A DNA stretch of 64,000 bases. It comes from Selaginella moellendorffii. Taxonomy: Eukaryota; Plantae; Lycopodiophyta. Location: NCBI RefSeq assembly GCF_000143415.4, contig NW_003314291.1:108674-172673 (forward strand), given 5' to 3'. The position numbers were made by a program, and so were the translations under genes. Below the pieces are notes generated by a model that worked only from the letters and a program-made list of their open reading frames with translations, had not been told where the DNA came from and made no database searches. Below, piece by piece: positions 1-64,000 of the stretch (position 1 is its first letter; each line of letters begins with the position of its first letter).

Positions 1-290
1 CTTGCGGAAGATAGTCACTAGTGTCGCCGGAGTTGCCATAGCTGCTCGCCATCGTGTTCACGCCGCCATGCTCCATATCTCCGGGAGAGCAAACGTGTTC
101 ATAAAGTATGAAGCGTTGCAAGGTTTGAGACACTGTTCCAGGTGGGCATTTTCTCACGGAAATCGTGGTATCTTCTCCGGAGGTATTTTCTTGACGTCCA
201 GCTTACAATGGGTGGACAGATCTTCAAAAAGAGATTCTAGAGCGGCTAGGACTGTGTTGCAGGGCACGGAGTCACTAACTTAGAGAACAA
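1..290 (-). pseudogene. Partial copy of the degraded PLS-type PPR pseudogene seen at 31260-32050
   Basis: Same sequence as 31767-32050. The minus strand gives PPR-like NTMASSYGNSGD with frameshifts. Confidence 0.5.
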
Positions 291-566
291 ATCCTCCAAC
301 ACCTCTATGAGACATATGTTGCGAGCAGGCCTTCCATACATAACTTGTAAAAACCAGTCTTCTCTTATCATGGTGTTTCTAAGAAACGAGACTTTTGTAG
401 GGCATCATATAGAAAAGCTCTTGAGCTGTGAGTATTTGCCTGCACCTGGCATATGCTAGGAGAAGAATGTTACACAAGATTACATTTCACTGTGGAGAGG
501 CGTTAAACATTTCTTGAAGACTAAGGGCATCCTTTAGGGTTGTTAAAAGGAAAACTAAAATTCCAG

Positions 567-585
567 TTAGGGTTTAGGGTTTAGG
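567..585. promoter_or_regulatory. Telo-box cluster (TTAGGGTTTAGGGTTTAGG) just upstream of the FAM136A ATG
   Basis: Reverse complement of the AAACCCTA telo-box, 10 nt before ATG 596; repeated at 32322-32340. Confidence 0.65.
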
Positions 586-595
586 TCCAGCCGCG

Positions 596-1348
596 ATGGA
601 GGCCATGGAGACCCTCCAGCGGGATCTCAATGACGCGCTCACGGAGGCGATGGGCGAGGTGAATGAGTACGTCTTCTTCACGCTCCAGGTGCGGCTTGCC
701 GGATTTCTACGATTTGATCCTCGTTTTCTTCTGTTCGCAGAGAAATTTCTACAAATGTGCCTACCGCTGCTTCGACGAGCACACGACGGTGTCCCGGGTT
801 GAGCCGTGCGTCCAGCAATGCGGCGCTCCTCCGCAGAGAGCGCAGAACATAATCTCCAACGAGCTCTCGAGCTTCCAGGTATGGGTTTTCTTTTGTCTTT
901 TTTTTTTGTTCTCTTTGGTTTTTGTTTGGGTGTTTGTGTGATTCCTTTTTCTTTTTGCCTGTTATTGGCGTTCGCAAGAGTTCTCCTTGTGCTTGCGTCT
1001 CATTCCAGGCATACAACGATTGCAAAAGCCATTCGATTTTTTTTTTTGTGAGGCTAGATGTGCCTCACTTACGTCGTTGGTTCTTTCACACTTTTGGATT
1101 CGAAAGTTTTCTTGTCCGACTATTCTCTCACACTTTTGTTTGCTTCTCCTGTGCAGGAACGGATCCAGCGAAGTGTACTGGTTTGCAGGGACAAATTTGA
1201 CGAGCAGCGAGACATTGCGGCTCTCACGGAAGACGAACTCGCCAGGAATGCAAAAGACTGCGTCGAGAGAGCTGTCAAAGGACACATCACCGGGATCCCA
1301 AAATTGATGGCCAGAATAAAGTCCCAGATCACCGTCAAGGAGGACTGA
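596..1348 (+). CDS. FAM136A: FAM136A / DUF842 family protein, 140 aa, 3 exons (596-688, 741-878, 1157-1348)
   Basis: GT-AG introns join in frame. Product has twin CX3C motifs (KCAYRCFD, PCVQQCG), ELSSFQ-ERIQRSVLVC-DK and a CV...HI..IPKLMARIK tail typical of DUF842. Confidence 0.88.
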
Positions 1349-2489
1349 AATCTCTGGAGCATTTTTGTAGTAAGATCTTTTTTTCTTCTTCCATCTTTTC
1401 CTTTTGTTGTTTCATTCTTTTGCTCTCGCCGTTCTTGTGTCTTTGTTCCCTTGGCACATATCGAAGGTTGGCCTGGTAACTTACTGCCATTTCAGCTCAA
1501 AAGTTGTGCTAGATCGACCGCTGCCTGGGAGAGAACTGTGCAGCGGCCTAGAGAAACAGTGGCTGCTCCACTCTCGATCCAAGCAACACACTGTTTCGAG
1601 TGTGAGTGGGTTTGCTCTCGATTCAAACTCTCTTGTCTCTCTTGTTTCGACTGTATTGTGTAAGCTTTTTCCAGGTGTGTTCCATAGCGTTCATCGTCCC
1701 TTCCGAATGAGACCACCAAACAGGTACGCGGAGTTTTCTAGCATCTGGTACAGTGCTGCCGCTCCTCCGTTGGTGCCTTACGATGACTCATTGTGCGTCC
1801 TTGCAGGCTAGACAGTTCTTCTCGTCGCATAGCTATCGATTCCTCTCCACGAGAAAAGTTTCTTACTTGTGGAGTGGAGTGAAGATAAAAAGCCGCAGCC
1901 AGCGAGCCATCCAGCGCGAGTTTTAATGCCTGGTGACAAAGGAAGAGTTTTCACGGCATTGGGGGTATGGAAAAAGTATGGAAGAAGCAAGCAAAAGAGA
2001 AAATCTTACTAGTAGTTCTCTGCGCAGGAAAGAAATGGATCTTAAACATGGAAGATAGTCTCGCAGCTTTTGCTTGAAGAAACAGTTTTTGGCTGGCCAC
2101 GAATCTCTGGGTTGGGCGATCCATGATTTCAAACCAAATTGGTAGAGGTAGGCTATTGCAGTTCTTCCTTTTTGTCTACCTCTTTGTGTCAAGTCTAGCA
2201 ACAGTGATTCGAGTGATTTCTTTTGTAAATCCAGGGACGCTTAAAGTTAAAAGCCAAGGATTGATCAAATCAGAGTGACAAAGTCTCGCCAAGTTTGTTT
2301 CGTCGTTAAGTTCGTTGGACAACAAAAATGAATGATGCCATTATATTCGCAAGAGGGACGATCATTATCGAGTGAAACCATATCAACGTTTTAATCGACC
2401 GAAGGTTACAAGGCGTGGTCCAGGCCTGGGCGACGTGGCGGCACGTCCCAGGCTCGGCAAGGCACCGAAGCTGGTGACGGAATCTTCTT

Positions 2490-3350
2490 AACGACTAACT
2501 GATAGATAATTTTTGATATTCATAGTCATATTCGCAACAATATCAAAGGCTATTAAAATCATCAATAATCAATACCCTCAAATCAAATCAAACAATAGTT
2601 ACCTCAACTTGCCACTCAATTCATTTTGAATATTAATATAGTTGCAAACTAGCAAAATGCACAAATGTTAACAATATAAATATATAACCAAATCATCAAT
2701 ATCATCTTTATTAATACTAGTAAAACTAAATGTCAATATTTAAAGAAAGCCCAATTGATCACCAACTATCTAAATCATCACAGATGGAAAATTTAACTTT
2801 CTTAATATGCCCATGGAAAAATATTTCATCTCACTCTAATCTTAACTCTAATAATATTAATATCAAGACATTATTTTAATATCATCAACACTAAAATAAA
2901 GCTAAAAGATAATAAGAGTAAATCACTACTCAACACCAAGCTAACCAAAGTTGAAAGTACTATATTTAGTATTTGAAACCAATCCTTCAATAATACCTAG
3001 TTACACATTAATAAAGAGTGAATATTCATGTCCACAACTCAATGTAATTCATTACCACAAATAACAAGATGATCCTTTGTAGTACCATATGACAAACAGA
3101 CTCATCACTGCTAAATAATCATTTACCTAAGCATAATCCTTGACTAAAATTATGAGCAATCACTAGTTACAAAGCAACTAACTATCATTGTTCAATCTGC
3201 CTTCATATAATTTAGCATCAAACTCATGTCATAAAGCCATATACTTATAAAATAAAAAAGTATCAATGTAGGTAACAATATATAGAATATGGATAAAATC
3301 TTACAATAATAAACCCATCTATACATTTAGGTAATAGTACAATATGGATA
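2490..3350. repeat. AT-rich decayed repeat (family A), homologous to 14045-14950; its first ~50 nt recur at 21440-21490
   Basis: Shared collinear text (tcatattcgcaacaatatcaaa...tcaatgtaat...aaacccatctata). No intact ORF. Confidence 0.75.
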
Positions 3351-4039
3351 TATGAAAATATAATCTTTGTGATCAAGTCTTAAATATAAAGCCAAAACAT
3401 TAACACCAAATGTAGTGCATATCTAAACCCTATGGAAAATTACCATAACATAACCATCACCATAACTAAAACCCTAGAGTTAACCTCTATTTTTATATAA
3501 ATTGAAATTTAACCCTTGTGTTAAAGGCAATAGTGTGGAACTCAAGTTTCAAAGTCTTAACCTATAAAGGAATGGAATTAAACTTCCAAGCATATAACAA
3601 ACAAGTAAAAGAATAGAAGTATGGAACAATATTGGAATAGTCTTAAAGCATTTTAATGCCCAAAACTAATATGTGAAATATAGCCAAACAAAGTTGATGG
3701 TCTAACGTAAAAATTATAGATACTTCACCAACTCATATGGTATAAAGCTTAAGCTTTGAAGCCAAACACAAAATAATGGCAAAACACCCTCAACAAAGAG
3801 TTACATAATATTATTCCTATTATACATTTGAAGCCCTTTATAAGCAAGTCTCCTCATGCACTGGTTTCCCTTACACCAACCTCTGATTTGAAAATTAACT
3901 TTCTTTCCTTATGAGAATTCTTGTGTAGCCTCCAAATAGTCTCCAATTCCTGCTTGAGTGGTTTAGAAACTTTCCAGAGTACTCAAGGAATGAGTTGTAC
4001 TTGTTGGGGGAGAGCTGCTCTGCTAAGTTATGCTACCAA

Positions 4040-4320
4040 GTCACTGTGATCAAGCCATAAGTAGGTCATTTATGAAAAATTTGGACCACATTGCCCATGG
4101 TAAACATCATCAACCTGAAAGGATTCTCAGTAAGATATTGTGAAATGGACAACACAAAAGAGCAGCTTTTATACCACAGTTTGGGAATGCATGGACTGAT
4201 CCTGCTCATGACATGCGAGGCGATGTTGAATTTTACTACAGTCACTCTTCATTCCAGAGAAGACTTACAACGCGCTGTAAACTGTGATTTTTCCACCATG
4301 CACCCAATCCTCAGGGTTCC
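4040..4320 (-). repeat. Inverted copy of the intron-containing gene fragment at 12675-12920 and 30150-30420
   Basis: Reverse complement matches tctggaatga..gtgactgtagtaaaa..gcatgtcatgagcaggatcagtcc..ccatgggcaatgtggtccaaa. Confidence 0.75.
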
Positions 4321-4349
4321 ATAAATCCAAACTGTCAAGGAGCTTTGGC

Positions 4350-5255
4350 CATCACGAACCGCTTGATAAGTGGACTTACATTTACAAACCTCCATGTAAA
4401 CGGTCGTCTATCACGGTAAACTCCGAAGTGGACATTTGTTGACTGAGTTCTCGTGGACATTTGTTGTATGAGTTCTCCGGGAAAGACGTTCAGAGTCGTT
4501 CACGCACGGCAGGGACATCACCAAGGTATCTAGTTAATGCTACAAAACGTACCTTTCATATGAACTTGCTTCAACTCGGACCCCTCTTGATGAGTACGAA
4601 AAACATCCAAGATCAAGTACTTGTATTACAATTCCGATCAACAGGGCGTGAATCTTTGAGCCTTGCACACTTGACGCTGCCTAGAAGATATGTTCGTGTT
4701 GCCCCTCATCATTTAGCCAGAAGTCACCCGTCATTGGAGCGTATGCTAGAAAATCCTCTGAAACATGATAGAATTAGATAAGTCAGAGAAAACGGAAAGC
4801 AAAGCAAGAATTACCTAAGACTGGCCTCGGTTCTTGAGTATGAATAGGCTCCTCAACATCGATGCTCCTCCTCGTCGCCGTCAAACTCTGGAGCGCGGCT
4901 CCACGGCAACCGACCTGTCCAACTGTGCTCTCTCATCGGTTCTCCTCGACTTCTCTTCCGCCTCAGCCTTCATCTTTCGACGCTCCTCGTTTAGCCTCCC
5001 CAAAGCTTTGCATCTGATACACGTCTAGATCAGCTCGAGCCTTTTAGCAATCTCAACAGAGCCTCGAAGGCTGGCAAGAAGATATTGTTGGTGATTTTTT
5101 TTCATCAAAGCGTTCCCTCCTGTGGGTTGCTGCTCCCTTCTATCATCTCAACACCACTTCTGTCTCAGAGTTGACTGATTCCGCAGCTGGTGTGTGGGCT
5201 TGCGCTGCTTTAGCTGCCCGAGTAGCTGTTACTGCTGCCTGAGATTTTGCTTCAA
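4350..5255 (-). pseudogene. Degraded spliced gene fragment of unknown family, upstream of hevein copy 1
   Basis: Minus strand gives EAKSQAAVTATRAAKAAQAHTPAAES and RLNEERRKMKAEAEEKSRR, a clean ~58-nt GTAATT...TTTCAG intron near 4757-4814, and in-frame stops. Partial copies lie upstream of other hevein genes. Confidence 0.4.
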
Positions 5256-5642
5256 CCTATTTTGGTTTCTCCCCAACAATGCATAGTATAAACCAACCAC
5301 AAACTTACAAGCGAGCTGCATTTCCATTGCACAGAAGACTGCCTCGCACCCTGTCTAATGATGCTTTATTTACATGCAGTCTTTTGAAGATAGCTGGCTG
5401 AATATTGTGCCATGTCCGGGATTTTATAAGATTCTCAACTACATAAGGAAGGAACCCACCGGTCTTCGTCACTGAAAACAGTTGGTTTCTGAAACATCCT
5501 ACAGGATTCAACCACGCATGCTTCTTATGAAACTTCGAAATGGTCAAGCGATAAGGTCTTGTGTCACACTTCAAATGCAAATGTGTCATGGTCGTGTACA
5601 CTGTGTCACCTTCCTCCAAAATTCAATCTATGGGCGAAATCG

Positions 5643-5709
5643 AGAAACTGGTAGATCATGAAGCTAAAGTCTTTCCAGAAACTGGTAGATCATGGAGCTA
5701 AAGTCTTTT
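5643..5709 (+). repeat. Tandem 34-bp direct repeat (AGAAACTGGTAGATCATG(A/G)AGCTAAAGTCTTT) in the hevein promoter
   Basis: Two adjacent units, also present upstream of copies 2, 3, 5 and 6; only a partial unit upstream of copy 4. Confidence 0.8.
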
Positions 5710-5793
5710 AGCAAAATATGTAATTGCGATGCGAACAAAACTGCGCTCTAGGTTTTCAAAAGTTGTGATGGACTTTGCTTGCAACCCCCCCGC

Positions 5794-5802
5794 TATATAA
5801 AT
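5794..5802 (+). promoter_or_regulatory. TATA box (TATATAAAT) of hevein copy 1, conserved upstream of all six copies
   Basis: Canonical plant TATA starting 77 nt upstream of ATG 5871. Confidence 0.75.
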
Positions 5803-5870
5803 GCGCCCCGCCTCTCCATTCAATCAAACACTGCTCAGCTCTATCCATAGTTAAAGTGCTACTGTTTGCA

Positions 5871-6104
5871 ATGGCGTCCCTTCGTGCTTTCGCTGCTTTC
5901 TTCTTGTGCATGCTCGTTGTTGCAATGGTGGAGCACGCCAATGTGGTGGAAGCTCAATGTGATACAGGCGGTCCCTGTTGCGGTCGTCAGGGTAGAGGAC
6001 GCCGCTGCAACTCGGGCCTGTGCTGCAGCCAGTTTGGCTACTGCGGATCGACATCGGAGTACTGTGGCGCGGGCTGCCAGCGCGGCTATGGGAGATGCAA
6101 CTAA
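5871..6104 (+). CDS. Secreted hevein-like chitin-binding peptide precursor, copy 1 (77 aa, 10 Cys in mature peptide)
   Basis: Hydrophobic signal peptide ending VEA|Q. CGRQ...C...[20 protein letters not shown]...C is the CBM18/hevein signature. TATA box upstream. Confidence 0.93.
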
Positions 6105-7879
6105 ATATTCCATCTAATGTGCTAGACACCTCCAGCATGAAAGTTGCGAGTAATATCTAAATAAGCACTGGTGTCCTCTATTCTCTTTTTATATATATGG
6201 TGTGATGTTTGCTATGTTACCAAGCTGAACGCATTAAAAATCTCATCCAATGCAATCTCCTTCACCAATGACGCCCAATGCACTGCAGGTTAGTATGATG
6301 GATTCCTTCTACTGCATGCCACACTTGATCTTTCTTTTACAGCTTTCATCTGAATTGGACCTGCTAGTTCTCCTTGGCTTGGCATTCAAATGAAGCAATG
6401 AAGAGAAAGGATACAGGAGCAGCCTTCCTTACAATATGTTTATCTCAGATTGAATTTTTATTCAGGGCTTCAATGTAGAAATTGCAGTGATCTGTTGAGT
6501 GCTAGAGTAGTAGCACACATGTAGACGGACATCCTCTCTTTTGCATCAGCTGTTTTTTAAGGCAGACTGTAAGAAGTTATAATGTTCTGTTACGTGGCAC
6601 TTTGCAGGAACATCAGCATTTTTTAGCACATATGAGCATTACTATCACACTAACTCATCTTATAGCTGCGCAGCTAAGAGATGAGCTAGTGCGATAGCAA
6701 TAACAAGTTGAGTCCAACTGGGCTGTGATTCCCATAATAAACATTTTGGTTTTACCAAGCAAGGTTGGCTCTATGGTAGGATAATAGTTGCAATGGCTTC
6801 AATGTCAATATCTTTTTTTGATGATATTCCTATGACATTTACAAGAGATTGGGGATTGTTTGCAGGGCTGATTCAAATTGCCAGACATAGAGCTGGCAGG
6901 AGTGGATTTACTGGAAAGAAAGCTTTTTTATAAAAGTCTTACACCAGCATAAACGTGCAATAGAAAGGTGAATCAAGACTCAAGAATCTAGACAATCTTA
7001 ACACAGATTCTAGGTTACAAATAGCAGTTTCTAGCATTGAAGCCAGATTTTTACAACTCGCTTTTGAGAATGGAAGGGAGAGCACTAAAAAATTAACTTC
7101 TCCAAGGGGAGCATGATCCTGAGCCACCATAGCTTGCTCCACCATTGTAAGCAAGCAAGAAGGCAGAAGAAGATAGGAAAAAGCATTGTGAACCTGAAGA
7201 GTGCGAGAGAAATAAAAGCTACAATGGATAGCCGTTAAAAAACTACACTTCTTGAACCTTGACCACAGTTTTGTCTCTCTACTGTCACAATTACATATCT
7301 ACTATGTATATGATTCAGGAAGGACATAACTTTATGACCAAACCGGAATCAGTTTCTTGACATTTGAACATTGTTTTGAAGTGCACTTCACATATACTTA
7401 AAACTGATTTGGCTGTCCACGTGGATGGGCTGAGCAAGCTAAAAGTGAGGTTTGATTTCTTTTAGCAATGGTGCTGCTGTTACTTTTGAGCTATGGCACA
7501 TGCAACTTTGGAGATGCAAGGACAAGAAGCAGTGTCAATGAAGGTCCATCATGGGAGTGTTACAGAAGTAGAAGGTTGCTGGGATCATGCCACTGGATGG
7601 ACAGCAGCATCTATAAAAAGAATCAAAAAACACTCAAACTTTTAATACTTATTTTAACAATGCTTGTTATGTGAGGTGTGAAAGTTTAACTACTCTCTCT
7701 GTCTCTCTCTCACACATTCCAATTTTGGTGTTTGCCACCTTTGATGTGGGAATAGTGATTGCCAACATTATTTGAGGACCAAGTGGTGAGTGATCACATG
7801 GTTAGCCTAACCTTTTTATTTGAGGACTAGATTGCTCCTGCTTTCATAACATCACTTGCACTATTTTTGCTCCATGTTG

Positions 7880-8000
7880 AAAACTTCCAACTTTTTGACG
7901 CAAACAAGCTTCACTGACTTAGAGATCCTTGCCCTTGATGAGCAGCACAAGGCCTTAGGCAGGTACAAAGAACAAGCTTAAAGTGGTCATTGACTCCTTA
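7880..8000 (+). mobile_element. Truncated Ty3/gypsy integrase C-terminal remnant
   Basis: Homologous to the start of the GPY-motif fragments at 19480-19780 and 25150-25410. Confidence 0.45.
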
Positions 8001-9079
8001 ACTATTTTTGAATTTATTACCTTCATTTCATCTCACCATTTATTACCTTCATCACCACAAAGTCACAACCAAATCACACACCATTCTTTCTACACACCAT
8101 TGCTCATTCTTCATAATAGTTACCCACATTAAGATTATAGCAATTTCATCTACTTCCTATCTATAGTCCTTGATATTCAAAATGAATGGTTATGATAGTG
8201 AAGAGGCCTAAAATTACAAGTCACAACTACTATGAACAATTTAAAGTGTTGAAACATTGCTTATTCAGTGGTGGCATTTATCCATAAATGCCTAGGGCCA
8301 AAGAAAAGTGTTGTCAATTGTCAGTTTGCTCAAGAAAGTGGCTTGGGCATTCTTTATATGCTGGATGATGCTAGCTTAAGAAACATCACTCCAAAAGTGC
8401 TATGCTGTAAAATCTTTATTGTAAATGGTATATTGGATTTCGATAATTTTTACTGCTATCAAAAAGTATTTATGGCTATAGTGGAGTGATATGACATTCT
8501 TGGCCTCATTCATTCCTTCACACTTTCACTCACTTTAGCATTTACCACTATTGGGATCCATCACCATATTACTAAAACTTTTGAGGGTGACATTCCATAA
8601 GTTTGAAAACCTTTCATTTATAATCAAAATTTAGTTTTTGCTATCATTTGGTCTCTTTACCTCTTTCTTTTTCTCTTTTTTTTTCTCATTTTTTCTTCTT
8701 TATTTTTCCAAGTGTCTAGTTTGCATTTAACATTTTTCCTATTGGGTTTTTCTCTCTAGTATTAAATTTCACACTACATTTCGCTTTATTTCTTTTTTTT
8801 TATTTCTCTTCTTTTCTTTTGGTTTTTTATTTTATTTTTCTTTCTTTGTTTGCATTTTTCTCTTTTGGGTGTTTGAACAACATGATTTTTACAACTAGGC
8901 TGTGGGTTCTCTTTTCCCTAGGGCTTACTCACTCACTTGTTGTTGGTCACTTGTTGGGATGCAAAATATAACTTAAAGCACTTAAAATATTTTAATTCCT
9001 AAAATATCCTCATCTCTTTGTATAAAAGCCTAATGAGTGACTAACAGTTATGACATTTAGGGCATTTGGAAGAGCTTGA

Positions 9080-10030
9080 GTTTGTGCAATGAAGGTGATG
9101 AGAATTTGAGTTTGAAAGGTTAGGAAATAGCATTTATCTCCTAATAGTCAAAGTGCTTGAAGAGTGGTAGCATAACATTTCAAGGTATACATAGATAATG
9201 TAAGATTAAAACACTTTTTGTCACAACCTAACATTTGGGGAAAACAAGGTTGGTGGGTTAATGCTTTAATTAAGTTTGATTGCATAAGTTAGAGAAGATC
9301 AATATTGTGGCAAATGTTATAATTCGGAAAGCAAGTCTAGAGTTGATGGTATCTAACACAATAACAGCCTTCTAGAATAATATGTGGATAGTGTATAAGG
9401 ACAATGAATTAATATAGAAGGTGTTGCTAAGGAAAAAGAGACATGAGATATTCTTTAATAAAACAAGCTGCCCAATAAAGAGAAAGTAGATTATATAAAA
9501 TGTAATGGACTCATTTATTATAAACAAACGAGGGTGTATATTCAAAAGAGGAACTAAGGAAAATAACTTTTAAAAAGTGTCATGACAGGCTTTTTAAAGG
9601 ATATAATAAAGTGCCCAAAACTATAAGTTTGCTCAAGAGAAAGTATCATTGACTGAATATAAATAAAAATATACAAAACTATGTAAATACATGCCAAATA
9701 TATTAGTAGTGAAAGTTATGACTAGGTTTATAACAAAACCTCCCAATCCTTGATCATCTATAGAAACTTTTTATAATGAACTTTATCACAAAATTCCCCC
9801 CAAGCACGGGTTGTGAATTGGTTTTTGAAAATGACATAGTTTATACCCACAATAAAAGTGAATGCAAAAGGTATGGTGAAATTATTCTTTGAACAAATGG
9901 TTCAAATATTGGAAATGCTAGAGGAAATTATCTTAGAATAAGATAATATATTCATCAGTAAATTGTAGAGAACTCTTTTGGATGCAATATCATGCAAAAT
10001 TGAAATTCAACACCATCTATCACCATGTAT
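9080..10030 (+). mobile_element. Degenerate Ty3/gypsy pol fragment (RNaseH end to integrase)
   Basis: Frameshifted motifs NIVANV (N.VADALSR), GLIYYKQTRVYI, KKCHD, RKYH..NI.K..QNYVNTC and LPI..H....MNFITK.P. Confidence 0.75.
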
Positions 10031-10179
10031 AAAAAACATTGATACAACTGTAATGTCACATACTAAAATTCATATTATAGTTTTGGCAAAGAAATTAACC
10101 ACCTGTTTACTAGATTCAATGTAAATAATTATAACGTTTTCAATTTAGTTTAAAACTAAAGGTTTTTATATTATGTAAA

Positions 10180-11210
10180 AGACAATGAAACCACTATAAT
10201 ACCCTAAATAGAAATTATTTTATAGTCAGATAAACTAAAGACTATTGCAATTAATTCCAAGGTAAATTATCGTTTGGTTTTAAATATATTTTATTATATA
10301 GTTTCTCTATAAAGTCATATGAATAAAGCAATGATGTTAACACTAAAGCTAGTGTTATGTAGAAATCACAACAATCTACCTTTGTAATAGAGAATAAGAT
10401 GAACAAACATTTTCTAACCCATTTGAATACATTCTGAGTTAATTTTTATTGTAGTAGAATGAAAAATAAGAGATGGTAACTTTAGAAATTCCACAAAATA
10501 AATCTAGACATTCTAAAAAAGATGAGGTGAGTATTTTAATCTCCATTTGAGTTATAGTAATGTATATAATTGTTCTGGTTTCTGTGTAGCAGACCAAAAT
10601 TAAAAAGTTGAACATAAATTTTCTAAAGACATTATAGGGCTACTCATTAAAAATAAGATTACCTTTTAGAATATCAAAAGGTTTTTCAAAATGGATGACA
10701 AGTTTTACTAGTTGTTTAATGAAAGAAGAACTAAAACAAAAGAAGCTTTAAAGTATATTATTGGACATATTTTAAAGGTTAGGCACCTTATGATATTTTC
10801 AGAAGTACAAACAATGAATACTTAGAATGAAAGTACATTGACTATTCATAAGGTTTACAGATCTGGTAAGATATATGGAAACATATAAAAATTATACAGT
10901 TAAATTAAATCATAAATGCATAAAATTATATGAAAAATTATATAAATATTTTTCTAAACTCAATGAAAAATTTATTTTGAATTTTATAATTAACTATATA
11001 ATTAACCATATCTCAAACACACACAGAGATATATATATATATATCAAAAATATATAAAATCCTAAACATTCTACCATATGAAAAACTACAAAGTAACATC
11101 TTTATTAAAAACTATAGAAGACACTAGAGTAAAAAGTATTTATAACACTAATACTTAAACTATATACATTAACAAACTATTTTGAACAGATATATAATTT
11201 TCTTATATTG
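10180..11210. repeat. AT-rich decayed repeat (family B) with residual splice signals; copies at 21490-22440 and 27800-28700
   Basis: Shared collinear text; GAG|GTGAGT...TGTGTAG intron-like segment; no intact ORF. Confidence 0.65.
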
Positions 11211-12188
11211 GAAATCCTATTTATCTAACTGAGTGCTTCATATAGTTAAATTTTGAAAAACTACATCAATGGGTTTGTTGTGCAAGGCTTTGGGTCTGAT
11301 ACACGTCTAGATCAGCTCAAGCTTTTTAGCAATCTTAACTGAACCTGGCAATAGTGATTTTCTTCATCCAAGCATTCACTCCAGTGGGTTGCTACTCCAT
11401 TCTATCATCGCAACACCACTTCTGTCTCAGAGTTAACTGATTCTGCAGCTGGTGTGTGGGCTTGTGCTGCTTTAGCTGCCCGAGTATGTGTTACTGCTGC
11501 CTGAGATTTTGCTTCCACGCAGCAGATCGTGCTTGAGCAATGCTAGGGAATTTCTCCCCAAGCTCGTACAATGCATTGTATAAACCAGCAAACCACAAAC
11601 TTACAAGCGAGCTGCATTTCCATTGGACAGAAGACTGCCTCGCCTGTCTAATGATGCTTTATTTAAATGCAGTCTTTTGAAGATAGCTGGCTGAATATTG
11701 TGCCATGTCCGGGATTTTATAAGATTCTCGACTACATTAAGGAAGGAACCCACTGGTCTTCGTCACTGAAAGCAGTTGGTTTCTGAAACATCCTACCTTC
11801 ACAGGATTCAACCCGCATGCTTCTTACGAAATTTCGCTCAATGGTCAAGCGATAAGGTCTTGTGTCACACTTCAAATGCAAATGTGTCATGGTCGGGTTT
11901 GGCCGCAGACCTGTGTACACTGTGTCACCTTCCTCCAAAATTCAATCTATGGGCGAAATCGAGAGAATGGTAGATCATGGAGCCAAAGTCTTTCCAGAAA
12001 CTGGTAGATCATGGAGCTAAAGTCTTTTACCAAATATGTAATTGTGATGCGAACAAAAATGCGCTCTAGGTTTTCAAAAGTTGTGATGGACTTTGCTTGC
12101 AACCCCCCCGCTATATAAATGCGCCCCGCCTCTCCATTCAATCAAACACTGCTCAGCTCTATCCATAGTTAAAGTGCTACTGTTTGCA

Positions 12189-12422
12189 ATGGCGTCCCTT
12201 CGTGCTTTCGCTGCTTTCTTCTTGTGCATGCTCGTTGTTGCAATGGTGGAGCACGCCAATGTGGTGGAAGCTCAATGTGATACAGGCGGTCCCTGTTGCG
12301 GTCGTCAGGGTAGAGGACGCCGCTGCAACTCGGGCCTGTGCTGCAGCCAGTTTGGCTACTGCGGATCGACATCGGAGTACTGTGGCGCGGGCTGCCAGCG
12401 CGGCTATGGGAGATGCAACTAA
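12189..12422 (+). CDS. Hevein-like peptide precursor, copy 2 (identical protein to copy 1)
   Basis: Same signal peptide and [18 protein letters not shown]...SEYC...GRCN. Confidence 0.93.
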
Positions 12423-13784
12423 ATATTCCATCTAATGTGCTAGACACCTCCAGCATGAAAGTTGCGAGTAATATCTAAATAAGCACTGGTGTCCTCTATT
12501 CTCTTTTTATATATATGGTGTGATGTTTGCTATGTTACCAAGCTGAACGCATTAAAAATCTCATCCAATGCAGTCTCCTTCATCAATGACGCCCAATGCA
12601 CTGCAGGTTAGTGTGGTGGATTCCTTCTACTGCATGGAATAGCTTTTTTAGATGCCACACTTGATCTTTCTTTTACACCAAGGATTGGACGCATGGTGGA
12701 TTGGATCAGCCCGTTGTAAGTCTGCTCTGGAATGAGAGAGTGACTGTAGTAAAACTCAACATTGCATCGCATGTCATGAGCAGGATCAGTCCAGGCATTC
12801 CCAAGCTGCAGTATACAAGGTTACTTTCTTGCTCTTTTATGTTGTCTATACCCTTTCTGGTCCATGGGCAATGTGGTCCAAAATTTTCACAGCCAGAGAT
12901 AGTGACCTGCTTACTGCTACAGTTTGCTAAATTGTGCCCATGTTTGTCCTTGAAACACCAGAAATGTAAACTTTTTTATTAAGTATAAATAGAAGTGAAT
13001 TAGAGAAACTTTTAGTGCAAAATCACAACTATTAAATTAAAGAATATTCTAAAATATACTTTAACATTCTAAATAGATTCTTTACAAGTTTTCAAAACTA
13101 CATTCACCCAACATCTTCTTGAGTGCTACCAAGTTGGACTGTGCAACTTGAGGGCTGGAACTTCTCAATGGAATACACATTGCACAGCTTTGGTTTTGGG
13201 CTTTGTTTAGTTGGTGCTAGCTGATAATGAAGGAGGGGGTTGCAAGCCGATAAAGTTGCAATTTGTCAAGACTGTTGCAAACCCAGCAACTTAGAGGCAT
13301 TGGCCAAGCCTCAATTAGATGTGTCCCCCACTTGGAAATTTCTCCCCTTGAAAACCCCAATTCCAATAGCATAACTGGTGGGGTGCATGGAACACCTTTC
13401 ATGCATGGAACTCCCCCCGCGGTCTTGCATATAATTTTTCCCCCACTCAATTAAATTCTTTTTATTTTATAAGTAATTGAAAATCTTCCCCCCAAGGGGA
13501 CACATGGAACCCTGCCCTTAGGCAACACAAATTAGTCTTGCTGCCCATAAAGGCAATTCCACACCTGTATAACAAGGGAATTTCCCTCTCATCAACAAGA
13601 CTCTCCATCTCTTAAGATTCAATTTGCACAGGATATTACAAACCTACAACATTGTTGAAACACTTAGGTGAGGCTCAGCCTAACCTCAAAAATTCAAATT
13701 ACAAAGCTTAAATACAAGAAAACTTTTAGTTGAATTATTAGGCTTAACTAATTAGGCTTTTAGCTGAATTCTAAACTATCCATC

Positions 13785-14030
13785 ATAACATAGGCTGTAT
13801 GCACCACTTGTTATCTCCAGAAAATCCCCCGCTACCTCTATCCGGCCTTAACCTTGGCCGCAGCATCACCCAGGAAGCAGCTCCTGGGTGTTGCTTCACC
13901 ATGCCAGGATGTTGATCATGCAGCTGTAGTAATTGTAGCCCGGGGAGTTGATTGCCCCGGCAAAATAGCCGCCCGCAATCGACGTGAAGTTGCAGCATAT
14001 AGCACGCGAATCACCGCCATGGCTTAGTGC
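13785..14030 (-). pseudogene. PPR pseudogene fragment (C-terminal PLS/E region)
   Basis: ALSHGG...FTSIAGGYF...YYSCMINILA resembles SACSHAG...HYxCMVDLLxRAG. Paralogous to 31270-31490. Confidence 0.55.
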
Positions 14031-14044
14031 AATACCAAGGAAAG

Positions 14045-14950
14045 AATATCTAAAAGGATTAGCCAATAGGTAACTTTCGATACTCATAATCATATTCACA
14101 ACAATATCAAAAGCAATTAAAATTATCAATAATCAATACCATCAAATCAAATTGAACAATAGTTACCTCAAATTGCCACTCAACTCATTTGAACATTAAT
14201 ATAGTTGTAAACTAGCAAAATGCACAAATGTTAACAACACAAATATATAGCCAAATCATCAATATTATTTTTATTAATATTAGCAAAACTAAATGTCAAT
14301 ATCTAAAGAAAGCTCAATTAATCACCAACTATCTAAATAATCACAGATGGAAAATTTAACTTTCTTAATATACCCATAGAAAAACATTTCATCTCACTTT
14401 AATATTAACTTTAATAATATCAATATCAAGATATTACTTTAATATCATCAACAATAAAACAAAGTTAAAAGAAAATAAGAGTGAATCACTACTCAACACC
14501 AAGCTAACCAAAGTTGAAAGTACTATATTAGTATCTGAAACCAATCTTTCAATAATATCTAGCTACACATTAATAAAGAGTGAATATTCATGTCCACAAC
14601 TCAATGTAATCCAATACCATAGATTAAATACAACGATATAATGAAGATGGAACTAACATGTCAATATGAAAAAACTATATGAATATAACAAGATGATCAT
14701 TTGCAATGCCATATGACAAACAAACTCATCACTGCTAAATAATAATTTACCTAAGCATAATGCTTAGTTACAAAGCAACTAACTATCATTTTTCAACCTG
14801 CCTTCATATAATTTAGCATCAAACTCATGCAATAAAAAGCAACAATGTAGGTAACAATATATAGAATATGGATAAGTATGAATAAAACAACTACTCAAAT
14901 CTAATCTTACAATAATAAACCCATCTATATAACTCTTGTTATTATATATG
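14045..14950. repeat. AT-rich decayed repeat (family A), second copy
   Basis: Collinear with 2490-3350. Confidence 0.75.
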
Positions 14951-16054
14951 GATAAATCCTCTGAAACATTAGATAAGTCAGAGAAAACGGAAAGCAAAGC
15001 AAGAATTACCTAAGACTGGCCTCGGTTCTTGAGTATGAATAGGCTCCTCAACATTGATGCTCCTCCTTGTCGCATGTGGTGTCCATTTGATCCGTCAACC
15101 TCTGGAGCACGGCTCCACGGCAACCGACCTGTCCAACTATGCTCTCTCATCGGTTCTCCTCGACTTCTCTTCCGCCTCAGCCTTCATCTTTCAACACTCC
15201 TCATCTAGCCTCCAAAGCTTTGCATCTGATACATGTCTAGATCAGCTCGAGCCTTTTAACAATCTCAACAGAGCCTCGAAGGCTGGCAAGAAGATATTGT
15301 TGGTGATTTTTTTTCATCAAAGCGTTCCCTCCTGTGGGTTGCTGCTCCCTTCTATCATCTCAACACCACTTCTGTCTCAGAGTTGACTGATTGCGCAGCT
15401 GGTGTGTGGGCTTGCGCTGCTTTAGCTGCCCGAGTAGCTGTTACTGCTGCTTGAGATTTTGCTTCAACCACAAACTTACAAGCGAGCTGCATTTCCATTG
15501 CACAGAAGACTGCCTCGCACCCTGTCTAATGATGCTTTATTTATGCAGTCTTTTGAAGATAGCTGGCTGAATATTGTGCCATGTCCCTACATTAGGAAGG
15601 AGCATGGTCTTCGTGGTTTCCAAAACAATCTGAGCTTGAGTTTACTGATTTGGTTGATGTAACCTACCTTGTTCTTACGGAGCTTCGCTCAATGGTCAAG
15701 CGATGAGGTCTTGTGTCACACTTCAAATGCAAACAGACCTGATAGCGCGCCTTCCTCCAGATTTTCGTCTTGTGGTGCAAAAAATTCAATAGGGTTTGTC
15801 GCCCTAGAGAGAGTGGTAGATCATGGAACTAAAGTCTTTCCAGAAACTTGTAGATCATGGAGCTAAAGTCTTTTCACGTGATTATAGCAACTATGTAATT
15901 GCAATGCGAACAAAACTGTGGTCTAGGTTTCCAAAAGTTGTGATGTAACCCAAGGACTTCGCTTGCAAGCCCCCCGCTATATAAATGCGCCCCGCCTCTC
16001 CATTCAATCAAACACTGCTCAGCTCTATCCATAGTTAAAGTGCTACTGTTTGCA

Positions 16055-16291
16055 ATGGCGTCCCTTCGTGCTTTCGCTGCTTTGTTCTTGTGCATGTTCG
16101 TTGTTGCAATGGTGGAGCATGCCAATGTGGTGGAAGCTCAGGCAGCGTGTGCAACCCGTCCCTGTTGCGGTCGTCAGGGTGGAGGAGGCCGCTGCAACCC
16201 GGGCCTGTGCTGCAGCCAGTTTGGCTACTGCGGATCGACATCTGATTTCTGTGGCGCGGGCTGCCAGCGCGGCTATGGGAGATGCAACTAA
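16055..16291 (+). CDS. Hevein-like peptide precursor, copy 3 (78 aa, variant [10 protein letters not shown]...SDFC)
   Basis: Signal peptide, hevein signature, 10 Cys; TATA box upstream. Confidence 0.93.
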
Positions 16292-17622
16292 ATATTCCAT
16301 CTAATGTGCTAGACACCTGCAACATGAAAGTTGCGAGTAATATCTAAATAAGCACTGGTGTCCTTTATTCTCTTTTTATATATATGGTGTAATGTTTGCT
16401 ATGATACCAAGCTGAACGCATTAAGCATCTCATCCAATGATCTCCTTCGTCATGACGCCCAATGCGCTGCAGGTTAGTGTGGTGGATTCCTTCCACTGCA
16501 TGGAATAGCTTTCTCTAGATGCATCTTTTACAGCATTCATCTGAATTGGACCTGCTATTTCTCCCTTGGCTTAAGACAGATTGACTTTTTATTCAGGGCT
16601 TCAATGTAGAAATCGCACTGATCTGTTGAGTGCTAGAGCAGCAGCATCCTCTCTTTGCATCGGCTGTTTTTTAAGGCAGACTGTACGAATTTATAATGTT
16701 CATGGTCGTAACATGTTATGTGGCACTTGAGCATTGCTATCGCACTAGCTTATCTCTTAGCTGCACAGCTAAGAAAGAAGTTGAGTCCAACCAGAAGGAC
16801 TGGGCTGTGATTCACATAATAAACATTTTGGTTTTACCAAGCAAGGTTGGCTCTATCACTTGTGATGCACAGCCGTCTGGGCGCTTTATCTAGACTGGTA
16901 GGATTGTAGTTGCAATGGTTTCAATGTCAATATCTTTTATTTGATGATGTTACTATGACAACAAGAGATTGGGGCTGATTCAAATTGCCAGGCATAGAGC
17001 TAGCAGGAGTGGATTTACTGGAAAACAAGCTTCTTATAAAAATCATCCACCCGCAAAAACGTGCAATAAAAAGGAATCAAGACTCAAGAATCTAACACAA
17101 ATTCTAGCTTACAACTAGGCCATAGCCATTGAAGCCATGATCTTCTTTTGTTTTCCAACTTCAATTAATAACTTACGTTCATTTTTGAGGAATTACAGCT
17201 TGCTTTTGAGACTGGAAGGGAGAGCACAAAACAATTAACAGCTCCAAGGCCTAGGAATCCTGTGCTGGTGGCACATGATCCTGAGCCACCATGGCATGCT
17301 CCGCCATTGTAAGAAGGAGAGAATTGCGAACTGGAAGGAGTATGAGAGAAATAAATGCTGCAATGGATAGCCGTTGAAAAACCACACATCCAACCTTCTA
17401 AAGACCTTGACCGCAATAGGGCCAATGTCTTTCCAGAAACTGGTAGATCATATCTTTTCACGTTCAATGTGATCATATAGCAAATACGTAATTGCGATGC
17501 AAACAAAAGTGCGCTCTAGATTTTCAAAAGTTGTGATGTAACCCAAGGACTTCGCTTGCTATATAAATGTACCCCACCTCTCCATTCAATCTCTATCCAT
17601 AGTTAAAGTGCTACTGTTTGCA

Positions 17623-17859
17623 ATGGCGTCCCTTCGTGCTTTTGCTGCTTTGTTCTTGTGCATGTTCGTTGTTGCAATGGTGGAGCACGCCAATGTGGTG
17701 GAAGCTCAGGCAGCGTGTGCAACCCGTCCCTGTTGCGGTCGTCAGGGTGGAGGAGGCCGCTGCAACCCGGGCCTGTGCTGCAGCCAGTTTGGCTACTGCG
17801 GATCGACATCTGATTTCTGTGGTGCGGGCTGCCAGCGTGGCTATGGGAGATGCAACTAA
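17623..17859 (+). CDS. Hevein-like peptide precursor, copy 4 (identical protein to copy 3)
   Basis: Same translation as copy 3 with synonymous differences; upstream region shortened. Confidence 0.9.
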
Positions 17860-19479
17860 ATATTCCATCTAATGTGCTAGACACTGCAACATGAAAGTAG
17901 TAATATCTAAATAAGCACTGGTGTCCTCTATTCTCTTTTTATATATATGGTGTAGTGTTTGCTATGTTACCAAGCTGCATCCAATGCAATCTCCTTCATC
18001 AATGACGCCCAATGCACTGCAGGTTAGTATGGTGGATTCCTTCTACTGCATGGAAAGCTTTTTTAGATGCCACACTTGATGTTTCTTTTACAGCTTTCAT
18101 CTGAATTGGACCTGCTAGTTTTCCCTTGGCTTGGCATTCAAATTAAGCAATGAGGAGAAAGGATACAGGAGCCGCCTTCCTTACAATATGTTTATCTGGT
18201 GTATGACCTCAGACTGACTTTTTATTCAGGGCTTCAATGTAGAAATTGCAGTGATCTGTTGAGTGCTAGAGCAGTAGCACACATGTAGACGGACGTCCTC
18301 TCTTTTGCATCAGCTGTTTTTTATGGCAGACTGTAAGAAGTTATAATGTTCTGTTACGTGGCACTTTGCAGGAACATCAGCATTTTTTAGCACATATGAG
18401 CATTACTATCACACTATGCGCAACTAAGAGATGAGCTAGTGCGATAGCAATAACAAGTTGAGTCCAACCTGAAGGAGTGGGCTGTGATTCCCATAATAAA
18501 CATTTTGGTTTTACCAAGCTGGTAGGATAATAGTTGCAATGCAATATCTTTTTTTGATGATATTCCTTAGAACTGGCAGGAGTGGATTTACTGGAAAGAG
18601 AGCTTTTTATTAAAGTCTTTGGCAAAAACGTGCAATAGAAAAGAATCTAGACAATCTTAACACAAATTCTAGGTTACAAATAGCAATTATTGAAGCCCGC
18701 TTTTGAGAATGGAAGGGAGAGCACTAAGAAATTAACTTCTCCAAGGGGAACATGATCTTGAGCCACCACCATTGTAAGCAAGCAAGAAGGCAGAAGAAGA
18801 GATAGGCAAAAGCATTGTGAACCTGAAGAGTGCAAGAGAAATAAAAGCTACAATGGATAGCTGTTAAAAAACTACACTTCTTAAACCTTGACCATAGTTT
18901 TGTCTCTCTACTGTCACATATCTGCTATGTATATGATTCATGAAGGACATAGCTTTATGACCAGACTGGAATCAGTTTCTTGACATTTGAACATTGTTCT
19001 CACTTCACAGATACTTAAAAAGTGATTTAACTGTCCACGTGGATGGGCTGAGCAAGCTAAAAGTGAGGTTTGATTTCTTTTAGCAATGGCGCTGCTGTTA
19101 CTTTTGAGCTATGGCATGTGGGTGTGATCTGCTTGTGGCACTGTGGAGATGAGCAGCAGCATCTATGAAGGTCCATCACAGGAGTGTTACACGAGCAGAA
19201 GTTGCAGGGGTCATGCCACTGGATGAAGCTTCTATCTTCTACTTATTTTGACAATGCTTGCTATATAAAGTGTGAAAATTTAACTACCCAAATACTTTCT
19301 CTCTCTCTCTCTTTCACACTCCAATTTTGGTGTCTACCACCTTTGATGTGGGAATAGTGATTGCCAGTGAGAACAACCTAGCCTCTATATTTAAGGACCA
19401 AGTGAGTCTAGCCTCTTTATTTGAGGACTAGATTGCTCCTGCTTTCATAACATTACTTGTGCTATCTTTGCTCCATGCT

Positions 19480-19780
19480 GCACACTTCTAACTTTCTGAT
19501 GCAAACAAGCTTTACCAGCCTAGAGATCTTTGCCTTTGACAAGCAACACAAGGCCTTAGGCGGGCAGCTTCTTGTTGCAAAGAATAAACTTAAGATGGTT
19601 ATTGACTCCAAAGTTCCCAATTCAACTCTCTTTTCTCCTAGGCAACTTGTTCTTCTCAAGGAACTCACACCCTCTTCCAAATGCTCTTCATGGTGGCTTG
19701 GCCTCTACTTCATCCAATGCTAGGGGGAGGGTAGTTCTTATATGCTTGCAAACAAGATTGGCTATGAGCTTTTATATGCT
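19480..19780 (+). mobile_element. Ty3/gypsy integrase C-terminal (GPY/F) remnant
   Basis: FSPRQLVLLKE...SWWLGLYFI...GSSYMLANKIG matches the F.PG.LVLL...W.GPY.I...GSY.L pattern. Confidence 0.6.
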
Positions 19781-20119
19781 CTTTTTTGTTTTCTTTTTCT
19801 CCACTTTGTTTCACCTCTCTTTTTCTGTTTTCAGGCTTTACTATGTTGGTTTTTGAGTTCCAACTTGAATTTTAGCTGCAAGGCTACATCAACTCCTTTT
19901 GTATGTGAACTCTTACAGATTCTTAATGAATCCTCAACTGTTTTTGGATCTATTACCTTCACTTCATCCCACCATTTATTACCTTCATCACCACAAAGTC
20001 ACACTATTAGATCACACACCATTTTCTTTACACACCATTGTCTATTCTTCATGATAATTACCCATATTGGGATCATAGCAATTTCATTTACTTTTTATCT
20101 ATGGTCTTTGATATTCATA

Positions 20120-20245
20120 AAGATTAATATTGTGGCAAATGCTCTAAGTAAAAAAGCAAGTCTAGAGTCGGTGATATCTAACACAATGACAACCTTCTAG
20201 AATAATGTGTGGACAGTGTATAAGGACAATGAATTAGCATAGAAA
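20120..20245 (+). mobile_element. Short Ty3/gypsy RNaseH-end remnant
   Basis: INIVANALSKK (N.VADALSR); homologous to 9296-9415. Confidence 0.55.
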
Positions 20246-21429
20246 TCTTAGATTAGAACATAAAAGTATTCCAAGTAAGTTATCATCTGATAAACCAAAA
20301 TGATAGTATAGAAACCACCAAGATTTTTAAAGGTTAAAGTCATAGGATTAACCATCTAACAAAATTCAATAGTAATTAAATCATCAAGAATACTTGATGA
20401 TAAAATGTAACTGTCAAAAATTGCAGATAGTATGCTAGACAACTTATAAAACATAACTACAAGCGGAACCTAAACCTTCCATGTGCCATGTGTCACTTGC
20501 CATGTGTCTATAGGATAGTGGTGCAAAGCCTAGGTTTCAGGGCCTTGGGCCACTAAATAAAAGAACGGAGCCAAACTCCCAAACTTGCAACCAAGGAGTG
20601 AAGGAACCAAAGCATAGAGTGATTCTTGAGTATTCAGCCCAAGGAGTGAAGGGACAGAAACACAGAGCGATGTAGGAACAGTCCTGGAGCATCCAACATC
20701 CCAATGCTAAAACCAACACACAAAATGGAGCCAAACGAAGTCTAGCACTATTTCAGCATACAAATGGCCTAACGCAAGGATATGGGTATTCTATCAGCTA
20801 ACATGGTGTGGAATTTGAACTTAGACCCAAGTCAGACACAAAACAAGGACAGGCATACAAACAAGAGCTAGACTATACCTTAGGTTGGTCAATTATGCCT
20901 AACCTACCCACTATCCCTAATATACATTATCTAAAGGAATACACGCTTTGGGCTTTCACCTTAGCCACCCTTAGGAGACAAGTTTAAAACTTACTAAATA
21001 TGGAATGTCCCTAAATTGCAAATTTGGACATGGGATCAACACCATTGTATTCAGGAGAATCTCTACATTCCATAGATATGCCAAATGAACAGATTTACAC
21101 ATTTTCCATAAATAACAATTAGGATCAAAATGAAACCAACATAAAAGGTACGATAGCGAGGGTGTTTGGCAGGCATAGTAAGCTATCATTTAGCGAATAT
21201 TGAAAGACTAATCTCAATATTGCAGGGGTTCTTGATACTAGCAAGTGCAAGCTAATGATACAAGTTTCTCAAACTAAGTCAAGTATGCTCAGCAAGAAAC
21301 ATATAGGGTTTCTACCTTATATTTATCAAATTTAAATGCATGGCCATTGACCAGTTTCTCAACTAGCTCAAGTGGGAATTAATAACGGATTCAGCAATAC
21401 CGACCTCCTGCCGTCATGGCAGTAAGGAA

Positions 21430-22440
21430 AGAATATTCAAAAGGACTAGCTGACAGGTAACTTTTGATATTCAAAGTCATATTCGCAACAACAATGAAAC
21501 CACTATATTACCCCAAATGGAAATTGTTTTATAGTCAGAGAAACTAAAGGCTATTGAATTAATTATGAGATTATATGAATAAAGCAGTGATATTAACACT
21601 AAAGCTAGTGTCATGTAAGAGCCACAACAATTTGCCTCTATAATGGAGAATAAGATGAACAAACATTTTTTACCCATTTGAATGCATTTTGAGTTAATTT
21701 GTATTGTAGTAAAATGAAAAATAAGACACAATAGCTCTAGAGATTCCACCAGATAAGTCTAGACACCCTACAAAAGATGAGATGAGTATTTTAATTTCTA
21801 TTTGAGCTATAGTAATGTATATAATTGTTCTTGTTTCTGTGTAGCAGGCCAAAATAAAAGAGTTGAACATAAATATTCGAAAAGGCATTATGAAGCTACT
21901 CATTAAAAATAAAATTACCCTTCAAAATATCAAAGGGTTTTCAAAATGAATGACAAATTGTACCAATTGGAAGAAAAACCAAAACAAAAGAAGCTTTAAA
22001 ATATATTGTTGGACATGTTTTAAAGGTTAGGCACTTCACGATGTCTTTAGAAGTACAAGTGATGAATACTTAGAATGAGAGTACATTAACTATTCATGAG
22101 GCTTAAAGATCTGATAAGATATATACATAAAAATTATATAGTTAAATTAAATCATAAATGCATAAAAATATATGAAAATTTATATGACTATTTTTCTAAA
22201 CTATATTTTGAATTTTATAATTAACTATATAATTAACCATATCTTAAACAAATATATATTTATTTTTCAAAACTATATAAAATCCTAAACATTCTACCAT
22301 ATGAAAATTCACAAATTAACATCTTTATTAAAAACTATAGAAGATAGTAGAGTAAAAAGTATTTATAACACTAATACTTAAAATATATACATTAACAAAT
22401 TATTTTGGACCATAGATAAACTAGATATATATATTGGAAG
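21430..22440. repeat. AT-rich repeat: family A start fused to family B body
   Basis: 21440-21490 matches 2490/14045; the rest matches 10180-11210. Confidence 0.65.
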
Positions 22441-23226
22441 TATCATCTCAACACCACCTCTCTCTCAGAGTTAACTGATTCTGCAGCTGGTGTGTGGGCT
22501 TGTGCTGCTTTAGCTGGCCGAGTAGGTGTTAGTGCTACCTGATATTTTGCTTCCATACAGCAGATCGTGCTTGAGCAATGGTAAGGAAATCATAACCTAT
22601 TTTGGTTTCTCCCCAAGCTAACCAGCAAACCACAAACTTACAAGCGAGCTCCATTTCCATTGCACAGACGACTGCCTCGCACTCTGTCTAATGATTTTTT
22701 ATTTAAATGCAGTCTTTTGAAGATAGCTGGCTGAATATTGTGCCATGTCCGGGATTTTATAAGATTCTCAACTACATAAGGAAGGAACCCACCGGTCTTC
22801 GTCACTGAAAACAGTGGTTTCTGAAACATCCTACCTTCAAAGGATTCAACCACGCATGCTTCTTACGAAACTTCGCTCAATGGTCAAGCGATAAGGTCTT
22901 GTGTCACACTTCAAATGCAAATGTGTCATGGTCGGGTTTCCGCAGACCTGTGTACACTGTGTCACCTTCCTCCAAAATTCAATCTATGGGCGAATTCGAG
23001 AGACTGGTAGATCATGGAGCTAAAGTCTTTCCAGAAACTGGTAGATCATGGAGCTAAAGTCTTTTAGCAAAATATGTAATTGCGATGCGAACAAAACTGC
23101 GGTCTAGGTTTTCAAAAGTTGTGATGGACTTTACTTGCAACCCCCCCGCTATATAAATGCGCCCCGCCTCTCCATTCAATCAAACACTGCTCAGCTCTAT
23201 CCATAGTTAAAGTGCTACTGTTTGCA

Positions 23227-23460
23227 ATGGCATCCCTTCGTGCTTTCGCTGCTTTCTTCTTGTGCATGCTCGTTGTTGCAATGGTGGAGCACGCCAATGT
23301 GGTGGAAGCTCAATGTGGTACAAGCGGTCCCTGTTGCGGTCGTCAGGGTGGAGGACGCCGCTGCAACTCGGGCCTGTGCTGCAGCCAGTTTGGCTACTGC
23401 GGATCGACATCTGATTACTGTGGCGCGGGCTGCCAGCGCGGCTATGGGAGATGCAACTAA
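23227..23460 (+). CDS. Hevein-like peptide precursor, copy 5 (77 aa, [18 protein letters not shown]...SDYC)
   Basis: Signal peptide, hevein signature, 10 Cys. Confidence 0.93.
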
Positions 23461-25149
23461 ACATTCCATCTAATGTGCTAGACACCTCCAGCATGAAAGT
23501 TTTGAGTAATATCTAAATAAGCACTGGTGTCCTCTATTCTCTTTTTATATATATGGTGTGATGTTTGCTATGTTACCAAGCTGAACGCATTAAAAATCTC
23601 ATCCAATGCAGTCTCCTGCATCAATGACGCCCAATGCACTGCAGGTTAGTATGGTGGATTCCTTCTACTGCATGGAAAGCTTTTTTAGATGCCACACTTG
23701 ATCTTTCTTTTACAGCTTTCATCTGAATTGGACTTGCTAGTTCTCCCTTGGCTTGCATTCAAATGAAGCAATGAAGAGAAAGGATACAGGAGCGGCCTTC
23801 CTTACAATATGTTTATCTCAGATTGAATTTTTATTCAGGGCTTCAATGTAGAAATTGCAGTGATCTGTTGGCTAGAGCAGTAGCACACATGTAGACGGAC
23901 ATCCTCTCTTTTGCATCAGCTGTTTTTTAAGGACTGTATGAAGTTATAATGTTCTGTTACGTGGCACTTTGCAGGAACATCAGCATTTTTTAGCACATAT
24001 GAGCATTACTATCACACTAACTCATCTTATAGCTGCGCAGCTAAGAGATGAGCTAGTGCGATAGCAATAACAAGTTGAGTCCAACCTGAAGGACTGGGCT
24101 GTGATTCCCATAATAAACATTTAATATTCCTATGACATTTACAAGAGATTGGGGATTTTTTGCAGGGCTGATTCAAATTGCCAGACATAGAGCTGGCAGG
24201 AGTGGATTTACTGGAAAGAAAGCTTTTTATAAAAGTTTTACACTGGCAAAAACGTGCAATAGAAAGGTGAACCAAGACTCAAGAATTTAGACAATATTAA
24301 CAAAATATCTAGTCTAGCATTGAAGCCAGATTCTTACAACTCGCTTTTGAGAATGGAAGGGAGAGCACTAAAAAAATAACTTTTCCAAGGAGAGCATGAT
24401 CCTGAGCCACCATAGTTTGCTCCACCATTGTAAGCAAGCAAGAAGGCAGAAAAAGATAGGAAAAAGCATTGTGAACCTGAAGAGTGCGAGAGAAATAAAA
24501 GCTACAATGGATAGCCGTTAAACAACTACACTTCTTGAACCTTGACCACAGTTTTGTCTCTCTACTGTCACAATTACATATCTACTATGTATATGATTTA
24601 GGAAGGACACAACTTTATGACCAAACTGGAATCAGTTTCTTGACATTTGAACATTGTTTTGAAGTGCACTTAAAAAGTGATTTGGCTGTCCACGTGGATG
24701 GGCTGAGCAAGCTAAAAGTGAGGTTTGATTTCTTTTAGCAATGGTGCTGCTGTTTACTTTTGAGCTATGGCACATGCAACTTTGGAGATGCAAGGACAAG
24801 CAACAGTGTCAATGAAGGTCCATCATGGGAGTGTTACAGAAGTAGAAGGTTTCTGGGATCATGCCACTGGATGGACAGCAGCATCTATAAAAAGAATCAG
24901 ATAATTATGTGAAGTGTAAAAGTTTAACTACCCAAATACTCTCTCCATCTCTCTCTCACACACTCCAATTTTAGTGTCTGCCACCTTTGATGTGGGAATA
25001 GTGAATGCCAGTGAGAACTTAGCCTCTTTATTTGAGGACCAAGTGGTGAGTGATCACATGGTTAGTCTAACCTCTTTATTTGAGGACTAGATTGCTCCTG
25101 CTTTTATAACATCACTTGCACTATTTTTGCTCCATGTTGCAAACTTCAA

Positions 25150-25410
25150 ACAAGCTTCACCAACCTAGAGATCCTTGCCCTTGATGAGCAGCAGCTTCTT
25201 GTTGCAAAGAATAAGCTTAAGGTGGTCATTAACTCTAAAGTTCCCAATTCAACTCTCTTTTCTCTTAAGCAGCTCGTTCTTCTCAAGGAGCTCACACCCT
25301 CCTCCAAGTGCTTTTCATGGTGGCTGGGCCCTTACTTCATCCAGTGCCAAGTGGAGGGTGGTTCTTACATACTCGTAAACAAGATTGGCTATGAGCTTCT
25401 ATATACTCAC
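25150..25410 (+). mobile_element. Ty3/gypsy integrase C-terminal (GPY/F) remnant
   Basis: LKQLVLLKELTPSSKCFSWWLGPYFIQCQVEGGSYILVNKIG. Confidence 0.65.
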
Positions 25411-26679
25411 TTTTTTTTTCACCTCTCCTCTTCTGTTTTTAGGTTTTGCTATATTGGTTTACAAGTTCCAACTTGAATTTTAGCTGCAAGGCTACATTAA
25501 CTCCTTTTGTATGCGAGCTTTTACAAATTCTCAATGAATCCTCAATTATTTTTGAATCTATTACCTTCATTTCATCCCACCATTTATTACTTTCATCACC
25601 ACAAAGTCACAACCAAATCACACACCATTCACTCTACATACCATTGCCCATTCTTCATGACAGTTACCCACATTGGGATCATAACAATTTCATCTACTTT
25701 CTATCCATAGTCCTTGATATTCATATCACTCCACTATAGCCACAAATACCTTTTAATAGCAGTAAAAATTATCCAAATCTAATATACCATTTATAATAAA
25801 GATTTTACAACATTGTAACATATTAGTACTTTTGGAGTGGTGTTTCTTAAGCTAGCATTATCCAACATATAAAGAATGCCCAAGCCACTTTTTTGAGCAA
25901 ATTGACAATTGATGACACTTTTCTTTGGCCCTAGGAATTTATGGATAAATGCCACCACTAAGTAAGCAATGTTCCAACACTTTAAATTGTCTATAGTAGT
26001 TATGACTTGTAATTTCAAACCTCTTCACTATCATAATCATTCATTTCCACATTTTTGGCCTCATTCATCCCTTCACACTTTCACTTACATTAAAAGCATG
26101 GAAGAGTCTATGCATGATCACAGACTGATAAACTAGCTTATCAAGTGAAAGAAGTGAGAAGCTCAAAAGAATTAAATTCTTAAATTGTTTACCACTATTG
26201 AGATTCATCACTATATTACTAAAACTTTTGAAGATGACATTCCATTTATAATCAAAGTTAGTTTTTGCTATCATTTAGTCTTTTTACCTCTTTCTTTTTC
26301 TCTTTTTGTTTCATTTCTATTTTTTCATCTTTATTTTTCCCAAGTGTCTAGTTTGCATTTAACATTTTTCCCATTGGGTTTTTCCCTCTAGTATTAAATT
26401 CCACACTACATTTCTCTTTATTTCTTTGTTTTTATTTCTCTTCTTTTCTTTTGGTTTTTTATTTTATTTTTCTTTCTTTTCTTGCATTTTTCTCTTTTGG
26501 GCAACCTGACTTCTACAACTAGGCTTGTGGGTTCTCTTTTCCCTAGAGTTTATTCACTCACTTGTTGTTGGTCGCTTATTGGGATGCAAAATATAACTTA
26601 AGGCACTTAAAATATTTTTATTCTTAAAATATCCTCATCTCTTTGTATAAAAGCCCAATGAGTGAATAATAGTTATGAC

Positions 26680-27650
26680 ATTTAGAGCATTTGGAAGAGT
26701 TTGAATTTGTGCAATGAAGGTGATAAGAGTTTGAGTTAGAAAGGTTGGGAAATAGCATTTATCTCCTAATAGTCAAAGTGCTTGAAAAGTGGTAACATAA
26801 CATTTCAAAGTATACATAGATAATATAGGAATGAAATACTTCTTATCACAACCTAACATTCGGGGAAAACAAAGTTGGTGGGTTAATGCTTTAATTAAGT
26901 TTGATTGCATAAGTTAGAGAATATCAATATTGTGGCAAATGTTATAAGTCGGAAAGCAAATCTAGAATTGGTGGTATCTAACACAATAACAACCTTCTAG
27001 AATAATATGTGGATAGTGTATAAGGATAATGAATTAGCATAGAAGGTGTTGCTAAGGAAAAAAGAGACATGAAATGTTCTTTAACAAGACAAGTTGCCCA
27101 ATAAAGAGAAAGTAGGTTATATAAAATGTAATGGACTCATTTATTATAAACAAACAAGGGTATATATTCCAAAAGAGGAACTAAGGAAAATAACTTTAAA
27201 AAAGTGTTATGACAAGCTTTTTAAAAGATATAATAAAGTGCCTAAGATTATGTGTTTGTTCAAGAGAAAGTATCATTGACTGAATATAGGTAAAGATATA
27301 CAAAACTATGTAAATACATACCCAATTATATTAGTAGTGAAAGTTATGACTAAAACTAATGGAGTTTATAACAAAACCTCCCAATCCTTGATCATCCATG
27401 GAAACTTTTTATAATAAACTTTATCACAAGATTGCCCCTAAGCAAGGGTGGTGAATTGGTTTTTACCCACAATAGAAATGAATGCAAAAGGTATGGTGAA
27501 GTTGTTCATTGAACAAATGGTTCAAATATGGGAAATGCTAGAGGAAATTATCTTAGACTAAAATAATACACTCACTAGTAAGTTGTAGAGAACTCTTTTG
27601 AATGCAGTATTGTGCCAAACTAAAATTCAACACCATCTATGACCATGTAT
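26680..27650 (+). mobile_element. Degenerate Ty3/gypsy pol fragment (duplicate of 9080-10030)
   Basis: NGLIYYKQTRVYIPKEELRKITLKKCYD; LPILDHPW...NFITRLP. Confidence 0.75.
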
Positions 27651-29664
27651 AAAAAACATTAATACAACTGTGATGCTACATATTGAAATTCATATTATAG
27701 TTTTGGCAAAGAAACTAACCACCTTTTTACTTGATTCAATGTAAATAACTATGATATTTTCAATTTAGTTTAAAATTAAAGGTTTTTATATTGTGTAAAA
27801 GACAATGAAACCACTATAATACCCTAAATAGAAATTATTTTATAATCAGATAAACTAAAGACTATTGCAATTAATTCCAAGGTAAATTATTGTATGGTTT
27901 TAAACATATTTTACTATATAGTTTCTCTATAAATTCATATGAATAAAGTAGTGATGTTAACACTAAAGCTAGTGTTATGTAGAAACCACAACAATCTACC
28001 TTTGTAATAGAGAATAAGATGAACAGACATTTTCTAACCCATGTGAATACATTCTGAGTTAATTTTTATTGTAGTAGAATGAAAAATAAGATATGGTAAC
28101 TCTAGAAATTCCACCAAATAAATCTAAACACTTTATAAAAGGTGAGGTGAGTATTTTTAATTTCCATTTGAGTTATAGTAATATATATAATTGTTCTAGT
28201 TCTTGTATAGAAGGCCAAAATTAAAAAGTTGAACATAAATATTCTAAAAGATATTATAAAGCTAGTCATTAAAAATAAGATTACCCTTCAAAATATCAAA
28301 GGGTTTTTCAAAATGGATGACAAGTTTTATTAGTTGTTTAATGGAAGAAGAATTAAAACAAAAGAAGCTTTAAAATATATTGTTGGACATGTTTTAAAGG
28401 TTAGGCACTTTGTGATGTCTTTAGAAGTACGAATGTTGAATACCTAGAATGAAAGTACATTGACTATTTTTCTAAACTACATGAAAAATGTATTTTGAAT
28501 TTTATAATTAACTATATAATTAACCATATCTCAAACACACACAGATATATATATATATAAAAACTATATAAAATTCTAAACATTCTACCATCTTTATTAA
28601 AAACTAGAGTAAAAAGTATTTATAACACTAATACTTAAACTATATACATTAACAAACTATTTTGAACAGATATATAGTTTTCTTATATTGGAAATCCTAT
28701 TTGAGTGCTTCATATAGTTAAAATTTGAAAAACTACATCAATGGGTTTGTTGTGCAAAGCTTTGGGTCTGATACACGTCTAGAGCAGCTCAAGCTTTTTA
28801 GCAATCTTAACTGAACCTAGCAATAGTGATTTTCTTCATCAAAGCATTCACTCCTGTGGGTTGCTACTCCATTCTATCATCTCAACACCACTTCTGTCTC
28901 AGAGTTAACTGATTCTGCAGCTGGTGTGTGGGCTTGTGCTGCTTTAGCTGCCGGAGTATGTGTTACTGCTGCCTGAGATTTTGCTTCCACGCAGCAGATC
29001 GTGCTTGAGCGATGCTATGGAAATCATAACCTATTTTGGTTTCTCCCCAAGCTCGTACAATGCATAGTATAAACCAGCAAACCACAAACTTACAAGCGAT
29101 CTGCATTTCCATTGCACAGAAGACTGCCTCGCCTGTCTAATGATGCTTTATTTAAATGCAGTCTTTTGAAGATAGCTGGCTGAATATTGTGCCATGTTTA
29201 TAAGATTCTCGACTACATTAAGGAAGGAACCCACCGGTCTTCGTCACTGAAAGCAGTTGGTTTCTGAAACATCCTACCTTCACAGAATTCAACCGCATGC
29301 TTCTTACGAAACTTCGCTCAATGGTCAAGCGATAAGGTCTTGTGTCACACGTCAAATGCAAATGTGTCATGGTCGGGTTTGGAGACCTGTGTACACTGTG
29401 GCACCTTCCTCCAAAATTCAATCTATGGGCGAAATCGAGAGACTGGTAGATCATGGAGCCAAAGTCTTTCCAGAAACTGGTAGATCATGGAGCTAAAGTC
29501 TTTTAGCAAATATGTAATTGCGATGCGAACAAAACTGCGCTCTAGGTTTTCAAAAGTTGTGATGGACTTTGCTTGCAACCCCCCCGCTATATAAATGCGC
29601 CCCGCCTCTCCATTCAATCAAACACTGCTCAGCTCTATCCATAGTTAAAGTGCTACTGTTTGCA

Positions 29665-29898
29665 ATGGCGTCCCTTCGTGCTTTCGCTGCTTTCTTCTTG
29701 TGCATGCTCGTTGTTGCAATGGTGGAGCACGCCAATGTGGTGGAAGCTCAATGTGGTACAAGCGGTCCCTGTTGCGGTCGTCAGGGTAGAGGACGCCGCT
29801 GCAACTCGGGCCTGTGCTGCAGCCAGTTTGGCTACTGCGGATCGACATCTGAGTACTGTGGCGCGGGCTGCCAGCGCGGCTATGGGAGATGCAACTAA
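29665..29898 (+). CDS. Hevein-like peptide precursor, copy 6 (77 aa, [18 protein letters not shown]...SEYC)
   Basis: Signal peptide, hevein signature, 10 Cys. Confidence 0.93.
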
Positions 29899-31259
29899 AT
29901 ATTCCATCTAATGTGCTAGACACCTCCAGATGAAAGTTGTGAGTAATATCTAAATAAGCACTGGTGTCCTCTATTCTCTTTTTATATATATGGTGTGATG
30001 TTTGCTATGTTACCAAGCTGAACGCATTAAAAATCTCATCCAATGCAGTCTCCTTCATCAATGACGCCCAATGCACTGCAGGTTAGTATGATGGATTCCT
30101 TCTACTGCATGGAATAGCTTTTTTAGATGCCACACTTGATCTTTCTTTTACACCAAGGATTGGACGCATGTTGGATTGGATCAGCCCGTTGTAAGTCTGC
30201 TCTGGAATGGGTAGTAAAACTCAACATCGTATCGCATGTCATGAGCAGGATCAGTCCAGGCATTCCCAAGCTGCGGTATACAAGGTTACTTTCTTGCTCT
30301 TTTGTGTCGTCCATTTCATACCTGTTCAGGTTGATGATGTTCTGCCATGGGCAATGTGGTCCAACATTTACATAGCCAGAGATAGTGACCTGCTTACTGC
30401 TTGAAAGCCAAAGATCACAGTTTGCTAAATTGTGCCAATTCCACAGCCCATGTTTGTAAAATCCTGAAACACCAGAAATGTAAACATATTTTTTATTAGG
30501 TATATATTAAGAAGATCCACGGTTGTGTATAAATATATAGAAGTGGATTAGAGAAAAGTTTAGTATCACAACCATTAAATTAAAGAATATTCTAGAATAT
30601 ACTTTAACATTCTAAATAGATTCTTTACAAGTTTTCAAAACTACATTGGAAGTCATGCACCCAATGAGTGTTACCAAGTTGGACTGTGCAACTTGAGGGC
30701 TGGAACTTCTCAATGGAATACACACAGCACAATTTTACTAGCTAGCATAGGATAATGGGAGGGGGATTTGTCAAGACTGTTGCAAACCCAGCAACTTAGA
30801 GGCATTGGCCAAGCCTCAATTAGAGTGTCCCTCATTTGGAAATTTCTCCCCTTGAAAACCCCAATTCCAATAGAATAACTTAACCCATATAAAATTTTAA
30901 AGTCTTGCATATATACTCAATTAATTCTTTTTATTTTATAAGTAATAGAAAATCTTCCCCCTAAGGGGACACATGGAACCCTGCCCTTAGAGGCAGCACA
31001 AATTAGTCTTGCTGCCCACAAAGGCAATGCCACACTTGTATAACAAGGGAATTTCCCTCCCATCAACAAGACTTTCCATCGCTTAAAGTTCAATTTGCAC
31101 AGGATATTACAAACCTACAACATTGTTGAAACACTTAGGTGAGGCTCAGCCTAACCTCAAAAATTCAAATTACAAAGCTTAAATACAATAAAACTTTTAG
31201 TTGAATTAGGCTCAACTAATTAGGCTTTTAGATGAATTCTGGACCATTCTCCTAAACTA

Positions 31260-32050
31260 TGCCTGAATCCACATCCATCATAACATAGGCACCACTTGTT
31301 GTCTCCAGAAATCCCCCGCTACCTCTTTCCGCCCTTAACCTTGGCCGCAGAGCAGCTCCTGGGTGTTGCTTCACCGTGCCAGGATGTTGATCATGCAGCT
31401 GGGGAGTTGATTGCCCCGGCAAAATAGCCGCCCGCAATCGACGTCAAGCTGCAGCATACAGCACGCGAATCACCGCCATGGCTCAGTGCCGCAAGCATGC
31501 GTTGGCGGCCACGTCCTTGAGTAGCATCTCGTAGAAGAGCGCATCAAAGAACACCCTGGCGTGATCAATGTGGCCGGCTTGAGATCGTGACGGCGGCAGT
31601 GAGGGTGATCCCAGGAGGAGATCCAAGCTCTCGAAGCTCTAGCATTGTGTTCCACTTCCCGGGACACTTCCCGGGCATTGTTGAGGAAGATCTCGCAGGC
31701 AGCGGCGGTGTCTCTCACGTTTGCTCGCAGCAGCGATGTCCACAACAGGATGCTCCACTGCGGTATCTTGCGGAAGATAGTCACTAGTGTCGCCGGAGTT
31801 GCCATAGCTGCTCGCCATCGTGTTCACGCCGCCATGCTCCATATCTCCGGGAGAGCAAACCTGTTCATAAAGTTTGAAGCGTTGCAAGGTTTGAGACACT
31901 GTTCCAGGTGGGCATTTTCTCACGGAAAATCGTGGTATCTTCTCCGGAGGTATTTGCTTGACGTCCAGCTTACAATGGGTGGACAGATCTTCAAAAAGAG
32001 ACTCTAGAGCGGCTAGGACTGTGTTGCAGGGCACGAAGTCGCTAACTTAG
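31260..32050 (-). pseudogene. Degraded PLS-type PPR pseudogene
   Basis: Frameshifted PPR-like segments: NTMASSYGNSGD, IFRKIPQWSILLWTSLLRA, AREVSRE, AALSHGG..FTSI. Confidence 0.55.
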
Positions 32051-34259
32051 AGAACAAATCCTCCAACGCCTCTATGCGACATATGTTTGCGAGCAGGCAT
32101 TCCATACATAACTTGTAAAAACCAGTCTTCTCTTATCATGGTGTTTCCAAGAAACGAGGCTTTTGTAGGGCATCATATAGAAAAGCTATTGAGCTGAGAG
32201 TATTTGCCTGCACCTGGCATATGCTAAGAGAAGAATGTTAACACAAGATTACACTGTAGAGACGCGTTAAACATTTCTTGAAGCAGGTTTAGGGTTGTTA
32301 AAAAGAAAACTAAAATTCCAGTTAGGGTTTAGGGTTTAGGTCCAGCCGCGATGGAGGGCATGGAGACCCTCCAGCGGGATCTCAATGACGCGCTCACGGA
32401 GGCGATGGGCGAGGTGAATGAGTACGTCTTCTTCACGCTCCAGGTGCGGCTTGCCGGATTTCTACGATTTGATCCTCGTTTTCTTCTATTCGCAGAGAAA
32501 TTTCTACAAATGTGCCTACCGCTGCTTCGACGAGCACACGACGGTGTCCCGGATTGAGCCGTGCGTGCAGCAATGCGGCGCTCCCCCGCAGAGAGCGCAG
32601 AACATAATCTCCAACGAGCTCTCGAGCTTCCAGGTATGGGTTTTCTTTGTCTTTTTTCTTTTGTTCTCTTTGGTTTTTCTTTGGGTGTTTGTGTGATTCC
32701 TTTTTCTTTTGCCTGTTATTGGCGTTCGCAAGAGTTCTCCTTGTGCTTGCGTCTCATTCCAGGCATACAACGATTGCAAAAGCCATTCGATTTTTTTTTT
32801 GTGAGGCTAGATGTGCCTCACTTACGTCGTTGGTTCTTTCACACTTTTGGATTTGTTCGCGTTCTCGAAAGTTTTCTTGTCCTCATAGGCTCTCACACTT
32901 TTGTTTGCTACTCCTGTGCAGGAACGGATCCAGCGAAGTGTACTGGTTTGCAGGGACAAATTTGACGAGCAGCGAGACATTGCGGCTCTCACGGAAGATG
33001 AACTCGCCAGGAATGCAAAAGACTGCGTCGAGAGAGCTGTCAAAGGACACATCACCGGGATCCCAAAATTGATGGCCAGAATAAAGTCCCAGATCACCGT
33101 CAAGGAGGACTGAAATCTCTGGAGCATTTTTGTAGTAAGATCTTTTTTTCTTCTTCCATCTTTTCCTTTTGTTGTTTCATTCTTTTGCTCTCGCCGTTCT
33201 TGTGTCTTTGTTCCCTTGGCACATATCGAAGGTTGGCCTGGTAACTTACTGCCATTTCAGCTCAAAAGTTGTGCTAGATCGACCGCTGCCTGGGAGAGAA
33301 CTGTGCAGCGGCCTAGAGAAACAGTGGCTGCTCCACTCTCGATCCAAGCAACACACTGTTTCGAGTGTGAGTGGGTTTGCTCTCGATTCAAACTCTCTTG
33401 TCTCTCTTGTTTCGACTGTATTGTGTAAGCTTTTTCCAGGTGTGTTCCATAGCGTTCATCGTCCCTTCCGAATGAGACCACCAAACAGGTACGCGGAGTT
33501 TTCTAGCATCTGGTACAGTGCTGCCGCTCCTCCGTTGGTGCCTTACGATGACTCATTGTGCGTCCTTGCAGGCTAGACAGTTCTTCTCGTCGCATAGCTA
33601 TCGATTCCTCTCCACGAGAAAAGTTTCTTACTTGTGGAGTGGAGTGAAGATAAAAAGCCGCAGCCAGCGAGCCATCCAGCGCGAGTTTTAATGCCTGGTG
33701 ACGAAGGAAGAGTTTTCACGGCATTGGGGGTATGGAAAAAGTATGGAAGAAGCAAGCAAAAGAGAAAATCTTACTAGTGGTTCTCTGCGCAGGAAAGAAA
33801 TGGATCTTAAACATGGAAGATAGTCTCGCAGCTTTTGCTTGAAGAAACAGTTTTTGGCTGGCCACGAATCTCTGGGTTGGGCGATCCATGATTTCAAACC
33901 AAAGTGGTAGAGGTAGGCTATTGCAGTTCTTCCTTTTTGTCTACCTCTTTGTGTCAAGTCTAGCAACAGTGATTCGAGTGATTTCTTTTGTTTCTCAAAT
34001 CCAGGGACGCTTAAAGTTAAAAGCCAAGGATTGATCAAATCAGAGTGACAAAGTCTCGCCAAGTTTGTTTCGTCGTTAAGTTCGTTGGACAACAAAAATG
34101 AATGATGCCATTTTATTCGCAAGAGGGACGATCATTATCGAGTAAAACCATATCAACGTTTTAATCGACCAAAGGTTACAAGGCGTGTTCCAGGCCTGGG
34201 CGACGTGGCGGCACGTCCCAGGCTCGGCAAGTCGCCGAAGCTGATGACGGAATCTTCTT
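31767..34259. repeat. Segmental duplication copy (paralogue of 1-2489)
   Basis: Near-identical collinear sequence. Confidence 0.95.
32351..33113 (+). CDS. FAM136A: FAM136A / DUF842 family protein, second copy (exons 32351-32443, 32496-32633, 32922-33113)
   Basis: Same exon structure as 596-1348; differs by A3G and one V>I change. Confidence 0.88.
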
Positions 34260-34551
34260 TTATGCTCTGTTTGCTCAAACCGAGCCAAACAGAGGGTTCC
34301 AGGCGAAAGAAATTTGTCCTGGGACAGGCCATTCTTTTTGGGAGGAAGAAAAATTGGAAGGGAAGCTAGGGCATGAGAATCCGGAGCTGCGATCCACGGG
34401 AGATGCGCGGCGCCAGGGCTCGGGTGTGGCGCTGCCGGGGCACCAAGATCTGTGCGCGCGGCTCGTCCAGGTTCTGCTCGATTCTTGGATGAGGGGCAAG
34501 AATGCGGGCTCCTCGTCTTGCGGATCGCCGGCGCTGGGAATTCTCACAGCC

Positions 34552-37466
34552 ATGAGCATCGGGATCGGCCGATGGATCGTTCTTGGCGTCGTGGTCATCG
34601 CCGGTGCCGCCGCGGCTGTCGATCCGACCGAGAGGGCGGTTCTTGATGCGATGATCCAGGGATTGACCAACGGGGCATTGCTCGGCTGGGGGAGCGGCGA
34701 TCCGTGCTCGTGGAAGCACATCCAATGCCGGGGCCAGTCTATCATCGGAATTGCGGTGGAATCCCTGGGGCTGGTCGGGACTCTCCCCGGAAATCTCAAC
34801 AAGCTCGCCAATCTCGAGTACCTCGGCCTCCAGTTCAATGGATTCCACGGCGCGCTGCCCAGCCTCAGCGGCCTCAAGAATCTCCGCACGGTCTACCTCA
34901 ACAGCAACAACTTCGCGACCATCCCAGGAGATTTCTTCCGTGGCCTCGACAGCCTCATGGTCATCTACCTCGATCACAACAATCTCAATGGCACCGCGGG
35001 ATGGCAGCTCCCCGACGACGTCCAATTCTCCACCAAGCTCGTCAATCTGTCGCTGACGAACACCAGCCTGGGCGGGCCGATCCCGGAGTTCCTGGGCACC
35101 ATGGCCAGCCTCAAGGTCCTCAATCTCGCGTATAACTCCCTCACCGGTGGGCTTCCCGCGAGCTTCAAGGACTCGGCGATGACGCAGCTGGAAGTGAACA
35201 ACATGGCGCTGGGCGGATCGATCGACGTGGTTGGAGGGATGACGAGCCTCGCGCAGCTGTGGCTACAAGGGAACCAATTCACTGGGACGATCCCGGTGGG
35301 TCTGAGCAACGCGGTGGCTATGGCGGATCTCCGGCTCAACGACAACAAGCTCAAGGGGGTGGTGCCGAATTTCACAGCGCTGCCACTCTCGCATTTCAGC
35401 GTGACCAACAACAATCTCATGGGGCCGATCCCACTGCTCAGGGCCACCAACACGGATGGTTTCGGTGGCAACAAGTTCTGCCAGAGCGAGGCTGGGAAGG
35501 CGTGTAGCGCCGAGGTGACCGCGCTGCTGGGATTTCTAGGTGGCATTGGTTTTCCAGACTCGATCATCGCGGACTGGTCGGGGACGGATCCCTGCGCCGT
35601 GACCTGGGTGGTGTGCGATAGGACTGCGGTGATCGGGTTGAAGCTCGAGAGGAACCAGCTCGCTGGGACGCTGTCTCCCGCGGTGGCGGGGCTGGCGGAT
35701 CTCAGGTTTGTGATGCTCAGCAACAACAACCTCTCGGGTTCCATCCCTCCGGAGTTTGCAACGATGAAGTCTTTGAAGACGCTGGATTTGAGGAACAACA
35801 GCTTGTCCGGCCCGATGGTGAAGTTCTCCGGGGTGACAGTGCTCGTGGATGGGAATCCTCTGCTCAACAGTCCTCCTGGATCGGCTCCAGTTCCTCCATC
35901 CTCGTCTCCAGCTGCTCCAGCTGCTCCGGCTGGATCGGCACCGGCCACAACACCATCGCCACCATCACCGCCTGGAACGCCTCCACCTCCGGGTACGCAA
36001 GATGACAGTGGGAATCGCACTAGGCCTAACAGCCCTCAAGCATCTTCCAAGTTCCCCATAGTGGGGGTGGCTGTTCCTATTGCTGGGGTCGTGTCGCTGG
36101 CGCTGGTGGCGGGAGTTTTTATATTCTTCCTCTGCTGTAGACACAAGGGGAAGCATCAGGCCTCGAGGAGCTCCAGTAGTGGGATGCTGGTTCATCCCCG
36201 GAACTCCAATTCTGATCCAGATATGGTGAAGGTCAGTGTCACAAGGACAGCGGAGCCGAATGGTGGAGGAAACCACAGCGGGCCCAGTGGTGACGTTCAT
36301 GTGGTGGAGGCAGGAAATCTAGTGATCTCCATCCAAGTCCTACGTGACGCCACGAAGAACTTCAGCCGGGACACGATCCTCGGCCGTGGGGGGTTCGGTG
36401 TTGTTTACAAGGGGGTGCTGGACGATGGCACCAGCATCGCGGTGAAGAGGATGGAGGCCTCCACGGTGGTGAGCAGCAAGGGGCTGAGCGAGTTCCACGC
36501 GGAGATCGCGGTGCTGACCAAAGTGAGGCACCGGCATTTGGTGGCGCTGCTCGGCTACTGCATCGAGGGGAATGAGAAGCTGCTGGTGTACGAGTACTTG
36601 CCGAACGGGACGCTCGCGCAGCACCTGTTTGAGCGGGGAGCTAAACCGCTGGACTGGAAGAGGAGGCTGGTGATAGCGCTGGACGTGGCGAGGGGGATGG
36701 AGTATTTGCACGAGCTGGCACACAGGAGCTTCATCCACAGGGACCTGAAGCCGTCCAATATCTTACTCGACGATGATTATCGTGCCAAGGTGTCAGACTT
36801 TGGACTGGTGAAGCTTGCTCCCGAAGGCAAATACTCGATCGAGACAAGGCTGGCGGGCACGTTTGGGTACTTGGCTCCAGAGTACGCAGGTAAATGAGTT
36901 TTTTTTTTCCTCCTTTTCTCTGGTTCGCATGTTTCCTCAAAGACTTATGGTGGTGTGTGTGTTTGACAGTGACGGGGAGAGTTACAACCAAGGCGGACGT
37001 GTTCAGCTTTGGAGTTGTCCTCATGGAGCTGATCACGGGGCGGCGAGCGCTGGACGAGAGCCAATCCGAGGAGAACATGCACCTTGTGACGTGGTTCCGG
37101 CGTACGCACCAGGGCAGAGAATCCTTCGCGAGGATGATAGATCCAGCGCTGCTAGAAGGCACCGAGGACAAAGTGGAGGGCATTTACACGGTGGCCGAGC
37201 TCGCCAAGCACTGCACGGCGAGGGAGCCGTACAACCGGCCGGACATGGGGCATGCGGTGAGCGTGCTGGCGCCGCTGGTGGAGCAGTGGAAGCCGACGGC
37301 GTCGGACGGGGAGGAGACCAAAGGGATCGATCTCAACGTGTCGCTCCCGCAAGCGCTCAAGCAGTGGCAGGCCTCGGACGACTCCAACTTGGACGATAGC
37401 CAGGCCAGCATCCCGACCAGGCCCGTCGGCTTCGCGGACTCGTTCACGTCCTCGGACGCCAGGTGA
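34552..37466 (+). CDS. TMK1: TMK-family LRR receptor-like kinase (exons 34552-36889, 36970-37466; alternative upstream ATG at 34489)
   Basis: Signal peptide, two LRR blocks split by a non-LRR island (DPCSW, DPCAVTW), Pro-rich linker, TM helix, [11 protein letters not shown] juxtamembrane, kinase ([20 protein letters not shown]) and TMK-type C-terminus [19 protein letters not shown]. Confidence 0.92.
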
Positions 37467-37530
37467 TCGTGTTCCTCCGGCCACTGACGATGGTGGTGGT
37501 GTCTCTTTTACGTCCAGGAGTAGCAGAAGG

Positions 37531-37578
37531 TCGATCTTACAGTAATGTGATCGATCGATCTTACAGTAATGTGATTGA
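37531..37578. repeat. 24-bp tandem repeat (TCGATCTTACAGTAATGTGAT(C/T)GA) x2 downstream of the TMK stop
   Basis: Seen directly. Confidence 0.8.
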
Positions 37579-38208
37579 TCATACGGGGATGGATGGGTGG
37601 AAAAAACTCTTCTTCTACACGCAGCTGCGAGCGTCGCCTCGGTCGGGTTCATGCTGGAGGCATGTAAATAAATGGGAGGAGAAAGGCTAGGATACAGGTG
37701 GTGGGAAAGATTATATAGGAGACGCGTCAAACATGGGTGGCGACTTGTGATTTGGACGGTCGACAAGCAGGAGGAGCAGCAGCAGCAGACAGGGTGGTGG
37801 GAGGTTGGATTATCTTCCGGAAAGTGGGCAGGGAAAGCGAGAAAGCCAGGCACTAAATAAACTGGAAGATCTCTGGGCTTGGACAGGAGAAGGAAGGATT
37901 AAGAAGCTTTTCTTCTCCTCCTCTTCTCGTGAAAAGGAACAGGGACGATCAAGCGGTACTTATCGACGAGGCAGTGAGGCAGTGAAGCAGTGGCGATGGA
38001 GCAGCGATCTCTTGGCTGGCTTGGCAGCGAGTCGAGTTTAGGAAGAACACAGCTTGGAACTTTCAAGGCAGCCATGCAGGGCATGTGAGAAGCTTGGCGG
38101 CTTTCACGAATGGACTGGGAAGAGACTGGGGTGTGGAGGCGTAGCAGTCGGGATTCACGGAGACCGCCATGGATTTTCTCGTCCAAGCTCGTGTACGTCT
38201 TCTTCTTT

Positions 38209-38305
38209 CTCTCTCTCTCTCTCTCTCTCTGTGGTTTTCTTTTTTTTTTTTTTCACTTTCTAGTAGGCGTGCCTGTCTTGTACTGCTGCTGCTGCTGCTG
38301 CTGCT
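38209..38305. repeat. Microsatellites: (CT)n, poly-T and (CTG)n
   Basis: Seen directly. Confidence 0.85.
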
Positions 38306-39314
38306 ACTGCCACTCTGGAGTGCTCCGCTTTTGTTGGAGCGCCCAAGTGATTGGAATGATCACGGCAGTGCGTTCTATCATCCTCTCTCGTGTTTAATCT
38401 CTCTCCCAAACGATGGAAAAGAAACGATTTTTTAGCCTTCTTCATCCTTGTTCTTCGTTCGGCGCTTAGTTTTTGTCCCTGGCATTCGTTCTAAGTGTGT
38501 ACTTTACAGGCAAAGCGCGAGAGAGAAATAAAAGAGAAAGCTTACTTCCATCCAAGCGTCTCTTGCTTGCTTTGTTGGTACAGCTATCTGGGACCCTTTT
38601 GTTTGTGAGATTCTTTCGTCCTGGAAGGAAAACAAAAAAGCTGGTCAATACCATAGGCAAGGAATTTAAAGCTTTCATGGCTGGATGCCTGTCTGCTTCA
38701 CATTTGGAGGGTGCTCGCTCCCTCTCGCTGCCTCGCTCCCTCGCTCCCTCGCTCGCTGTTAAAACTGGATTCTCTCTTCCACTTTACCATTGAAAGCTCG
38801 TGGCTTGAAAGCTTGTGGCTTGTCTTGATTCATCTGGCGTTTTCTTCGCTTAGTTTTTTGATCGATCGCTATTCTGGAACGAGCACCGTCGCAACAGCAC
38901 CGCCACCGTCGCTGTTCTGCAAGGAGCAAAGTTTTTAAATGATAGAATGGACGACAAAGAACACTTACACAAGAGAAAAAGAAGATTTTGGGGTCCTGTG
39001 GGAAGAAAGCGAGGCCTGGTTGGTGGTATGTGCTTTGTTGATTTCGGTGGTCCTGCCCCTGCTGCTGATTGAGCGATCCATCCATCCCACGAAAGAAAAA
39101 TGGAAAAGAAGCGCAGCGTCGGTGCTTGTCATTCTTTTCTTCGTCTGGTTTCTGTGCAGTGTGTGTGTCGAGTGTCCATCGGAATCGCGTCAACTTCGAG
39201 CGAGATCCCAGCGTGCGCTGATTCTTTATCTTATCTGCGTCATCCTGCTTTCGGCCAATGCGATGGCTGTGCCGAGTTGAAACAAGATCCTCTAGCCGGC
39301 TTTTCTTCGTTTCT

Positions 39315-39486
39315 ATAGTTTCGAGCTCGAATATATACCAGGGTTTCCTGAAAGAAACAATGAAACTTCATGAGAACTATAGAACTTCGAAAGGAATAGT
39401 CTAAACTGGCTTTTCTTTGTATAGTTTGGAGCTCGAACATGGAAACAATGAAACTTCTATAGAACTTCGAAAGGAATAGTTTAAAC
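39315..39486. repeat. Local ~105-bp-period direct duplication downstream of the F-box gene
   Basis: atagttt(c/g)gagctcgaa...gaaacaatgaaacttc...tagaacttcgaaaggaatagt occurs twice. Confidence 0.65.
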
Positions 39487-39580
39487 ATACTAGTCGATGT
39501 GGAACACTTTCCCTGACGAAACCACACGTTAAACATCATAAAGCCATGAGAGCCATGGAAGACTTACAAGTCGAGAAGGG

Positions 39581-40804
39581 CTATACGGTAGAATCCAGCC
39601 GAGGGTCAAACCAGAGCCCCTTGAGCGGGATCACGACGCCGAGGTTCCGCTTGGGCTTCCCGAAAATCCAGTTCGACATCATTCTCTGGCGGGGGAACTC
39701 TGGAAGCCGGTGCCAGGAGTCTTGAATGGCGTCGTACACGCTCACTACAGAGCCGTGGTTAGTGAAATAAACCAGCTTCTGACTACCTGCACAGTAGACC
39801 GCCCTGGACGTGAAGGATCCCACGAACAGAGTCGTATGCTCCAGAGTCCCGGCCACATTCTTCCACTCTCGAGCTCCCAGATCCAACTCGTGAATCCCGA
39901 CGCTCGCTTTAATAGCCGGCTTTAAAGCCTTGTCCACGAGACTTGGAGCAGCGGCAGCAGCCAAGGTGGTGGAGTTGTCTGCGAAGCTTGAAATGATCTT
40001 CTCCACCAGGAGCAGCTTTCCTCCATGATCAACCAGGTAAGGCATTTGCACGAGATCCTGGCCTCGGAACGCGCTCGGCATGGGAATACCAAGGTCGCTC
40101 CACTCATCCTGTTCGAAGTGGTAGCACTTGATATACTGCCAGTCGCGAGTCACGCACTTGTTGAGGCAGTAGAGAACACCCCCGCTGAAGGCCGCATCGA
40201 CGATGTTTAGTAGCTGCGGGTGAGAAGCCATAGCTGCTGCTTCTCGCCAGGAATCGTCGCCTTTGCGGTACAAGAGAGCTCCACACTTCACGTCGTCCTG
40301 GACGAAGGCTATCACCAGGTACGTATCCTCGGCCTTGTCGACACGCATAGCCACCTGTTTGATGCTGCCTGGGAAGCGAGGAAGAGCTCTCCACACCTTG
40401 GTGATCGGGTTGCAAACGTAGAGAGAGTTGGCCTGGACGCTGTCCTGGCAGAAGCACAGCAAGCCTCCAGCGGCAGCAGCGCAGCGCCCAGGTGGAAGGA
40501 AAGTAAAGTCGAGAGTGTACCATCTGCTGGAGCTAGGATCGAAAGCCCACCCCTGCTCGTGCCTGAAGCCGTGGAATCCCAAGTACCACGGTGCGCGGAA
40601 CGGAAGATCCGAGCACAGCTTGAGGAAAGGAGGTGATCGAATTGTAGCTTCCCACTTCTTGCAGACGGTACGAACCTGGAGTAAATTCGGAAGTGGTAGC
40701 CTCGCGAGAATTATGCGAGTCATGTCTTCAGGGAGCTGCGACCACACACTGTCGTCCAGAAGTGATCCTGAGCTCCTGCTCTTCATATCGGCTTGAGAAT
40801 CCAT
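39581..40804 (-). CDS. F-box protein with C-terminal kelch/FBA-like domain (407 aa, intronless CDS)
   Basis: WSQLPEDMTRIILARLPLPNLLQVRTVCKKW F-box; AFDPSSSRW, AAGGLLCF, LYVCNPITKVWRALP; ends FDPRLDSTV. Confidence 0.9.
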   Translation of the reverse strand: MDSQADMKSRSSGSLLDDSVWSQLPEDMTRIILARLPLPNLLQVRTVCKKWEATIRSPPFLKLCSDLPFRAPWYLGFHGFRHEQGWAFDPSSSRWYTLDFTFLPPGRCAAAAGGLLCFCQDSVQANSLYVCNPITKVWRALPRFPGSIKQVAMRVDKAEDTYLVIAFVQDDVKCGALLYRKGDDSWREAAAMASHPQLLNIVDAAFSGGVLYCLNKCVTRDWQYIKCYHFEQDEWSDLGIPMPSAFRGQDLVQMPYLVDHGGKLLLVEKIISSFADNSTTLAAAAAPSLVDKALKPAIKASVGIHELDLGAREWKNVAGTLEHTTLFVGSFTSRAVYCAGSQKLVYFTNHGSVVSVYDAIQDSWHRLPEFPRQRMMSNWIFGKPKRNLGVVIPLKGLWFDPRLDSTV

Positions 40805-41315
40805 ATGATTCTGTCCTGCTACTGCGAGAAACCAAGTTCCAAGTGAGAGCCACTAGCTGACTAGAAAAAAATGATTACTACCTTGCAATGATGCCAACTG
40901 CGATCCAGAAAAGAGTGCTTGTCAAATTCCTCGTAATTCTTGGGACCGCTGACAAAGAAAAGGCTGGATGATTAGCGGCAGGACCACGAGAGGAGCTCAG
41001 ATGATGAGACGGCATCCTAATGGAGGACCACCATCCAGAGCTGGGAATTAACCCAGAACATAACAACTTCGAGCGGAAACCATCGATTAAAACGAAAATT
41101 TCAAGCAAACGCAGCTCAGCTCCCACCTTTTGAACAAATGTGTTTGCTTACAAGTTGTTCTTCCTTGCTTCTGTGTTTCACTGCATTGCATTTCCATTGC
41201 AGAGGAGGACACGTGGGCAGAGATGTCTACGAAAAGCGATAAATCTATGAACCCAACCAAAAGAAAAAAAGAAAAATTGTACGAGGCTTAGGCCTACCTT
41301 GGGAGACAAAGTGTT

Positions 41316-43385
41316 TCACAGCGGCTGGCTTTCAATGTCGGATAGCTTCATCTTCTTTACTGGACGATTTTGACAACTCGTACACGTGTACGCTGCAGTG
41401 ATTCTCGTAAGGAGACATACGACAAGCTTAGCCATCATTCATACCTGACGATGATTCTTCCCATGAAACATATGCGGCATGGAATTGGTTATTGCAGCTC
41501 ACGCACTCCAGCTGAAGATAAGAAAAAAAACATAGAAAACTGTGAAGCATTTATACAGCATGCGATCAAAGGCGTTACCATAGAAGAATCAGGCGGCCGG
41601 CCGCAAGTGCATGACGTTAATCCACCTTCTTCTTTCTCTGCACATTGCTGAAGATGTTCTTCACGGGTGCCACCATCTGCAGGATCATGGGTTTGGAAAG
41701 GCATTGATAAAAATGAAGTCTTACCATTGGTGAGAGTAGCGTCTTCTTTATCTGAGCTACAACCAACGACGATTGGCTCTTTGATTTCTGCACAGAAACG
41801 TCAATGTTGAGAGCAACATACTAAATAGATCGATACGTGCCTTCAACACGCGCTGGTGATTTGTCTTGAAGTTGTGCCTCGTGATTCTCTTCAAGATCCA
41901 GATCTCCCTGTCTAAGTTCTTGTGAGCTTGGCAAGTGCCCTTCACACTAAACAATCGTTAAAACTCAATCTTCAAAGTAGCACTCTCATACCATTTTACT
42001 TTTCTCTCTGAGCAAGTGTTGGTAATCGAGAACTTTCTCACGTAATATTTTTGAAGACGAATCTTGCTCAGCCGCAGCTTCTTGAAATCTTTTCACAACA
42101 GCCTTCAGGCTTTCTATCTCGCCAATTAAACCCTGCCAAACAAAATAGAAAAGCAAGCTCAAACTCCTCAAGGAAAGGACTAATAAAACAAACCTGTTTA
42201 TCCATTGTAAGGACCGAGATAGTGCGGTCTTTCGCTTCCGACGATTTCTGGATGTTCGTTCGTCAAGGATATTTGATCTGGATAACCAGTACATGCGGAT
42301 ATTATGGTTAGCTTCGCTTGGATGCTCGAGTCGTTTCTTGTATCGAGCATATGTCTTAACGCGATGATTTCCTTTTCCTTTTTAGAGCATGAAACGTTTT
42401 TGTTTCGTAGCTCGCACTCCAGTAATCGTGCTTTATCTGAGATGTCAAAGTCACAACCGAGAACGCACAAAAAAAAGCTTAAACTTACCAAGGAGCTTTT
42501 GCTCGATATCGACCAGCCATGCCACCTGTTGCTGAAGCTCGGCAACTGCAAGACATTCTCGTAAACAAGATGGAAACGAACTATTACTGCAAAATTACCC
42601 ATATCTGCTCTGGAAGCCACGATTTGACGGGTTTCATCTAAGGTTCTCTTCACAGACGAGGCTTCTTGTTCTACAGCCTCAAACAGCATCGTGTTCCTGC
42701 TTAGCTTTTCCATGGCTACCGATAAATGGCTGGAAGTACTCTTTAGCTTCTGTTCCAGCTCGTAATTGGCTATCTGCGAAAAAAACGTAACGTGAAACTT
42801 TGAAAAGATTAGAGATTTTCAACCTTAAGTTCCTCCACCACTGTGTTTCTGGAATCTAGTACAGCCTTCAATTGCATCTTCGAGCTTGCCACATTTTTCT
42901 CCATGGCAGACATTTCAAGCTCCATAATCTTAATCTGCCAAAAAAAAAAAAAACAGCAAGCCATCACCAGCTAGCAAAAAAAAAAAAAAACAAAACCACT
43001 CACGGCGTTTTCCAGCTTCTGCCGAGCTTCGGTAGCTTCCATGATTTGGGCCTGCAGCGATGCCTTTTCTTTGTCTTGATCGGCCTCCTTTGATCTCAGC
43101 TTCTGGCAAACAAACAAGAAAGAAAGATTTAGAAAGAAAGAAATCCTATCCAAGAACTTGCCTGAACCGAAAGCTCCGCCTCCATTCGAGCTGAGCATTC
43201 CTTGGACTGCGAAAGGATCGACAAACTGAGAAGAGGAGCAGACGCGCTAGCCTTACTTTGAGCGCCCGGACCTCCGTGAGCAAATTCTGGAACCTATACT
43301 TGAACTTGGAGAAGGTGATACCAGCGGCGCCATCGCCATCGCTCTCCAGCGCGCCCTTCCGCTGCGGACTACACAGAGCCGCCAT
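41316..43385 (-). CDS. Multi-exon coiled-coil protein resembling SCEP1 (At1g33500 family), with a C-terminal degenerate PHD finger
   Basis: About 11-12 short exons with GT-AG introns. FSKFKYRFQNLLTEVRALK...EARQKLE...VLDSR...EKLSRNTMLFEAVEQEASSVKRTLD is heptad-rich. Last exons give CTC...CVSC...FHAAYV...CTSC. Telo-box AAACCCTA at 43391. The family call is from recalled motif pattern. Confidence 0.7.
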
Positions 43386-43499
43386 GCCCAAAACCCTACA
43401 CTCTCGAGTGGCGGGAATGATTTGGCTTGCTTGCAACTCTAACGGTTATTTGTCATTAAATTGAATAACACAACAATGTTTCAATGAGAAATCAAACAG

Positions 43500-45840
43500 A
43501 TAATCATCCGGATGAGCCAAAGCCATGACCATGGTTCCCCAGGGTGTTTGATTCTCTATAATAGTTAGAAATGTAGTATATTTAAAATGTAGACACTATT
43601 TTGCCTACATTGCTAAATTTTTTGCAATGCCGTTGATGTGGTGGCATCACCTTTTGAGCAAACAGAGATACCTGAAAGGATTTCTACACACTCTGTGTGA
43701 ATGATGGTTTGGATGTGGCAGCATGGAAAAGGCTACCAATTTTAGTGATGCTGGTGCTGGCATCATCATCAATAGGGTACCAGCAACTGCTCAACTAGAG
43801 AGCACTTGAAGCAGCCTTAGTCATTGATTCTAGTAAATCCCCTCTGAACACTATTCTTGTTGCCAAGGAGCAAGTGCCTTAGCAGTGGCAATAATAGTTT
43901 AGAAGAAGCATAAAATGGCCAATTATGAAGTAGACTCTACTCTAGCATCAGCTCCACTAACTCCCTTGGGCTCCATATCTACATTTAGTGCTTCGCTCAT
44001 GAGAAAGGGGAATGGAATATCTAGGAAATCTTGCCACCATAGAGGATTGTTATCACATACACAACCCCATGACCAAATTGTTGTTCCAATCTCTAATTGC
44101 TTTTGAGAAAGAGAATTAAAGAAAACACAAAGAAAGGAAAAAGAGAGTAAAAGTTGCAAAACTTTAGGATAAGGGAAAACCACAAAAGGTGAACAATTGA
44201 TCAAAAAAGAGACTAATAGAAAAACAAAGAAACCAAAAGGGATAAGTCATTTATAATAGTCATAATAGTCATAATAGTCATAATAGTCATTTTTAATAAA
44301 CATTTGGGAAGTTTCTCAAATATGGCCTAGCTCACCCCAAAAGTTTCAATGAAAATGGGCTTGATCTTAGCAGTCATAATGATAATAATGATAGATGATG
44401 TGAGGAATGGTTAATCAGCTTGAATGGACTAATAGTGGAGGAGATTTTTAACATATAATGGTTGTTAAAGTCATAAAAGGATTGTGTGTTAATTGTTAGA
44501 GAAGTAATCATAGTTAAGGATCATTGCATCTTGTTGTGTCTATGTGGGTTCAAGAAACAACATTTGCCTATTTATTATGCTTAACTTGCTACTATAGTCA
44601 AGTCCATCCTACTATAGATGTTAGATTCTAGTGTCTAAATTGCTTTATCAATGAATTTTGCTTTACATCTTGAGTTTGGTGTGTTGTATATAGCAAATGT
44701 AATAAAGATGGTGTGTAAAGATATCCCCAAATGAATGTGTGCATGATGAGAAAAGTGAATAAATATGAACCAAGTGTAGAACATCGTATTGTAAGCTTTT
44801 AAATTTGGACTTTCCAAAGGCTATTTAGCCCAGTATTATTCAAACCTAACAATCTCAAAAATTTTAACCGATTAAAAAAAGGAGTGCATTTTTGTTCTTT
44901 CCCTTTATATTTGAACCTTTATGAATTGTTTTTCAAGTCATTTTTTTTTTGTTTACACCTATCTTAATCTCATTCCATGATCACATATGTTACATTCACC
45001 CCTTTTTAAAGATGTTAATGTCCTTATTGGCTATTAAGTAATAATCTATATTAAGCAACTATTCCATATGAAGCAACTAATTATACATTCATACTATAGT
45101 TTCATTATGGATTCCTTCATCTGTGAATGCCTAATATGTATAATTTCAATTTTAGGGGTAAGAATATATCTTGCTTAAGGGTATATTATATTTTAAGTAG
45201 CCACTAATCAATGAAAGTTGAACTAATACCACATATAGCACACCCTCTCTCTCCCCTTAAATTAATTGGAAAAAGAGTAATTATTTGATAAAAGAGCCTT
45301 TAATAACTATTTTATCCTCATATATCCCTTAAAGTTCTAAGGATCTATAGTGACAATATATCTAAATCTCATCGTATAATCACATTCACTACACCAAGTA
45401 ATTATAACAAATTATAACTTATAGTGTAATTATGGTGTAGTGAATGGAAAAAGTAGTGGATAGTGATTGTCAATGTATAATAGTCATGGTGATGGTGTGT
45501 GGATGACTATGATATAGAGAAAAACATAAAAACCATGAAATAAAAAGTTGGAAAATGAATGAACTCTTAGATAAATGAAGTTGAGGCCACCTTGATTCTA
45601 AAATCCAAGTTTGAACTTGCTACCATAAGAAGATAAATCTTAGAAAAGAAAATAGAAAAAACTAAACACAAAGAAAACACCATGAGAGAAATTAGTGGTG
45701 ATGCTAGGAGTTGTTTGGTATAATTGTGTTATAGCCTATTCCAAATGGATAGAGAGTGTTTTAAAGGAGGCTAGAGATACTAATAAAGATGGCTCTAAAG
45801 TTGGATATTATATCAATCTGTTGAGGTGGATTGCAAATAA
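43500..45840. mobile_element. AT-rich decayed retroelement debris
   Basis: No ORFs. Minus-strand PPT+LTR-start-like AAAAAGGGGTGAA-TGTAAC near 44989-45008; (ATAATAGTC)x4 at 44253-44290. Confidence 0.45.
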
Positions 45841-45848
45841 AAATCATA

Positions 45849-47160
45849 TGTAAGTGACTAAATTTTTCATTTTACTTTAGTCACCTAACCACACCTTTAA
45901 CCACTTGAAAAGGTTTCATTCACAACCTTCATAAGTCATATTCCCGACTTAGGGATATGCTACCTCATGAATGGTATTTATACTTGATCCTATAATAAAC
46001 ACCCTAAAGGTACCATCGATATATTAATTTGTTATGCTAAGGCTATGTTTATTTACCCTTATCTCATTAGTAGTCCTAGATCACACATGCCATAGTCTCA
46101 TCTCTCAAAGACTAGGCCATCTATCCATGAGTGGTCATCCCAAAATTACATCTTAACATCCTTAGGATGCTTGGAGAATAGCCTTCCCTATAATCCCTTT
46201 TTCAGTCCTTGCCAAATCCCTCTCCATCCACAGCTATATTCACTAATATTGCCATTGAATCAGAGTTGAAGGCCTGACCACTAAGTCCCACTAACTTTTG
46301 AGACTTCTTTGGTAAGAGGACTACTCATCTTCTTTTCTATAGTTTGGGACTTTGGGATGACATTTCAAAACACCATGGTTTTATACAAGCTTCTTGGGTA
46401 CTCTTCTCACATTTTGCCCTTAGAGCAATATGGTTAAAGTAAGGTTCTGTTGAGCCACACTAAGTATCCAAATAAATAGTGCCACCCACACTTAAATTGG
46501 GAGCATCAATCGTTTGATCTCTTGGAAGAACTAGAGTCAGCCCTTGAACACTTCACTAAGCCATCCTATTTATCTGTCTGTATTCACTATAACTTTGGAC
46601 TTCTCAATAGTTATATCATCACCCACTATATGGGTGTAACTTTCCTAAGTCACATTAACCTTTTCTAGCCAAATTAATTCCACTAGAGTCCAACCCCCAC
46701 ACTTTCCCTATTATACTTTTGAAACCCCCTACAACCCCCTCTAAAGGACGATTGTTTTGGGCTTTCACCCCATAACCTTTATTAATATTTAGACTTCATC
46801 TTGGACTCGGTCTCAAACTTGGGCTTAAACTTGGATTTGGACTTGGACTTGGACTCAGACTCAGATTCAGTCTCTGTTTTGGTCTCCATCTCAAACTCCT
46901 TCTTGAGTCAGTCTTGACACTTCCACGTGTCATAACACTTGCCATATGTCAGTCCCTTTCATATCCTTTTTTAGAGACTTGTTCACCAATCATTTTATAC
47001 TTATTCCTTGAGCACTTCTTTAGAAGTTCCACTCTCGTTCTCGACTTTTCAAGTTGAAACATTTGGTCTAAACATGTTATGTTTGTTGGACTTCCACTTT
47101 GACCATTGCCATATAGCACATTTTACCTCCATTTTGGGCCTTAGGGATTTGTGCCTCACA
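45849..47160 (-). mobile_element. Degenerate LTR, left arm of a head-to-head pair
   Basis: Minus strand begins TGTGAGGCACAAAT and ends ...CTTACA; inverted homologue of 47162-48590. Confidence 0.65.
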
Positions 47161-47161
47161 C

Positions 47162-48590
47162 TATAAGACACAAATCTGTAAAGCCTAAAGTGGAGTTAAA
47201 GGTGAGCCACATGCAGTGGCTGAAGTGGAAGTTTAATGAGTGTAACACGTTTTGACCAAAAGTTCCAACTCAAAAAGTAGAGAGCAAAATTAAAACTCTT
47301 AAAAAAGTGTTTAAGGAATAAGCATGAATTGATTGATTTATGAGTCTTTAAAAAGGGATAAAAGAAAGACCAAACGTGGCAAATGTTATGACACATGAAA
47401 GAGTTAGAAATGGAATTTGAGACCAAGTTTGAAACCAAAACCAAGATAGAGTCTGAGTTTGAGTCCAAGTCCAAAGGGTGAAAGCCTAAAGCCATTGTCT
47501 CTCAAACCCTGGGGGGTTTGATAAATCTTTGTGGGATAGTAAGAGAAGGATTTCAGAGGAACCAATGTGACTAATGAAGGTTATACTCATATGGTGAGTA
47601 ATGATATAAACATTAAGGAGTTTAAGGGTAAAATGAATATAAATGGACAAATGTAATGACTTAGTGAAATGTTCAAAAGTCAACTTTAACTTTTCTAAGA
47701 AATCGAATAGTTAATGCTCCCAATCTAAGTATGGGTGGCACTACTTATTTAGATACCTTGCATAGTTCATCAGAACCTTGCTCTAACCACATGGCAAAAG
47801 GTGGGGAGAGTACCTAAGAGGCTCGCATTGGGTTGTAGTATTTCAAAATATTATCTTAAAGTCTTTAATAGTGGAAAGGAAGAGGAATGGCCCTTTTGTT
47901 TAGCAATTAAAGGTATGATCATGTAATGTTAATGGAACTTAGTGGATGGGCTTTCAAGCCCTAACCCAATTACAATGTTAAGGATAGAGACAAATTTGGT
48001 GGAAATTGAAGAAAGGATATTAAGAGATGATGTTTCTCATGTCTTAAGGCATCCTAAAAATGGTAAGAAGTGGTCATAAAATGACCATTTATGGACAAAT
48101 AGTCTAGTCTTTCAAAGACATGCTCATAGTATATATGGTATTGAATTATCAGTAAGATAATGAGAATAAGTATGGCCTTAACGTAAGAGGCTAGGACATT
48201 AGTGGTACTTTTGGATGTTTAAGGTGGGATTTGGACACATAGAGCATTTACACCAAGTTATAAGCAACCAAAGGGAATAATTTGAGAGATCATCCATAAA
48301 GGTTTAAATATAGAGAGTGCACCCCCTTTTCCAATTGGTTAAGGGTCTTAGGATATTCGGGGTTAAGTGTTATTGGGTTTGAATAGTATTGGACTGGGTG
48401 ACCTCTTAAGAAGTCAAAATTCAAAATTTTACACAAGTGTGAAGTTGGTATAATTTTGAGTCCATCTCTAAAGACTTAGTAAGTTTCCCAAGTTGGGATA
48501 AGGACTTATAGGAGTTATGAGTGAGACTCCTCTAAATGGTCAAATATATAGTTAAGTGCTAAAATAGAATAGAAAATTTAATCGCTTACA
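47162..48590 (+). mobile_element. Degenerate LTR (~1.4 kb), right arm, followed by a PBS-like sequence
   Basis: Begins TATAAGACACAAAT (G>A-decayed TGTGAGGCACAAAT), ends CTTACA, then TGATATCAGTGT (degenerate tRNA-iMet PBS TGGTATCAGAGC) at 48594-48605. Confidence 0.65.
48362..48415 (+). other. 5S rRNA-derived internal-promoter segment (A box, IE, C box) inside an LTR, Cassandra-like
   Basis: GTTAAGTGTTATTGGGTTTGAATAGTATTGGACTGGGTGACCTCTTAAGAAGTC aligns ungapped 40/54 (manual count) to plant 5S GTTAAGCGTGCTTGGGCGAGAGTAGTACTAGGATGGGTGACCTCCTGGGAAGTC. Confidence 0.7.
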
Positions 48591-48605
48591 GCTTGATATC
48601 AGTGT

Positions 48606-50050
48606 TTTTCTTTAGTTTAACTTTTATTGGCATCCAAGTATATCATCACTTGACATTGATATCTAAAGGTCCCAAGAGTGAGGCTAGATTGAGGAGTACG
48701 ATGGCATAAGAGCATAATATGCACTTTGTTTTATATGTGAATTTATAAGTAGTGTGGTAAAAAAAGGACCTATTATAAGGGAATAATTTTAAGACCTTGA
48801 GAACTTTAGATGGTTTTTCTCAAAAAGTTGAGGATGTGATCTATATGAGGATATATAACTTAACAAAGTTGTCTTTAATATTGTTGTAATAAACAATTAT
48901 AATTAGGATCATGTGAAGAATAAAATCTCCTAAATAATAAAGGAGTCATAAGATTATCCTCATAATGGTGCTTATGAATTTGAAAATGGAGTTAATAACT
49001 GTGAATAGTCAAATATGGATGAGGATATATATATTTAAAATGGAAGTTTATACTACATACTAAATGTTTTAATATGGCTAACAATAAGCATATAGAAGCC
49101 CATTAGTAGCAATATTAATCTTGGTATATAAGATTAAAAGTTAAGCATATTTAGATTGAGGAACCACTCTCTAAATCATTGAGTAAATTTATCCCTCACA
49201 ATACTTGCTAATGTGTGAGTAAGAAGTGTAAAGTTATTTTCTTAGTATAGAGAAGAATAAGCAAAAGAAATATATAAATCTTAAAGCAAATAATAAATGG
49301 ATAAAATTGAACTATAAAAGTTGAGGGACATAACTAATACAAGTTAAGAGTGGGGAATTAAATGTGAGCTTAAAGGTTTGTTACTTGTAAATATGATACT
49401 ATAAAAAGTTTAAAATATGAAAATGTCTATATTAGACTAGATAGTGAGAAGAAAACTTATGAAGGGAGAGGCCTTAACAAGCTGAGGGGTAAAGCCCTTT
49501 CAATGCTCCAAAGACAAATTTGAGTAAGTTGGTATATAAAAAATTGAGTACGAATGGTTCATAAGCACGAGTGTAATTAAAATAAAAGCATGGTTTTAAA
49601 GTTTATCATAAAATAAAGTTATTAAGGTTAGGGAAATGGTTTTTGCATGTTCAAAGGGATGACTTTGAATGGAAGTTAGTATTTAAGGACTTACATATTT
49701 ACGTGGAAACTATATTACTTAACTAGATGACTTATTAAATGGGATTGGCAAGTCAAAAGAATAAAGTTCCTAGCTAAAAAGTTGATTTCAGAAGAGAAGG
49801 CCCATAAAGCCAAGTATGGTTGAGTTTATACATGATTATAAGTTGATCACTTAACTTAGTGAGATAACTTGCAAGTTGGAAAGAACAAAGTTTCTAATTT
49901 ATGACCCAAATGGTACATATGAAAGCAAAGCTAATTAGCATAAGTATAAATTTAGTGCATTGGCATGAAGAGTCATCTTGTATAATGCCACTTGTAGATA
50001 CATATATAAAGGTTGAGTTAGAATCCCAACTCTCTAGTGCTCAGAGGGCA
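48606..50050 (+). mobile_element. Heavily decayed LTR-retrotransposon internal region
   Basis: Follows LTR and PBS. Residual DDFEWKLVFK and (*)LDDLL near 49660-49740 resemble RT motifs DEWKTAF and YLDDIL. Confidence 0.4.
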
Positions 50051-50271
50051 CTAGGGCAGCTTGAAACATCCATATATAGTTTTACCTTACATAGACACAT
50101 GTACATATCCTATATACTTATAATATAATTTAATACTAGTATATATAATTCTATATTGATACTACTAATGATCTAAGTATCCATATTTAAGATCTGGATT
50201 TTTTTATCCTACACCAAATTGCAAAATTATTCCCAAAATTCTTAGTATAATATTTAGTTGTATTATTTATA

Positions 50272-50985
50272 ATGTCTTCCAAATATTTTAAATTTATATA
50301 TTCTTTGTGGTGGTTAGTGATACAGATTAATTCAAGCCCAGATGAGATTACATGGGGCCAAAACAATGTGTTATATGAAAATGAAATTGAATCTATACTT
50401 GATGGTTTTTATTTTCTTGTAAACTCAATACATACTTATAACAATAGATCAGGATTTATAATCAGTAATTTTCATTTGGTACCTATTGAGAGAGGAATTG
50501 TATGTGTTAGAATTGAGCGTTCAGAAGGAGAACTCCCAGAATGTATGAATAATGCATTTCCTGATGAAGAATATAGTGGTCATGTTTTACGTCAAGCATT
50601 TAGAAGAATTATAGACCGTAATACATTAGCAATACAAAGAGCACGTTCTACTTCTTGCAATATTGTAGCTTTAAATTATATGATTGGTTATGTTGTTATT
50701 CATTTAAGGCAACACCATGAATTAGATACAAATTTACTAGAATTGAAAAAATTAAATTCTTTCAAAAATAAAAAATGTCATCATAGAAAATCAGAATTAA
50801 TTGCAGGATTTTATAATAACAAAATATTTACTGATGACTTCTTACAATCACCAAATGGTAAGAATATACTTATAGTTGGATTAGATTGTAGAGTTTATCT
50901 TTATTCTGGAAAATATATTATATGGATATCCCTTATAAATATTATGGCCCATGCAAACTTATTCTTCAAAATGATGGAAATTTAG
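50272..50985 (+). CDS. Orphan AT-rich intronless ORF, 237 aa, unknown function (possibly viral)
   Basis: ATG-to-stop ORF of 237 codons in strongly AT-rich DNA, unlike the GC-rich neighbouring genes. Confidence 0.5.
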   Translation: MSSKYFKFIYSLWWLVIQINSSPDEITWGQNNVLYENEIESILDGFYFLVNSIHTYNNRSGFIISNFHLVPIERGIVCVRIERSEGELPECMNNAFPDEEYSGHVLRQAFRRIIDRNTLAIQRARSTSCNIVALNYMIGYVVIHLRQHHELDTNLLELKKLNSFKNKKCHHRKSELIAGFYNNKIFTDDFLQSPNGKNILIVGLDCRVYLYSGKYIIWISLINIMAHANLFFKMMEI

Positions 50986-51099
50986 TTGTGTATACAAAAT
51001 TAAATAAGGTTATTTGGTCAATAAAAAAATATTGTCCAAAGCAACCAAATTGTTATTTATTTACATTTCTGAGTAAATGATTTTATGATTAAAACTCCA

Positions 51100-51230
51100 T
51101 CTTTATTCTGTACGTTTGACTAAATGAGATTGTGCTGTACAAAGGAATTCATCTGCAAATCTCCTTGAAAGTATCAGAGATGCTACATTTGGTTGCGGAA
51201 TTGATCCAAACAAGATATCCTTAGCTGTAG
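51100..51230 (-). repeat. Degenerate duplicate of the last exon and 3' end of the FYVE-SYLF gene (51365-51510)
   Basis: Shared tctttattctgtac...gtacaaaggaattcatctgcaaa...gatccaaacaagatatccttagctgta. Confidence 0.75.
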
Positions 51231-51420
51231 TGCATCCATTTATTAATCCATTCATTCTAGCAAACTTTTCTTGAAGTTGATATTGTATCCTCTCCTCAGA
51301 TAATTTTTAGTTATATGATTTACAGTAAATCTAAAATGAGGGAATCAGAAACTTCTATTCATAATCTTTATTCTGTACATTTGCCTAAATGATATATGAG
51401 ATTGTGCTGTACAAAGGAAT

Positions 51421-53136
51421 TCATCTGCAAAGCTCCTCGAGAGTATCATACAATGGAGAAGCAGCATTTGGTTGTGGCACGGATCCAAACAAGATATCCT
51501 TAGCTGTAACGCAGTTGTCCCCATAAAACGCACTATTCATTGCTTTGCGTGTTGCCACAACATTGCCTTCCAGAGAACATCCCAAGAACACACCTGTATA
51601 TGCAATGCAAAAGCTTGGCTAAAGAGCTCCAAATGTCACGACATACCTCTGCTGCAGCTATAAGTGTAACAAGCAGCCACACCTCCATCTCCAGTTCGCA
51701 AGTCGGCCTCGGCAACACGACCAACAGGTCCGGCAGCAACGCTGACTCCCGCTCCAATCGACAAATGAACGCGTCCTCCAAAAGCTTTCACTGTTGAATC
51801 GTTGCGCAGGACAATGATAAAGTCCGTGAGCTCCCCACCAAACTGAAAAAAAAAAAAACACGATCATGGAAGAAAAGCATGAAGAACAGACCAAAGAAAA
51901 ACAAAAGGAAAGGTCGCTTGCTTTACCTGTAAACCCCATCCCATGCCACACGAAGCAATCGCCGAGGGAGCTGACCAAGTGTTGTTCTGGAGACGAGCAA
52001 CCAAGAGCCCTGTGCCGACCTTGTAAGTAACACCCATGCCGGCTTTCACAACAGTGAGGATGGCTAGTCCCTTGGCATTCTTTAGAACCGTTGCTGGTAT
52101 AGTTCTCTCTGGTGCCAGCCTTCCAGCCTGATCGCTACATAAGTCTTGTAGAAAAAAGGAAGTAAGGCAGTGCGTACCTTGAGAAAATGCCGGAGTGTAT
52201 TCGTTGCCTTGTAGATTTCGTGCTCCATGGAGAGTCCCAGAGGACTATTCAGCCACGATCTCAAGCAGCTAGCGTCCGTGACGTCGTGAGTAGCAGTCTG
52301 GAAGGCATGGCTGACTTGAAGAGCAAGCAGCGTCTGCCCCGGTTCCAAGGCGCTTGCACAAGTGTCACACACTCGCTGAGGCTCCCGGACTCTAAACTTC
52401 GATGGCAGCAAGCTCCGCGCACTCGAGCAGCGGCCGCAGAAGATCTGGCCGCAGAACCGGCAGTGGTGGCGGCCACAGCTGAGAGCCTTGAAGCTGGTGG
52501 AGCACTGCATGCACGAGGTGGCGGAGCTGTCCGGGAGCCACTCCGGGGGCTCGGCCTCAAACACGGCCTTCATGACTTGGACGTCCTCGAGGAAGCTCGT
52601 CATTGCGTAGAGGCTCTGCTTCCTCCGGCTTTTCTTTGCTTCGCTTCTCCGGCCCGCCACCATCTTTCTCATTGTGGTGAAGAGCGCGCCGAGCTTCTTG
52701 TCCGGCGAGACGCTCACGCGGTCGCATCCATTCTCGTAGAGACCCTTCTCGTAATCGTCGATGTCCATGGGTGGCACGGACACCGGCACCCATTCCTCGA
52801 TCTCTTTGCAGAGGGGGCACAGTAATGGATGCGAGGAAAACGTTTGAGCCTGCCAGAAACATACATCACTGATCACTCTAGTGGACAATTCTCTCGAAAG
52901 AATCAAAAGAACTCTACCTTTCGCAAGCACTCCAGGCACAAGCTATGCCCGCAAGAGAGCGAGACCGGCCCTCCCCACATCACAAGGGATTCCTTACAAA
53001 CCGCGCAATTTGGGGGAAATCTCTCGTACCCCGCCGCAATCGGATCATCGTCCTCCTCCTCGTCATACACAGGCATCGCGGCAAAAAGATCCTCCGCCTG
53101 GTCGCATTGCCGATCCACCGGGGAACCCAGCTCCAT
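51421..53136 (-). CDS. RING + FYVE + SYLF/Ysc84 domain protein (CFS1/FYVE2-like), multi-exon
   Basis: N-terminal CAVC..CGHSLCLEC..CPLC; FYVE WLPDS..CMQC..RHHCRFCG..FC..C..RVCDTC; SYLF GTGLLVAR..WSAPSAI..GWGLQ/FGGELTDFIIVLR..AAGPVGR; ends ILFGSVPQPNAASPLYDTLEELCR*. Confidence 0.88.
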
Positions 53137-53218
53137 TCAAGAACCCTAAACTCCCGCCAAGAGCCCTAAAATTTCTTTTGAGTTTTATTTTAGGTATGCC
53201 CTGTTTGGGCATGAATGA

Positions 53219-55039
53219 ATGCTCGGGCGATGGCGCCACGCTGCCGCGCGCCGCCGGATTCTCCATACCAGCGCGGCCGCCAGGTACTTCCTCTCGACAG
53301 CGATCTCCGATCAGAGCTCGCTGGAGGAGCTGGAAGCCCTGATTTCCAAGCTGGAGCGCGGCGAGGCAAATGCAACGCTGGAGGAGTACGCCGTACTGCT
53401 CAAGCACTGCGCCAACGCGAAATCTCTGCTGCTCGGCTGCCGCGTCCACGAGAATCTGGCAAGCAATGGCCACATCCCGGGCAGGTACCTGCGAAATCTC
53501 ATCATCGAGATGTATGGCAAATGCGGCAGCCCCGGCAAAGCTCTGGCAGTCTTCCAGACGATCCTCAACCCCAACGTCTTCTCCTACACGATGCTCCTCC
53601 TCGCCTATGGCCAGAATAGGATGGAGAAGGAGGCGCTGGAAGCTTTCAAGCTCATGGATCTGGATGGCGTTTTTCCCAGCGAGGTAACTTTCATGAACGC
53701 GCTAGCAGTGTGCTCGAGGCTGGGAAATCTCCGCGACGCGAGAGCTCTCCACTGCTGCCTGGTTGGAAGTGGGATGGAAGAGAGCGTCGTGCTCCAGACC
53801 GCCGTGTGTAGCATGTACACTGGATGCTCGCGGCTCGACCTCGCAAAGCAAGTCTTCAACCAGATGGTGGAGAGGTCTGTAGTGACTTGGAATGCGATGC
53901 TCACGGCTTACGCTCGTAATGGTCTAGGCAGGGAAGCGATGGAGCTCTTCTGGAGGATGGAGCAGGATGGATCCAAGGCGGACCACGTAACTTTCCTATG
54001 CTTGATCGAGATCAGCGAGGTGCTGGGCGATCTAGAACAGGTACCGAGAGTCCAGCAGCGTGTTCACGAGATGGGATATGACTCGACTCTCTCTGTCCAG
54101 ACGTGTATCCTCAGCTTCTACGGCAAGCACGGCAACATCCGCGACGCGAGAAGCTTGTTTGAGGCACTGGAAACGAGGAACTCCGTGTGCTGGAACGCGA
54201 TAATTGGGATCTACGCGCAGCACGGGTTTGGAGAAGAGGCTATGGCGCTCTACCAGAGGATGAAGGCCGAGAAGGTGGTGAAGCCGGACGAGGTTACTTT
54301 CATCAACGTTCTCAACGCCTGTGCCAACCTCGGGGAGCTGAGAATCGGGAAGATGGTCCACGAGGACATCTCCTACCATGGCCTGGATGGAGATATCATC
54401 CTTCTCAACGCGCTGCTCAACATGTATGGACGGTGTGGAAGCTTGAAGCTGGCGAGAGAGGTCTTCGACAGTATGAGCCCGAGGATTGGGAGCTCCTGGA
54501 CGGTGATGATGACGCAGTACGCGGAGCACGGGCAGGGACTGGTTGCTCTCGACTTGTTCCGGGACATGCACATCGAGGGGCTCAAGATGGACGACATAAC
54601 TTTCGTCATCATCCTCTCGGTTTGCAGCCACCTTGGGCTTCTCCGCGAGGGACGAGATCTGTTCGTGTCTCTCCAGCAGGACTTTGGCATCCATTACCTG
54701 AGCGAGCACTATGGCTGCGTCGTGGATCTGCTTGCTCGTGCCGGGATGCTGGATGTGGCCGAGGAGTTTTTGGAGCGGCTTCCTGCGATGCAGTTCTCTC
54801 CGGTTCACTGGACTTCGCTGCTCACCTCTTGCCGAGCTCACGGCGATGTGGAGCGAGGGACGAGAGCTGCTATGCTGCTGTTTGAGCTGGATCCCCAAGA
54901 CAGTGGAACGTACGCCATCCTGGAGCAGCTGTACACGAACGCTGGCCGGTGGGACGATCTGGCCGAGCTGGCGAAGATTATGCGAGCCAGGGGAATACGC
55001 TTGCGAGCTCCTCCAGTGGAAGAAGACCTTTTCGGCTAA
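53219..55039 (+). CDS. PLS-class pentatricopeptide repeat protein with E domain (606 aa, intronless)
   Basis: Repeated MYGKCG / VTWNAMLTAYARNG / PDEVTFINVLNAC motifs; EHYGCVVDLLARAG; WTSLLTSCRAHGDVERG. Confidence 0.93.
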   Translation: MLGRWRHAAARRRILHTSAAARYFLSTAISDQSSLEELEALISKLERGEANATLEEYAVLLKHCANAKSLLLGCRVHENLASNGHIPGRYLRNLIIEMYGKCGSPGKALAVFQTILNPNVFSYTMLLLAYGQNRMEKEALEAFKLMDLDGVFPSEVTFMNALAVCSRLGNLRDARALHCCLVGSGMEESVVLQTAVCSMYTGCSRLDLAKQVFNQMVERSVVTWNAMLTAYARNGLGREAMELFWRMEQDGSKADHVTFLCLIEISEVLGDLEQVPRVQQRVHEMGYDSTLSVQTCILSFYGKHGNIRDARSLFEALETRNSVCWNAIIGIYAQHGFGEEAMALYQRMKAEKVVKPDEVTFINVLNACANLGELRIGKMVHEDISYHGLDGDIILLNALLNMYGRCGSLKLAREVFDSMSPRIGSSWTVMMTQYAEHGQGLVALDLFRDMHIEGLKMDDITFVIILSVCSHLGLLREGRDLFVSLQQDFGIHYLSEHYGCVVDLLARAGMLDVAEEFLERLPAMQFSPVHWTSLLTSCRAHGDVERGTRAAMLLFELDPQDSGTYAILEQLYTNAGRWDDLAELAKIMRARGIRLRAPPVEEDLFG

Positions 55040-55140
55040 AGCTCGGTTCGTGGTTAGTTTCTTTGTTCTCGTCCAACTAATCAGGATAGTTTTTCCAGGT
55101 TGATTGGAACTGGCCTGCATGGAAGTTGTGCAATGAGCAG

Positions 55141-57602
55141 ATGAGAGCGGTGCACTGCGCAACACAGTGGATCAACAAACAAAGAAGGTTCTCGGCACTA
55201 GTGCGAGAGCTCCACCAGCTTGTCCACGAGCTAGAGCAATCCAAGACTGTTCCCAGCGAGTCAGTTTACATCGATCTCTTGATACGTTGCGGGGAGGCAA
55301 ACGCAGCTGCCGAAGGGAGGCGAGTGTTTGCCCACTACGCACTCGCAGAAAATGGCAAGTCATCGACGAGGCTTCGAAACCGCTACATCAGCATGCTGGG
55401 AAAGTGTGGCTGCACCGAAGAAGCCCGGCGAGAGTTTGACAGCATTGAGGACAAGGATGCTTTCTCCTGGAACATCATGATAACGGCTTATGCCCAGTCC
55501 GGGCATAACTTCCAGGCACTGGGTCTCTTGTGGGTGATGGACTTGGAAGGCAAGAAGCCAAGCTACATCACTTTCATCTCCATCCTTCGGGCCTGTAGCT
55601 GTGAAGAGCTCATAGCTCATGGGATCCGAGTTTACAATCGGGCAGTGGCGGAGGGACTGGAGTCTCACGTCAGGCTGGCTACCGCAGCTCAGAGCATGTT
55701 TGGGAGATGTGGGATGGTTCAAGACGCCAGGAGACTGTTCGAAGCCGTCGAAGTGAGGGATATCATAGCCTGGAACTCGATGATCTCGGCCTATGCTCAG
55801 TGCGGTCACCTCGACGAAGTTGTGCTGCTGTTTAGAAGGATGGGACTGGAGGGTGAGAAAGCTTCCAAGGCAACGTTGGTCAGTGTGCTGGATGCTTGCA
55901 CAAGAAAGAAGAACTTGGCGATGGGTCGGCTGGTACATCGCTGTGTTTCCGAGAGCAAGCTGGCACAAGATGTTATGGTGGTGACGTGCTTGGTTAGCAT
56001 GTATGGGAAATGCGGTAGCTTTCGAGACGCCATGTCCGCTTTCCAGAGCTTGTGCTCTCCGGATTTGGTTGCCTGGAACGCGATCATACAGGCTTGCAGC
56101 GAGCACGAGAAACACAGGGAGGCGTTTCAGATGTTCGCGAAGCTGGATTGCGAAGGCCACACACCGAGCGAGAGCACCTACATGAGTATAATCAACGCGT
56201 GCTCGACCTCAGCGGCAGCTTTACATGGAGAAGCTATCCATGGCCTCCTCGAGTGCTCGAACTCATTCTCCGACCTCGTCAAAGGTGCGCTCGCGAAGAT
56301 GTACATCAAGTGTGGCAAGCTGGAACAGGCCAGGTACGTGTTTGAGCAGCAGAGTTTCAAGGATTTGATCTCGTGGACGTCAATGATCGTGGCTTATGCG
56401 CAGAATGGAGACGATGCTCAAGCGATGCTTATGTTTCACAGGCTTGACTTGGAAGGCTTCAAGCCGGATCGGGTGACTTTTCTCGGTGCTCTAGACGGCT
56501 GCTCGAGTCTAGCGGAAGGGAAGCAGCTCCACGCTCGTCTTTTGGAAACGGTTCACGTCACGGACATGCAAGCTACAGCTCTCATTTGCATGTATGCAAA
56601 GTGTGGGAGCTTTGAGGATGCCAGGGAAGTCTTCGAGAGGATGAGCAGCAAAACCAACACCTCTGCCTGGACTGCCATGACCGCAACGTGTTCCCAGCAC
56701 GGGAAGCACAAAGAGGCAGTGCAAACATTCCAGCAGATGGAGCTGGAAGGTTTGAGAGCCAACGAGATCACCTTCATCAGCGTTCTCGACGCTTGTGCCA
56801 GCGCTTCAAATCTAAAGCAGGGAAGACTGATCCACCAGAGGCTAGTTTCCAGCGGCTACTCGGCTGACGAGTTTATCAGCAACTCCATCGTCAACATGTA
56901 CGGGAGGTGCGGGAGCCTGAAAGAAGCGAGAGGAGAGTTTGAGGTGATGCCCGTGAAGAACATGGTTACCTGGAGCACACTCGTCGGTGCTTACGCTCAA
57001 CACGGCCACATCGAGGAGGCAAAGCAGCTCTTTTTCCTCATGCAGCTGGATGGCTTCGACCCCGACGACGCGATCTTTGTAAGCGTGCTCTCGGCGTGTA
57101 GCCACGCAGGACTAGTCGAAGAGAGCAGGAGTTTGTTCATCTCCATGGCTGGTAAGTTGTGCTTCGTTCTTGTCTCTTCCAGACTGACTGGTTTTGCTTT
57201 CTTTGTATAGGGGACTATGGAGTTAGCTTTGGAAACGAGCACTATGGTTGCTTCCTCGACGTTCTGGGAAGAGCAGGACGTTTGGAGGACGCCGAGGATA
57301 TGATTTGCAACATGCCGTTTGAGCCGAGTGGAGCACAGTGGCTGAGCCTCATGTGTGCCTGCAAAACGCACAGCGACATCGCTCGAGCACTGCGGGTGAC
57401 AAACTACATCAACCATTTCGCTCCAGACAAGAAGACGCAGTCGTGCATGCTCCTGTCCAACACGTACGCTGCCTGGGGGCTATGGGCCGACGCCGAGAGG
57501 GTCCGTGCCATCGGCCTTGCTACTCGGGCAGGAGACGAGAGAGCGCTCGAAGAGTTTTTCGAGGAACTCGAACTCGAACAAAAAGCAGCTGCCGAGACAT
57601 GA
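55141..57602 (+). CDS. PLS-class PPR protein with E domain (exons 55141-57151, 57211-57602)
   Basis: PLS repeats; a 59-nt GT-AG intron joins SMA-G-DYG in frame; EHYGCFLDVLGRAG and LLSNTYAAWG. Confidence 0.9.
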
Positions 57603-58272
57603 TGACAAGTTTCAGGACTTCTCCATTGCGAGAACAATGCCAGGGAGCTGCTGCGCTCCAAATTCTCTCGACAGCATCGTCGACCCGGGAAACGAAACGG
57701 TGACGTAGGTGTTGTAGGGGTGACGCGGCCATCCTTGGCGGTCCAGATGTGAACCCAGTAGCTCGCCACCTCGGCCTTCGACCACTGTCGCCACCACCGA
57801 CGGCGTTTGACGTTCCAGACCTCTGAGGTGTCAAAACTATATAGCTGTGGACGTAGATCCAAAAGCGCATCACGTAAAGTTGTCACGCGATCTTGATCAA
57901 ACCTCGGCGAGCAGGACTTTTGGTACAGATATGGAGATTTCTCCTCTGCTCCTCAAAAGCCGTGAAAAGTTCGAAGACTTGGAGAAAGAACAGCTGCTTG
58001 TCGTTTACTTGACACGCTCAAAGCTGCCTCACATTGGTTATCTTCAGAATCTAATCGTCTGGAAAAGGTTGTTACAGACGAAACCAAAACTTACTTATCA
58101 AGATGGAACTAGACTTGTGCCTGCTTGCATACATTCGATCAGTTTTCGAAAACGAAGCTTGGTCATACCTGGGATCTCATGACGTAACTTGTGATCACGC
58201 GATCTCGATCGTGAAGACTTTTTCCAGATCTTCCGCCTGTTGTCTCTTGCGTAATGTTTAAAAACTCTCTTA

Positions 58273-60669
58273 TCAAAACTTGGAAAACTGCCGCTTGTCG
58301 TCTTCGCGTCGTTTCCCGTAAGGATTACTTGCGCCAAACTTGTGCCCGGAACTCTTCCTCTCCTTGCCTTGTTTGCGAAACTTGGCGGCGCTGCTATCGA
58401 TGCTGAGATTGTTTATCTTTGGTGGACAGCTAAAGCCAAAGGACGCTGCGACTGCCTGCAAAGTTTTGCAAACGAGCACTTACGTGCACAACAGAGAAAG
58501 CTTTAGAAAAAAATACCTGTAAGTCAAGCCTGTGGACGTTGAAGGCATCTTTCATGGCATGCGAATTGTACGCCATGATATACGACCTGTATGCGTCGCG
58601 CGCTGACCTGTGAAGATTATAATTTTTGCCTATCAGGTTTTCCTGCCAAGAAGTTTGAACATATAGGTTAAAATCCATCTTTTCCATCGTCTTCTTACCA
58701 GCTGCGATTGCACATTCGCGATCTTATTTTCTGGAAACATGTATTCATTTAGAGGGACCTTCGCCATCTGAAACACAACAGAGATTCTAGACGAATGCAC
58801 GCAGGAAGATCAATATCTCACCGTGAGATAACGTTTAAATCCCAGCTCCTCTGGGGTTAGAAACAGTAAAGCTCGTCCACGACCGCTCTCACCTCTCGCA
58901 GTACGACCAACTCTGTGAATATATTCCTGTCGTAAAAACAATTTAGAGAAGAAAAAAGTTAACGCTCGTTTACCTTTGGATCATCCGGAGGGTCGTATTG
59001 GATAATCCAGTCCTGCAGGAGAGATTGAATACAGACAATTACAGGAAGGTTTTGGAAAAACTTACCACAGCCGGTATATCAAGGCCACGAGCAGCAACAT
59101 CGGTACAAAGAAGTATACCCTTCTCCGCATTGCAGAACTCAAAGTACGTGTTAGTGCGCTTTTGTTGCTTTTGTTTGCCATGAATATCAAGGCATGGTAT
59201 ATCGATGAAGTTTAGAAGTTCCCCGTGGAATTTCACTGAATTGCAAGAGGAAAAGAACACCATAACCTGCAAAAATAAATGGCTAAGTGATGTGTTCCGT
59301 TTAGTCCAAAGAATACCTTTTTCTTGAGGTTCTTTTTCAAGAACGTAAACAGAAGAAGGAACCGCTTGTCGGTCTTCACAACACAGTAGCCCTGTTCCAA
59401 GCCTTCTACTGTAGCCTGTAAAGAGTGACCTTTCAGGACTTCTTTAACAACATGAGTTTAATACCTTGCTTCTCTCATCGTCCACTCCGATGTATATAGG
59501 AGCTTTCTTGAAAGAAAGTTTGGCCAAGTCTTCCACCTAAGCTTCCAAGAAATACAGATTAGAATCTTCTTAGCTGTTATGGCTACTGCTTACTTTTGTC
59601 GTTTGAGTGGCAGAAAAAAGGACAGTTTGTCGCTCCTGCATGAAATTCTTGTGACACCCAAAGATACAGTACCCATGCTTACTTTCGGTAGGAGCTTGAT
59701 GATCTGTTTCATATCCTCCTCAAAGCCAATTTCCAAGATGCGATCTGCCTCGTCAATCACAAGGCACTGACAGAAAAGTAAGAGAGAATACCACAATAGT
59801 AATAAAAAAAGAAACTAACCTGCAAATTCTTGAACAGAAAACCCTTCGTGTTTTGAAGATGATCCAGAAGCCTTCCTGGAGTAGAAACGAGTAGATTCAC
59901 TCCTTTCTTCAACGCTTCTGCCTCTACGTTTCGTTTCACTCCTCCCATAACAATCCCGTGGGTTTGGCTATGGTGTTTCATCAACTTCCTCGCAACTCCA
60001 TATATCTATCCAGAAAAAAAGCTTTAGAAACCCGTAAGAAAGCTGGAAGAATCCTTACTTGCATCGCCAGCTCTCTCGTAGGAGATATGATCAAAACGCC
60101 AGTTCCATTCCGTGGCATGAAACGAGCATGGTAGAGTAGCTCCACAGCCGGAACCAGAAAAGCAAGCGTTTTGCCGGAGCCAGTCCTTGCGGCTCCGAGA
60201 ACATCTCGTCCCTTGAGCAGCTCTGGGATTGATCTCGATTGAATCTACAAAAGAAAAAGCTTTGTCGCTAAGGAAGCAAGAAAAAGAAGAGAAAAAAGAC
60301 CTCAGTCATGTTCGTGAACCCGATCTCTGCAATCGCATTCTTCGTAGGCTCCGACAGTGGCAGCGCTCCAAACTTCATGCTGCTCATCATACCATTCACA
60401 AGCACAGTGCCTTCCACCACCTCCGGATCCTTCGCAACCTCCTCCGACTCCAAATCCCTCTCATCCTCCTCAACCTCCTCTCCAATTCCCTCCCCATTTT
60501 CCTTCTCAATTCCAGGCTCTAGAATCCCGCCCTGCTCCTCCTGTCCCTTCTTCCTCTTCCTCACCCTCTTCCTCGACGCATTCTCCCGCGTACCTGCAAT
60601 CTTCGTCTCGATCCTCTTGAACGCTCCCTTCCTCGCCTTGAGCGCCTTGGGCGCGCCCGCCATCGCCAT
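58273..60669 (-). CDS. DDX18: DEAD-box RNA helicase of the HAS1/DDX18 (plant RH27/RH51) family, multi-exon
   Basis: [97 protein letters not shown]. Confidence 0.92.
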
Positions 60670-62144
60670 AGCTCCCTCCCAGAAAGCCCTAGGGCGAAAA
60701 ACCCCAGACAAGATCCCAGCCGTGGATCCCCGCCCGCGATCCAACGCCCCACAACAGCCGCAAGGGTAAGGAGGCGGCGAGGCGGAGCCGATAAGAGCGC
60801 TGACGTCAGCTCGCAATCGCGCCGCGTGTATTTTCCCACTGGTTGGGAACTACGCGGCGCCGCGACCCTTTGGCTTCGTGCAGGGCCACCGGGCAGCCAA
60901 CGTGTCCCACTGCCCGATGCCCCCGCTGCCCGCGGCAGTACTGCCCGTACGGACAGCGGTCCATTTAATAAATCAGTGTGTGGTCGGTGGCGCAACTCAA
61001 CGTATTCAGTACACAAGACCCTCCAATGTGACACGCTGACGCTACACATTCACGTTTCTTCCTCCGGGGTGGTAAAAATCGGCCATGATAGACAACAGCG
61101 CCACTGCATGCAACACGTGGCCTCGCAAAAGGTGGTGGAGCGTCTCTCTCTCTCTCTCTTTTCTAGGTTTAATACGCGCGAGTGCAACGTGTGTGATTTC
61201 TTTCCACCCCCGATTCCAAACCGCCAACCTCACAACTCTCCCTTCATACATTTCTATCAAGCACTGTAATTGATCAACTGGTGGATCAATTCTAAGCTTG
61301 GTGGTGGGGCGTTAACGCCTCGCAATTACGAGTGGCCAAGATTCCATTCCCACGAGTTCCACCGTTTCCCGGAAGGGCTTTTGGGCATAGCAAAGAGGCA
61401 AATAAAATAATACCCCTTTACAAAGTAAAAGGAAAAAAAGGAGGGAGGGGGCCACAAAATGCACACGCACTGCACCGGAATATTTTCTAGATGCACGACC
61501 CCTCCACGATTCCAGGGAATTGGGCCAGGGCTGAAATTTCCCCTCGTACGACACATGGGTACGGGCACCGGGCACCGGGCAGCCCGGGCAGGGCGGGCAG
61601 CGGGCAGCACCCCCTCTCCCATTTGAAGGGCCAAAGAGAAAGACGAGGAAGAAGAAGCTGTGTGCGCTGTGAGAGCTATCCCTCTCCTCGGCTATGGTGG
61701 CTTGTCTTTCTCTCCCTTGTTTGTGAGCTCTCCCCCGTCGTTTCCTCTGTTTTGTTGCGAGATCGATAGAGGATCCTCCGCAATATCCCATTTGGGCTCT
61801 CGATCGATCCAATCCCCCCTCTTTTCCATGCAAGGAATGCGAAGCGGGAGTGTCTAGTTTCTTGGTAGATCGATCGCCGCCGCCACCGCCACCGCCGATC
61901 CTTGCGTGGAATGCACGCTATCTGAGAAAATCGAAGCTGCAAGAGGAGGAGCTTGGAGAGGAGGAATTTCTTTCGCTTACAAGGTATGGACCGGTTGATT
62001 AGCTCCAAAGATCGGGCATCGGGAGCTCCGGCTCGTCGATTTGTTTGGTTGATAAGAAAGAATATATGAGGATCCATTGGCCTGATCCTTTGTGTGGTTT
62101 TTTTGGTTGTTTTTGTTCTTGGGCAGTGATTCGAGGAGGAGAGG

Positions 62145-63212
62145 ATGAGCTGCAATGGATGCCGAGTTCTTCGCAAAGGATGTAGCGATAGCTGCATTCT
62201 CCGGCCTTGCTTGCAGTGGATCGAAGGCCCCGAGGCGCAAGGCCACGCTACTGTCTTCGTCGCGAAGTTTTTCGGCCGCGCGGGCCTCATGAACTTCATT
62301 AGCGCTGTTCCAGAGAATCAAAGGCCAGGTAAGCTTCGCCGCCACCATGGTTTCTAGTTTCTAGCTTTGAATCACCGTTCCCCTTGGGTCCTTGGTTTCT
62401 AGCTCTCTTTCGTTTCTAGCTTGAATCACAGCTGCTTGGTTTCTAGCTTTGATCTTCTCCTTGGTTTCTAGCTTTCTCATCTCGTGTTCTTCTTTCGTGC
62501 AGCTCTTTTCCAGTCTTTGCTGTACGAGGCTTGCGGAAGAACCGTGAATCCGGTGTTTGGAGCGGTGGGATTGCTCTGGTCTGGAAGCTGGCACGTTTGT
62601 CAAGCGGCGGTGGAGACGGTCCTCAAAGGTGGGTCGCTCCAGGCCCTCAAGCAGCCGGGATCAAGCTCCATGAGCGGCGCCGCCACCGCCGCCGCCGCCG
62701 CTAACGCTGGTGCCACCACCCTCTTCCACCGCCACCACCACCACCAAACTCCAGGAACCCGGTCGCCAACCTCGGTCCTGGTAGACGCCATGGAATCACA
62801 CAAGCCACTCCAGCAGCCAGGAAGTGGAAGATACGTGGAGAGATCGCAGAGACCACTGGAAGTTGGCATCGATCATCGCGAGCAGCAAAGTGGAGTGAAG
62901 CGGGAGTTTGAGATCGTGGCTCCAGTCCCTCGCAGGATCCGTCCGAGGCAGCAGCAGCTACAGGAGGATCGTCATCCAGGTTTGAGCGTTGATGATCACC
63001 AGGTCTTGGACCTGGATCTCACACTGGGCTCTACTCCAAAGCATCAACACGAGGAAGAGCAGCGAGCTCTGACGATGGTGGAGACCAAGAGGGTGCACAG
63101 TCCCTGCCAGTCGATCACGTCCGAGGGATCCGTCACCAGCGTCGACACCGCCGACCTCAAGATCTCTCTCAGGCACGAGCGAGCGGCGCCGGCGAGATCA
63201 TTGTCAACTTAG
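62145..63212 (+). CDS. Class II LOB-domain (LBD37/38/39-like) transcription factor (exons 62145-62328, 62503-63212)
   Basis: [65 protein letters not shown]; EAR-like LDLDLTL. Confidence 0.92.
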
Positions 63213-63373
63213 ATGCGATGCGAGATCTTTCATCCATCATCGTCTAACTTCTCTCCTGCCAGCCTCTCACGCTCGAGCGAGCTACTATCGATCGGAGTTC
63301 CCAGAGTCTGGAGTTTGTTCCACGAAAGTTGGAAGAACGTCACGGCATTACTAATCTTGCGAGGTTTTCTATA

Positions 63374-63374
<1 letters not shown>

Positions 63375-63400
<26 letters not shown>
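63375..63400. repeat. (CT)n microsatellite
   Basis: Seen directly. Confidence 0.85.
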
Positions 63401-63405
<5 letters not shown>

Positions 63406-64000
63406 TTCAAGGAATAAAAGAGTACATCTCTTGAGTGGAGATTTCGATAGCTATATCTTTGTGAACTTAAAGATTGAAACATTGAGAGCTAGAATTTTTT
63501 TTCTCTTTTTTTTGCCAGGATCTTATCTTCTCGCGCTAGTCACCGTCGCACTGCTGTGTCTTATCCCTTTGGAAACCTAGCGATAGTTGGACGGATTTCT
63601 TCGCCTTTTCTACTTTTTTTTTTTTTTCTTTTTTTGTTTTGGCTCCATTTGAGCTATGGATGAGAACAGCACAGCTCAAGTTGCAATGTTCCTGTCACGT
63701 TTAACAAGACATCTTCCCGTACGATCTGGAAAGAAAAGAAGTGACAAACAACTTTTAATGGCAGATCTTGGAGCGAGTTCTCTCTTGCAGCATCGACAGG
63801 TGCCACAACAGCACTGGATCATCGATCTGGAGTTCCTCCAGCTTCCAGATCGCGTCCTCGATCACGAAATCAAGATCCGCAGTCTCGAGAGCGTATTCTC
63901 TCTTTCAGCTTCACCAGCGTTTCCCGCGCGCCGCAGCAGTGGATCATCCCGCTCACTCGCCACGCGATCTGGAGCGCCTCCAGCTTCCGGACCGCGTCCT

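What the first reader, a model, noticed from the sequence alone, without database searches (positions are those of the whole stretch)
5871..29898. Six-gene array of cargo-free hevein-like peptides with an unusual N-terminal 10-Cys framework
Seen: six intronless genes encode a 28-aa signal peptide and a 49-50 aa mature peptide starting with Gln and ending in CN-stop, with no hinge, Barwin or chitinase domain and no C-terminal propeptide. The mature peptide has the 8-Cys hevein core plus two extra Cys at the N-terminus ([28 protein letters not shown]; C-x5-CC or C-x4-CC). The S-x-F-G-Y-C-G-x4-Y/F chitin-binding motif is intact, and net charge is about +4 to +5 by R/D/E count. Established: known 10-Cys hevein-like peptides (WAMP, EAFP, Ee-CBP types) place the fifth disulfide elsewhere, and many precursors carry a C-terminal domain. 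Inference: a distinct 10C subfamily with an N-terminal disulfide loop and possible pyroglutamate, expanded as an antifungal cluster.
Basis: partly seen in the sequence, partly recalled or inferred. Interest (0 to 1): 0.85.

Follow-up and report, generated by a model that had tools for sequence, protein, structure and literature searches.

The report
Tandem ten-cysteine hevein peptide genes
Six neighbouring, expressed genes of the spikemoss Selaginella moellendorffii each encode a small secreted chitin-binding (hevein-type) peptide with an extra pair of cysteines at its front end and no tail, a variant of a well-known plant defence peptide family that public annotations have missed or mis-spliced.

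Summary
Window 5871-29898 holds exactly six intact, intronless + strand ORFs. Each encodes a 28-aa signal peptide and a 49-50 aa hevein/CBM18 domain (Pfam PF00187, E about 1e-11). Each has 10 Cys and stops directly after Cys-Asn.

The genome is Selaginella moellendorffii. Five more intact family members lie elsewhere in the v1.0 assembly. Four of them are annotated as three-exon models that splice past the real stop codon. None of the correct 77/78-aa sequences is in a 15-billion-protein collection.

RNA reads cover the coding regions without splice joints. One run's contigs show very high depth over the coding regions only. No chitinase or barwin-like exon lies in the window.

The extra Cys pair (C-x3-5-C, then Cys I) with a preceding Pro is kept in all Selaginella paralogs. 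It is also present in a tail-bearing Selaginella gene and in sequences from the fern Adiantum and the water lily Nymphaea. Reviews place the fifth disulfide of known 10-Cys heveins at or near the C-terminus.

The N-terminal disulfide loop, pyroglutamate and antifungal role remain inferences.

Verdict: a new variant of a known kind, of moderate interest. Tail-less precursors are not unique; grasses and potato have them too.

The parts
5871..6104 (+). g1: hevein-like precursor, 77 aa (signal 5871-5954, mature 5955-6101, stop 6102-6104); mature N-terminus QCDTGGPCC
   Evidence: ORF and translation; PF00187 E 1.6e-11; AlphaFold2 model of the mature part has pLDDT 83.5 and a hevein fold
12189..12422 (+). 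g2: CDS identical to g1
   Evidence: The 977-bp unplaced S. moellendorffii scaffold GL378307.1 is 99.6% identical to window 11949-12682.
16055..16291 (+). g3: 78-aa precursor; mature N-terminus [10 protein letters not shown] (C-x4-CC)
   Evidence: An X1 contig matches 16091-16157 exactly at word depth 19,513.
17623..17859 (+). g4: same protein as g3, with 4 synonymous differences
   Evidence: X1 and X5 coverage
23227..23460 (+). g5: 77-aa precursor; mature N-terminus QCGTSGPCC
   Evidence: Raw RNA reads laid on g2 carry the variants shared by g5 and g6 (G33S and a silent change in codon 62).
29665..29898 (+). g6: 77-aa precursor; mature N-terminus QCGTSGPCC; net charge +5
5794..5799 (+). TATA box (CTATATAAAT) 77 nt upstream of the g1 ATG. 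The same element lies at 12112, 15978, 17560 (at -63), 23150 and 29588 for g2 to g6.
   Evidence: the last 120 nt before each ATG are near-identical, so each copy has its own core promoter.
5254..14030 (.). Two-gene block (g1-g2 plus flanks), collinear with 22594-31489 (g5-g6) at 90-94% identity
   Evidence: Self-blastn. The array is a segmental duplication of a two-gene block, with the g3-g4 pair between the two copies.
22594..31489 (.). Second copy of the two-gene block (g5-g6)

Best explanation
The region is a tandem array of six independently transcribed, intronless genes of Selaginella moellendorffii. It arose by duplication of a two-gene block, with a further gene pair between the copies. 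Each gene encodes a two-domain precursor. The first domain is a 28-aa ER signal peptide, probably cut after V-E-A. The second is a 49-50 aa basic, Gly/Cys-rich hevein-type (CBM18) domain. This domain is released as it stands, because the stop codon follows the last Cys-Asn. With no C-terminal propeptide, which acts as a vacuolar sorting signal in barley lectin and class I chitinases, the peptide most likely leaves by default secretion to the apoplast. Eight Cys form the canonical hevein core (I-IV, II-V, III-VI, VII-VIII). The conserved Ser and three aromatic residues form the GlcNAc/chitin-binding face. The two additional Cys, one 3-5 residues before a Pro-Cys that abuts Cys I, most likely pair with each other. 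That would close a small N-terminal loop, a fifth disulfide in a place not described for hevein-like peptides. The N-terminal Gln probably cyclises to pyroglutamate. The likely role is binding chitin of fungi, or possibly arthropods, as a constitutive and in some samples very abundant defence peptide. Shown: the gene structure, the Pfam domain, the predicted hevein fold (AlphaFold2 model), expression, absence of splicing and cargo, and conservation of the Cys framework. Inferred: the cleavage site, disulfide map, pyroGlu, localisation, chitin binding and antifungal activity.
For: Six intact ORFs with PF00187 at E about 1e-11. The AlphaFold2 model has pLDDT 83.5 and superposes on pokeweed lectin, Hevea CBM18 and WGA at 0.8-0.9 A over 34-36 residues. 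PDB sequence matches run to WGA, vaccatide, hevein and morintide. Raw stranded RNA reads (X4, X5) cover the CDSs in the orientation expected for + strand RNA and show no joints. X1 contigs cover only the transcribed parts, at single-contig word depths up to 19,513, against 35-47 summed depth for a neighbouring expressed fragment. Every copy has a TATA box at -77 or -63. No GH19 or DPBB exon is in the window. All 10 Cys are invariant across 11 Selaginella loci, while the loop residues between them vary and the N-terminal loop changes length. Mature-region dN/dS is 0.3-1.3, against 0.1-0.9 for the signal peptide among close paralogs. The same Q...C-x3-4-P-C-C-G frame occurs in tail-bearing Smo446133, in Adiantum and in Nymphaea, and the MV[ED][ASC]-Q junction aligns between Selaginella and Adiantum.
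Against: There is no peptide-level evidence. Raw-read depth in X4 and X5 is low (3-9 reads at the informative sites), so rare spliced isoforms cannot be excluded. X1 is only guessed to be RNA. The signal-peptide cleavage site is assigned by the -3/-1 rule and by alignment, not by a predictor. No expression data under infection were examined.
Confidence: 0.68

Rival explanations
1. The N-terminal stretch with the first extra Cys is a short propeptide or is trimmed. The mature product would then be an ordinary 8-Cys (or 9-Cys) hevein peptide, and the '10C framework' would exist only in the precursor.
For: Canonical hevein peptides start one or two residues before Cys I, and the segment CGRQ... 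here looks like such a start (alignments begin at residue 8-9). pLDDT of the first ten residues is lower, at 69.
Against: Both extra Cys are invariant across 11 Selaginella loci and are present in Adiantum and Nymphaea, although the residues between them change and the loop length varies from 3 to 5. Cutting between the two adjacent Cys would leave an odd number of Cys. The conserved V-E-A / V-E-S / V-D-C junction followed by Gln fits signal peptidase directly.
Confidence: 0.1
2. The extra Cys do not form a local loop. Instead they rewire the knot by pairing with core Cys, or they make intermolecular disulfides (dimers), which would give a different topology from hevein.
For: Adjacent Cys-Cys pairs allow alternative pairings. 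The connectivity was not tested here.
Against: The core Cys spacing, the chitin-binding motif and the predicted fold are canonical. The variable loop length (x3 to x5) is easiest to tolerate in a self-contained loop.
Confidence: 0.12
3. The v1.0-style three-exon models are right. In that case transcripts splice from inside the hevein domain to downstream exons, giving longer proteins with non-conserved tails and an incomplete domain.
For: Four paralogs are annotated this way (SELMODRAFT_425957, 403798, 406253, 403727), and PMC10378081 accepts the three-exon structure for two of them, 425957 and 403798.
Against: All four genomic loci contain the uninterrupted ORF ending ...YGRCN-stop. The annotated tails are unrelated low-complexity readings of 3' flanking DNA. 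Reads and contigs cross the proposed donor sites and the stop codon contiguously, and no joint was reported. The three annotated donor positions differ between paralogs.
Confidence: 0.04
4. The peptides are chitin or GlcNAc binders, but their biological role is not antifungal defence. They could act against arthropods or nematodes, bind chito-oligosaccharides to modulate signalling, or serve as storage or structural peptides.
For: No functional data exist. Hevein domains serve several roles in lectins. Very high constitutive depth in one run fits a storage-like or tissue-specific product as well.
Against: Small basic hevein-like peptides that have been assayed are typically antifungal (PMC5374622, PMC5093130, PMC10136942). 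Tandem expansion with variable inter-Cys loops is typical of defence peptide families.
Confidence: 0.2

Closest known systems
8C hevein-like peptides without protein cargo (ginkgotides, morintides, vaccatides; PMC5093130, PMC5374622, PMC5478723)
   Same: Secreted single hevein domain, no chitinase or barwin cargo, the canonical 8-Cys core, the Ser plus three aromatic chitin-binding residues, and N-terminal Gln in several members.
   Different: Those have 8 Cys and a 15-20 aa C-terminal tail that is cleaved off (a three-domain precursor). Here there are 10 Cys, no tail at all, and a last inter-Cys loop of 6 residues (GCQRGYGRC) instead of 3.
10C hevein-like peptides: EAFP1/2 (Eucommia), Ee-CBP (Euonymus), WAMPs (wheat)
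   Same: Ten Cys, a hevein core and basic charge. EAFPs also start with pyroGlu.
   Different: [quoted passage not shown] Here both extra Cys precede Cys I. Ee-CBP carries a chitinase cargo and WAMPs carry a C-terminal prodomain.
S. moellendorffii hevein 'merolectins' Smo425957 and Smo403798 (Alsolami et al. 2023, PMC10378081)
   Same: Direct paralogs of the six genes (82-83% protein identity to g1; 90-91% to g3), with the same signal peptide and the same 10-Cys frame in the genomic DNA.
   Different: They were published as three-exon proteins of 118-124 aa with non-conserved tails that lack part of the domain. The 10-Cys pattern, the true stop codon and this six-gene array were not described.
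Fungal-type CBM18 modules
   Same: The C-terminal half, C-x3-C-x6-C with GCQxxYGxC, matches many fungal CBM18 repeats better than the angiosperm GCQSQC form.
   Different: The fungal proteins are mostly multi-domain and have no C-x3-5-CC N-terminal extension. None was found in 150 representative hits or in 80 metagenome loci.

Membership tests
Hevein / CBM18 (Pfam Chitin_bind_1, PF00187) | Profile match above the curated gathering score | tested here: met
   43.5-46.2 bits against a cut-off of 27.8 for all six
Hevein / CBM18 (Pfam Chitin_bind_1, PF00187) | Eight-Cys core C-x8-C-x4-CC-x5-C-x6-C-x3-5-C-x3-C | tested here: met
   The core spacing is C-x8-C-x4-CC-x5-C-x6-C-x3-C-x6-C. Only the last loop is longer (6 rather than 3 residues), as in many fungal CBM18 modules.
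Hevein / CBM18 (Pfam Chitin_bind_1, PF00187) | Chitin-binding Ser plus three aromatic residues (hevein S19, W21, W23, Y30) | tested here: met
   [10 protein letters not shown]-[ED]-[YF] is invariant in all six.
Hevein / CBM18 (Pfam Chitin_bind_1, PF00187) | Hevein fold | tested here: met
   AlphaFold2 pLDDT 83.5. Foldseek probability 1.0 and rmsd 0.8-0.9 A to 1ulk, 1ulm, 4mpi and WGA.
Hevein / CBM18 (Pfam Chitin_bind_1, PF00187) | Binds chitin or GlcNAc oligomers | not testable with these tools
   Needs a chitin-bead pull-down or ITC/NMR titration.
Described 10C hevein-like peptides (EAFP, Ee-CBP, WAMP types) | Ten Cys in the mature peptide | tested here: met
   Ten Cys in the 49-50 aa after the predicted signal cleavage
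Described 10C hevein-like peptides (EAFP, Ee-CBP, WAMP types) | Fifth disulfide involves the C-terminus (within it, or C-terminus to a knot loop) | tested here: not met
   There is no extra Cys after Cys I, and both extra Cys precede it. The definition is taken from PMC5093130 and PMC10136942.
Described hevein-like peptide precursors (all subfamilies) | Three-domain precursor with a C-terminal domain (tail or cargo) | tested here: not met
   The stop codon directly follows Cys-Asn in all six genes and in five other loci. No splice joints were seen. No cargo exon is present.
Secreted peptide (classical ER signal) | N-terminal signal peptide with a -3/-1 small-residue cleavage site | tested here: inconclusive
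   The n-region is MASLR, followed by a 15-residue hydrophobic core and V-E-A before Gln. The junction aligns with Smo446133 and Adiantum. No signal-peptide predictor was available.

The most novel reading that the evidence does not exclude
These genes may belong to an old, so far undescribed lineage of hevein peptides in vascular plants, seen in a lycophyte, a fern and a water lily. Its mark would be a fifth disulfide closing a 3-5 residue loop directly in front of Cys I (Q-x0-2-C-x2-4-P-C-C-G). The ancestral form would carry a Ser/Thr/Ala-rich tail after Cys-Asn (Adiantum) or Cys-Tyr (Smo446133). Selaginella would have lost the tail by a stop codon placed exactly at the presumed processing site, then expanded the tail-less form to at least 11 loci, producing a ready-made, highly expressed apoplastic peptide.
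Probability: 0.45. Interest if true: 0.5.

Novelty: new variant of a known kind. Interest (0 to 1): 0.4.

Why it matters
Hevein-like peptides are a classic scaffold for plant antifungal defence and for peptide engineering, and their classification (6C, 8C, 10C; three-domain precursors) rests almost entirely on seed plants. This locus shows three things in a lycophyte. First, a 10-Cys arrangement not covered by that classification. Second, a precursor with no C-terminal domain. Third, a family of at least 11 intact genes that the reference annotation either lacks or mis-splices, so that none of the correct sequences is present in a 15-billion-protein collection. It gives concrete masses and sequences for a peptidomics test and corrects gene models used in a published lectin survey. 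It does not change how hevein domains are understood to work.

Tried and rejected
1. Disulfide connectivity from the AlphaFold2 model: the coordinates are not exposed to scripts, so the C-C pairing could not be read.

2. The search of 1.84 billion representatives was dominated by multi-domain fungal CBM18 proteins. Among the 150 listed, the only one with the N-terminal extension is the 59-aa product of the array's own g1/g2-type gene.

3. A metagenome scan (80 loci) found hevein domains but none with the C-x2-7-CC extension.

4. The ENA contig L005 (P0215) has the RCALGPCC start, but the ORF ends after ...EYFG. It is broken or has an intron, its organism is unknown, and it was not pursued.

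5. Nymphaea P0259 is a 76-aa fragment held only in UniRef, so its C-terminus could not be read.

6. W-box counts upstream (one per 500 nt, against 0.31 per 500 nt in the window as a whole) are too few to argue for defence regulation.

7. Antisense ORFs overlapping every gene (for example 5851-6138 on the - strand) were rejected as by-products of GC-rich Gly/Cys/Arg codons.

8. Assembly duplication as the source of the array was rejected. The copies differ by 5-18% in their flanks and are embedded in different intergenic DNA.
Full report
**What is in the sequence**

The ORF list for 5-31 kb shows six + strand ORFs: 5871-6104 (g1), 12189-12422 (g2), 16055-16291 (g3), 17623-17859 (g4), 23227-23460 (g5) and 29665-29898 (g6). 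Their products align without trouble.
- Residues 1-28 are MASLRAFAA[FL]FLCM[LF][13 protein letters not shown].
- A 49-aa (g1, g2, g5, g6) or 50-aa (g3, g4) Gly/Cys/Arg-rich part follows. It starts with Gln and ends Cys-Asn-stop.
- All six exceed the Pfam Chitin_bind_1 gathering score (E 5e-12 to 4e-11).
- tblastn of the peptides against the whole window finds exactly these six copies and no fragments.
- g1 and g2 have identical CDSs. g3 and g4 differ by four synonymous changes. g5 and g6 differ from g1 by 6 and 3 nucleotides.

**Organism and state of annotation**

The closest database proteins are Selaginella moellendorffii models. A 977-bp unplaced scaffold of the v1.0 assembly (GL378307.1) is 99.6% identical to window 11949-12682. 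The window is therefore S. moellendorffii, and the array was essentially unassembled in v1.0.

Four dispersed paralogs are annotated there as proteins of 113-135 aa with unrelated tails: SELMODRAFT_425957, 403798, 406253 and 403727. In every case the genomic DNA holds an uninterrupted 78-aa ORF ending ...YGRCN-stop. The annotated 'introns' start at three different points inside the domain.

A fifth, more divergent and unannotated paralog lies 1.35 kb downstream of Smo425957 (L002:11587-11823). It is 63% identical to g1, its mature part starts QGECANGPCC and it ends SCN-stop.

None of the correct 77/78-aa sequences is in the 15-billion-protein collection.

Alsolami et al. 2023 (PMC10378081) listed ten hevein-like genes from v1.0, including Smo425957 and Smo403798. 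They described those two as three-exon merolectins with a non-conserved tail, and mention only the eight conserved Cys.

**Expression and transcript structure**

One read-laying run covered window 12000-17999.
- Raw paired RNA reads of two 2026 runs (X4, X5; about 12% of each was read) lie on g2, g3 and g4, with the first mate on the - strand. That is the orientation expected of + strand RNA in most stranded libraries.
- The reads on g2 carry G33S and a silent change in codon 62. These are the g5/g6 states.
- Reads and contigs on g3 carry D64A and A68V. That combination matches the Smo403727 locus.
- An X2 contig matches Smo425957 (F7V, L10F, F15L).

So several paralogs are transcribed. No joint was reported, and reads cross the donor sites used by the v1.0 models.

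In run X1 (Logan contigs, RNA by guess), contigs cover only the coding and UTR parts and none of the intergenic DNA. That pattern speaks for RNA. Single contigs reach word depth 19,513 (16091-16157, no mismatch). A neighbouring expressed fragment at 13.0-13.4 kb has a summed depth of only 35-47. Depth summed over short unitigs is a poor measure, but the family is clearly abundant in that sample.

Each copy has the same CTATATAAAT box 77 nt (63 nt in g4) before the ATG, and a near-identical 5' leader. tblastn with 15 hevein proteins that carry GH19 or DPBB cargo found nothing beyond the hevein domains in the window. The next genes downstream are an LRR receptor kinase, an F-box protein, a FYVE protein, two PPR proteins and a LOB-domain fragment.

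**Array structure**

Self-comparison shows that 5254-14030 (g1, g2 and flanks) is collinear with 22594-31489 (g5, g6) at 90-94% identity. The g3-g4 pair (86% identical flanks) lies between them. The coding regions are more conserved than their flanks. g1 and g2 have 0 differences in 234 nt, against about 5% in the flanks.

Pairwise Nei-Gojobori estimates give a mature-peptide dN/dS of roughly 0.3-1.3. The signal peptide gives 0.1-0.9 among close paralogs. All changes fall at non-Cys positions. The numbers are small. They fit the usual pattern of defence-peptide families (fixed scaffold, variable loops) but do not prove positive selection.

**Fold and family**

An AlphaFold2 model of mature g1 was built with a 66-row alignment. 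Its mean pLDDT is 83.5 (69 for residues 1-10). Foldseek places it on pokeweed lectin C/D2, Hevea CBM18, WGA, WAMP-1a and hevein, at 0.8-0.9 A over 34-36 residues with probability 1.0. The E-values are weak only because the domain is tiny.

Sequence search of the PDB gives the same family, and the alignments start at residue 8-9 of the mature peptide. The first eight residues are thus an addition to the canonical domain.

The core spacing is canonical up to Cys VII. The last loop has six residues (GCQRGYGRC), as in many fungal CBM18 repeats, rather than the angiosperm GCQSQC.

**The extra Cys pair**

Relative to hevein, the additional Cys are the first Cys of the mature peptide and the Cys directly before Cys I. 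They give C-x5-CC (g1, g2, g5, g6) or C-x4-CC (g3, g4 and the five v1.0 loci).

Both Cys, and the Pro before the CC, are invariant in all 11 Selaginella loci. The residues between them vary and the loop changes length.

The same frame occurs in four further sequences.
- Smo446133 starts QQCSQPCCG and has a C-terminal tail.
- An intact Adiantum capillus-veneris gene (L004:9618-9953, - strand) starts QACSQPCCG. After ...YGRCN it carries a 30-aa Ser/Thr/Ala-rich tail.
- The Nymphaea colorata fragment A0A5K1FXH8 starts QCQNGPCCG.
- One environmental contig carries RCALGPCC.

The junction before the Gln aligns as V-E-A, V-E-S and V-D-C. This supports signal-peptidase cleavage right before Gln. It also explains the apparent eleventh Cys of Adiantum as position -1 of the signal peptide.

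The extension was absent from every other hit among the 150 best representatives of 1.84 billion clusters. It was also absent from all remaining hits of two profile searches and from 80 metagenome loci.

With eight core Cys in canonical positions, parity and the variable loop length make a local C-C loop the simplest reading. This pairing is an inference, because I could not read the model's coordinates.

**Comparison with the literature**

Wong et al. 2016 (PMC5093130) state that the additional disulfide of 10C hevein-like peptides lies entirely at the C-terminus or links the C-terminus to a knot loop. Kini et al. 2017 (PMC5374622) say all three subfamilies have three-domain precursors. The 2023 review PMC10136942 lists only the EAFP, WAMP and Ee-CBP types. 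Full-text searches for hevein-like peptides in Selaginella, ferns or lycophytes, or with a fifth disulfide at the N-terminus, found no description of this pattern.

The 10-Cys arrangement is therefore undescribed as far as these libraries reach. The tail-less architecture is less special. Grass genomes (Panicum, Urochloa, Digitaria) and potato carry annotated 61-73 aa signal-plus-domain precursors that end 0-1 residues after the last Cys, though none appears to have been characterised.

**Mechanism**

Shown:
- the genes are secretory-type, single-domain, tail-less hevein genes;
- they are transcribed without splicing;
- the Cys scaffold is conserved.

Inferred from established knowledge of the family:
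- signal cleavage before Gln, followed by pyroGlu formation;
- four canonical disulfides plus an N-terminal loop;
- binding of chitin through Ser25, Phe27, Tyr29 and Tyr/Phe36 (g1 mature numbering);
- inhibition of hyphal growth.

C-terminal propeptides of barley lectin and class I chitinases are vacuolar sorting signals. Their absence here suggests default secretion to the apoplast. The tail-bearing relatives continue directly after Cys-Asn (Adiantum) or Cys-Tyr (Smo446133). The Selaginella stop codon sits exactly where a tail would be removed. This suggests the tail was lost through a stop codon arising at that site.

**Verdict**

The array is a new variant of a known kind. It is useful for plant peptide specialists and for correcting the Selaginella annotation, but it does not change how hevein domains are understood.

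Noticed in passing
L002:10001-10237, L003:10001-10237, L087:8001-8237, L088:8001-8237 (S. moellendorffii v1.0 scaffolds GL377644.1, GL377566.1, GL377570.1): Four annotated genes (SELMODRAFT_425957, 403798, 406253, 403727) are modelled with introns that skip the true stop codon. The genomic DNA encodes intact 78-aa 10-Cys hevein precursors ending CN-stop.
   Followed up: yes
L002:11587-11823: Unannotated divergent paralog (63% identical to g1) lying 1.35 kb downstream of Smo425957. It has the same architecture: QGECANGPCC ... SCN-stop.
   Followed up: partly
L004:9618-9953 (-) and L004:10001-10297 (+), Adiantum capillus-veneris CM043957.1: Two head-to-head copies of the fern relative lie about 50 bp apart. 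The minus-strand copy has a full signal peptide and is not annotated as such. The annotated plus-strand copy (GOP47_0016815) lacks most of its signal peptide, so it looks like the truncated arm of an inverted duplication.
   Followed up: partly
L006:6001-6688 (SELMODRAFT_446133): Tail-bearing Selaginella relative (QQCSQPCCG...). Read without splicing, it ends 22 aa after the domain. The annotated 170-aa model again uses a downstream exon of doubtful reality.
   Followed up: no
window 13183-13222 and 15112-15184: Short segments where many RNA reads match only in part, with consistent loose ends on both sides. They look like fragments of, or repeats shared with, genes expressed elsewhere. A related ORF motif (...GSTATDLSN.ALSSVLLDFSSASAFIF...) recurs at 4834-5028 and 15054-15386.
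   Followed up: no
window 34354-36897 (+), 39581-40804 (-), 52082-52939 (-), 53219-55039 (+), 55126-57210 (+), 62484-63212 (+): Neighbouring genes by Pfam: an LRR receptor-like kinase, an F-box/KIB1-4 beta-propeller protein, a FYVE zinc-finger protein, two PPR proteins (one with an E motif) and a LOB-domain fragment.
   Followed up: partly
P0229, P0260, P0268, P0269, P0274, P0276, P0286 (potato, Urochloa decumbens and five unnamed; the Panicum and Digitaria members of the grass group are P0241, P0310 and P0315): Annotated 61-73 aa hevein precursors with 8 Cys end 0-1 residues after the last Cys. Two-domain precursors therefore occur in angiosperms, although reviews describe only three-domain ones.
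   Followed up: no
window 5851-6138 (-) and the equivalent antisense ORFs of each copy: Long antisense and alternative-frame ORFs overlap every hevein CDS. They are a composition effect of the GC-rich Gly/Cys/Arg codons, not separate genes.
   Followed up: partly
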